Shown: positions 1 to 64,000 of the stretch, piece by piece
Layout: every line of letters begins with the position of its first letter
Position numbering within the stretch: the stretch's first letter is position 1
Source: Mytilus californianus
Taxonomy: Eukaryota
Direction of reading: 5' to 3'
Assembly: GCF_021869535.1 (NCBI RefSeq)
Contig: NW_026262671.1
Location: 6,572,001 to 6,636,000, forward strand
DNA: 64,000 nt
Notes under the pieces: model-generated
What the model saw: only the letters and a program-made list of their open reading frames with translations
Told to the model about the DNA's origin: nothing
Database searches by the model: none
Translations under genes and position numbers: made by a program

Positions 1-340
1 TTTGTGTGTTTCTCTGTCCTATATGTTCTCCCATTTATTTGTATTGTAGTCTTATCATGTAATATTGTCATTTAAATGTTATATTCAACATTGCCATACA
101 AGTGGGAGGTTTGGCATGCCACAAAACCAGGTTCAACCCACCAAGTCAGGAAAGTGGCCATTGTTATATTGTAGTTCGTTTCTGTGTGTGTTACATTTTA
201 ATGTTGTGTTTCTGTTGTGTCGTAGTTCTCATCTTATATTTGATGTTTTTCCCTCAGTTTGAGTTTGTAACCCGGATTTGTTTTTTCTCAATCGATTTAT
301 GAATTTCGAACAGCGGTATACTACTGTTGCCTTTCTTTAT
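1..340 (+). repeat. Dispersed non-coding repeat, copy truncated by window start
   Basis: Near-identical blocks (gtgtttctctgtcct...cccggatttgttttttctcaatcgatt...gaacagcggtatactactgttgccttt) recur at ~37030-37392 and ~41165-41525, and inverted at ~55085-55200. Confidence 0.85.
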
Positions 341-2434
341 TTAATCATTCACTATAAAGACTAATGTCACAATTTTACACTAATAGGTTTTTTTTTCAAA
401 TTAAACTAAATATTTCTATCTAATTATTATCAGAAACGATTTTAGTGTGTCAGTTTCAAAACATTAAATTAACCTACTTCTTGCACAATTTGTTCATGAC
501 TTTATATTTCACTATTTGCACAACATTCTGTTTAGAAATAGGTTTAACCCCTTCAATATTAAGATAATTTCCAATAATGATATAAATAGTCTTCCTCGTT
601 AGACTGTTTCATTTCTGTTATAAATATGTTTTTTAATTTGCTTGAAAAATTGACCAACTCATTGCCTATCTTATTTTGATAAATTAGAGGATGTTTATCA
701 TGTTTATGTAACAATTTTATTCCAGTTAGTTTAGATTACGTATCATATCTTTAAAATTAATCAAAAGATGTCGATATCCTCATTTGTAAATAAAATTGAA
801 ATTTTCTTCTTAATTTCCTATTGACAAACCCCACGAGAGCTTGTGACATATGTTTCCATTTTAATAATATTTTCTATTTTCTACTAATTATGCATTTCTT
901 TTTCACATCGTTAAATATAAATAAAGTTCAGGTATGCTGTGTTATAAATATGGATTTACCACATAAATACTTGAAACACTTAGGAGTAAAAGTGGAAACA
1001 GTTTTTATAGTTCATGGTCTGTGTTTTGAAGACACGTCTCTATTATTCTTTTCATATAAGGCGTAACTAAACACTATCTTAGAACGTGCACCATTCTCAT
1101 TAAATAATATATATTATAGAATTATTAAAATTTATGATTAGAAATAGCTCAAGTATGATTAAATACAACCTTAGAAAATACTATCATATTTTCTAAATCA
1201 AAATATATATATAATTACTAATTTCAATTTTAAGAATGTTCAAAAATTCAATTCTTCAAAAAGTTAAAAACGTCACACTGGTCCGTGATCGTATAGTTTC
1301 GATTAGGGACGTTCTGTTTTGAATTTTCCTCGGAGTTCAAAATTTTTGTGATTTTACTTTGTTTGATTTGTACGTGTTCTAATTCTTTATGAATGAAATT
1401 TTCTTCTTTTCTTATTCAGGGGAGGGGAGCTCTTCTGTCCAAATTAGGTGGCAATAGTCTTCCTAGTCTTTTGTTAATTTATGAACTGGGATCTAATGTA
1501 ATACTCTATTACCCATACTTCAACGTTTTTAGTATGGATACTTTAATAATGTATAACAACAATAAATTAATTATCAAATAACTAAGTATGACATGGAAAT
1601 CAGTGTTGAATATGAACTAAATATCTGAAAAAAATACAGGTTAATATAGTGATGTATGTGTATGAATACGGACAATTAAAATTTAAACTTGTTGTCATAG
1701 AAACCTTTTACAGTTTGATATGCAAGTATATCACAAAATGATTTGTAGACATGCACATCTGGTGCAGTAAAATAACCTTGTGCAATAACAATATATAGGT
1801 TATCGACAGATTGTGTCACCCGTTCAAAATAAATATACAAAATATTACAAAATCAACAGTAAAGAATCAGTCAATTGATGCATACATGTGTAACGTAGGA
1901 GCGTCAAGCCGAGTTACATTTTTTTCGAAAATACTCTCATATTTAGAATATAATTAATGGGGTCAAAATTAATTTATTCAAATGGAATGTATTAACAGTT
2001 TATGGGCAATTGCAATGAAAGCATGTTGTTGTCATTTTGAACTGCATTGTACTAGTATATAAAAATAGATTTGGAAACAGTCTTCTGTTGAATCTTCTGA
2101 TATGATCGAAGAAAAAGTCAAATCTTGATGCTTTCATCGATGGACTAGATGTTTAAACTAGTTTTAATGAATCATTATGATTCAAACTTTCCAATTGTTA
2201 ACCTCCAATTTTGTATTAGTTATATACTCTCTATCTGACGTTAACATATCTTAAGTAATACAATACATTTGTACATTGATAATGGTGCCTTAATTGAGTC
2301 AACTTTTTTAATGGCGCTGGGTGATGATTTTCGTTGTCCGAGTTTAAAGAACGTCATTATCGATGTTGTGTAACGTAAAATCAATAACATGTGTTCAAAG
2401 GGGAATTACTCGAGCTTAACTTTGTAAACACGGG
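336..2434. repeat. Left arm of ~2.1-kb inverted repeat (foldback)
   Basis: Reverse-complement match in order to 4975-6485 (for 336-1773) and 3501-4153 (for 1775-2434). Examples: aatcattcactataaagactaatgtcac vs gtgacattagtctttatagtaaatgatt; ggtgcagtaaaat vs attttactgcacc. Confidence 0.93.
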
Positions 2435-2447
2435 ACAAGTTTATACT

Positions 2448-3450
2448 CTAATATCTTGTTATGCCACCCTTCTGAACTACAACTTGTCTGCAGAAACTTT
2501 GTAATCTTGAATAAAGTATCTTAATATAAAATAATGGCACTTCTAACCGGGCACGGAGTAATTAAGACTTAAGGTCTTCAACGTAACGAACCAGATAAAG
2601 TATATTTTTTTAATTTTATTCTTCATCAGAAGCCAGACATTTTCGATTGGGATCAAGTCTGGTGATTGTACAGGCCAGGTAAGTTGCGGTATTTGGATTT
2701 GCCTTTTCCATTTTTCTACAATCCATGACCGATGACAGGGTGCATTATCTTCTTGAAATAGATAAGGTTTATTGCCAAAAAGTTTGGTTACAACTTGCCA
2801 TAAATTATCGTCCAGTGTTTCATATTACCATTTATCATAGCTAAAGTACCTACCGACTGCATAATATGTTGAACATCTCAGACCATAATTTTAAGTTTGG
2901 TGGACGGTCACTGTGCAACATATCCTAGGCATTCAGGTCTAAATGACTTCCTCCAAACTTTAAGTGTACCGTCAGGTTGTATCACCATCATAATCATCTC
3001 ATCTTTTAATATGACTTTTTCTACTGATTGTTAACAGTCTAATAAAATTTACTCCAGCAATAAGCGACTATTTTCTTTACAACCCTGATGCCAATTTTCT
3101 TCCGAACAGATCGTCTGGTGTACCGTTATTCATGTAATTTTCGTTGAACAGTTCGTCTGCATACTTTTGCAGGTGTACGAGTGTTATATTCCTTTGTGAT
3201 ATCCTTTAGGGTTGAACGGCGAGACTTTTTCACAATCCGTGACAGAGTGCTTTCTGCCCGTTTTTCTCCTTCCGCTTCGAGGCACATTTTCCGTAATATC
3301 ACGCATCCGCCAACGCTTCAAAAGCCTGGAAATTGTGGATTTAGCTATTCCTAAGCTTTGCGCAACACTGCATGCTCGAAAACCACTTTCAATTAAACTT
3401 ATGATAGCCTTTTTCGTGTCGTCTGACAATTCTTTCCTTTGCTTCGTCAT
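2448..3450 (-). pseudogene. Tc1/mariner DD34E transposase, frameshifted
   Basis: N-terminal HTH MTKQRKELSDDTKKAIISLIESG...IAKSTISRLLKRW...RSGRRK. Catalytic FQEDNAPCH...TWPVQSPDLIPIENVW with 34 residues between D and E. C-terminus KGGITRY* (stop 2448-2450). Several frameshifts and stops. Confidence 0.92.
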
Positions 3451-3500
3451 TTTTGTTGATATCAACAATGGCTAAACTTCCCTACGATTCCGGTTTAAAA

Positions 3501-6485
3501 TCCGTATTTACAAAGTCAAGCTCCAGTAATTCCCCTTTGAACCCATGTTATTGATTTTACGTTACATAACATCGATAATGACGTTCTTTAAACTCGGAAA
3601 ACGAAAATCATCACCCAGCCCCATTAAAAAAGTTGACTCAATTAAAGCACCATTATCAATGTACAAATGTATTGTATTACTTAAGATATGTTAACGTCAG
3701 ATAGAGAGTATATAACTAATACAAAATTGGAGGTTTACAATTGGAAAGTTTGAATCATAATGATTCGTTGATTCTAGTTTAAACATCTAGTTCATCGAGG
3801 AAAGCATCAAGATTTGACTTTTTCTTCGATCATATCAGAAGATTCAACAGAAGACTGTTTCCAAATCTATTTTTATATACTAGTACATAGCAGTTCAAAA
3901 CTACAACAACATGCTTTCTTTGCAATTGCCCATACACGGTTAATACATTTCATTTGAAAAAAATAATTTTGACCCCCTTAATTATATTTTAAATATGAGA
4001 GTATTTTCGAAAAAATGTAACTCGGCTTGACGCTTCCACGTGATACATGTATGCATCAATTGGCTGATTCTTTACTGTTGATTTTGTAAAAGAATTTAGT
4101 TTGAACGGGTGACACAATCTGTCGATAACCTATATATTGGTATTGCACAAGGTCATGTTTTAATGACGCCTTTTCGCTAAGTTCATTGGATGTTTGATGT
4201 GTACATGATTTTTTTATTTGGTTAATGTTGGCTTTGAACCAGCTGTCAGTTACTTACTGTCTTTGCATTGTTGCTAGGGTTTAACATATACCCTGCCACG
4301 CCCTGTCTGATTTTCATTTGATGTTTTTCTTTTAATTGATCTAATTACTTATGCCTTTTCAACTGATTTGTATAGTTTGTTCATATGTTTTGCTTTTATT
4401 TTGCTGTCCAAGGTTATGGGAGGGTTGAGCGCACAGATACATGTTTAACCCCGCAACATTATGTATATGTAAATCTCAAGTCAGTGGTTGTCTTTGTATT
4501 ATGTCTGCCGTACTTGTTTTTCGTTAGTTGTTTGGTAAGTTTTGTCAATTAGTTTGTTTTATATAATTCATATTTTATTAAAGCCGACCACACGGTATGA
4601 GTTTTCTCGGGTTGTCGAAGGCCGTTCGGTTCCCTATAACTGTTAACATCTACTTTATTTAGCTTTTGGCGGATAATAATATCATTTGCAATCATACCAC
4701 ATCTCCTTATTTTTATACTGAGATTTCACGCCAAAGGTCATATGATCATTATGACCTCAGTGAATCCTTACAATTGATGAGGTTGAATAACACTACTTTA
4801 TCTAATTTGTACCGACGAAATGGGTTATCATTTCGGATAATCATCTTATTACAAGATAAAATGTAAATTATCTTAGGTATATCTATTGTTGCATATTAAA
4901 TTGAAAATCTACAATATACATGATATATTTTATCATTGCCCTTCATAATACAAACATTAAAAGAAACGGTAACAATTTTACTGCACCACATGTGCATGTC
5001 TACAAATCATTTTGTGATATACTTGCATATCGAACTGTAAAATGTCTCTTTGACAACAAGTTTAAATTTTCAATTGTCCGTATTCATACATTTACACATA
5101 CATCATTATATTAACCTGTATTTTTTTAGATTTTTAGTTCATATACAACACTGATTTCCATGTCATACTTAGTTACTTGAGAATTTATTTATTAATTGTA
5201 ATATACTTCATGATAAATTTAATTAATCAGTTGTTATACATTATTCTAGTATCCATACTATAAACGTTGAAGTATGGGTAGTAGAGTATTACATTGGACC
5301 CCAGTTCATAAATTATCAAAGGACTAGGAAGACCAGTGTCGCCTAATTTGACAAAAGGACTCCTATCCCCTGAATAAGAAAAGAAAATTTCATTCATACA
5401 GAATTAGAACACGTACAAATCAAAAAATATTGAACTCCGAGGAAAATTCAAAACAGAAAGTCCCTAATCGAAACTATACGATCACGGACCAGTGTGACGT
5501 TTTTAACTTTTTGAAGAATTAAATTTTTGTACATTCTTAAAATTGTAATTAGTAAATATATATATATATATTTTGATTAAGAAAATATGATAGTATTTTC
5601 TAAGGTTGTTTTCAATCATACTTGAGCTATTTCTAATCATAAATTTCAATAATTCTACAATATATATATTATTTAATGAGAATGGTGCACGTTCGTAGAT
5701 TGTGTTTAGTTACACTTTATATTAAAAGAATAATAGAGACGTGTCTTCAAAACACAGACCATGAACTATAAAAACTATTTCCACTTTTGCTCCTAAGTGT
5801 TTCAAGTATTTATGTGGTAAATCCATATTTATAACATAGCATACTTGAACTTTATTTATATTTAACGATGTGAAAAGGAAATGCAAAATTAGTAGAAAAT
5901 GGAAAATATTATTAAAATAGAAACATTTGTCTCAAGCACTCGTGGGGTTTGTCAACAGAAAATTAAGAAGAAAATTTAAATTTTATTCACAAATGAGGAT
6001 ATCGACATCTTTTGATTAATTTTAAAGATATGATACGTGTTCTAAACTAACTGGAATAAAATTGTAACATAAACATGATAAACATCCTATAATTTATCAA
6101 AATAAGATAGGCAATGAGTTGGTCAATTTTTCAAGCAAATTAAAAAACACATTTATAACAGAAATGGAACAGAGGAAGACTATTTTTATCATTATTGGAA
6201 ATTATCTTAATATTGAAGGGGTAAAACCTATTTCTAAACAGAATGTTGTGCAAATAGTGAAATATAAAGTCATGAACAAATTGTGCAAGAAGTAGGTTAA
6301 TTTAATGTTTTGAAACTGACACACTAAAATCGTTTCTGATAATAATTAGATAGATATATTTAGTTTAATTTGAAAAAAACACCGAAATGATATGGAAGAA
6401 CCTGCATTTGTAAAATGAAACACATCGAACTATTATATAGTGTAAAATTGTGACATTAGTCTTTATAGTAAATGATTAAATAAAA
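3501..6485. repeat. Right arm of the foldback inverted repeat, interrupted by an ~820-bp insertion (4154-4974)
   Basis: 3501-4153 and 4975-6485 pair with contiguous left-arm sequence. 4154-4974 has no left-arm counterpart and contains dispersed-repeat sequence. Confidence 0.9.
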
Positions 6486-8662
6486 TACTTGAAGTACCGT
6501 ATTAGTTTGTTAAATTTATAAATAAATTTTCTGTAAAAACCAACTTATTGTCGCGATCGTTTTATTTTCGTAATTTCACGAGAAGATAAATAACGTGAAT
6601 ATAAATCGTCGCGAATATGTAAAATTAGAATCTTTCCTTTTTAAACTACATCAAATGAATAAGAAAATTGCACAATCAAACAGCTGCGAAGTGAACTAGA
6701 ATATCCGCGAAAATAAGTTGGTAACAGCATATCACTAGAATTATATATGTTTCCCTCTGCACCATTAATCAAGGACGATTCTAATCGATGGACCAATACG
6801 ACAAGTATATTGCGAAACAAATACCAAGGTCTAGAAACGTCAACCACGTGGCAGTGGAACTACAGTGTTAAACCATCACTACGTTGTTAACAAGACTAAC
6901 TGGCTGAAGGACAACATATTCAATTCAGAAGAATTTATATAAGCTGTTTATATTGGATTGAATTGGCAACTTAAATTAAATAATAATGTTATAATGGTCG
7001 CGGAAGAATTTTAACAGGAAACTAAACGATATAAAATGTTGACTTATAACCGTGCATTTGAAGGAAAATGGAAACGTGATGAACTATAAGTTCATAACCC
7101 AACTTTCGTTCTTGCCGCTAAGGGAGGACATCAATACAACTTTGGCAGTAACCGTATTCTATTACAAACAGACAACTGTGTAATGCATGACAAGAAATAA
7201 ATGTTGCTACACAATCATTTATAGCATTCGCATATGTATCATGTGTACATTTGATAATCGTGTACAGACTGCAGGACAGCATAGCAAACAAAAAGGAGAA
7301 GGGATTCCACTAGGCTACTCTGCGTCGTGTGTAAATGATTAAGACAATTCCACCGGAATTCGTATACATCAGAAACTATACGTCACGAACAAGTGGGATA
7401 TTTGTAAACGTTTGGACATTTGTACATTTTTAAATTTGTAATTACTTGATAAATTATTATTCTACCTATATATACAAAGACTTCGTTTAACAAGCATTTT
7501 TAAAATTAATTTGTATGCTAAATTAAATAATATAAAACAGATTTACTTTTTATTCAATGCATAAAATTGGAGAATAAAAACAAACCTCTATCTAAGAACC
7601 TGTTTTCAGTATGACAACAAATGAAACACGACATAAAATAAACGTCTTTGATGTGCATTAAATATGCGTAGGCGGAGATTACATTCAAGTCATTCAGAGA
7701 CACCAAAGAGACATTCAAACTTCAGTCGAAAATTAACTGACAACACCATGGCTAAAAAAAATCAAAAGACAGTCAAACAGAAAAACCACGTTACACAAAC
7801 AGATAATTAACAAAAATATCGAGCTCAAGGAATATTCAAATCGGAAAGTCAATTATCAAATGACAATAGCAAAAGCTTAAACACATAAAAAAACATAGAC
7901 ATCTAAAATAATGTCGGGATGATCATATAGCATTGTATAGGCTTTGGATTGACCTCATTTTAGCAGCAACTCTTATTTGAAATACGAATGACCGATGTTT
8001 GCTGAACGTGTCAATGAAACCAAGACATATAAAGGTCAACATTATATCTTCATCTGAAATATACACTGTACTAGACAAATTGTGTCTGATCCTAGACATG
8101 TTGATTTCAAAGATCTGCTTTAACATCAAAATTCATTTATGTTTACAAAACCAACCATATAACAGGAAATCATGCGCTGTTCTTTTGCTGTGTGCTTTTT
8201 TTTTGCTGTGCATGTTCTGATTTGTGTCATGGATGGATACCCGATATCCTTTATTTTTTTTATATTAAATATACAGGAAAATCATGTAACTATTTATGAG
8301 TTTAAGGATTAAAAGCAAACTCCATATACGGAAATCAATTAGGTTCAGATTACAACACTAATGGTTCCATGTAAAGCGACAAAAAATCTGTAATCCCTAA
8401 TTAAAAACAGTTGTCAAATAAAAAAAAAAAATCTGGAATGGATAACAGTATTAAAAGCCATAAATTTTCAAATAGGTTTAGTGATTTTTCTAAGCTTCGC
8501 ACATTGGCAGAAATAAATTTTGTGTCTATGAACTCCAATATGACATTGGCTTCGGTTACAAGTGTTTGCTTTCAGCAGTAAATACAGTGACGAAATGACA
8601 GTAGATTCGGTAAAATTATGAAAAAAATTAGGATCATACTAATTTGAATTTTATTTTCAGAC

Positions 8663-10364
8663 ATGGTAGCTGCAACAAGTACAAACTGTTCTGTTTGTGA
8701 GGAACAGTCATTTGTAAAAACAGCTATGCAGTGGTGTTCCGAGTGTGAGGAAGCCTTTTGTTCTCACTACCTAAAGTACCATAGCAACGCAAAAAACACG
8801 CACACAGCAAAGGAACAAAGAAAACGCAAAATCAACACAAAGTCAAGCCGTCATTGATGTAAGTGATCGGAAACAGCTGCAAGAACTCCTACTGAAAATA
8901 AAGCAGCACTGTAATGAACATGGAGCGCTTTTCCAGAACTATTGTTTAAGTCATGAACGACCATGTTGTAGGAAATGTATCAACTCAACCCATAAGAACT
9001 GTATAGATATGCCACCTCTAGATGACGTTATCAAAGATGCTCGCAAGTCAACTGCAGTAGAAGACATTCAAGAACGTCTACAAAACCTTAAAGAGTATTA
9101 TGAGCGTCTCTGTCAAGAAAAAGAGGAAAATGCAGAACAAATAAAGACCCAGTCGAAAACTGTTATTGCGTATGTCATGTCCATCCGATTAAAATTGAAT
9201 TAGCATTTAGATTGTTTAGAGAGTGATGTTCTAAAGAATGTATCCGAGCTTGAAAATAGTGCACTGAAAAATGTGGAGAGAATTTCGAGGGTATTGAAAG
9301 AGATGGAGGACAGAATAGATGAATTATACAAAAGCATTATGAAAATGCAAAAGTATGCGTCAGAACTTCAGATATTTCTCGGAACCAAGGAATTCGAAGT
9401 AGAAGTAGGTGCGCGGGAGAAAGAAATTGACGATTTGACAAAAGATTATTCGTTAGACATAAGAACCATTGTGTTCCAAGAAAATATACAACTTGCAGCT
9501 TTTACCTGTGATGTTAGTTCTTTCGGTGATATTGGAATAGAGATGACTCCATCAACAACCAGTTAAACAAAGCCAAAGGAGCAACAAGCGCAGACCATAG
9601 TTGAGAGAAGAAAGTTTGATGACATCAATCTTAAATTGGTGACAGGTTTCTCAGATCGGTTTTGAAGTGTATAGACGTGCAATTTTGGAAAATGATGTAG
9701 TATGTTATACTGCTTTCAACAGAAAAACCTTAAAAGTGAAAAATACGCATGGAGTTTTGTTACACTGTATAGTTCTACCTGAACACCCATATGATATAGT
9801 GTCTGTTAACGACCAAGCATTAGCTGTAACAGCTAGATGTTAAATTTTTATCGTCAATCTTAAAACCAGATCTAATATGGAAACTATAGAGCCTTCGAAT
9901 CGATGTGATGGAATATCCCTTTCCGGTAAGAACTTGATATGCAGTTCAATCAAAGATGGACTGTTCTGAATTTATCTGGATAATGACATTTTAACTAAGC
10001 TTGACATTGGAAGTAAAACACATAATTGATATGTTGCAGTTAATGATGGAAATATTTACTGCACTACTGCTATATGTCCTTCAATACAATGCTACAATGT
10101 TGATAAAACACTTGCTTTGGAATTCAAGGACCAATCATTGCAAGAACCACGCGGTATACTATAAGCTGTTGATAAAACTGAAGTCGTTTATGTCGGGAAT
10201 GAGGGAGGTGGAAACATAGTTATTATCTCCCCTGATGAAGGCAAACACAAAGCAATAAAGGTTGTTTACATTCCAAATCCGAGGACACTTAGCTTCAACA
10301 AAACAAGAACACGTTTGCTTATTTGCAATTTGAAAGGTCAAGCGGGGATTTTGATGTAATGTGA
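8663..10364 (+). pseudogene. TRIM-like double B-box / coiled-coil / probable beta-propeller protein, disrupted (no RING seen)
   Basis: Acceptor ttttattttcag precedes the ATG. B-box1 CSVC...WCSECEEAFCSHYLKYH; B-box2 CNEHGALFQNYCLSHERPCCRKCINSTHKNC; coiled coil EDIQERLQNLKEYYERLCQEKEENAEQI. In-frame stops at 9201-9203 and 9564-9566 plus frameshifts. C-terminal fragments end ...NKTRTRLLICNLKGQAGI. Confidence 0.85.
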
Positions 10365-11224
10365 TCGCTTTGTGGAAGAACATCTATATCAGTGTCTTTC
10401 ATATGGTTCTTTATTATATGGAAATCTGGTTTTCTTAACAATAAACCATTGAAATGTCATGCGTCATTAAAATATATATTTGTGTGTGTGTGGTTTTATT
10501 TTATGAATTTTAATAAAAAGTATATCATCGATCTTAGTTTCAGCTACGTATTATGCAATACGGAAAAATAAACTTCTAAGTCAAATTGATAAATAACATT
10601 GAAACTTTATTGAATAAAGATCAACGTAACAATATTGTACTCGGGGCTTCTTATTTTCAAGATTTGTCTACTTTCTATAATGTGTAATTAATCAAACGAA
10701 AAGTCGATCTCGATTGAAAATATGTTAATAATAGAGGACGAATGGAGAAAACGGTATAACCATTTGCGTTGATCAGTTATCACATACTGTAGATTCATTA
10801 TCATTTATTGGATACCAATTTTGGTGGAATTTGTGGATACAGATGAACAACGAAATAGATATTAAATGAACTACAAAATTAGTGTTGGTCAAACTGCTAT
10901 ATGTCCAATGAAAATTTATCGAGAAAGTTCAAGTTTTTTGAATTTGTTATATTTTTGTCAAAGGGTCAAAGTAAATATTTTGTCAAAATTTTATGAAAAG
11001 TAAACGAGCCAAACTTATTTTAGTCAAGGTGTTTGGTACCACCTTAAAATGTAATATAAAGTATTTTTTTTAATCTTCACATATGAATTGCATATTTGAA
11101 AAAGTGAGTTTATAACATGTATAATAAACCCTCGGAACAGATTGGACAATAAGGTTCAAATTGCTAATTTTGATAGCAAAAATTGAAAACAAGTGTCGCA
11201 ACTGGTGTTTTACATAACATTTGT

Positions 11225-11830
11225 ATGATGGGGATCGATTATTTCACTGTGGGATTTTTGGAAGTGTAGTCAATTTAATTTTTCAATTTATGTGAATGTC
11301 TAAGATGCAATCACAGACAATAAGCATTGATGGCTTTCAAATATGAAGAACGTTTTTTTCTACAGAATATTCTAAATATTTTCCTATTTGTGTATCAACC
11401 TTACATTGATGTAAGTGTGATAAAAAAATTATCTGTGTCTCTTATCTGTATCGTGAATTCATAAAAACAATACATTTTATTTTTGGTATCTTATTTTATT
11501 TATTATATACATTTTTGTCTGCTTATTTATCATTATGCATTACAAATATATGACAGATACAGTACAAGTAGTATATTATGATCCGCACTTTGTGTACACT
11601 ATTATCATTCAATTTTCATTACAATATATTTTAAGGTATTAAATTTAAATATTTATTTCGTTATTTTTCATCCATTGTACTAACAAGTTATTGTAAAGGC
11701 AATATTGTAATCTGTAATCTTCTTAAACCATTTGAATTTAAATTCAGATGCTTCTCCAATAAATTCAACCATTTATTGTAAAGACAATGTCTATGATTCA
11801 ATCTTCTAAAATCATTTGAAAATCAGTTTA
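11225..11830 (+). repeat. Upstream region of membrane-gene copy A, duplicated at ~62230-62720
   Basis: Colinear matches such as tatgatccgcactttgtgtacact vs tatgattcgcactttgtatacact, and ttatctgtatcgtgaattcataaaaacaat vs tcatctgtatcataaatttatgaaaacaat. Confidence 0.75.
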
Positions 11831-11918
11831 TGATAGTCTGATATAAACTTTTCATTCACGCCGATTCTAAAAAACCACGAATGTGTCTCCATATTTACCA
11901 AATTTGGTTAACAAAGCA

Positions 11919-12781
11919 ATGGTTATACTAGGTAATTAAAACTTTTATATCTTCTGTTGTATATATATATATATATATATATAAATAGCCTTTCTGGAAA
12001 AATAAATTGCAAGGCTTTGATTATTTCCTGCTTTCGGAAATTCCACTTTCATTCATATATATACTGATAATGTTTTATAGCATACAGATTGTGTGATATT
12101 GTAACACCTATATGCTTCAAATTTTATCTGATCATGACGATTGACTTTTACTTAGACCTTGGATGTACTGTTCTGTTAAATGTTTTTGAAAAGGTGTTTT
12201 GTTGTGATAAAAGTAAGAACTACATCGAACTCGACCACGAATTAAAATGGAAAAGACGTATTTTATTGATTCGTATTACATTTGGATTAGTATTTAACAT
12301 TGTTGTTTTTATAACTGTGTGTGTGGTAAATAGAGAAATATTTATAGTCGGAAAGGCTGCTCTTGGATTGTTTATAACTATTGTGTCGTTTACTGTGATA
12401 TCATATATTGCTATTGAAGTAGTAGTATGGCTTATGATGTATACTGATGGTGCAAATGTTAATCACTCACAAATTTTGCTCGGTATGATATGTTACAGAA
12501 TATATGAAATAGAGTTTGATGTGTTGGTGTATTTCTACAGTCTAGTTTTATCAAACTGGAAAATAACAAAGTTTACAACCGCTACAACCGTGTTAGGTTG
12601 TTTAGATATAGCTATAAATATCATCACACTTGGAAGGAATTGTTATGACGCGATAAAGTTAGATAACAGTTCATGCAGACTTATTGCATTTATTATTATA
12701 CTCAGTTTATTGCTATCACCAGTTGTAGCAATTGGTTTATTGATGTGGATGATACTTATGAGAAAAGCAGTTGGACGGTAA
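11919..12781 (+). CDS. Uncharacterised ~5-TM membrane protein, copy A; predicted join(11919..11931,12156..12781), 212 aa
   Basis: ATG GTT ATA CTA G|gtaatt donor and gattgacttttacttag|AC CTT GGA acceptor give a phase-1 join, MVILDLGCTVLLNVFEKVFCC.... Exon 2 is open to TAA at 12781 with five hydrophobic segments. The same acceptor context is kept in paralogs B and C. Confidence 0.8.
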
Positions 12782-12790
12782 ACGATTTAA

Positions 12791-15700
12791 GAGGGGGCGG
12801 ACAGTTTAAAGGGAGACATGCAGAGAGGGTGCGGGAGAAAAGAGAGAGGGGGCAGAAGAAAGGAGAGAAGGGGCAGGAGAAAGGAGAAAAGGGGTAGAAA
12901 AAGGAGAAAAAATGTATATTAAAATTATTAAAATTTAGCTGAAAAACAATTATCTTATTAAATTAGTTAATAAAAAGCTTCAAGAAAGTGCTAACAAAAG
13001 TAAAATAACAAAAATACTGAACTCGGAGGAAAATTAAAAAAAGGAAAGTCCGTAATCAAATGGCAAAATCAAAAGCTCAAACACATCAAACGAATGGATA
13101 ACAACTGTCATATTCCTGACTTGTTACAGATATTTTCTTATGTAGAAAATGGTGGACTAAACCTGGATTTATAGCTAGCCAAACCTCTCACTGGTATGAC
13201 AGTCGCATAAAATTTCATAAAATGTCATAGTAACGAAAGCGACCTCATAAAAACTCCGAGCGTCGTCACTAATTCATTACGATCTCTCATATACGGAGAA
13301 AGACTAAAAACTAACAATTTCCAAAATTTTATAGTGAGTCCGTGCAAGTATAGAGACACATGTCACCATCCTTGTTTTCAGATAAATTGCTTCAAAGTTG
13401 ACCGATATGCATACAATTTGGCAGATAAAGGATGACGTTACTGAGTAAAGAGTAAAGTTATTTTTACTCAGAGGTATTGAAAAAATATGTAACGGGATCT
13501 GAATCGTGTTTGTTATTTTGTTCTCACTCCCTTGTCTGGTTTCGTAAATTACCTATTAATTCTAATGATTTAATTTTATTTCGAACTAACTGGGTGCACA
13601 TTCAGCTTAGAAAAAAATATCTTCAACTTAACCCTACCAAACTAGACAAAGATAATGCCAACACTACTTCCATGCATGGATAAATTGCTCCAAAAATTTG
13701 ATTCAGTAAACAGTGATTTTCAAGTACAATTTGAATTGATTGATTTGAGGTTGCAAAATGTCCGGTGGCAAATATTTCAGGCATGTTCAGGACGACACAA
13801 TACAATTTGAAATAGTTGTGTCTAAAAGACACATTTTTAATGCAGCCATCAGAAAATGGTTACTAATAAAACATTCCGTCGGTTGTAAAAGTGATATATA
13901 TAATAATACATATTTTTAAGATAGTACATGTATATACAATGTATGATGTAAACGTGTGGGTTGTGTGTAGACAAACCTTGCAAACTGTATTTCAAAAATA
14001 CATTTGAAAAGACAAATTTCAACAATCTGTCATTTGAGAAAAAATATACAATAAAAAAATCCTGAGAATATGGACAATTTTGGTATATATATATATACTA
14101 ACAACAAGTACATAATGTAAAGTTGAAGCTAAAAAAAATATAGCACTAAAAAATAAGTTGTATAAACCCTTAGCTATATACTAATGAGGGACGGGCGGTC
14201 AAATTTACACGGGTAAAACAAAATATATACTAAGCGTATATGATTATGTTCTGACTATTTTACAAGGCATTTGGTGACAAAATATATTTTTCAATAAGCA
14301 GTTCATTGTGGAATGTAATTGGGAAATCTCAATTGTATAGCATGTCCAATTCAAACAACAAAACACACCCATCCCTGTACACCCAATTGTAAATTAACAT
14401 GAATCTTAATCAAAATGGTGTTAAAATGTCCGTTTTTATGCCCCTCAACTGAAAGTTGGGAGGCATATTGTTTTACACCAGTCCGTACGTCCGTCCGTCT
14501 GTCTGTCCGTCTGTCAGTTCGTCCCATTATATAGTTATTCTGCATAACTCCTCATACAGTTTGAATCCTAGGAAGTTTTCACTTTGCCTATGTTTGTACA
14601 TATATTGAAGGTGTACATGTGGTCAGGGTTTTGATTTTTATTAAAATTTGCTCTTTTGGGAAATAGTTGAACTTTGTCATTTTTGGGGTATAAGCGGTTA
14701 AATGTTATAGTTATTTTAAAATAACACTTTGCATATGCGGGAGCATCAATTGTGACTCCCAGACACAATACTATCTCAAAGAAAGTCCTACATTGACTTT
14801 GTTATAATACAATTACTTCAGTGTGGAGTGCGGAGGCATCACTTTGTCTAGCTTCAGTTTGTTTCTGTCGTTTTAAGAAATAAAGGTAAACAAACATATC
14901 TCTTTAAATTTATTTTTTTTTTGCGTTCGAAGCGCTTTTCTGGATTTACCTTTATCAAAGCACCGTTTATTCATTTATTGGTTGGCCACTGTTTTTTAAT
15001 GAATCGTGTGATTGTAAATTTCGAGAAATAATTTGTTTTGAAATACGGAATTAAAAGAAAAATATGTAACTAATTTTATTTCATCCAAAAGGGTGCACAT
15101 TAAGTGTTGATATCTTAAAATGTGAAGCCTTAGTTAACTTTTTCCTCATTCCGATGTTGCTGTCCCGTGTAAACTGCGCTCATACGATAACAGTGTTGGC
15201 AATTTATTTTTTACAAGCTTCCGCAATCATATTTTCTGTACAGTCCTATAATATTCAGAATCTGGTTACATTTGAACATAGGGAAAGTTATGCGGCAAAA
15301 AAACCAAGTTCAAAGACAATTTAGTTATTCTTCTTTGTTAATTCCCCTCCAACAAACCATGTTCTGCCTGATTTTCCGCGGCTGCTTGTACTATGCATTT
15401 TCGCCAAATTATATCCAATATTCTTTTCAAAATGATTTTTTTTTCTATTTTGCAAGCAGCGTTTTTCGGCAACCATTATTAAAAGAATGAGTTTCTTGGC
15501 GAAATTGCACCAATAGTGGCACAAAAGTTCAGTGTATTTTCACACATTATCCTGCGTTTCTATAATTTGGATTTATACTTAAAAAAGAATCATCGGGAAA
15601 CGGCGTGCATCAGACTTATAAAATTCAATGAAAACATACAGCTTAAAATTATATAAGTCAGTGAAAAAGTTATTGAGGTTCTTGGAGTAGAAGAAACAAC

Positions 15701-15883
15701 ACTTCTATCTTGTGAAGGGATAAGACAGGGACGAGCCATAAAAAAAAGGCATTTGATCGATTAGTTTTTCATGTTTTAGGGCGGGAGTCAAGAGAAATGG
15801 GGCGGGAGAAAGGAGAAGAGGGACGGAAGAAAGGAGAAGCGGGGCGGTAGAAGGGAGAAAGGTACCCCTGTCTGCCCCCTCGT
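12791..15883. mobile_element. Probable non-autonomous TTAA-target (Kolobok-like) TIR element with nested repeats
   Basis: Left end ttaa|gagggggcggacag; right end ctgtctgccccctc(gt)|ttaa. Purine-rich ggggcgggagaaaggagaa-type subterminal repeats lie near both ends (12800-12910, 15780-15860). Right junction is imperfect. Confidence 0.5.
14432..14760 (+). repeat. Bivalve HINE/pearl-like non-autonomous element with (CGTC/TGTC)n microsatellite
   Basis: tttttatgcccc...gggaggcata short hairpin followed by gtccgtacgtccgtccgtctgtctgtccgtctgtc. Family assignment is from recalled architecture only. Confidence 0.55.
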
Positions 15884-17736
15884 TTAATGGCGCCTAAGGT
15901 CAAGACATTGGTCACGTGATAAAAGTTCAGAGTTTACCGTTTATTTGTGAACGTGTACACGTCGTGTTTATTTTTACATCGTATCGTCTTATTGAAACTA
16001 GAACATAAAAAAAACTTGCAGTTTCCAAATCTTGAGTAAATAATTTCATTATTCTGTATACTTATTTAAGAAAGGTGTTGCAAAAGTATTCTAAAACGAT
16101 GATTGAAGTGAAATCTTTTTTTGGAGAAAATTTGCGTAGGTCTACGGAAAATCCCACATTATTCCTTAAATAGGTTTGGTAACGTATAGAGGGGTACAAA
16201 ATATGAAGTAAAACCATTTTTTGGTTCTTATTTTATTCATTATTGATCCCAAAAACCCCGCATACGAATTTGTGTCAGCTTATTCGTGGCGAAGTGGAAC
16301 TCAAAGGGAGATAACTCCGTACACGCATAGTAGGAAATTGCAAGTTCACAACAGTAAATTCGAGTAAAATTAAAGATTGAACTTATATTTCGACACTTTC
16401 TTGTAAAACTATTCCATATCGCATGTTCCTTTTCTTATGTCACAGCAAAATAGTTCTGTAATGGTCCAATATGTCATTATTTCAAGTAATTACATGTTTT
16501 TGAAACTTCCAAAGTACAAAATTATAGATAAATAACTTTTCTCTGAAACTTGGGCCTATAAATTGCTAAACATTGTATATTCTCAAACACCCTTTTGATA
16601 GATGGAATGATACAAGTATTTGTTCTTCTTTCTTTGTATCAATATTCTTAGAAAGCATATGAAAATAAACTCAGTGTTTGTTCATGTAGAATGTTAGTAT
16701 ATGATAGTAGAAAAGTTTTTAATATTAATTTCACTTTAAAATTAGACTTTAATTAATTCAATTTATATATATAAATAAAGTATCTAAAATAGAAAGTTTT
16801 TACTCTGGTGCATTGAAAATGTTGCATCAGAAATGAGTTTAAACAAAGTTATTTAGCTTGAAGAACTTATCTATAGGTTCTTTGTCACTTTGTATGCTGA
16901 TCATATTGAGAAAAATGAGTGATATTATACATTCTAACACAGCATCAATTGAGAAACAATAGTTTTCTCCTCTAGACATTTTAGTTTTCAAGATGCAAGG
17001 CTTGCTTATCAATATACATAGTTAAGATTTCACTGTTAAGAGTGGCGAAATAACTTTTTGACAGATATGTTGTATGGGAATGTTTCTCTTGATACTTTTA
17101 GACAATAAATTTATGTTACCAACTATCAATTTTTTTCCTACTATGATCTGCAAAGAGATGGGTTCTTTCTGTGTGACATCATTGATCATTAGGCTAATTA
17201 TTAGTAGCTTTTTTTCCTGATGTAACAATGCATATGGCAAATTCTGAGAAAAGCAAGAACCTTTCAGCAGATCCAGCCCTTTTATAAAGAGAGGAGGGAT
17301 TATTCCATATAACAGAACAATATATATTTTTATTTCATGCCAAAAGTTATATACAAGAAGGGTTCATCATCAGTACAATATAAATTTGCATTACATTAAA
17401 ATACAATCTATACTATTAAATGAGGAGACCTCATTTTGTGTGTCGCTTCTCTTCCTTCCACAATAAATTAATCATCATGCCTCTGTGTCCTGTAGGTACC
17501 ATGCATAGTCGCATTTGTCATTCTTGCTTATGATTATTCCGTATGAGTTATTTTGGTAGGAACACGAAAAAAAAGACGTCCGGATATTGTTTCCGTCATT
17601 GGAAGAAATTTTAAGTCAGACTAGACTTCCGGTTTGCGTTTTTCTGTAGACTTTGAACATACATATACTATGAATAAAGTGTATTTGATATCTGCTATCA
17701 TTTTCAAGTTTACTATCCACGGCGGTCTCAGAGTTT

Positions 17737-18330
17737 ATTAAATAGAGAGGGTCTATATATTATATATCAATGACCGCCGTGGATCGATTAGTAAACTGAG
17801 AATTGATAGTAAAAAGCAAATACACTTTATTTATAGTAATGTTCATAATATACAGATAAACACTAACATTATTCATGTGTTAATGAAATTAAAAGAAAAC
17901 AAAAAAATGGGAATTTCGGAAAAAAAGGAGGAGCCGGGCTAGAAAAACAATTTTCCTGTCCCAAAGTACCTATGACTTTTCATACCTTTTCTGAAATTCT
18001 CCAGTCATAAAATCTTTTACAAAAATTCATTGGGTCACTAAGTATATTAAATAGAGAGGGTCTATATAATATATCAATGACCGCCATGGATTGATTAGCA
18101 AACTGAGATTTGATAGTAACAAGCAAATACACTTTATTTATAGTAATGAATGTTCATGATATACTAAAGGTTTGTTCATATTGATATAATAGAAAACAAA
18201 AAATGGGAATTTTGGAAAAAAGGAGGAAGGGTAGAAAAACAATTGTCCTGTCCCCAAGTACCTATGATTTTTGATACCTTTGCTGAAATTCTCCAGTTAT
18301 TAAATCTTTTACAAAAATTCCTCCTACAAC
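17737..18330 (+). repeat. ~310-bp tandem duplication within a dispersed repeat
   Basis: tattaaatagagaggggtctatat...atcaatgaccgcc...gtacctatga occurs at ~17737 and ~18045. Confidence 0.8.
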
Positions 18331-21299
18331 ACTTTACATACTTTCAACCACGCTCTGAATGTGCACATTAAATGAAAAAATAGATAATTTGCAGTGGGCA
18401 GAATCATCTTTTTTTCTTATTATACCTGCTTTAATATGAGAAACTATATAAGATGTTCAAGTTCTGTTTCTCGCTCTAAATCAAGAGAAAAAAAATTTAA
18501 CATCCAAAAGGCCAGAAAGAGATTTAAAACATTATAAATTAATCAACACAAAGAAAACTGAACAAAAAGCTGTAATGCAATATGATATCATGCAGTTCAC
18601 ATTATTTCTATTATTACAAGTTTTTGATTTTTTTTCTTAAAAATTGAATTCAAAAGACTTTCAAATAACTCTTGAGTCCTTTAATTAAACTATTGATTGA
18701 ATGATGAGTGATTAGTTAAGCTGATCAGTAAATAAAGTCTGAAAATGCATCTTTTTTTAAAAATAAATGAGTGTTATTTATATGTCATAAAGTATACAGA
18801 ATCAACTTCAAATCTAATCAAAGTTCACATTTAACTGCTCTAAAATGCATTGGCAATTCAAATAAAAAACAAAAACAAAGCTGACTTAAATACAGTATAT
18901 TCAGAATTTTTTTGAATAATGGACAAAAATGAGATATTTATTATTCTGATATCAGAAAAAATCATCAAATCAGAATGCGAGTTCTTATTAATTTTATCAC
19001 TTTATTTAATTAACTTAAAATCTCATGATTATTTCTGAATTTACAGTACTTGTCAACCTCTATGCTTAAAAAAAATAAGTATCCTAGGCCTAAATGTGGT
19101 TGAAATACTGATAATTTTGCTAACATGTACCAAAAATCTCTTTTTTATGACATAACTGGATTATTACTATTTAAGAAAAAGATGCATAAAGTTGTATAAT
19201 ATGTATTACATTTCAGAATGCTATTTTGTAATATCATCTTGATCATGATAATTGCAATAAGTTATTATTCAATTAATTAAAAAACATCAATTATTTTTGA
19301 ATTGATAGCCTTGAATCAGTACATACATGTGTTTTTTTTATTCGTCTATATACTATTCATTAGGGAATATTGAAATTAATTTTTCACAAGACAGTCATGG
19401 CATTTCACAATTACAGTGGTCATTTTAAACATAGTGACACCATTAATACAATTTTATTTTTCATGCATTATCATTGCAGAATTATTTTTCCAAATGATTT
19501 AATGTTTGTTGGTCATTTACTTCAAATACCTAACCTGTACTAAAAGAAAGAGATGTGGTATGATTGCAAATGAGATAACAGTCTAAAACTATCCACCAGA
19601 GTCCATATAAATGTGTCTGTTAGCAGTTATAAGTCACTTTACAAACACCAACAATGAATACAAACTTTCATTGTTATAGACAGATTTGGAAAAAGAGGAA
19701 TTATAGCTTTTCGGCTTACTACAAGTGAATATAAGAAATATAATAATATAAATAAGGAAATTAGAGAGGACTTAACCACTGGACTGTATATAAAGTGCTG
19801 CCTTACTAATCCTTAGAGGAGCTGCTGTATACTTAGAAACAAAGATGTTGGAGACACTACATTTTGTAGCATTTTGGCCAATCTGCTCTATTTGCTCCAA
19901 CCTATTAGAACTAATGCCAAGGGTGGGAATTAAACCCATGTATGTACATATACTCTATTTTCCTCTATGTACATACAAGTATATGTATATGACAAATATC
20001 AAATGTAAAGTAAATATGGTAATTAACATTATAAGTACAGGCTCATTTTTTTGTAAGGTCAAAGGACCTAGTTTAGGAAGTCCCTGGACCTAGCAAGACC
20101 TATTTCTTAGGCAAGGTGTATTATATAACTCTTGAAAGTTTTAAAATGCAATTGTAAGATTAATTATATCTGCTCTTAAACTATAATAACACAATAAGTA
20201 TGTTCAGTAACAACAACGTGCAATTTAAGTAAACAAACATTAATGAACGACCACGTGTTTGTCTGCTGTGCTTGAATTTAAACGACCCCATCAGCGTTAT
20301 TTACACGAATTTTTGCTACAGCAGACAGTAAACATGTCACTTTACATTATAAGTTAATAAAAAAAATGTATTTGTTGTTATGACTTGTGTATGCATGGAA
20401 ATATAATGAAGATAACATTGATTCTTACCGTACAAAAATGAATACACATCATTCCTGAGGTGTGCACACAAAACGCATCCCACTTTTGTTACAATCGATG
20501 GTAACGTATAGTCATTTATATAACAGTAAATGCCATTGGATAAGCTACCATACACAATAAATAATGTTCAAATTTATCCCCGGACACGCTTTTGTGTCAC
20601 GTTTTGTTGTGATGGTAAGGTAAACATTGAAATCCGCCATTTTGAGGTAGGTAAAAAACTTTTTTCAATCTTGGATTAAAGGATATTGCGCACATTGCCA
20701 GCGTATCATGCATAACCAGTCATGTGAAAATATATATTTTTATTTGTTTTCTATACTTAATTTTCAATGGTTGAGTCTGTTAATGTTTTAATCTCCTACA
20801 ACGGAGCATCATTCTCAAAGTCGCCATAGAAAAAAATATAGGTGGCGCTGTTTATGAGCATAAACATTTATACGGGTATGAAAACATGCATGCTGTTGAA
20901 GATGAATTTCACGGAGAGTACCATATCAAATCTTATAAATGCTATTGACGAGAATTAATTGTATATAAAATGAATCGGAAATTTTTTGAAAAGTTGATCG
21001 ACTATTAGAATTTTCACGTCACTTGACTGCCAATGAAAAACAAAATACCTATTAGATTTTTATTCAAAACACACGACCTACAGAGCACCCTAAGAAGCTA
21101 TGTTTTCAATCGTGCTTAATGGTTTATCAAGATTTGAACTTCAGATTTCAAATACCACCTTTTCACGCCGATGACAAGGAAGCTATAAAATCTAGTGTTC
21201 AAAGTGGTGAAGTTGAAATCATCAACCGTTATGGAATATTCGTTTCACCGCTGATAGTAGATATATTCCAAATGTCGATACTACAATCACATTCCCTGT

Positions 21300-21480
21300 T
21301 CCCGCATGTGACCTACCGTGTGTTATACTAACATGAGCAACACGATGGGTGCCACATGCGGAGAAGGATCTGCTCACCCTTCTGGAGCACACGAGATCTC
21401 CCCAGTTGTAGGTGCCAGTTCGTGTTGCTCAGTTTTTAGTTTTCAATGTAGTGTTTTTAGTGTTGTTATTTGATCCTTTT
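21300..21480 (+). repeat. Terminal fragment of a retroelement-associated repeat (probably Penelope-like)
   Basis: gagcaacacgatgggtgccacatgcggagaaggatctgctcacccttctggagcac resembles a common bivalve repeat end; recalled, not verified. Confidence 0.4.
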
Positions 21481-23246
21481 TAGCTATGGTGTGGTCAGTT
21501 TATTTTCGAGTTTTGAGTTTGAATGTCCCTTAGTATCACTTTCCTCTCTTTTAAACTTTTGAGAATGGAAACGAAGAATGTGTCAAAGAGAAAATAACAC
21601 AAAAGAGCAGAAAACAGCCCAAGGTGACCTTGGGTCTCCAACGCAACGAGAAAATCACATACCCGGAGTCGGGCTGCACCTGGCTCCTAAACAATAATTT
21701 ATACTATTTCAGCGAAATGGACGCCACAATAAACTCCGAAACATATTAATGAACAAAGTTTAAAACAAAAATAAACAATACTAACAACGGCTAGATATTC
21801 CTTACTTAAGCCAGTTGAATAAATGCGGTGGGTTTATTTTTTTTTTAATCTAAACTCTCCTGTCCCTCTAGCCCATGTGGAATGAAAAACATACACCAAT
21901 ACGCACAATATAACGCTGTTTAAAAGAAGTCCGGGTCTGATGTTAGAATAAATAACAGATGAAACTAAGCAAAAAGATAATGATCAACATAAAATAACAA
22001 AGTACTTTTAAAAGCAGTTATTATCATACAAGCTCCAGATCACAATTATAGATTTTGTCGTCATCATATGAAATCAAGGACAATCACTCCCGTTAGGGGT
22101 TTGATACCATGTAATCATAAACTATACGAGAAGTATATTATCCATATCATGCCAACAAGTGGTTTTAGAATATAAATGTGTTTACTTCCGTGGAAAGACC
22201 CTAATAGTGAATTAATATTGATTATTTGATTTAACGAAAGAAATCTTTGTATTACTGGAAAAAATTACACCAGGGATTTCGATATCAAAAAATAGATTTT
22301 ATCATTGGTAAAAGGACATTATTGGTAAGATAATGTTCAGAAATCTAATACATTCAGGTATTTCACTCTCCATCTTTTATTGAAATATTCTATATAAAGC
22401 ACACAAATATCACTATTCACTTAAAAGTCTTTAAACAGTCGTATTTGTTGTTACATACACAAGCGTACCGAAAAGTTGAGATATGATGGTGCCAACAGAG
22501 CGTCACAATCTCAAAATGGATACATACAGATGGGTGCAGTCCTAACCTGTATAGCAAGTTAACTTGATATCCAGTCATTTGGACTGGTCAAAGTTAACCT
22601 GTGACAGGATTTAGGACTGCTCTGACCAGTCCTAGCACCACAATCTAGATAACTTGAAAAGCGGACTTGGTCCTATGACTGTTTGTATGTCTGCCGAAAA
22701 AGTTAACTTGGAAACAGGTCCGCTATTGCTATAAGTTAACTTCGAAACCAGTTCTGCCATAAGTTAACACAAGTTTACTTTGATTTTGACAACTCCTATC
22801 GAACCAGACCTGATCTCAAGTTAACTTTTGGCCTGGTCTACTCAACACTAAGTTAACTTGTAACCAGGACCGCTCTACATCGATTTTTTTTAAATATTTT
22901 TTAATGTCTTTGTTTCTTGGTATAAACATAGAAAAATAAAGTCAATTTAATACTTCCGTGATATAAACATGATTAAATACATGTAGCTCCGTGTTGAAGA
23001 CCGTACTTTGACCTATAATGGTTTACTTTCATAAATTTTGACTTGGATGGAGAGTTGTCTCATTGGCACTCATACGACATCTTTTTATATCTTTTTGTAA
23101 ATAAAGTACGCATAAAACTTTGCTTGTTTATATACAAATTTATCCGTGATCTGCCTTTCTATATATTAAAAAAAACCGATAATTTTTACAATGCTAACGA
23201 GCTGAATATATATTCCAATACATATCAAATTCTTTAAATCGTATTA

Positions 23247-24800
23247 ACCATATTTGCACTTTATAATGTAAATCTATATAGCCGCATAATAATTCAGTTA
23301 TATTTTATATCAAGATGTATTGTATAATACAAATGACAGCAATATTGGAACATAATGTGAATACAAAATTTTGTCCGTATAAATCTAGATTGCCAGTATG
23401 TCCGCTTTTTAATCAAAATATTGTCTCGCAACAAAATTTCAGTAGTTTTGATACCTCAGGCTGACTCCTATAACAAAATTATTTGACCGCATCAACCAAA
23501 ACTGACCATATTTGCACTTTATTCTGTAAATCTATATAGCCGCACAGTAAATCAGCAACTATTTTTATGTCAGGATTTAATGTATAATACAAATGACAGC
23601 AATATTGGAACACAACAACTACAAATTTTTGTCCGCATAAATTTAGAGTGCCAGCATGTCCTCCTTTTGTTCAATATATTGATACGTAACAAAATTTCAG
23701 TAGTTTTAATACCTCAGGCTGACTCGTATAGCAAAATTATTTGACCGTATCAACCAAAACTTACCATATTTGCACTTTATCATGTAAATCTTTATAGCCG
23801 CATAATAATTCAGTAATATTTTAAGTCAGGAAGTATTGTATAATACAATTGACAACAATATTGGAACATAATGTGAATGCAAAATTTTGTCTGTATCAAT
23901 CTAGATTGCCAGCATGTCCTCTTTTTAATCAAAATATTGTCTCGCAACAAAATTTCAGTAGTTTTGATACCTAAGGCTGACTCCTATAACAATATTATTT
24001 GATCGCATCAACAAAAACTGACCATATTTGCACTTTATTTTGTAAATCTATATAGCCACATTGTAAATCAGCAACTATTTTTATGTCAGGATTTAATGTA
24101 TAATACAAATGACAGCAATATTGGAACACAACAACTACAAAGTTTTGTCCGCATAAATTTAGAGTGCCAGCATGTCCTCCTTTTGTTCAATATACATGAT
24201 ATATTGCTACCTAACTAAATTTCAGTAGTTTTGATACCCCAGGCTGACTTGTATAGCAAAATTATTTGACCATATCAACCAAAACTGACCAAATTGGCAC
24301 TTTATTATGTAAATCTTTAGAGCCGCATACTAATTCAGTAATATTTTTATGTCAGGATTTAATGTATAATACAAATGACAGTAATATTGAAACACAATGC
24401 ATACAAAATATTGTCTGCATACATTTAGAGTGCCAGCATGTCCTCCTGTTGTTCAATATATTGATATGTAACAACACTTCAGTACTTTTGATACCTCAGG
24501 CTGACTGGTATAGCAAAATTGTTTGACCGTATCAACTCAAACTTACCATATTTGCACTATGGTATGTAAATCTATATGGCTGCATTATATTTAATCAGAA
24601 GTTTTTTTATGTCAGGATGTACTGTATTATAATACAAATGAAAGCAATATTGGAAAACAATGAATGCAATATCTTTTCCGCATCAATTTAGATTGTCAGC
24701 ATTTCATCTCTGTATTCATGATATTAGACCATCACTAAAGTTAGTAGTTCAGGATGGTGTGTATAACAAAACTATTTGACAGCATCATCCAACACTGACA
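23247..24800 (+). repeat. ~258-bp tandem satellite, ~6 copies, with alternating subtypes
   Basis: accatatttgcacttt-type anchors at 23247, 23505, 23763, 24021, 24288 and 24545. Confidence 0.92.
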
Positions 24801-25512
24801 TGTCTGATTTCCATTTTACTTTATAATGAAAAGTATAAGAAGTTCTCTTCTGGGAATAGTATTCTGTTAGTACATTATGTCGGTTGATTGATTTTGTTTG
24901 TAGCTAAACCTCAAGTGGCAACTATTTCATTCATGTGCACAACGAGTATATTTTTTGGAAGTCCCATATCATCATTTTTAATCGGTAAAGACAAATCTGA
25001 CGAAATTGACGAGATTGTTCATAATTATTCAACACCTTATGTATCCGGACACTGTACAATTTTCGCTAGAATATTTTGTCGAAAACAGAATCGTAAATCC
25101 GAGGCAAACAAGGTGAATTACGATGAAAAAGGATGAAATATCCATGTAATGCATAAAATTAATTTAGGAAGAGACTGTAAAAAATGGGGAACGAAGCAAC
25201 GTCGACAATGATGTTGATATTCCATGACATAAAAATATTGTTCCGATGCGTTGGATAACCTTTCTATCCGCCTTCTAATTAAATAAAATCTTTCCTTTCG
25301 TTAATGATAGCTGTATGTGATCACAAGTGTGTAATTTTATAGCCATTGTTTAATGTATATAAGAATATGAAATGAAAAAAGATTGTTTTTTAATGTGTAT
25401 AATATCGTTAGAGTCTAACGAGTAAAGAAATTTGCTATACTTTGAAAAAAGAACAATGCGATTATTGTTTACATACTAAAATCAAAAGTCTTAAACACGG
25501 TAATCTGTCATA

Positions 25513-25702
25513 AGCAGACCTGTTCCCAGGTCTGGTCAATAGCAGACTTGTCCACAGGTCTGGTCAGGAGCAGACCTGTCCACAGGTCTGGTCTGGAGCA
25601 GACCTGTCCACAGGTCTGGTCTGGGGCAGACCTGTCCTCAGGACTGGTAAAAAGCAGACTTATCCACAGGTCTGGTCTGGAGCAGACCTGTCAATAGGTC
25701 TG
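25513..25702 (+). repeat. 28-bp tandem repeat (agcagacctgtccacaggtctggtctgg), ~6.8 copies, internally palindromic
   Basis: Units start at 25513 with a 28-bp period through 25681. Core agacctgt-cc-acaggtct is an inverted repeat. Confidence 0.92.
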
Positions 25703-27511
25703 CAGCAGTCCTTAAAAAGCAGACCGGAGGTCTGGTCTACCAACGACAAAGTTAACTTGCTTGTCTGCTTAAAATGTCCCAAGTTAACTTGAAAAGCAGT
25801 CAACAAGTCTGCTCAAAGGTTACTTTGTACAGGTTAGGACCGCACCCATCTGTAACAATAGAGAATGAAAAAATCATGTATTTTATCGTAAATTTTAGTA
25901 TTAAGCTTCCCGTGAAAATATAGATATCAAGATCTAGAAAGGACATGTTCATTGTTAGTATTGGCTTTTTAAGGTAGATTCCAGAAGATACATCTCTTTA
26001 ATGATCTGAATTCGTCAGTGTACAAAGGTACACATAATTTGCGTTACCATATTTCTATATATGGCAAACTTTCTTAAACGACCGTGTTCTGGATTTTAGT
26101 TCGTATACAGGTATACTTGGGTTAAGTTAAGATTCTACAATATATGGATCTCTATCCAACTTATTCTTCAATGACAATTTTCTTTAGAATGGCGAAAAAA
26201 AAACTGCAGTTTGAATGGCCTACCTTCGTCTTATGACGTTGATTTTGTCATGTTTGTCTGCTGTTTTATAGGCGAACGTCAATCTCATTTTTAAGATACT
26301 TGCATGTGTTTTGTGATCCTTTACAGGTGAACAAGATAAAATCTCGTAGAACGTGTCTATAGCCAGTCTTGGATTCCAATTAAACATTAAAAAGTGAGGA
26401 TTTTATTCTATACTTTCATGTCTGGTTGCATTGTAAGAATGGATAAGAGGTACTTCATAGGTTCTCTAAACTGATTTCTTATCTTTCTTTTAAGTGCTTA
26501 GTATGTTCAGAAGTGTCTAGTTAACCGCTAACACTGTCCATTGCCGCTTTTATATCACCGTTAAACATCTAATTTTTCAGTCGTTGCTGTATCCTAGATA
26601 GTGCATTGGCAACCTGCTGCTGAATTTCAAGTCGTATTTAGAAAGAAAAGCGACGTCGTCTATCGTCGCTCAAACAAACACACATGTCAAATGATTATTT
26701 TCCATTTTGACTTCAAATTTACTGCTATATAGATACTAGTAAGATTAGATTGTCACCGCCGATTATAGAGCTAAATTTCTTTTTAATGGTTCGGTTACAT
26801 CCTTTCCAACCCTTGTAAGCTTCGGCTTGCATTTGCAATTACTCTGACATCAAGTAAGGTTTGGCTAGTATAAACATTACCATACACATCCACTTAATTA
26901 TCAAATATCTGATTTGGCCTTTGTTTTAGGTACGTGACTATGCTTTTGATAAAACTACAGATACATGTCCGTTAATGGTAAAAAAAATCAACTATTACTG
27001 TACAAAATATGCATGATATTTTATTGAATTATGCATGTTATGTTAGAGCAAATTTAGCTCTCATTACACAAATATAAATAGCTACCTATATGATAATTTC
27101 TTTTTCTTTCGTATATCCTCTTTTTGCATTCAATGTCATAATTAGAAATATTTTTTTGTGATATAATCATATCCTTTAATGCATGACCTCTCGATCTCTG
27201 TGTTGATTTCTTAGTATACCATTTCTAAAAAAATTGAATACCGTTTAAAACCAATTCAATAATTTGTAAAACATAAGGATGCATTATTGTCGTTTCAAAA
27301 GAATATTTAAGGTAATTCAATATTTAAAATCTTCTTTTATATATATATTTTGTCTATTCGGAAAATATATTGAAAGGCTCTAATTATATCCTGCGTTGGT
27401 GATTTCCACCGTCGTTCATTACATTATGTTGATAAGTTTGTATAGCATACCCATTTTGGGATAATGTAACATCTGTAATTTAATCTAACAATGAATTTGA
27501 CCGTTATTTAG

Positions 27512-27995
27512 ACCTTGGATGTTCCTTTCTGTTAAATGTTTTTGAAAATGTGTCATGTTGTGGTAAAAAATAAGTCTCCATTGATCATGAACTAAGTGAT
27601 TATAAAGGAAAAAACACGAATTCAAATGGAAAAGACGAATTTTCATGATTCGCATTACATTTTGACCTATAATTAACATTGCTGCTTTTATAACTGTGTG
27701 TTTAGTGAATAGAGAAACATGTTTAGATAGAAATGCTGCTCTAGGAATGTTTATAACGCTTGTGTCGTTTACTGTGGTATCATATAAAACAATTGAAGTA
27801 GCAGTGTGGCTTCGTATGACTTTAGTGCAGTGAATCAGATGGAGAAGAAGATATGTTGTATTATATGATATTTTACAGAATATATGAAATAGAATTTGAT
27901 GTCTTGTTTTGTTCTATAGTCTGGTTTTATCAAACTTGGAAATGAGTGAGTTTAAAACCGCTACAACTGTACTTGGTTGCTTAGATATAGTTCAT
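27512..27995 (+). pseudogene. Membrane-protein family copy B, frameshifted and 3'-truncated
   Basis: Acceptor ttatttag|accttggatgttcc; ttttacagaatatatgaaatagaatttgatgtc; accgctacaactgtacttggttgcttagatatag. A degenerate donor aag|gtaatt lies ~200 bp upstream, as in copy A. Confidence 0.85.
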
Positions 27996-28169
27996 ATTGT
28001 CTATCATTTGCTACTCATTATGTTCTATTCTAAATTTTGAAGCTACTGCAGAGAAATCATAATGTTGTGTATTTTAAAAGTAAGTGGAAACTTAAGTATC
28101 AAAACGTTTTTTAATAATTTTGTCTCATTATGGAAAGGTCATTGAAAATTTCGTAAGAAATCAAGTTAT

Positions 28170-28460
28170 GATGATTGTGGACTATCAGTCCCCGAGGGTA
28201 TCATCAGCTCAGTAGTCAGAACTTCGGTACTGACATGATTTATAATAAACCTTTCTTAAATTGTCCGTTTATAAATTTTGAAGTTATAAAGAAACTAAGG
28301 CAAAGTTGACCTTAGATAAGTTTGCCTTTTTTTTTAGGTAATTTATGTCATATAGCTCTTCAACTGTTTCGGTACATATACATCCTTGGATTTCAGATGT
28401 TTGGTTTTGAGCGTTCCTAATGAAGATAATTAATTGAAAAAGTGCTTCGGACTCATGAAA
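28170..28460 (+). repeat. Degenerate copy of the 350-bp hammerhead-bearing repeat
   Basis: Matches the reverse complement of 56840-57140. Hammerhead core decayed (gagcgttcctaatgaagataattaattgaaaaagtgcttcggactc). Confidence 0.7.
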
Positions 28461-29642
28461 TTATTACATATAATGGAGTAATATCATATTAAAGTTTGTT
28501 AAGAACATTATTTTGATATCAGTTTTAACTTTGAAAATAAATTACAATATGTTTCACATTCAAACATAATACATTTCGTCTTTGGTTGAAATCGTTATTG
28601 CTTTGTGAAAAAACAATTTTTTTCTTAGTTATTTGTTCTTAATTCAATAGATACAAGAAGATGTGGTATGTGATACAACTCTCCATCCAAGTCACAATTT
28701 TTAAAAGTAAACCATTATAGATCAAGGTACAAACACTATACCTTGTTCACGTACCAAACAACATTTTGGAAACACAGCAACGAACATATAGTCTATATGC
28801 CGATTACACTCAATTTCATATAATTCCTAAAATTTTGATTTTAAAATTCAAAAAGGTATTGATTGTTCTTTAATCAAGAATATACTATACTTCATAAATT
28901 GTATGTGGAATTGTTGTTAATAAGGAATTTACTTCTTTGTACTTTTATTTTTCAATTTTAAATCCCCATGATAAATTATTTTGGTTCCTCTATGATTGCT
29001 TTTTTTTTCATTTTTTCACAAATGTCAATAATCTTTTCCCAAACATTCATTTGATGATGATGTGCTCCTAATTTTCTGTAATATAGCATTCATGATACTT
29101 TGAATATGTACTTATTTCCATTGCTTCAACAAAACTATACACAGTTTGGTATATAGCAAAAATTAGTGACTGTGCACATGCTTTGCGTTCAATAACTAGG
29201 GTTATCCAATTCGAGAAGCCAGCCGACCTTTAATAAATAATAAATATGTTTTGCTACCCATATTTTATAGTTTGGGTTCGTTATATAACCATGCTTGTGA
29301 AAAACACTGACATGGTTTGTAGCCTTTTATTTAGATTAGGGTTAATGTTTTTCTTGGAATCTTATTGAATATTGTAAAGTTTACAATACAAGATGTTTAA
29401 AGTCATAAGTTTAATTTAGGACTTTATTCTTACAAGATCATTTGATAAATGCAACAATCATTATTACAATCTACGTTATAAAATGTATTGTATTTACAAA
29501 ACAAAAGGCTTATTTTTCATCGACCTAATCAAATAATTAAAATTAACATTAAGGATCTTCATTTGCCAATCGTTATATACTTCTGAAACATTCAGGTAAA
29601 TAAGAGTGTTAAGCAATCTAGAAACGATTGACTTTTGCTTAG

Positions 29643-30590
29643 ACATTGGGTGTTCCTTTTTATTAACCGTCTTTGAAAATGTGTCATGTTGTGGGAATGA
29701 TAAAGTTTCAAATAGTCAGAGCCCAAAGGATACAAGAAGAAAAAGACGAGTTTTATTGATTCATATAATTCGGATTAGTATTTAATATTGCTGCCTTTAT
29801 AACTGTCTGTGAAGTTAACAATGACATAATGAACGCTTCTCTGGGATTATTTATTACTATTGTGGTGTTTACTATGATAGCATATGTTGTTATAACAGTA
29901 TCGGTTTGGACTGCTCATGTTGATTGCGACAAATCGTTGTTAGACCACATGATATTTTACAGACTTATTATGCCTATTAATAGTCTTTAATAAATGCACA
30001 TTAGTGAGGGAGTATAAAAATTCAAGGACATCTGACTGTTTGACGTCATTGATCATTTTCATCTTTCCAAATAAAAGTTAAATTTGTGAGAATTTTGTAA
30101 TTGTACAATTCAATTTATCACGTTTCACACTTTAACTTTCTCATTTTATATTTCCGTTATAAACATTTCACAGGAAAAAACAATAAACATGATCAATGAT
30201 TCATATGTCGGTACAATCATATACCCTATCGGTAAGCCGAGTACTTGTCACCACATTTGACTTTTGAAATTATGAAAAGCACTAAGAGCGTTTTAAATTT
30301 TAATCTACATTTAGAAAATATTTATGTTTTAGTTCTAATCTACAGTCTTTATTTGGGAAAGAACAGAGTTCACAACAGCTACAACTGTACTTGGATGTTT
30401 TGATATAATTCTTAATTCTATTTTACTAGGAAGGAATGTGTCTGACTTAAAAAATAAACAAAATGCAATCTTGTTTATTATTTTTGGTATATTACTGGCG
30501 CCGTTAGTACCATTTCAGTTTCTTATTATTATGATAAATAGGGAAGCTGCCCGCGTGCTGAGTTTAAACGATCACCTCAGAATAAAATAA
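29643..30590 (+). pseudogene. Membrane-protein family copy C (second subfamily), split by an ~340-bp insertion
   Basis: Acceptor gattgacttttgcttag|acattggg; DIGCSFLLTVFENVSCCGNDKVSNSQSPK. Homology breaks at ~29968 inside the YRLYEIEFD codons and resumes at ~30310 with ...ttcacaacagctacaactgtacttggatg. Confidence 0.85.
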
Positions 30591-31889
30591 TTGTTCCTTA
30601 CATATCATGAATCCAATTTTGTTAAAACATATGCTAAACAGATCAATATATGGCTTTGGCTCCCTGGACCGTTTGGTTTCTCGTGGTGATACAGCATACG
30701 ATACAGAATTTGCCATGTATTAATCTATATGTATCATATTTTAGAGACATTTCAGAGACTTTGTTAAAAAGTTTAGTTTTGGTACGAGACTGTGTGAATT
30801 TGATTAATCCTCATATACTCGTATTTATTGTTTTATGTTGTGCCCTACTACAACCGCATTTTTTCATCTATTAATGTGAAATAGACGGCAAAACTAGGCG
30901 ACTAAAACAAGCATACTCTCAGTTTTCTAAATATACTGCTGAAATTTATCCACAGGAACTTTCCATAAATAAATCAAACATCAACAGTAGTAATAGACTA
31001 AGACATTTCAGTTTTACACCCGCAAAAAATGCTTGACAAAAGGCATGATTTTTCACTTTGTGGACGGTGATGTTCTTCTAGCACCATACTATGGTATTGA
31101 TATATTTCAATTCGTTCGTTATGGTCGTGTCTGTAGTAACATTTAGGACTTCAATGAGCGTTATCAATGTATTACTGGTAAATTATGAAGTCAGGGATTT
31201 CTTTTTTCAAAACTTTCGAAAGATACGCTGATTTGTTTTGCAAATTAGGCTGTGCTTTTAATTAAATGTATTTCAGACGGAATAGCACATATTAAAATTT
31301 ACGGTGGTGTTGGTAACCGAGCAATAATAGTTTTCTTAAAGTTTACCAATTCAGCAACTGTAATTAAAATTTTATATTATTTAATTGGTATAAATATTCA
31401 TGTTGTTATACGTAAATTCAAGTCATACTAAATAATTTTGTTATACACATATGCACTTTAACGTTACTACAATCTGTCGGTATCTTTATTTTGGCCTTAC
31501 AACTGTTCATGTTTTTCCGGACTGTAAATGACGTTTTAACATGAAATCCATTGGGTTCAGAATGTGTACTGATTGATCTTTTAGTCTAAGATACATTGAT
31601 GTGTTTATTAAATGGTAGATGCTTTGAACTAGTTGTCAGTTTATGCGAGTAATCTTTATTTGAGACGAAATCAACAATAACCCCACTTTTCCTTTGCTTT
31701 TTGTGAGCTTTTACTGTGCATATACTGCAATGTGTCATGGATGAATATTCCATATCCTTTGTTTTTTTTTCTATTAAATACATATGAACAATGATAAATA
31801 AAAATAGCATGTGCATAGCATAAACAATTCTAGTATTTGATGATGTCATCCTCGATGGTTTTAAGTGATTTCTTTTCCATAAAGTACGT

Positions 31890-32010
31890 AAAAATACATG
31901 TCGGCAAGTAGGGACCACACTTAGTTCCAATTAAAATCTCGACCATCTTTTGCAATATCAATCCACCAAACTCAACAAATAAGTTGTCGATAAAAAAATA
32001 ATCATAGCAT
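31890..32010 (-). pseudogene. Short Penelope-like RT remnant
   Basis: Minus strand reads IDNLFVEFGGLILQKMVEILIGTK...LLADM, homologous to the RT at 35480-35580. Confidence 0.65.
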
Positions 32011-33639
32011 AATGACGATTTATCTTTTTGATAAAAAATGAATGATAAATCGAACCTTGAACAGTTGGAAGTTGTATGGAGATACTATTCAATTTGAAAA
32101 CGGAACCTAAAATAAAAACTGAATACACCGTTAGATTCGGTTTATCAAAAACCCCAATAATGCAAGTGTTTTAGAATAACCAGGAAAGTTTAATGTTGGA
32201 CCTTTTATACCTCAAAATAAATCAATTCTAAAACTGGGCCTACGACCCTAATCTAAATAAAAATAAGAGTTCAATACTTTGTTTTAAACTCCATTGAAAT
32301 TTGTCAAAAATAAGCATGTATACAAAATATAAGAAAGTATTATGTTGACCCTTTTTTGCATCTAAATCCAAAACGGATTGGGTTATTATCCCTTAAATCA
32401 ATCGCAACCTCTCACATTTTGGTAAAAATTCTTTTGGTATATTAAATAGAGATCGATAGACTTATACTGGTATTCAATTTATTATCTGGAAACCAAAAAT
32501 TCCCTCATTTTTGGCTCTCTTTTGACTTCAACAGTTTGAGCCATAACCCCTCATATCAATAACAACCTTTCTTTTGGGGTATGGACCCTTGTTGTTTATA
32601 TTTCATAGAGAAGTATACACTTATACTCAAGTTATTGTCTGGAAACCAAATCGGACGACCACGACGCAGATGACAACATCGCCATACTTTTATACGAATG
32701 AAAACATTTGCAGTCATATAAAAACTGGTCTCCCTGATACTTTAAAAAAGAGTGCTGAAAGTGGCATTAAACCCAATTAATAATCAGCCAATCAACCTTT
32801 ACTATTATATTTATTCTAAGCCATACATGTTCAGGTTCACGTTTTCATAATTTTACAAAATACGTGTATCAAGGTTCTAGAAGCAAAACAAAAACAAAAC
32901 AAAACAAAAAAACAAATCAAAACAAAAAAACAATTTCACTCAAAAAAACTGAACTCCGAGCAAAATTCAAAACAGAAAAACACTTTAACTTATGTATTTT
33001 TACTACCATTCAAATGTTTCAATATATTTTTACACTAACAAACCATCAAAGCACTATAGTGCGAAAAAATGAAGGCAGCAGTAGTACACTGCTGTTCAAT
33101 AAAAGAGTACTAAATGTAAATGTGCTTCTAATGCCAATTGTAACACATTCAAAAATCGTGACCTTACTTTTTATTGGACTTGCTTTATTTCAAATATATA
33201 CCTCTAACAAACGAAAGCAGTTCAAATTAGAGTTTACTAAAATGAATGCGTGTAGAGTAAAAAATAAGCAAATCATTCATATACAAAACCAATCAGGGAA
33301 GACGCAGTAATTAAAATCTCTATCTCCCTTAAAATCCTATCTTCGTCGATGAAATAGAAGTTTAGTCCTTTCTATTTTTGTAACAAAAAGCGATTTCTCC
33401 CAGTAAATATATGACCGTTTTTTTTATATAAAAAAAAAGTTCACAGTAACTATAAACTATTCAACAAACGACCATTTACTTTTTTAGTTTCAAAAGATGT
33501 GTTTTCCTAATTAGTAGGTGTATACTTGTAGTTGGATGCAATAATATGGTCAAATCATTTGTTGAAATACAACGACTAATTTAAACCTATGAGTTTCAAG
33601 CTTAAAATCACATCAATACTGATAATCCTTAATTTCACT

Positions 33640-33818
33640 TTATGACCGGAACGTCTTCACTGTACCTTTGACATACGTTTTACATACGGGACATTTTCGC
33701 ATTGCTGGGGCACAATCTGTACAACATACGATATGTCCGCATGGTAGGAAAGCAACAGTAGAATCAAACTCCCTACAAACTTTACACTGTCGTTGTTCTT
33801 GTAGCTGTCTATTTTCTT
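33640..33818 (-). CDS. Terminal exon of an IAP/BIRC-like gene: C-terminal RING finger
   Basis: tttgattttag|AA GAA AAT (phase 1) gives EENRQLQEQRQCKVCREFDSTVAFLPCGHIVCCTDCAPAMRKCPVCKTYVKGTVKTFRS*, the IAP/Mdm2-type C-terminal RING pattern. No BIR exon recognised. Confidence 0.82.
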
Positions 33819-34458
33819 CTAAAATCAAACGAGAAAAATATGATGCAAACAAATTTAATTTAGCAATGAAAATATAAAAAAGAATTGCAGAACTCTAATT
33901 GTATATCAATCGTCATTATCGTTTCTGGAATTCTGAAAGAAACATATCTGATTACCTGCAATTATCTTTGAAAGTTACAAAATATTGAGTTATCAGCAAA
34001 ATAGCATCATTTATGTAAACGAGTGTGTAACAACGGTCTGTCTCATGGGTAATGTTGATAAAACTAAATTTGTTTTAGATTATTTGTGTCACAACTCAAT
34101 AGAGACGTTATTGCAGGTGACGTTTATCCTGTCGACGCAACATGTCTCGCTCTTTTTTGAAGTTCATGCGACATCCTGGTTTGTCACCTTGGTTTTTATA
34201 CTTAAACAATAATTAAGATTTTAACATCGGTAAAATACTGTTGGTCTAATGAATAATAATAAATAAAAATGTCGGAGAACACGGTTGTTTGTCAAAGGAC
34301 TTCCGATTGTGAGCTGAAAAATGTGTTCCAAAAATGACATAAAAATATGATTCCAGTAAAACAATCGATCATAAATTTTTTCATGAGTTTTAACAGTAAT
34401 TACTTTGTTGTCGATGCTTGTGTTACGTTTATTGTTTGAAATAATTTCACAACCATAC

Positions 34459-34592
34459 CATCAAAAGAAGCACCATCTATTCCTTCTGCTGTGCTATTTT
34501 TTGGTACATTTAAAACTTCTATTGTTGCTGGTGGTCCTGTCTGAGGAGAACAGTTACGATATCTGATGCTGAAACATCTGTGACTCTTTCAC
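34459..34592 (-). other. Possible upstream (linker) exon of the IAP-like gene
   Basis: Acceptor tttttcag|gtgaaag and phase-1 donor TTT GAT G|gtatgg are compatible with the RING exon. The 134-nt length forces a stop unless one base was lost or the internal acceptor tgtttcag is used. Confidence 0.35.
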
Positions 34593-35284
34593 CTGAAAAA
34601 CGTTGTTTTGTTATATGTAAAAAGATGATTTCCTGTTAGTTCTAGACAAGAGATATTCACTTATCTCATAGGGTTTGCTACCTGATCATTTCATATGATA
34701 AAATTGAGAATGGAAATGGGGAATGTATCACAGAGACAACAACCCGATCAAAATGAAGAAAACAGCCGAAGATCGCCAAAGGGTCTTCAACACAGCGAGA
34801 AAATCCCGCAGCCGGGGGGGGGGTGGGGGATTATCATTATTCTATTGTGGTTTACTTTCGTAAAAAAATAATGGAAGGTGTCTGTTGTTATTCGATGATT
34901 TACCTGTTGTAATATGCTATTATATCATTTATTGGTGTATTTCTCTGTCCTGAGTGTTATTTTGTTAATTTGTTCGTAATATCACTGGTGTTTAACTGAT
35001 AATCGTAACTAGAATTACGACGATCCTAATATGGCGACGGCAGAAATAGGTAAAAATCTTTTCAGTCATTTTTTTCTCAAATGTAGCCTGTTGTTGTCAA
35101 TAGTTACTCAGCTGCAAGGTTTTTCTGTACCATTACCATCATATTTAAATCGTCACGGTGTACTATAATTGTCTAAGCGCTTAGAAAAAATTGCCGTCGA
35201 AATATTCGGGATAATAATCGTAATTCAAAAAAAGGATAATCGTAATTCCGGTAGTAAAAAATGAGAAGATAATCGTAATGGATG

Positions 35285-36130
35285 GTGTTTACACCACTAT
35301 TCCCAATGCTCAGTTGAAAGACCACCATCTCATTAAACAGAGCTTTTTGTATAAAAATGAGAATCATAGATACAAATTTCTTGTTTTGGGTTACAATAAT
35401 TCATAGTTTGTGAAGAACCACACTGAATCTACCAGAAAATATACTGAAGATGATATTATCAAAATGCTGGATTTTTTGATCGACAATATATTTGTTGAGT
35501 TTGGAGGATTTATATTTCAACAGACAGTCGGTATTCCAATGGGTACTAATTGTGTACCCCTACTGGCCGATTTGTTTTTGTACTCGTATGAAGTAGAATT
35601 CATTCAGAACCTAAAAGACAAAAAGAAAAAGCACCTTGCGAAATTCTTCAATTTTACTTTCCGATATATTGATGATGTCCTATCATTGAATAACCCATAT
35701 TTCAGCCAATACTTACATCTCATATATCCCAGTAAACTTGAAATTAAGGATACTACTGATACTAGAAGGACTGCTTCATACCTTGATTTTTTCCACAATA
35801 TTGACACAGATGGACGACTTCACACGAAAATCTATGATAAACGGGACGATTTCAACTTCCCAATTATCAGTTTCCCATTTCCCAGCAGTAACATACCGTC
35901 TGCTCCTTCGTATTATGTTTACATACCTCAATTGATACGTTTTTCTCGTGCATGTTCACACTATACGGACTTCATATACAGGAGTGTGCTCCTAACGCAG
36001 AAACTGCTCCAACAAAGTTATGAGGAGGACAGATCAAAATGACACTCCGTAAATTTTACGAACACCATCACGAATTGGTTAATCCATACGATGTGTGTTT
36101 TTCCAAACTAACTAAGGACATTTTTACCAC
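35285..36130 (+). pseudogene. 5'-truncated reverse transcriptase of a Penelope-like retroelement
   Basis: ORF 35410-36042: QQTVGIPMGTNCVPLLADLFLYSYE, FRYIDDVLSLNN, IYDKRDDFNFPI, YIPQLIRFSR. Upstream YTTIP motif lies in a broken frame. Confidence 0.85.
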
Positions 36131-36469
36131 GTGTTAGATTGTGGTTTGTCATTACGTCGTCTAATTTTTTAATTACCGAACGTGACTGTTTTGCTAAGTG
36201 TGAATTCGCATTGTTATAAGACGTGTCACGGTACTTTTCTATCCCAAATTCATTCATTTAGTTTTGATGTTATATTTGTTATTCTCATCGGATTTTGTCA
36301 AATGTCTGAACGTTTGTAGTTGTAATTCTTATTTTTTTTCTGTTGTATTCGTGTGTTTTGGTAAAGATAATTAATCATCCAGTTCATTTATTAGATTTTA
36401 GTTTGGATCAACGAAATTTATACGATATATTTGGTTTACAGTTTGATTCAGAAAAACACCGACATAGCT

Positions 36470-37020
36470 AGATAATACAATTAATTTTCTAATTACTACC
36501 ACAATTTGATACTAATTAGTATTGTAATTTTCATTGTTATTAATTAATGTTATATCAGTCTTACAAATCTAATCCTGAATTCTATCCTAATTCCATCTTA
36601 TTTTTGGGAAATCTTTTTAGAAATTCAAATGTGACGTCACTTTGTGCGTTGATGGCTTTAGCTAACTCGGCTGTGTATTTTTATGTTCTGGTTTAGGTTG
36701 TTTTATGTAATGTGTCCGATTTTATTCTGTAGTTAGTCACCACTTCGGTTTTATCATGTATATCTATTATATAGTCATTTAATAAAATTTACTGTTTGCA
36801 AAAGTATGAATTATTCTAAATAATCAGGATGTTCTTATCCCAGGCAGAAAACCCAAGCCGTATTGGTCACAACTTTTTGGAACTTTTGATCCTCAGTGCT
36901 CTTCAACTTTGTACTTGTTTTGGCTTTCGAACTTTTTTCATCTGAGCGTCACTGGTTAGTCTTGTGTGGCCGAAACGCATGTCTGGCGTATTAAATTGTA
37001 TACCTGGTACCTTTTGTTAG
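36470..37020 (+). repeat. Composite dispersed repeat ending in a decayed hammerhead motif
   Basis: The same composite is at ~40660-41150 (+) and ~59290-59810 (-). Core here is gcgtcactggttagtcttgtgtggccgaaacgcatgtctggcgt (CUGAUGA mutated). Confidence 0.7.
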
Positions 37021-38868
37021 CTATTATTCGTGTGTTTCTCTGTCCGATATGTTCTCCCATTTATTTGTATTGTAGTCCTGTCATGCAATGTTGTCATTTT
37101 AATGTTATATTTAACATTGCCATAAAAGCGGGAGGTTTGGCATGCCACAAAACCAGGTTCGACCCACCATTTTTTTCTTAAAATGTCCTGTACCAAGTCA
37201 GGAAAATGGCCATTGTTATATTATAGTTCGTTTCTGTGGGTGTAACATTTTAATGTTGTGTTTCTGTTGTGTCGTAGTTCCATTCTTATATTTGATGCGT
37301 TTCCCTCAGTTTTAGTTTGTAACCCGGATTTGTTTTTTTCTCAATCGATTGATTAATTTCGAACAGCGGCATACTACTGTTGCCTTTATTTGATTGTTAT
37401 TGACACTAAAAACTGCTATCTGAAAGCATATGATAAAAATATGGTGATGAATTAATCACGAAAAATATTCCAACAATTTATGACATTTCGTTTTGTGAAT
37501 AATTATATGATTAATAGTCCCAATGTAAATATCTATATTCTAGTATATCATAAAATAGGACGGCGGAACAAGCTTTGGGAAATTTGTAGATGGGGAAACA
37601 CGAACTATGTCAAAATACAGAAAACTCCAGAAACTAGGAATGTCCAAAAATATGGGAATGAGAGAAGAGGAAACTTTATATTAAGGAAGTTATGAGAGAT
37701 GGCAGTTATTGTCGGGCGAAACGTGCTTGTCAGATTAGTGATTAATTATAAAAAAAAGATGTGGTTTGATTGCCATTGAGACAACTCTAAACAAAAGACC
37801 AAATGGCACAGGAATTAACAACTATAGGTCACCGTACGGCATTCAACGATAAACAAAGCTATAAAAAGCCCCGACATGACACATGCAAAACAATTTCATG
37901 ACTGTTGAAATGGAAAGTTTTATATTCATGGGGATGGGTGGGGGTCACTTCTGGCGTGGTGCTTGAATTTAAAAAAAACATCCCCATTCATATATTGCCG
38001 AAGATCAATTATGGGATCCATGTTATGACTTATATATTTATATAGGAAGTTACCCACAGCCCCCCCCCCCCCCCCCGTGGTATAGGGGAGGCTTATTTTC
38101 CCTTTTTATTGATTATGTTGATTGGATATATGCTATATTTGAGGAAAAACATATGGTATATTAAATGTGGTATACGGAACATTCATGAGGAGCAATGAGT
38201 TGAAAGGATTGCACTTTAGGGGTATGGCATATTGGTAATACCCCCCCCCCCCCAAAAAAAAAAAAAACAAAAAAAAACAAAACAAAACAAAACACCAAAC
38301 AACCTAAACGAGCACACAACAACAACATTGAAAGAAATTGAAATATCTATTTAACTAACTCGACAGTTGCTTTATTTTGCATATCTTTAACAGGTTCATG
38401 TAAATATGTCATATATTAAAAGGTCATGCATATTGTTGTCAGTTATAAATCGAAATATTTCAGTAAATCCTAGACATTAACCTGTAAGTTGCTTCATTTA
38501 TTTATATTTTGCGTTAATGTCATCGTTTAACTGGACATTGTCGTTTTTGCACACAAAATACCATTGAAAAGCTTATTATTTTTCAGTTAATATTATCCCA
38601 TTTAGAAATTACGATTATCAAACAAGAAAAATGCCACTGAGTTACGATTATCCTCCCGAATTTTTCGAAGGTAATTTTCTAAGCGCTTAGACAATTATAG
38701 TGCACCGTTACGATTCAAATATGATGTAATTGTATAGAAAAACCTTGCAGCTGAGTTATTCCTGAAAACAACAGGCTACCTTTGAGAAAAGGACTGAATA
38801 GATTTTACCTATTTCTGCCGTCGACATATTGGGATCGTCGTAATTCCAGTTACGATTATCAGTTTAAC

Positions 38869-39497
38869 ATTTTTTGAAAATGTGTCTTGTTGTGGTAAAA
38901 GTAAATACTCCCTCGATCCCGAACTCAGTGATGATGAAAAAGAGAAAAACGAAATCAAATGGAAAAGACAGATTTTGATGATTCGTATTACATTTGGATT
39001 ACTATTCAACATTGTTGCTTTTATAACAGTGTGTGTGGTGAAAAGAGAAATATTTATAGAAGGAAATATTGCTCTGGGATTGTTTATAACTATTGTATTT
39101 TTACTGTGATATCATATATTATCATTGAAGTAGCATTGTGGCTTATTATGTATGCTGATGACTCGAGCTTTGACGATGTTTTAACAAGTATGATTTGTAT
39201 AGTATTTTACAGAATATATGAAATAGAATTTGATGTGTTGGTGTTTTTCTACAGTCTGGTTTTATCAAACTGGGAAATGACAGAGTTTACAACCGCTACA
39301 ACTGTACTTGGTTGTTTAGACATAGTTATAAATATTATCATACTTGGAAGGAATTGTTATGACGTGATAAAGTTAAAAAGGGACTCAGATAAAAAGAACA
39401 TGTTGCAATTATTGTTATTTTAGGTGTCGTGCTTTCACCTATAATAGCAATTGCGTTTTTGATTTGTATTGTATATGACTTTAAAAAAGTATTATGA
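38869..39497 (+). pseudogene. Membrane-protein family copy D, frameshifted, 5' end cut by a TIR element
   Basis: Overlapping ORFs 38882-39109 (SCCGKSK...WKRQILMIRITFGLLFNIV) and 38959-39423 (YRIYEIEFDVLVFFYSLVLSNWEMTEFTTATTVLGCLDI). Homology starts immediately after the TSD at 38863-38868. Confidence 0.88.
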
Positions 39498-41583
39498 TCG
39501 CATCTAAATTAATTAAGTTTTTAACTGAATAAATATCAATGTGTATATAATATTAATGTTATTGCTGTTGTTGAAATTGTAATCATATAGTATACCGTAA
39601 GCTTGTACAATGTGTTTTGCAACTCATCATGGTCTGTTCGAAATTGTTTAAAGTAAACCCCCTTAAGTTATATGTCATATACATTACTGTTGAATAACAA
39701 TTATGTTTTGTGTATTTTAAAGAGCAGATTTATATAGGTCGAATACGTGTTGAGTAAATAAAGGTTTTTAATAAATTTATTTCATTGCAGAAAGGTTATT
39801 GACAAGTTCTGAATATGCAATCGTCCTTTGTTGGAGTAAAACAATTGATATAAATATAATATAGTTACTTTATTCATCTTCTAAAATCATCTGCTCATCT
39901 GATCTTAAGGATGCACTGGGGTGAGGGTTTCAAATTTGTGTCAGATGTTCGGACTCCTGGTGTTTTTCCCTATGATACAAGGTAAAATATTTTGCTCCAT
40001 AACACCGATTTATCTTTTCATATAATATAAAAAAAGGAAGATGTGGTATGATTGCCAATGAGACAAATCTCCATAAGAGACCAAAATGACTCTGAAATTA
40101 ACAATTATAGGTCACCGTACGGCCTTCAACAATAACAAAGCCCATACTGCATAGTCAGCTATAAAAGGCCCCGAAATGACAATGTAAAACAATTAAAACG
40201 AGAAAACTAACGGCCTTTTTTATGTACAAAAAATGAACGAAAAACAAATATGTAACACATAAACAAACGACAACCACTGAATGACAGGCTCCTGACTTGG
40301 GACAGGCACATACATACAGAATGTGGCGGGGTTAAACATGTTAGAGGAATCACAATCCTCCCCCTTACCTGGGACAGTGGTATAACAGTACAACAAAAGA
40401 ACGAACTAAAAAAATCAGTTGAAAAAGGCTTAATTCATTAAATGGACAAAAATAATAATAAACAAAAGAAAAATATGACTTTATAGCTAAGAATAGGCCA
40501 CTTACCAAAATTTAAGTAGATTCTTGGTTTTCTTTCTTTAGACTTGAGACACAAATAATACCAATGCAAAATCAGGTAAAAGTCCGAGTCAGCTTTTTCC
40601 CGCCATATTTTAAAAATCGAATATCTCGAAAAGGAGCTCCATGACCTATCAATATTTTTACCTTATGTTTTTTTTAATTTATCATCTAATTACTACCACT
40701 ATTTTATTTCATTAATTATTGTAAATTTCACTGTTATTAATACATGTAATATCATTATTACAATCCTAATTTTGAACTCTATCCTATTTTTTGGAAATTT
40801 TTAGAAATATATATGTGACGTCACTTTTGTGCATCGATCTATTCGGCTAACATATAATACATTGTTCGGCTGTGCTGTTTTATGTGCTGATTTAGGTTGT
40901 TTTACGTATTCGTTTGTTTTTTGTAGTTAGTCACCAATTCGGTGTTAAGATGTATAGACGAAACACGCGTCTGGCGTATTACATTATAAGCCTGGTATAT
41001 TTAATAATTATTAGCTTGTCATAATGTTCTATTGTATTGTTTATTTGTGTGTGTCACTGATGGATGAGTCTAATGTAGACGAAACAAGCGTCTGGTGTAT
41101 TAAATTATAAGCCAAGTATCTTTAACAACTATTAGCTTGTCGTAATGTTCTATTGTATTGTTTATTTGTGTGTTTCTCTGTCCTTTGTATGTTCTTCCAT
41201 TTATTTGTATTGTAGTCCTGTCGTGTAATGTTGTCATAATAATGTTGTATTCAACATTGCCATAAAAGCGGCAGGTTTTGCTAGAAACAAAACCAGGTTC
41301 AACCCACCTTTCTTTCTCAAAATGTCCTGTACCAAGTCAAGAAAATGACCATTGTTATATTATAGTTCATTTCTGTGTGTGTTGCATTTAAGAGTTTCTG
41401 TTGTGTCGTTTTTTTCTTCTTATATTTGATGTGTTTCCCTCAGTTGTAGTTTGTAACCCGGAGTTGTTTTTTTCTCAATCGATTTATGAATTTCAAACAG
41501 CGGTATACTACTTTTACCTTTATTTATCCTTAACTAATGCTGTTCCGTGTTATATTAACAATTTAAAATTCTTGATTTATTTA

Positions 41584-41883
41584 TTGCATATTCAATTTGT
41601 GCAATAAATATACAGTTATAGATTTGTTTTGTTTCATTCCTTCGCCAGAATAATATAAACAACAAACAATTGAAATTTGGCTTATTATTTGTCATGGCAT
41701 TTATTCAACAATATTCAACAATATCAATCAACAAACAACCAACATCAACAAAATGGCCAACAAGTTAAAACTTGATGACAATTGGTCACTGAAGGTAAAA
41801 CCAACAGTAAATGCATAATAATTTCTAGCTGCTGGGCAGATCCATAACAGCTCAATGAACAATATTTGAATAAATCACTGCCA
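41584..41883 (-). repeat. Split direct repeat B2 (300 bp), 3' terminus of the YR retrotransposon
   Basis: Near-identical to 42399-42698. Confidence 0.92.
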
Positions 41884-42154
41884 GTTGAATCAATGTGATG
41901 ATGACACCCAACGCACATTCCATATAGAACGTAATGCCATGACGATAGACATTTTTTTATTTATTCTTACTGCAAATTTCTTGAATATTCAGGTTTCATT
42001 GAATCTGCCGATGAATGTTGAAACGTCCGACATTTGTGATGATATATGACAATCTAATTGAAATATTCAATACATGTGGTTCTGTTTACCATGTAATCTG
42101 AAAAATAAACTTAAAACAGCAGCAATTTTGTTTATCAAAGGTTGGGAGGGTGGG

Positions 42155-42698
42155 TTGTGCAATTCTGTTGAGAAAAAATCATTGAATGAAAATTGAGCGG
42201 GAACACGTGTTTATATATGACAAAAGTCCACGAGGCGCTTCAAAGCATATTCTTTCGTATGTTTACATATATGGTTGTAAAGATTTAAATGGCAAACCGT
42301 AAACAATGGACTGACTGTACAATCGAAACTCAATAAACAAATACATGTATTTTGAATGCAATAAATCAATTTAATTATTAGATCATTAAATTTTATTATT
42401 GCCTATTCAATTTGTGCAATAAATATACAATAATATATTTGTTTTGTTTCATTCCTTCGCCAGAATAATATAAACAACAAACAATTGAAAATTGGCTTAT
42501 TATTTGTCATGGCATTTATTCAACAATATTCAACAATATCAACCAACAAAAAACCAACATCAACAAACTGGCCAACAAGTTAAAACTTGATGACAATTGG
42601 TCACTGAAGGTAAAACCAACAGTAAATGCATAATAATTTTTAGCTGCTGGGCAGATCCATAACAGCTCAATGAACAATATTTAAATAAATCACTGCCA
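42155..42698 (-). repeat. Internal B1-A2 junction copy of the split direct repeats
   Basis: 42155-42398 matches 52617-52860 and directly abuts 42399-42698, which matches 41584-41883. Confidence 0.92.
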
Positions 42699-43032
42699 AA
42701 ATTGGCATTTTAGTGAACTCTCAATCAAATGCTAATCCGCCATGACAATTGAATAAGCAGCATAAATTAAACGAAAATATAATCAACTAGTTGTTATTCA
42801 TTTCAACATGCAACAAATATAAACAAACATCATTCATGCATCGGATAAACAGAATTATTTTATATATAATCAAATTGTTCTAAAGCAGTTTGAAAAGAAT
42901 TCAAAACTATATCATTGCCAAGAAACGATAAATGTACTCCATCATGACTAACCAAAGATAAAAGTTTGACTTCAAAATCAGAATGAATTAAAGTGTAACC
43001 CCCCAGTTTTAATTAAATGTGATTTAACTTCC

Positions 43033-43323
43033 CTATTTGTACGTTTCCTGGTTGCATCCATTGCTTTTAAATCTTTTGAACATTTTCATTTCAACCTTGG
43101 TAATATGCTTGAAAAAATAATTTAACTTCCATTCACCATACGTCCAATTATATCTAGCATAAATTAAATATAAAATAAAAGTTTTTGCAGAGTTTACAAG
43201 TCTAATTTCATTGCCACCACAGTGAAGCAAAACAACATCTGGTAAACCCCAACCATGTATCACATTCTCTACTATTGGGACAAAATTATATAGTGACACA
43301 CCGGACATTCCTGCCCACATCAA
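43033..43323 (-). pseudogene. SGNH-hydrolase-like accessory ORF fragment of the Ngaro-type element
   Basis: WAGMSG...HGWGLPDVVLLHCGGNEI (GxN(D) block-like) downstream of the YR remnant. Hydrolase ORFs are known in some animal Ngaro elements. Confidence 0.6.
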
Positions 43324-45009
43324 CTTGTATGTAACTGTATGTTATTTGTTAATGTTTTGACAACACAATGTTCATCATCATTATCATTTGAAGACAATAT
43401 TAAACTTGTCGAACAACCAATTTGCTCCTTCTTAGAAGACATAATTGTAACAAAAACTTTAGGATTAATATCATTAAAATTTAATATCTGATTTTTTTTT
43501 AAACAGGATTATCAGTTTTGTGATTTCTCTAATTCTCCTAAATCAAAAAAAAGGCTTAAGCAAAACCTCCCCTAAACATTTACAAACATTGAAGAATTAA
43601 TTCAAGTTGTTTTAATACATCAACAGTAATAGGTTTTCTTTAATCAACTCTTTTACCAAGACGCTGCATACCTTTTAACATTATTTTCAAAATAAATGAT
43701 TTGCTATAATCATTTCAATTATTCATTTTCAACTTATGATTAATTCCTGATAGATATGTTTTTGAAAGATATGTAAATTAATTGTATGATTAACAGGAGG
43801 TGGCCAACTTTCCTCTATTTGAAAACAGGTCAGAAATTTATGAATGAATAGATGCATTTACATATACATCCATTGTATTTGAAGAAACAGATTGCTGTAA
43901 AAGTTTATTCACTTCATCTTTAAAAGGTTCCAGAACTCCACTGGAATTGGATGTGTAAAATCGCTGTCAAGTGGTGCAGACATTGAAATTTCTGAAAATT
44001 TGCACGAGATAATGCATCAGCAATTGCATTGTCCTTTGACAAAATGTGAACAGCTTTAAACTGAAAATTACCAATTAGTGAACAGTGAATAAATAAACTA
44101 AAAACGGACGTAACTAGATAATATTTTCTTGACATTTTGTTTAAAACATTCACTACTGCCAGGTTATCAATGTGAAAAAGTATGTTTCTTGTATAATTTA
44201 TCAAACCAGTGTTATTGGAATGATTTCAAAATATGTTATATCTTCAATTATTTCTGAACTATTCCATTCTTTATGCCACTCAATTGACCATTAATATAAA
44301 TTGTACACCTTTTACCTAATTCACCAGCAGTATCTGTATATAGTTCAAAATAAAAAAATGATATCCATCCTATATCATTTAAATACGAAATCCTATTATA
44401 CTGTTCCAAAAATAATTTCCATATCAATAGATAAAAGTGAAACGATTTTGACACTTTGTCCATGGTCGAATACAACTAAACGCTCTTCCAGCAGGTATAG
44501 CCTTCGTGCAGAAAACTTATGAACCACATATTGACTGCAATTCTTTTAACGTTACTTTTTTCATGGCTTAAAAATTATTAATTCTGTTTCAAAGTTCTTC
44601 AATCTTTTCATGTGGAATTTAAACAAGCATATTAACAGTATCAATTGTAAGACCCAGATATTCAATCAGTGTAGTTGGACCTTCATTTTTTTTTCATTTG
44701 CAAGTGAGACTACAATATCTTTGCAAATTTCATCATTCTGAAACATCAGTTGTTCACATTAATCAGAATCTGATTAGCCAACAAAATTAAAAATCTTCCA
44801 AATAGTGGTCTATATTATTTAAACCAGACTTATTTTTAAAACCAATTCAAAAGGCTAAAAACTTCTCAAATTTAGCATATGAAATTGAGCAGCCCAATGT
44901 CATTGCCTCGTCTATGTAGTATTCATCTACAATTTTAAAACCAAGTTAGTCAAAATCTCATGTATAAACCGGAAGTAATCAACAGCATTATCAAATGAAG
45001 AATATTTAA

Positions 45010-45599
45010 GGTAGATTCATGGTATACCGCCATCTTGGATTGTACAATCGCAGTACACAATCGGTCTAGATCTTTGCCAAATCTGCAAATTTGGAGACAG
45101 ATAGGCAATTTATAAGTTAGACTGTTTATTTGATGAAAGAAAACTTGGTGATTTATTGCATTATTCAAAATATTTTAATAAATTCCAAATAATTGTGTTT
45201 TTAGAATCATTTTTTCAACTTGGCCATTTAAGGGGAGATAACTCTTTTAGTAAAAAATTTAAACTGGACTGATAGGGAAATTTTAATTTTTTACTTGTAG
45301 CAAGAAAACAAGTTCGGTTACACCATTTTTTCTTTTTATTTTCTTAAAGCATATTATAAAACCTATCTTCTCATATTTTATTTCAAAATTCTATCTCATA
45401 GATTTCTTTTTAAGCACAAAAATGTGTTTTTTCATGAACAATCTAAGCAAATTTGTGCAATTTCATACGACCCGTACCTTGAAAAATAGCACGGTGACCC
45501 ATACTTTTTATTATATTTTTGGAAAAAGCATAGAAAAATCATTATTTTGGCAAAGTATAAAAAAATTCTGTCAGAGGAAATGTATACCTATGATCTACC
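45010..45599. mobile_element. 590-bp non-autonomous TTAA-target element (Kolobok-like) inserted in the RT, unit 1
   Basis: TTAA|GGTAGATTCATGGTATAC ... GTATACCTATGATCTACC|TTAA. Empty site tttaacagag is present in unit 3 (50869-50872). Confidence 0.88.
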
Positions 45600-47943
45600 T
45601 TAACAGAGTTAAACCTTTCATCAATGAGGTCGTTAACGCTGCTCAATGGCGGATATGATAAATGGGTAATCAGACGAAAAACCTGATTTCTTCTTTGTTC
45701 TGTTTTTTTGTTTTTGTTTTTGTTTTTTTTTTTAACTTATCCAATAGGAGAATATCTAAGATTAGATATTCGTCTTTTACAAAAAGCACCTGCTATTCTT
45801 CATAATGATATTTCAGATTCAATCTTACATCTAGTTCCAATAGGATTTGACCAAACAGATTTTAAATTTTGATTCAAGTGGAAATCTTGGTTAATTATGA
45901 TTCAATCTAAATCCAAATTTAAAACCAATAAACAAAATTTGTTTGTCCTGTTCATTAGGATAATCTTAATTGTTCAATATTAATAGGTGAATGTCCTTTC
46001 TTCCAAATATCATATTTATCCTTTGACAATTCTGAAAGAAAAGTTAACTATACGTCATTTGATTAATTCTAGGGACGAAATACCTTGTGTTTATTGGTGG
46101 CCTATATCTATTTGTTGAACAAATGAAGGCCTGTTTTGTCGAAACTGGTTAGACATATGAGATCTGTTTTGGATAAACACTGGTGGCATCAATGATCCCT
46201 TATGAAAACCTTGGTTACTTTGTAAGCTATCAAATCTAACACATAAGACTGGATGTTGTAATGAACATTTCATACAGTTATGTCTGTAAAACACTGAAAT
46301 TTCTGACAATAACCGTTAAAGTTATAATCATAACAATGTCTTTGTAAGTTAGCCTGGCAGACTACAGGATTAGGTGTGCCTTGCAATCCCTTTACAATGA
46401 ATTTGAACTAAAGAAAGCCATCAATCTCAGACAACGATTTAGAGTGTTTAAGTGATACACTTAATCTCCAAATCCTCCCCTAAACATTTACAAACATTGA
46501 AAAATTAATTCAAGTTGTTTTAATACATCAACAGTAATAGGTTTTCTTTTATCAACTCTTTTACCAAGACGCTGCATACCTTTTAACATTATTTTCAAAA
46601 TAAATGATTTGCTATAATCATTTCAATTATTCATTTTCAACTTATGATTAATTTCTGATAGATATATTTTTGAAGGTTATAGGAATAACTATTTTTGAAA
46701 GATATGTAAATTAATCGTATGATTAACAGGAGGTGGCCAACTTTCCTCTATTCGAAAACAGGTCAGAAATTTATGAATGAATAGATGCATTTACATATAC
46801 ATCCATTGTATTTGAAGAAACAGATTGCTGTAAAAGTTTATTCACTTCATCTTTAAAGGTTCCAGAACTCCACTGGAATTGGATGTGGAAAATTGCTGTC
46901 AAGTGGTGCAGACATTGAAATTTCTGAAAATTTGCACGAGATAATGCATCAGCAATTGCATTGTCCTTTGACAAAATGTGAACAGCTTTAAACTGAAAAT
47001 TACCAATCAGTGAACAGTGAATAATTAAACTAAAAACGGACGTAACTAGTTAATATTTTTCTTGACATTTTGTTTAAAACATTCACTACTGCCAGGTTAT
47101 CAATGTGAAAAAGTATGTTTCTTGTATAATTTATCAAACCAGTGTTATTGGAATGATTTCAAAATATGTTATATCTTCAATTATTTCTGAACTATTCCAT
47201 TCTTTATGCCACTCAATTGACCATTAATATAAATTGTACACCTTTTACCTAATTCACAAGCAGTATCTGTATATAGTTCAAAATAATAAAATGATATCCA
47301 TCCTATATCATTTTAATACGAAATCCTATTATACTGTTCCAAAAATAATTTCCATATCAATAGATAAAAGTGAAACGATTTTGACACTTTGTCCATGGTC
47401 GAATACAACTAAACGCTCTTCCAGCAGGTATAGCCTTCGTGCAGAAAACTTATGAACCACATATTGACTGCAATTCTTTTAACGTTACTTTTTTCATGGC
47501 TTAAAAATTATTAATTCTGTTTCAAAGTTCTTCAATCTTTTCATGTGGAATTTAAACAAGCATATTAACAGTATCAATTGTAAGACCCAGATATTCAATC
47601 AGTGTAGTTGGACCTTCATTTTTTTTTTCATTTGCAAGTGAGACTACAATATCTTTGCAAATTTCATCATTCTGAAACATCAGTTGTTCACATTAATCAG
47701 AATCTGATTAGCCAACAAAATTAAAAATCTTCCAAATAGTGGTTTATATTATTTAAACCAGACTTATTTTTAAAACCAATTCAAAAGGCTAAAAACTTCT
47801 CAAATTTAGCATATGAAATTGAGCAGCCCAATGTCATTGCCTCGTCTATGTAGTATTCATCTACAATTTTAAAACCAAGTTAGTCAAAATCTCATGTATA
47901 AACCGGAAGTAATCAACAGCATTATCAAATGAAGAATATTTAA

Positions 47944-48533
47944 GGTAGATTCATGGTATACCGCCATCTTGAATTGTACAATCGCAGTACACAATCGGTC
48001 TAGATCTTTGCCAAATCTGCAAATTTGGAGACAGATAGGCAATTTATAGGTTAGACTGTTTATTTAATGAAAGAAAACTTGGTGATTTATTGCATTATTC
48101 AAAACATTTTAATAAATTCCAAATAATTGTGTTTTTAGAATCATTTTTTCAACTTGGCCATTTAAGGGGAGATAACTCTTTTAGTAAAAAATTTAAACTG
48201 GACTGATAGGGAAATTTTAATTTTTTACTTGTAGCAAGAAAACAAGTTCGGTGACACCATTTTTTCTTTTTATTTTCTTAAAGCATATTATAAAACCTAT
48301 CTTCTCATATTTTATTTCAAAATTCTATCTCATAGATTTCTTTTTAAGCACAAAAATGTGTTTTTTCATGAACAATCTAAGCAAATTTGTGCAATTTCGA
48401 ACGACCCGTACCTTGAAAAATAGCACGGTGACCCATACTTTTTATTATATTTTTAGAAAAAGGATAGAAAAATCATTATTTTGGCAAAGTATAAAAAAAT
48501 TCTATCTGAGGAAATGTATACCTATGATCTACC
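47944..48533. mobile_element. Same 590-bp TTAA-target element, unit 2
   Basis: Same termini and TTAA duplication at the orthologous position. Confidence 0.88.
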
Positions 48534-51500
48534 TTAACAGAGTTAAACCTTCATCAATGAAGTCGTTAACGCTGCTCAATGGCGGATATGATAAATGGGT
48601 AATCAGACGAAAAACCTGATTTCTTTTTGTTTTGTTTTTTTGTTTTTGTGTTTTTTTTTTTTTTAACTTATCCAATAGGAAAAAATTTAAGATTAGATAT
48701 TCGTCTTTTACAAAAAGCACCTGCTATTCTTCATAATGATATTTCAGATTCAATCTTACATCTAGCTCCAATAGGATTTGCCCAAACAGATTTTAAATTT
48801 TGATTCAAGTGGAAATCTTGGTTAATTATGATTCAATCTAAATCCAAATTTAAAACCAATTAACAAAATTAGTTTGTCCTGTTCATTAGGATAATCTTAA
48901 TTGTTCAATATTAATAGGTGAATGTCCTTTCTTCCAAATATCATATTTATCCTTTGACAATTCTGAAAGAAAAGTTAACTATACGTCATTTGATTAATTC
49001 TAGGGACGAAATACCTTGTGTTTATTGGTGGCCTATATCTATTTGTTGAACAAATGAAGGTCTGTTTTGTCGAAACTGGTTAGACATATGAGATCTGTTT
49101 TGGATAAACACTGGTGGCATCAATGATCCCTTATGAAAACCTTGGTTACTTTGTAAGCTATCAAATCTAACACATAAAACTGGATATTGTAATGAACATT
49201 TCATACAGTTATGTCTGTAAAACACTGAAATTTCTGACAATAACCGTTAAAGTTATAATCATAACAATGTCTTTGTAAGTTAGCCTGGCAGACTACAGGA
49301 TTAGGTGTGCCTTGCAATCCCTTTACAATGAATTTGAACTAAAGAAAGCCATCAATCTCAGACAACGATTTAGAGTGTTTAAGTGATACACTTAATCTCC
49401 AAATCCTCCCCTAAACATTTACAAACATTGAAGAATTAATTCAAGTTGTTTTAATACATCAACAGTAATAGGTTTTCTTTTATCAACTCTTTTACCAAGA
49501 CGCTGCATACCTTTTAACATTATTTTCAAAATAAATGATTTGCTATAATCATTTCAATTATTCATTTTCAACTTATGATTAATTCCTGATAGATATGTTT
49601 TTGAAGGTTATAGGAATAACTATATTTGAAAGATATGTACATTAATTGTATGATTAACAGGAGGTGGCCAACTTTTCTCTATTCGAAAACAGGTCAGAAA
49701 TTTATGAATGAATAGATGCATTTTCATACACATCCATTGTATTTGAAGAAACAGATTGCTGTAAAAGTTTATTCATTTCATCTTTAAAAGGTTCCAGAAC
49801 TCCACTGGAATTGGATGTGTAAAATCGCTGTCAAGTGGTGCAGACATTGAAATTTCTGAAAATTTGCACGAGATAATGCATCAGCAATTGCATTGTCCTT
49901 TGACAAAATGTGAACAGCTTTAAACTGAAAATTACCAATTAGTAAACAGTGAATAATTAAACTAAAAACGGACGTAACTAGTTAATATTTTCTTGACATT
50001 TTGTTTAAAACATTCACTACTGCCAGGTTATCAATGTGAAAAAGTATGTTTCTTGTATAATTTATCAAACCAGTGTTATTGGAATGATTTCAAAATATGT
50101 TTTATCTTCAATTATTTCTGAACTATTCCATTCTTTATGCCACTCAATTGACCATTAATATAAATTGTACACCCTTTACCTAATTCACCAGCAGTATCTG
50201 TATATTGTTCAAAATAAAAAAATGATATCCATCCTATATCATTTAAATACGAAATCCTATTATACTGTTCCAAAAATAATTTCCATATCAATAGATAAAA
50301 GTGAAACGATTTTGACACTTTGTCCATGGTCGAATACAACTAAACGCTCTTCCAGCAGGTATAGCCTTCGTGCAGAAAACTAATGAACCACATATTGACT
50401 GCAATTCTTTTAACTTTACTTTTTTCATGGCTTAAAAATTATTAATTCTGTTTAAAAGTTCTTCAATCTTTTCATGTGGAATTTAAACAAGCATATTAAC
50501 AGTATCAATTGTGAGACCCAGATATTCAATAAGTGTTGTTGGACCTTCATTTTTTTTTCATTTGCAAGTGAGACTACAATATCTTTGCAAATTTCATCAT
50601 TCTGAAACATCAGTTGTTCACATTAATCAGAATCTGATTAGCCAACAAAATTGAAAATCTTCCAAATAGTTGTCTATATTATTAAACCCGACTTATTTTT
50701 AAAACAAATTCAAAAGGCTAAAAACTTTTCAAATTTAGCATATGAAATTGAGCAGCCCAATGTCATTGCCTCGTCTATGTAGTATTCATCTACAATTTTA
50801 AAACCAAGTTAGTCAAAATCTCATGTATAAACCGTAGTTCATCAACAGCATTATCAAATGAAGAATATTTAACAGAGGTAAACCTTTCATCAATGAAATC
50901 GTTAACGCTGCTAAGTTAGCCTGGCAGACTACAGGATTAGGTGTGCCTTGCGATCCCTTTACAATGAATTTCAACCAAAGAAAGCCATCAATCTCAGACA
51001 ACGATATAGAGTGTTTTAGTGATACACTTAATCTAAATTTTCTATCATACGGGTAAACTCTGTCAAAATGTGCATCTGATATAAAAACTCTTATGATTAA
51101 CATGTATGTAAACAAGTCTTGTGCTAAGCTAGCATATTTTTGAAGAAGTATTTTTAAAAAAAAATTGCAAATGCTTCAGTCCATAATTCAATGTTATTTA
51201 TTGTATTGTCCTTTGAAGGGTAATGAGAAATGACAAGCATTCCATTTTTAACAGTAACACTCTGTTTCTGGTCCAAACTACTATAATATTGACTATTTTG
51301 TTGAAGAAGAGTACCAAAATCAACATTTTTACAATTCCTAATTTTCTCTATTATTTGCTGAGAAAAAATGATGTCAATTTCATAAGAACATGGTATAAAC
51401 AAAGGACAGTAGTATTTAAAGTATTACCCGGTTGAGCGTAAACTGCCGTAGTTTTCAGTTGTTTCTGAGGTGGAGGTTGATTATTGGGCTCCACAGGTTG

Positions 51501-52616
51501 ATCTGGTTGTTGAAGCTGCACGCCTTCTTTTTCCGTGTCTTCCTCTGTTTACCACTCGGACAACTCCTCAGGGACGGGTACCTGTTTTGGTGCTGGTGCT
51601 TCACGAGGAGCAGGTCGTTGAACCACAACGTTGTTTACCCTTGGTCTTAATCTCCGGCTTACTTCATTTCTTCTATTCTTTTATAAAATGAAGTCATTAT
51701 AAGTATATTGTTTTTATAAATATATAAAGATGTTATAATTTATGAAACATTACATTGATGCCTCGGCTGCATATAGATAAAATGCTCCGTACCTAAAATA
51801 TATACTATTATAAATGTGTATATAATGTACGCCTCTTAAGACATCTATAAGTGTATAATAACCAGCAGTTATTTGAACGGCAGTTGTAAATGCCATTACA
51901 TTTGTAATAATCGTGTGTTCCATAACATGATAACAGGTATACTATCATTATCAATTTATTGAATCAAATTTAAAGAAAGCTTTATATGCACAATAACATG
52001 CAGCAAACTAAACATCAGTTGTATTTATAATTAAATAAATGACGTCACATTTGTAATAATCGGGCCTTCCGTAACTTGAATAACCGGTATTTCAGTGTCA
52101 ATTTAATACCTGAATTATATGCAGGTAAAGCACGCAAATTAAAATAATGTAACTAAGCGTATATTTGTCAGCAAGCCTACAAAGGATTCCATAGCTAGTT
52201 AAACATGAGAATATTTATTGCTACTATGGTAAAATAGAAACAAAAACTTACCGATAAAAATACCTTGTTAAAGAACTGTGAATTAAATGCAACAACCATA
52301 AGTAAATGAAATGAATGGTAATAAATAAGCACATATATATATAAATCTAATTAAAGTGACATTAAACAATTCAATAATTTAATAATGAACGTGACGAGAA
52401 ACATATAATTATACGAACACATGCGAGCACGTGTTAAATTTAAAGTTACCCGTTTTACTTTATCGTCACAGAATTTCAACTCACAGGTAAAAAACGGTTT
52501 GCTCTTTAAATATAAACCAAATTATTATAGTGAATTAAAATGAATAAAAGGAAACATATCTAAAGTATAACGGATAAACTTAACCAACTTATCTTATTTA
52601 CACTCTAGTCCTATCC

Positions 52617-52860
52617 TTGTGCAATTCTGTTGAGAAATAATCATTGAATGAAAATTGAGCGGGAACACGTGTTTATATATGACAAAAGTCCACGAGGCGC
52701 TTCAAAGCATATTCTTTCGTATGTTTAAATATATGGATGTAAAGATTTAAATGGCAAACCGTAAACAATGGACTGACTGTACAATCGAAACTCAATAAAC
52801 AAATACATGTATTTTGAATGCAATAAATCAATGTAATTATTAGATCATTAAATTTTATTA
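52617..52860 (-). repeat. Split direct repeat A1 (244 bp), 5' terminus of the YR retrotransposon
   Basis: Near-identical to 42155-42398. Confidence 0.92.
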
Positions 52861-55223
52861 ATTTCACCTTAGTACATCCTTGAGTCAACTTATCAGGTTT
52901 TAATAACTTTGGTTATTAAAAAATTATCAACCTGTCATGATGAATGGGTTACATGGCAATGCATTATACTCTGTTGAAATATATTAAAGTCTGCCAAAAA
53001 AAAAAAAAAAAAAATTATATTGATAAACGTTTTAAGTTTCGAAATTAAATCTGAGAATGGCAATATCTATTTATTTTTACCATGACCTTGCATGCGCCCA
53101 TCTTTTACAATTATGGCCATAAAATCTGATCTGAACTCTTAATTTTAGTTATTAAAGTTGCATCATGGTCAATCATGCATATCAGGAGACAGAAACATTA
53201 TTATATATATAGCCGAAACTCCGGCAATTTTGTAATGTATAAAAACGTGATCATTCCACATTGTATCAAGTCGCTCGTCGTCATGAATGCTTAGAGTTTG
53301 TATAGTTGATTTTTTTTATAAAAATCTAGGGACATGTTACAGTAAATTATGTCCGTTAGTAAAATGTGTCAACCCGGACTTTGTTTCCTAGTCAATTAAG
53401 TGCATGCCTAGAATTTTACAAGAAAAGTATGTCCCTTGATAAATGTTCAAAAACAATAAGTTCATTGCTATTAGAATATATATGGCTCTTATTGTATCTG
53501 TATTATTTCGGTAAAGTCGTGGTTCATATCTGAATATTGAAGTGGCATATGTATGTCTTCTCTTTTTATATGTATTAATTGTAACTTCTTGTTTTGTAAG
53601 GAATGACTGTAATATTTGTTTTGTCTATAAAGAAATAACATAAAAAATGTGGTGGACACTGAATCCTTAATTCCATTTTAAACCGGAGTAAATTATAAAA
53701 AAAACGTTGATGGCGTCTTGGTCAAATGACAAAATTATGTCTAAGAGCTGATCAACAAAACGACGTCAGCTAATCAGAAGACGCGTTACATCATAAATTT
53801 GATTATTGCTATATACAAATATTTCAATTGGAGATGTGATGATTATGTGTTGTAGTATGTGTATTGACAAACAAACTTTGCATCTCATTGGCAATCATAT
53901 TACATATTTTGTTTTATATTTGCATGTTTATGATTGTAACTTCTCTAATAGTGGCTTTATTGGACATCAACTAGACCCATCCAGGCTATTTTAGATTAAC
54001 AATGTTTCGTTCCACTTTGATCTCACAAATATTATCTTGTGTCCACAAAACTGTACATATTGCAGTGAAAATATGACATACTTAAAGTTGAGTAGGAGTT
54101 TTACTGGAAAAGCTTGTCCAGATATTCATGTACAATTATAGACTCTTGATGAAATTGATACAATCAGACCATTACATGGTATTTTTCATATCAGATGTAT
54201 TATTAGCCCAAGAGCCGAACATGCAAATATGCCTCAATTTTTTTTTCTTTTAAGTGGTTCTCAAGTAGAAGTTCAAAAAGAGCTAACTTTACGGACGTCG
54301 GACGCCAATGTTATCCGATATGTTACAACCGATATAAAATCTTTCTAGCACATGTTTCAGATGCCACAACAGAGGGAAATACAAATGTAAATATATTACT
54401 GAATTGGCCATAAAAAAAACAACTTAATGAACAAAAGGTCAACATTTGTAAAGTAACTTTCTCAAATATGCTTGAAACTTTAAATTTGAAAATATGCTTT
54501 CATTGTATCATTTGTTTTGATTTTTTTTTCGCATTCACATATTAGTATATTTTCCTGTTCCCTATAACATTTGTTTTGTACCCGACTTTGTTATGTTTTT
54601 TACTGAAAACGTACCATAGGGTGTATTTTCCGGAATTTGCCGAATAACGCCAAATGACATGCGATAACGTTACGAAAAGGCATGTGATAAATGTTAGATG
54701 CATTTGATAGATTCATCATTTCAGCCCGCTAAGCACCAATTCGGAAAATATGGATTTCACGAAAATTTAATGCTATTATCATACAGTAAACAATATAAGC
54801 TATTAATGATAATATATGATTATCAATGACAGTTTTCATATCAGATGTATTATTGGTCCGATTTTCAATTTCAACCAAAGAGTCGAATGCTCGAGGGCTG
54901 GTATTGACATTTGATATACAAAATGACATGTTATGATCTTTTTATGATATGCTTCAACAATGCAGAAGAAGAACAGTTTAATATATTGACCCTTTTAAGT
55001 GGTTCTGACGTAGATGTTAAAAAAGTGAAAAGTTTAAGGATGGCGGACACCAAATGTTATAGGATATGCCTGAACAGAGGAGAAAAATAAAGGCAAGAGT
55101 AGTATACCGCTGTTCGAAATTCATAAATTGATAGATATAAAAACAAATCCGGGTTACAAACTAAAACTGAGGGAAACGCATCAAATATAAGAGGACAACA
55201 ACGACACAACAAATGATCAGACC

Positions 55224-55352
55224 AAAAGAACATAACATGTCATTTTTCGTATCAGATCCCTTATCAGCCCATAGTCAAAATCATCGAGCTGATATCATGA
55301 CTTAAGGCTGATAAGGGGTCTGATATGAGAAAATGACATGTTATGTTCTTTT
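55224..55352. repeat. Hairpin with ~46-bp arms and 36-nt loop
   Basis: aaaagaacataacatgtcatttttcgtatcagatcccttatcagcc vs ggctgataaggggtctgatatgagaaaatgacatgttatgttctttt. Confidence 0.85.
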
Positions 55353-56219
55353 TATCATATACTTCAGCAGAAGCTATGCAGACAAGAAGGCTTTTTAAAA
55401 CTTTATTAAATTCATTTAAGGCAATTGTTTTTGCACTTTAAATTTTAATATTATATTTTCCTGTTTCCTACTATTCGTTTTTTTTTATACTAGTACATTT
55501 CATTTGTTATGTTTTTTCACTGAAATGCACCACTTATGTCTATTTTCCGGATTTTGCAGAATGACGTCGGAATGCTTTGCGATAACGTTAAAGAAAGGCA
55601 TGTGAAATTAACCGGAAGCAGTTAATATATACCGGGAGCAGTTCATTTTGACTATGGGCTGATAAGGGGTCTGATATAAAAAAATACATTTTTTGTTCAT
55701 TTAGTCTGATAAGACATTTACCATCGGCTGTTGTCTTCGGTGAATATCATGTATCTGGGGTTGATTAATCATTTAATCATATTCTTAAAATAATCATACA
55801 TTTTACCGGAAGCAGTCGATATATAACGGAAGCAGTTAATATGAAAGTCATATCACACGACTAGGACAATTCTTCAAATTTAATGACGAAATATATGTAC
55901 TAATTAGTCAGTTAGCAAGGGGTACCATTATACTATTATTTTCTTTAAGTATATGATTAACCATTGTACCAAGTGAAATGAAAGTCAACAATTGTTTAAT
56001 CATATGACTTTCTATACTCGTCCAATTTTCAATTATTTTGTGTTCGTTATGGAGATTCCGTATATCGTCAAGATATAGAAATTCCCATGAGGACTAACTG
56101 TTCATCACTTATTGCGGACTTGTTTCTGTATTGTTATGAGTTACAATTAATGACTAAAATCAGCAAAAATCCATCGAAACAACATCTAAATCAAAATTTA
56201 ATAACACATTTAGTTAAAA

Positions 56220-56335
56220 GAGAGGATTTTTAATTTCCTATTGTTAATTATCTATTTTTAGATGGTGACGTTCCCTTGTCACCATCTTATAGTGTATAAA
56301 TATCTCAACTTTTTCGATTTGCTTGTATATATATT
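56220..56335 (+). pseudogene. Penelope-like RT C-terminal remnant
   Basis: Reads like DFNFPIVNY...DGDVPLSPSY..ISQLFRFA, homologous to 35850-35950. Confidence 0.55.
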
Positions 56336-56820
56336 TCCGAAATAAAGCTTCAATATCAATGTAGTACATAAATTAACATAATATATATAAGAAAATGTGG
56401 TGTGAGTGCCGATGAGACAACTCTCAATCCAAGTCACAACTTCTAAAAGTAAACCATTAAAGGTCAAAGTACACTCTCGAACACGGAGCCTTGGCTCACA
56501 CCGAAAAGCAAGCTGCAGTACTACCTGTGACATTATCTTCTTCATGGTGGCCATAAAAACTATGTCCACCATGATGGCCCTATATGTCCATCATTATACC
56601 CCCTGTTGCTTAATTAGTACACAAGGTATTAATCCAAAACTAGCCAAATTTTACTCAAGATTCTTTCCAAGAAGAAAATTAAAAGAATAAGAAACAAAAA
56701 ACAAGTGAAAAAACATACATACATGAATAAAAAAACAAACAAAAATTAAACAAATAAATTAATTTAAATAAATTTGAAGACAAAAAAATAAAAAAAATAA
56801 TATAAATTAAAAAATTGGAA

Positions 56821-57209
56821 ACAACACGTTTAATAATTTTATGCGTCCGAAGCGCTTTTCTGGATTTACCTTCATCAGGAACGCTCAAAGCTAAACATTT
56901 GAAATCCGAAGATGTATAAGTACTGAAACCATTGAAGAGCTATATGACAAAAATATCTAAAATAGATAGCCAAATTCATCTAAAGTCAACTTTGCCTGAG
57001 GGAGTTGAAACCTTAGTTTCTTAATAATTTAAAAATTTATAAACGGACAATTTTAGAAAAGTTTGTTAAATAATGTCAGTACCGAAGTACTGACGACTGA
57101 GCTGATGATACCCACGGGGACTAATAGTCCATCAGCAGAGGTGTCGACCCAGTGATGTAAAAAATTGAAAACAACACGTTTAATAATTTTATGCGTCCAA
57201 AGCGCTTTT
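56821..57209 (-). mobile_element. 350-bp retrozyme-like unit bounded by hammerhead motifs
   Basis: acaacacgtttaataattttatgcgtcc(g/a)aagcgctttt at 56821 and again at 57171, exactly 350 bp apart. The lower copy carries a full hammerhead; the upper copy only its 3' half. Confidence 0.7.
56843..56884 (-). ncRNA. Minimal type I hammerhead ribozyme motif (variant stem II)
   Basis: GCGUUC-CUGAUGA-aGG uaaau CCa-GAAA-A gcgc U-UC/GGACGC. Stem I is 6 bp, stem III has a palindromic GCGC loop, predicted cleavage after UUC. Stem II is only 2 bp. Confidence 0.6.
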
Positions 57210-59334
57210 AATATACACTTAAACAATGTTTTATTCTTCATTTTCAAAAAAGGTGAAATGTCAATTTTAAAAGAAACCTGAGTTACCTGTGCAGGTAAAT
57301 TTTAATAAAACATACCAGCTGAAAACTTCAACCCTGCAACAGGTAAAATAATTAGATAAAACATCAACCTATGTTTTATGACCCCAATAAATGACCAACA
57401 TCTCAAGGTTGAATACCCCAATAAATGGTTACCATTCAATGTTGACCATGCAAGAGGCTAGACATAATAAGAAGGATGTCACAGGCTGTACTGTAAAAAG
57501 GGCCCCAAAAAATGATACTCATTTCTTAATATTTAAATATATTTTCTTATTTTTGAATAAAAGGTCTTTAAACTATTGGAAAGCATTTAAGACAGATAAT
57601 TCAATTGTTTCAAAAGCTGGATAAACAGTAAATTTTGGTATGAGATCTGGTTTATCATAATGCAGCTTGAGAAAATAGATACAAATAAGACATTTGAATA
57701 GCTTCATTAAGATTATTAATACATTCTAACTTATCTATACTACAAAGTGATGAATACATCCATTGATTATAAAATAGATTTCATTTCATCAAACTATTTC
57801 ACCAAAGGAATTGAAATCTAATCGAAAAATAATCGTTTATTGCTTCCTAATTTTGGCTGAAATCGATTAAATTATGATTACATGTCCCAAGTCAGGAGCA
57901 TCCGGCCTTTGTTTGTCTTGAATGTTTATTTTTATTAGTTTATTTGTATGTTTAGGAGTCAAGTATGAGTCCATGTTCACTGAACTAGTACACATTTTTA
58001 TTGAGCGGCCAGCTGAGGCCCATCCCCGGTTTGAGTTTTTCTCGCTGCGTTGAATACCCATTGGTGGCCGTATGTGGTTATCTGCTCTAAGGTCGGACTG
58101 TTTCCATTATGAGAAATTCCCCATTTCCATTCTCAATTTTAATAAAGTTTGATAACAAAAAATACTCCGAAAATGATATGAGAAAAGATATACTCCAAAA
58201 ACAAGGGAAACAAAAACCCCACGAATTTGCATGACGTCATAAACCTTCGTCATTGACGTTGCTTTGAAATATCCTAATTTAGGTACACAGACGCTGATCA
58301 AAATCTTATATTAACCTCTTGTGATTTTCGTTTATTCTTAGATATTGTCTCAATTGCATGAAATTGCACCAAACGTGTAATCAGATATGATGACACTTAT
58401 TAACTTGAGATTGAAAAATCAACAGATTAACGATCATCAAAGGTGGTAATTTGATCATGCACATGTCACTTACAAAAATGGTTACACTAAACGGAAAAGC
58501 TACAATTTTACATCGAATTTTACAATTAGTTCTTATGAAATATAAAAAGCAAGTTAATTGTTCTGTCGTATGAAAATTACGAGGAAATAAAATGAACACT
58601 GCATCGCACATATATCATGTAAAATCTTGACTGAAGTTGTATATATAGTCCATTAGCATGAGTATAAGATGTATCTCAGATGAGTTCGTGTGGTTGTTAA
58701 TATTCTATATATCTTGTAAATGAAGGACAATGTTTTTTAAAGCTTGTGTGCATTTGCGCGTGACGAAATAATTAGCAACAGGGGGAAAGTAGAAAATATA
58801 ATGATATATCTGAAACCCCTTCGGAAATCACTTATGGAACAGATTAATGTATTGATGTTAATGAGATGAATATTTAACTTTTAATGCTATTCTAGGAGTA
58901 ATAGCACCATTATTTTCCCCTTTTTGTCTGTGTTAAATTGGCACTTTTCAAAAAAAAAATTGCAGAATTTATCTTTGTTTCAAAAAAATATTTACAAGGC
59001 ACGAGTAAAGTTTTATCCAGTTCAGTCCTACTAACAAATTTTCAAAATACATTCCATTGCAAATAAGTTAATAATCATCGCTGGAAGTCACCAATGACTT
59101 GGTACAAGACATTTTAAGAAAAAAATGGTGGGTTGAACCTGGATTTGTGACTAGCCAATCCTCCCGCTTTAATGGCAATGTTAAATATAACACTAAAATC
59201 ACAACATTACATGCAAGGACTACAATTCAATTAAATGGAAGAACATACAGGACAGAGAAACAAACAAATAAACAATACTATAGAACATTACGACAAGCTA
59301 ATAGTTATTAAAGGTACCAGACTTACAATCTAAT

Positions 59335-59378
59335 ACGCCAGACCCGTGTTTCGTCTACATAAGACTCATCAGTGACTC
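59335..59378 (-). ncRNA. Minimal type I hammerhead ribozyme motif
   Basis: GAGUCA-CUGAUGA-GUCU uaugu AGAC-GAAA-C acgg G-UC/UGGCGU. All core nucleotides present, 4-bp stem II, GUC cleavage triplet. Confidence 0.75.
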
Positions 59379-60018
59379 TCAGGTCAAAATAGCAAAGAAA
59401 GCCAAACAATGTTGAAGAGCATTGATGACCCAAAATTCAAAAAAATTGTATCAAATACGGCTAAGGTTATCTGCCTGGGATAAAAAAAAGTCCTTAGCAT
59501 TTAGAATAATTCATATTTCTGCAAACAGAAAACTTATAAAAATGACCACATAATTGATAAACATGTTAACACCGATGTTGTGATCAACTACAGAATAAAA
59601 ACAAATACGTAAAACAACCTTGCTCAACACATAAAAACAGCACAGCCGAACAACTTATTGTATGTTAGCCGATTAGATTAATGCACAAAAGTGACGTCAC
59701 AGGTAAATATCTAAATTTTCCAAAAAATAGGATAGAATTCAAGATAAGTTTGTTATACTGATATTACATGTATTTAATAACAATGAAAATTACAATACTT
59801 AATAACACCTTCTAACATGACCTTTAGCGGATAACAGCTTAGATAAGTTGAACAGTAGCAAATTATCTTTTTTAAGGTATATGTATACATATATGTGATC
59901 ATGCATGAAATTCAAGACGTAAATTAATGTCATATATTTTTTTAAAGTGACACTACTATACACCTAATTGACCATCACCTTGTATTTTTATAAGAGTTGA
60001 ATAATTATAAACAAGCAT

Positions 60019-60133
60019 GATATGGTCAATTGTAGGTTGATATGGTCGATTGTAGGATGATATGGTCAATTGTAGGGTAATAGGGTCGATTGTAGGGTGA
60101 TATGGTCGATTGTAGGATGATATTGTCTATTGT
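60019..60133 (+). repeat. 20-bp minisatellite (gatatggtcgattgtagg[g/a]t), ~5.7 copies
   Basis: Direct reading. Confidence 0.93.
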
Positions 60134-60434
60134 ATAAACGAATGGACAACAACTGTCATATTCCTGACTTGGTACAGGCATTTTAAAATGCAGAAAATGG
60201 TGGAGTGTACCTAGTTTTATAGCGCTAAACCTCTCACTTGTACGACAGTCTCATCAAATTTAGAATATTGATAATGATGCGTGAACAAAACAAACAGACA
60301 CAATAGGTAAAAATCTCACAAATGAATGTAAAAAGTCTAATTCGGTAGGTCACATTCGTGAAAAGGGAACAGGATTGTAGTTACGACATAAGGAACATAT
60401 CCGATATCATCTATGTAACAGATATTCCTTAACG

Positions 60435-61082
60435 GTGAACCAACTCGTGATGATTTCAGCTTCCCAATGCTTCACTACTGTTTCACTAAAAGTTTCAAAT
60501 AGTCAGAGCCCAAAGCATACAAGAAAAAAAAGACGGGTTTTATTGATTCGTATAACATTCGGATTAATATTTAATATTGCTGCCTTCATAACTGTCTGTG
60601 TAGTTAACAATGAAATATTCACCGAAGGGAAGACTGCCCTGGGTTTGTTCATAACTATTGTAGTGTTTACTGTGATTGCATATATTGTAATTACAATATC
60701 GGTGTGGATTGATCAAGACGGTTCGTCGTTAGACCACATAATAGTTTACAGACTTTATGAAATAGAATTTGATATCTTAGTGTTGATCTACAGTCTTTAT
60801 TTGTCATACTGGGAAATAACAGAGTTTACAACTGCTACAACTGTAGTTGGCTGTGTAGATATACTTGTTAATATAATGATTCTTGGGAGGAATGTGTATG
60901 ACTCTGAAAAAAGAAAAGATGCAATCCTGTTTATTTTTTTCTGTATCTTACATGCACCAATAGTACCATTGGGGTTTCTTATTTTTAGGCTACATGACTT
61001 GTGGATTAATAGGAGCGAACCGTCAACGAGTGGATTAATAGGGGGCGATCCGTCGACAAGTACAAAACAATTGGAACAATAG
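60435..61082 (+). CDS. Membrane-protein family copy E (second subfamily), open frame with a foreign 5' end
   Basis: Homology to copy C starts at aaagtttcaaatagtcagagccc (~60498). Frame is open through YRLYEIEFDILVLIYSLYLSYWEITEFTTATTVVGCVDI to TAG. The family acceptor is missing; in-frame ATG at 60450. Confidence 0.55.
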   Translation: MNQLVMISASQCFTTVSLKVSNSQSPKHTRKKRRVLLIRITFGLIFNIAAFITVCVVNNEIFTEGKTALGLFITIVVFTVIAYIVITISVWIDQDGSSLDHIIVYRLYEIEFDILVLIYSLYLSYWEITEFTTATTVVGCVDILVNIMILGRNVYDSEKRKDAILFIFFCILHAPIVPLGFLIFRLHDLWINRSEPSTSGLIGGDPSTSTKQLEQ

Positions 61083-61194
61083 TAAAGATGACTTTGAAAT
61101 CAGGAAGTTCTGCTTGAAATATTGGATGGATGTATGGGCGTTGAAGATATTGATTAAGACATGACTGTGTAATTTTTTTGTGTCATTTTACAAA

Positions 61195-61300
61195 CTTATT
61201 CAATAGATTTTGATATATATGTGTTTTTTTTTCTACTATCTTGTTTTATCAAACTGGGAAATGACAGGTTTTACATCAGCTACAATGGTACCGGCCTGTG
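61195..61300 (+). pseudogene. Membrane-protein family fragment F
   Basis: tttttctactatcttgttttatcaaactgggaaatgacaggttttacatcagctacaatgg aligns with copy D tttttctacagtctggttttatcaaactgggaaatgacagagtttacaaccgctacaactg. Confidence 0.75.
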
Positions 61301-61460
61301 AAGATGAAGGTATTCGTTTATTTGTACATATTCAGACTTTTATTTATTGTTTTATTGACCTACGACAACCGCATCTTCCAATTGGTTGATATGCTCTTAT
61401 ATTAAGGACCTCAAGACAAGACGATAGAAAATGCAAAGATATAAAGCATACATAGCTCAG

Positions 61461-61853
61461 AGGGTGATATGGTCGATTGTAGGGTGATATAGCCGATTGT
61501 AGGGTGATATGATGGATTGTAGGGTGATATGGTCAATTGTAGGGTGGTGATATGGTCGATTGTAGGATGATATGGTGGATTGTCGGGTGATATGGTGGAT
61601 TGTAGTGTGATATGGTCGATTGAAGGGTGATATGGTCGATTTTAGGGTGATATGGTGGATTGTAGGGTGATATGGTGGATTGTAGGGTGATATGGTCGAT
61701 TGTAGGGTAATATGGTGGACTGTAGGGAGATATGGTCGATTGTAGGGTGATATGGTCGATTGTAGGATGATATGGTCGATTATAGGGTGATATCGTCGAT
61801 TGTAAGGTGATATGGTCGAATGTAAGATGATATGGTCGATAGTAGGATGATAT
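61461..61853 (+). repeat. 20-bp minisatellite (gatatggtcgattgtagggt), ~19-20 copies
   Basis: Direct reading; same unit as 60019-60133. Confidence 0.95.
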
Positions 61854-64000
61854 GTACCTGGCGCTAATATTCGAATACGCTGATCATGCTGATATGATGA
61901 GCCTTGAGTTTATACGATTTCTAGCTCTTGTATGCCAATGTAAATTCAAATCGGGTTATTTGATATTGTGAAATTTTCGGAAGCCATAACGAAGCCATGG
62001 ATAATAAGATGACGTCTTTGCAAAAATATACACGAATTGCTGAAATATATTGGACAGAGTCTACGTCTTGTTAATTGTTTCGTTTGCACATTTTGTCATT
62101 TGTATACACGTTTTAGTATGATATAACAAAACATTATAACGTAGGTCAAATTGGTGAATATGAACTTGGCAACACATGCTCTATATTGAATATTGAAACT
62201 TATTCATTATAACAATAAATACGAACAGTTATTTCGATGGGGGATCTTTTTAGAGGTGTGGTCATTTTGATACTTGATTTATGTGAATGCTGGACTTGCA
62301 ACAAGAGACAATATTCCTCCGATGACTTTTTAATCTGCGACACGTTCTGTTCGAAAAATATCAAAATAGTTTCCTATTTATCGACATAACCTGAATGGCT
62401 GTAGTTGTGATAAAAAGCTGGATGTTTCTCATCTGTATCATAAATTTATGAAAACAATTCTATATATTATATTCTATTTCATTAAAAAAATCTGACTTGT
62501 ATATCATTCTGCATTAGAAATGTATAACAGATACAATACAAATGATATTCTATGATTCGCACTTTGTATACACTGGTATTATTTATTTTTCGTTTTAATA
62601 GGTGTTAGGTTATCATAATTGTAAAATTTAATCGTCTAATACCTTTATGTATTTAAATGCAAATTAAATTCCAGTTATTGTGAAACAATGTTATGGTTCA
62701 ATATTATAAAATCAATTGAAAATCTGATGTTTAGTAGTCAATTTTGATTTACTTACTAGGTCTCATTGTGAAAACATTTACGAAACATTCTGATTATTTC
62801 ATTATAGGGGGAGGTCTATTGCAATTCATAATAATGTGTCGGATAATCATCTTAAAGTCTACTAACATTTAGGAACATAAGGATGTTAAACGTATCGATG
62901 TGACATTACGATTTGAATTGTTTAACCTTGACCTTGAATGTACCTCAGTGCAATTTAGGAGTTGTAAGTAATAAACAATGCAAAAACATGAAAATATCTG
63001 TTGCAGAAAAAGTAATCTTTCATTTGTAAGGAGGTGCACATGTTATTTAGACTAGTTTCCTGAGGAGAAACAGCATATTCGAATGTCATAGACGTGAATT
63101 CATTTCAGCTATTATTTGGAAACCTGATCAGCTGAGAAGATACTTTTGTCATTTGAGTGTCGCATGATATAAAACCAAATTTACATTTGGCAGGATCTAA
63201 TATTTTACCAGCATGATACAAATACTTCCTTGTCAAACGTAGGGTTTATGTAACAGGTAATAATTAATGCAGTATGCTAAAAATTAGAATGAAAAACAAA
63301 CAAACAACCTCGCATTTTATCACATTGAAGTGTACTGAAGCTTAAAAATTAACGTTTCCTTCATGCAAATAATACAACATCGAAAGAAGGACTAGTCTGC
63401 AGTAACTTGATATGAGGTGTAACTTGAAAGTCCATTTTAAATCAATAAAGAATGCATGAAATTGTAAACAGTATCAACATTTATGCATCCCCATGCGTCC
63501 CCATGCATTTGATATACCTATATAGATAAAGATAGAACGTGCACTGAAATGATAGTTTTATCAATCACCTGTACCTTAAGTGATTTATTTTGTCAGGGTT
63601 AAATCAGCCATCGAAATTGGTCGAAACGAAACTGTTGTTGTTTAAGCTTAATCGAAGCTGATGCTACTATTACACCAAACATTTTGAAGTTATACTATAT
63701 ACCAAAGAATCATGTCTTTTGTCGTATCACTGATTAATATAGGTTATAGTTATAAAGTAGTGGCATTTATATGACCAAACGACTCTTTTTTCTGTTATTT
63801 TGGGGAGGGGGATATGGAATATTTTAACAATTGGGGCAACCAATGTGTTGCTCATATCAGTCGATGATTGATAAGTCTACTTAAGAGATAAGAGAAACGG
63901 AATTATTTTACGAGTATTAGAACATCTCGATTGTCACGTCTGTGAAACACATATTGTATAAAGGTCAATAAACTCGTGAAATTTGCAAAAAAGTTGACCT

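Follow-up and report, generated by a model that had tools for sequence, protein, structure and literature searches.

Does this mussel locus hold working genes for a membrane protein of no known family, and if so, what might such a protein do? Mussel genomes are known for large lineage-specific gene families and for genes whose presence varies between individuals, and such families are mostly of known folds (C1q, TRIM, IAP, antimicrobial peptides). The window, by which we mean the whole 64-kb stretch of Mytilus californianus DNA analysed here, had been described in an earlier note as a birth-and-death array of six copies of an unassignable five-helix protein. The explanation we favour, at a probability of about 0.4, is that these sequences belong to a genuine, constrained family whose members are subunits of a small cation/proton pore or channel-like regulators.

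Gene copies in the window

A tblastn search of the window with copy A returned exactly six family copies, all on the + strand and where the earlier note had placed them (spans A 12089-12778; B 27499-27989; C 29618-30551; D 38864-39387; E 60489-60986; F 61191-61320). Family members account for three of the five ORFs of at least 130 aa in the whole 64 kb. The motifs GC...CC, KWKRR/KKRR, YR[IL]YEIEFD and FTTATTV[LV]GC[LV]DI were all found in the sequence. Both sequence types distinguished earlier are real: A, B, D and F are of the SLVLSNW type (B is also listed as SLVLSNL type), and C and E are of the KVSNSQSPK type, with SLYLSYW in E. Their order of 1,1,2,1,2,1 is, however, interleaved and not the strict alternation that had been claimed. 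Nor are the six copies equivalent, since three-frame translation and DNA alignment leave A alone fully intact; B, C, D and F are pseudogenes and E is doubtful:

12134..12781, + strand: copy A, intact single-exon CDS of 215 aa plus stop; full-length match over 1-215 with no stops
27491..27995, + strand: copy B, pseudogene with several frameshifts and in-frame stops, its 3' end cut short
29624..30590, + strand: copy C, pseudogene of the KVSNSQSPK type, with ACG for the start ATG and a frameshift after TM1 begins
38864..39500, + strand: copy D, pseudogene of the SLVLSNW type, without its 5' end and with at least two frameshifts
60450..61082, + strand: copy E, open frame of 210 aa counted from the first ATG (frame of 210-215 codons), KVSNSQSPK/SLYLSYW
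61191..61320, + strand: copy F, frameshifted fragment of ~130 bp, limited to the end of TM3 through TM4 (YLVLSNWEMTGFTSATMV)

Copy A comprises an N-terminal amphipathic helix with Cys11/Cys23/Cys24, the KWKRR stretch and five long helices. Homology in copy B stops just past the LDI motif, with six TGA and one TAA codons in one frame, and in copy D it begins within the N-terminal helix. Copy C is interrupted by a ~390 bp insertion at 29967-30353, within the YEIEFD codons. Copy E keeps TM1-TM5 intact, with a TM-core omega of 0.17-0.34 (against A and L008), has GTG (60435) at the position of the ancestral ATG, and has lost both FYLD and the Cys pair. Either this copy functions with an altered N-terminus or it is an early pseudogene.

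Gene model of copy A

The tiny first coding exon and single large exon proposed earlier have to be abandoned, as the coding region is one exon. The conserved start of copy A is the ATG at 12134 (MTIDFYLDLGC...): M-x-x-x-FYLD opens the ORF of A and of 15 or more further paralogues, and D8 is more than 90% conserved. Because the acceptor at 12155 then lies inside the CDS, the proposed 11931/12156 junction would remove conserved coding sequence. The ATG of the supposed first exon is in frame in copy A only, and the open frame 5' of the conserved ATG extends over 21, 10, 18, 4 and 4 codons in different paralogues. Judging from the upstream sequence, the donor at 11931/11932 is probably that of an intron in the 5'UTR, with its last base at 12080:

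11919..11931, + strand: the earlier 'tiny first exon', probably where a non-coding 5' exon finishes; ends at a donor-like AG/GTAATT kept in paralogues (upstream alignment, six paralogues)
11932..12080, + strand: putative 5'UTR intron, with GT at 11932-11933, a conserved TTTTATAG acceptor ending at 12080 and a (TA)n run inside

In a 6% sample of one RNA-seq run labelled as the same species, zero reads fell on copy A, and only the flanking repeats had reads. Logan contigs encoding relatives were considered as possible transcripts and rejected; they look genomic, because each either runs colinear with the genome or shows an apparent insertion without GT..AG ends.

Family size and taxonomic spread

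The window's own genome contains 62 to 70 matching segments, many of them full length and stop-free, and the family amounts to about 45-50 loci in this mussel. The window is surrounded by a 450-kb cluster of some 20 loci, and the majority of members are on other chromosomes. With pseudogenes making up four of the six window copies and ~13 of the ~20 loci in the wider cluster, the description of the locus as a birth-and-death array holds. The proteins are about 200-235 aa long, with 25-65% identity between paralogues; some members lack TM5, and in some there are long acidic tails or an additional ~220-aa domain at the C-terminus. Our working definition of the family comprises an N-terminal helix with M-x(2-6)-FY[LV]D...C, [IV]R...G...N in TM1, Y[RK]xx[ED][IV]x[FY]D in TM3 and D[IL]xxN in TM4. 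Copy A shows all four features and copy E the last three only, and in B, C, D and F they lie in broken frames.

Among 1.84 billion representative proteins we found 57 family clusters, and those that bear a name are all uncharacterised Mytilus proteins. A0A6J8DJP0 and A0A6J8B7J4 (M. coruscus), A0A8B6HBC6 and A0A8B6EJE6 (M. galloprovincialis) and unnamed M. edulis products are of the same family, with E-values down to 1e-93 against the profile and the FYLD, IR..G...N, YRxxEIxFD and DIxxN motifs in common. Some of them are one-to-one orthologues of this genome's dispersed members; they differ in that their identity to copy A is at most 66% and in that some lack TM5 or have acidic tails or an extra C-terminal domain. 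That 66% ceiling for copy A holds across a 5.8-billion-protein collection, and a second, word-indexed protein search with a 53-sequence profile added no further named relatives. The most divergent relatives (P0061, P0066 and P0037/P0068) are not from Mytilus, given that their best identity to this genome is 31-37% and that one of their contigs has only a 170-bp repeat in common with it.

The type-1 cluster members form a clade of sequences from this genome only, and for the dispersed members there are one-to-one orthologues in other species of Mytilus. The family is a genuine, taxon-restricted group of small polytopic membrane proteins with a one-exon coding region, and its 450-kb tandem cluster has expanded in this species, evolves fast and consists mostly of pseudogenes.

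Selection and the standing of the window copies

Four orthologue pairs between Mytilus species have omega values of 0.15-0.51 at dS 0.18-0.40, with equal or similar lengths and no stops, so the orthologues of dispersed members are under purifying selection. Between paralogues, omega is 0.17-0.65 in the TM1-TM2 and TM3-TM4 cores and mostly above 1 in the loop at 100-117 and in residues 173-215 (the C-terminal helix). This pattern and the residue conservation bear out the observation that loops and termini vary whereas the TM3-TM4 motif is conserved.

It could be argued that the window copies, A and E included, have no function and merely reflect segmental duplication in an unstable region, and that only the dispersed, conserved members act. 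Four of the six copies are broken and E is without the ancestral start and N-terminal motifs. Copy A has no reads in the sampled RNA run and no close orthologue elsewhere. Within the cluster, paralogue omega is 0.6-0.9, which also fits relaxed constraint, and it reaches 1.7-1.8 for the youngest duplicates, between which there are few changes. We nevertheless consider this explanation unlikely. Copy A retains every conserved residue and an open frame of 215 codons, which neutral drift rarely leaves in place: at 0.10-0.15 substitutions per site, a neutral copy of A would remain open in just 0.7-5% of cases. Its TM cores give omega of 0.26-0.51 against the nearest paralogues, and one sampled RNA run says little on expression. 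That the family is real and its intact members are functional we hold to be very likely.

A mobile origin is far less credible still. The ORF has no intron and occurs in many copies, and the DNA around it is rich in repeats, among them reverse-transcriptase and Tc1 fragments, as might be expected of a transposon or an integrated virus. Homology between copies is, however, confined to the CDS and ~250 bp upstream and stops at the stop codon, and no terminal inverted repeats flank A, the only inverted repeats being TA microsatellites. Pfam finds no transposase or reverse-transcriptase domain in the ORF, and no viral or metagenome relative appeared by fold or by sequence. The divergence of the paralogues and the purifying selection on orthologues also argue against an origin of this kind, which we regard as highly improbable.

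Predicted structure and searches for a known fold

We modelled the protein with AlphaFold using 53 sequences, which gave a pLDDT of 88.3 and a pTM of 0.84 for an N-terminal helix followed by five long helices. An earlier model from nine sequences was poor (pLDDT 69), and its fold searches matched nothing. The five-helix description therefore fits the model of copy A, but '5 TM' is not a feature of the family, because some members lack TM5 altogether. By hydropathy, TM1, TM2 and TM5 alone are strongly hydrophobic, and TM3 and TM4 are only moderately so.

Across the family G51 and D129 are invariant, and D8, R47, F80, Y121, Y135 and D158 are at least 90% conserved. The two least hydrophobic helices are those that carry Asp (the invariant D129 in TM3 and the near-invariant D158 in TM4); R47 and N55 lie in TM1. 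All loops have 7-15 residues and there are no conserved glycosylation sites (sequons), which together count against a ligand-binding ectodomain. Charge counts fix no topology beyond the basic stretch before TM1.

The earlier statement that the protein could be assigned to no known family survives every search made, with no relative in the Pfam, PDB sequence, PDB fold, viral fold and ESM Atlas searches. Pfam gave 0 families for copy A at E up to 10 and only noise for copy E; among 53 members nothing exceeded the gathering cut-off, and 51 families were weakly matched, each by at most four members. The family profile had 0 matches to PDB sequences at E up to 10. With the pLDDT 88 model, Foldseek found no PDB match at E ≤ 0.001 and nothing among the viral folds of BFVD. 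An exhaustive aligner returned generic helical-bundle rows only, in which designed de novo bundles and soluble helical proteins reached comparable or higher Z than the best membrane proteins. The ESM Atlas yielded no relative (a feature search with copy A scored 0.76, below the usable score), and a JGI metagenome scan produced 211 pattern matches and 0 relatives.

Proposed function

In the modelled bundle, which is nearly wholly embedded in the membrane, the conserved charges R47, D129 and D158, near-invariant or better, suggest ion handling. The conserved unit would consist of the N-terminal Cys helix, the basic stretch and four conserved helices. The amphipathic helix and its Cys cluster, probably S-acylated, would lie on the cytoplasmic face. 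As the helices carry charged residues and almost no protein mass is predicted outside the membrane, action inside the bilayer seems most likely: the protein may be a subunit of a small oligomeric cation/proton pore, or a channel-like regulator, with the fast-changing TM2-TM3 loop and the fifth helix tuning partners or gating. We put this ion-handling mechanism forward tentatively, as possible but open to real doubt.

An alternative that we favour somewhat less is a non-conducting membrane organiser or adaptor of the tetraspan type (tetraspanin, MS4A/CD20, claudin-like, MARVEL-like), which would bind partners through its helices. The conserved polar residues would then stabilise the bundle, with specificity for partners determined by the variable loop and the fifth helix. 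The small size, the very short loops and the Cys cluster adjoining the membrane fit such a role, as does the focusing of variation in one loop and in TM5/C-terminus. The long acidic tails or the ~220-aa extra C-terminal domain of some members are adaptor-like, and a few members have sub-threshold Tetraspanin and MARVEL matches. Those scores are far under the cut-off (at most 19.8 against 32.1 bits), though, and a spread over 51 unrelated families is typical hydrophobic noise. The large extracellular loop is absent, and invariant and near-invariant Asp residues within helices would be unusual in a pure scaffold.

A role in immunity or cell death had been suggested from quick turnover beside TRIM-like and IAP-like genes. 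Two neighbours within the window bear on it:

8775..9563, + strand: TRIM-like open frame upstream of copy A, with a B-box-like zinc finger and then a coiled-coil-like segment; PF00643 at 16.8 bits, cut-off 24.1
33643..33894, - strand: exon encoding a C3HC4 RING of the IAP C-terminal type; PF13920, E = 6.3e-13, 48.7 bits

Four BIR matches (C91 6.560, 6.561, 6.644 and 6.670 Mb) also lie within or beside the 450-kb cluster, and omega exceeds 1 in the exposed parts of the protein. The argument is one of adjacency alone, however. With at least 150 BIR matches across this genome, IAP genes are abundant in it. Most family members are on other chromosomes, and Pfam finds no death-fold, TIR or other signalling domains in any member. 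We judge an immune or cell-death role improbable.

Channel-like action within the bilayer, our preferred explanation, would have a more far-reaching form: a new class of small ion-conducting protein with a buried Arg-Asp-Asp and no structural relative, confined to mussels and a few relatives, whose species-specific local expansion would be under diversifying selection through host-microbe or self/non-self roles at epithelia or haemocytes. We give this fuller proposal only a slim chance.

Significance

The family is unusual in having a confidently predicted helical membrane fold with conserved in-helix charges, yet no sequence or structural relative was found. Conserved one-to-one orthologues on several chromosomes exist alongside a fast-evolving, pseudogene-rich tandem cluster. 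Should any member prove to be a channel or membrane regulator, it would represent a new protein class and a tractable case of the origin, diversification and death of new membrane proteins; otherwise it would be a further orphan family. In either case, annotation gains from the corrected gene model and from knowing which copies are intact and which broken.

Comparison with known systems

Tetraspanin (PF00335) gives weak matches over TM1-TM2, the best at 19.8 bits (P0042, E = 7e-4) and 19.3 bits (P0014) against a cut-off of 32.1, and no match in copy A. Both groups have membrane-adjoining Cys and polar residues in helices. The large second extracellular loop with its CCG motif is absent here, where the TM3-TM4 loop has a mean length of 7.1 residues and on average 0.06 Cys.

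MS4A/CD20 proteins are small tetraspan proteins encoded in tandem arrays, and their exposed loops evolve quickly. They offer a functional analogy only: no sequence or fold relation was detected, and the loops of the present family are much shorter.

TMBIM/Bax inhibitor-1 proteins have an Arg-Asp-Asp latch, seven helices and a Pfam model of their own. That model does not match the family and there is no fold match; the likeness is by analogy only, in one conserved Arg and two conserved Asp within membrane helices, and a latch-like proximity of R47, D129 and D158 here is conjecture.

The top membrane-protein rows of the fold comparison are the small oligomeric cation channels Orai (CRAC channel, PDB 4hkr; Z 9.8, 149 residues aligned, rmsd 5.0) and WeiTsing (PDB 8hf2; Z 8.6, 114/120 residues aligned, rmsd 3.0). 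These rows speak for the ion-handling proposal, but for helical bundles such scores become informative only from about Z 13, so the likeness may be only generic; sequence identity is 9-10%, with no Pfam or Foldseek match. What Orai and WeiTsing, themselves four-helix subunits, have in common with the family is small size, short loops and acidic residues within the helices.

Copies in the window and their condition

A tblastn search of the window (31% G+C, zero N) with copy A confirmed the six plus-strand copies at the positions given in the earlier note, with no other significant match. The motifs described there and the two sequence types are also present: type 1, with SLVLSNW, in A, B, D and F, and type 2, with a KVSNSQSPK N-terminus, in C and E (SLYLSYW in E). 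The two types do not, however, alternate strictly as had been described; their order (1,1,2,1,2,1) is interleaved. Family members account for three of the five open reading frames (ORFs) of at least 130 aa, and the number of live copies needs correction, with A intact and B, C, D and F broken.

Copies of the family in the window
Copy A, 12134-12781, plus strand: intact ORF (three-frame translation and DNA alignment of 5' ends)
Copy B, plus strand: multiple frameshifts and stops; homology ends shortly past the LDI motif (translation and alignment)
Copy C, plus strand: ACG in the start position; frameshift early in TM1; insert of ~390 bp within the YEIEFD codons
Copy D, plus strand: 5' end missing; at least two frameshifts
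Copy E, plus strand: frame open across TM1-TM5; GTG in the ancestral start position; lacks the FYLD motif and the Cys pair
Copy F, plus strand: frameshifted fragment of ~130 bp

In the alignment of 5' ends, copy E shows no homology to the other copies ahead of KVSNSQSPK. Low-complexity or repeated sequence adjoins two copies. A purine-rich (GA) run at 12790-12900 starts 10 bp past the stop codon of copy A, and a 20-bp tandem repeat (19.5 copies, 86% matches) occupies 61461-61854, immediately downstream of fragment F; on the minus strand this repeat reads as a repetitive open frame containing ISPYNPPYHPTIDHITLQST.

Gene model of copy A

A 13-nt coding exon (11919-11931) joined to an acceptor at 12155/12156 had been proposed for copy A. 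This model is unsupported, as the acceptor falls inside the conserved coding start, where TTTTACTTAG represents the F-Y-L-D codons. The contiguous ORF begins at ATG 12134 and reads MTIDFYLDLGC. The same M-x-x-x-FYLD start is common to at least 15 other open paralogues in the genome, including 35-40%-identical ones on other chromosomes, and heads independently annotated proteins of M. edulis and M. coruscus. Asp8 is conserved at over 90% in the family alignment, the N-terminal 41 codons have dN/dS (omega) values of 0.35-0.82, and residues 9-22 are modelled as a helix by AlphaFold.

The proposed donor at 11931/11932 may nevertheless be genuine. Alignment of the 250 bp upstream in six paralogues revealed a conserved AG/GTAATT at this position and a conserved TTTTATAG ending at 12080, together consistent with a putative 149-bp intron in the 5'UTR. 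ATG 11919 would stay in frame across the putative splice (11931 to 12081) in copy A alone; in other paralogues the conserved ATG is preceded by just 4-18 open codons, so an extension from ATG 11919 is not conserved.

Extent of the family

Searches of the M. californianus genome gave 62 matching segments with copy A and 70 with a 53-sequence profile, corresponding to approximately 45-50 loci on at least 12 scaffolds. The count of six thus holds for the window, but the whole family is much bigger. About 20 loci lie at 6.505-6.956 Mb of the contig that carries the window (C91), and seven of these are open. The proposal of an unrecognised family undergoing birth-and-death stands. One member occurs four times at intervals of 45-72 kb, as near-identical open copies (95-99% identity) at 6.796, 6.846 and 6.919 Mb (positions 6795893, 6846439 and 6918952) and a broken fourth at 6.751 Mb (6750896). 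This indicates that segments of 45-70 kb were duplicated in tandem very recently, or possibly that haplotypes were left uncollapsed.

Among 1.84 billion representatives searched exhaustively with the profile, only 57 matched at E ≤ 0.001. The six named ones are all uncharacterised proteins of M. edulis, M. galloprovincialis or M. coruscus, and 14 others that were checked come from unlabelled assemblies. Three of the most divergent matches share only 31-37% identity with anything in this genome, which argues that the family extends beyond Mytilus. In a collection of 5.8 billion proteins, the best match to copy A had 55% identity over the full length, or 66% over part of it.

Selection and gene status

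Members of this genome were compared in four pairs with their orthologues in other Mytilus genomes or contigs. All are free of stops and equal or similar in length, with dS of 0.18-0.40 and omega values of 0.15, 0.19, 0.46 and 0.51. Conserved members lie, for example, at C24:33.108 Mb, C35:38.114 Mb and C99:44.628 Mb. A quick maximum-likelihood tree pairs most dispersed members with a close relative in another species, and in it A and the other type-1 members of the C91 cluster group in a clade exclusive to this genome (SH-aLRT 93). Within the cluster, comparisons of paralogues give omega values of 0.4-0.9 over the whole gene, unevenly spread along the protein. The TM1-TM2 and TM3-TM4 cores give 0.17-0.65, and the TM2-TM3 loop (residues 100-117, copy A numbering) and residues 173-215 give values mostly above 1, possibly inflated because the alignment is least certain there. 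In simulations at 0.10-0.15 substitutions per site, indels not counted, a neutral copy of A kept its open frame in 0.7-5% of cases. Taken together, orthologue constraint, tree, omega pattern and simulation support a functional family whose local expansion is young, quick to evolve and decaying.

Expression

Copy A was absent from every indexed RNA run searched. Raw RNA-seq reads from one run with the same species label (~6% sample) covered flanking repeats and left the copy A gene uncovered. Within 8000-13600, reads and Logan contigs fall solely on 10805-11178 and 12862-13235; the reads match only in part, at 95-99% identity, and thus stem from dispersed repeats that are expressed, or located, at other sites. 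An element at 12996-13215 also adjoins other family loci. Logan contigs coding for relatives were considered as transcripts and rejected, as they proved to be genomic.

A candidate insertion was seen at another locus of this genome (C24:33106958-33110542), where a 961-bp segment ~200 bp upstream of a family gene has no counterpart in the orthologous contig from a different Mytilus. Its ends are not GT..AG and TTA is found at both junctions, and it looks like a transposon insertion.

Architecture and possible function

Modelled with confidence by AlphaFold from 53 sequences (pLDDT 88.3, pTM 0.84), the protein comprises a helix at residues 9-22 followed by long helices at 32-65, 74-104, 111-139, 146-176 and 178-214. 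The loops are 7-15 residues long with zero conserved glycosylation sites, so that nearly all of the protein probably lies within or against the membrane. TM1, TM2 and TM5 are strongly hydrophobic; TM3 and TM4, the best conserved, are moderately so, as would be expected if they faced a polar cavity or further helices. In the N-terminal helix, Cys11 and Cys23/24 come directly ahead of the basic stretch, an arrangement typical of S-acylated cytoplasmic segments.

Some members end past TM4 with long acidic tails. A conserved subfamily, comprising the M. coruscus protein P0014 and a minus-strand locus at C1:54.065 Mb (C1:54065004-54065615; 721-2079 of locus L022), carries, within the same exon, an additional C-terminal domain of ~220 aa, and two relatives appear to be two-module proteins. 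This variation suggests that the conserved unit is the N-terminal helix plus four helices. The ~220-aa domain had no Pfam match; an ESM-Atlas feature search pointed weakly toward GDSL/SGNH-like hydrolases (score 0.92, few shared features). The two-module relatives, P0017 (343 aa) and P0052 (310 aa), come from unlabelled Logan contigs and apparently hold two membrane modules each, with a second ...LSNWNWT...LDIFRN... segment past the first; P0017 showed two matched stretches in the profile search.

Gly51 and Asp129 are invariant, Asp8, Arg47, Phe80, Tyr121, Tyr135 and Asp158 are at least 90% conserved, and Asn55 and Asn162 are ~70-80% conserved. Arg47, Asp129 and Asp158 may form a buried Arg-Asp-Asp site. 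In the preferred reading, a tentative but reasonable one to which we assign a probability of roughly 0.3, the protein would contribute a subunit to a small pore that handles cations or protons, or to a channel-like regulator. A membrane organiser that conducts nothing would be nearly as likely.

Genomic neighbours

The window contains an IAP-type RING exon on the minus strand (33643-33894; PF13920, E = 6e-13). It also has, at 8775-9200, a B-box-like frame that is below the Pfam cut-off. Genome-wide there are at least 150 BIR-domain matches, and four of these, at C91 6.560, 6.561, 6.644 and 6.670 Mb, lie in or near the family cluster, showing that IAP-like genes are interleaved with it. The immune or cell-death role suggested in the earlier note, which would draw on association with such neighbours, is unsupported. 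Most family members lie elsewhere in the genome, and no signalling domain was found in any member searched.

Reverse-transcriptase-like fragments lie between copies C and D at 35407-36039 (plus strand) and 31833-32084 (minus strand), reading FVEFGG..IPMGTNC..LADLFLYSYE, with no Pfam match at E ≤ 0.01. On the minus strand, a ~2.93-kb unit occurs in tandem across 43000-51700, in at least three copies; its ORFs recur (43923/46774, 44251/50115, 44295/47228 and 45287/48221), and spurious tblastn matches lie 2934 and 2929 bp apart. The ORF at 43036-43341 contains VVLLHCGGNEIRL, which resembles an SGNH-hydrolase block; the ORFs of the unit had no Pfam match.

Comparison with known families

A transposon or viral origin was considered and set aside. 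No terminal repeats were found around copy A, homology between copies reaches ~250 bp upstream and no further than the stop codon downstream, and Foldseek gave no match at E ≤ 0.001 in BFVD or the PDB; there is thus no evidence for such an origin.

That no known family can be assigned, as first suggested, was borne out by every comparison made. Pfam returned nothing for copy A and scattered sub-threshold matches for the 53 members, in a pattern typical of hydrophobic sequences, and the family profile matched no PDB chain. In the ESM Atlas, the membrane module had no useful match by features or by fold, the latter with a first, poorer model. In an exhaustive structural comparison the best Z, 10.9, belonged to a designed bundle; among known systems, Orai scored 9.8, TMEM175 9.7 and WeiTsing 8.6, all of these values being below the level that the method itself gives as meaningful for helical bundles.
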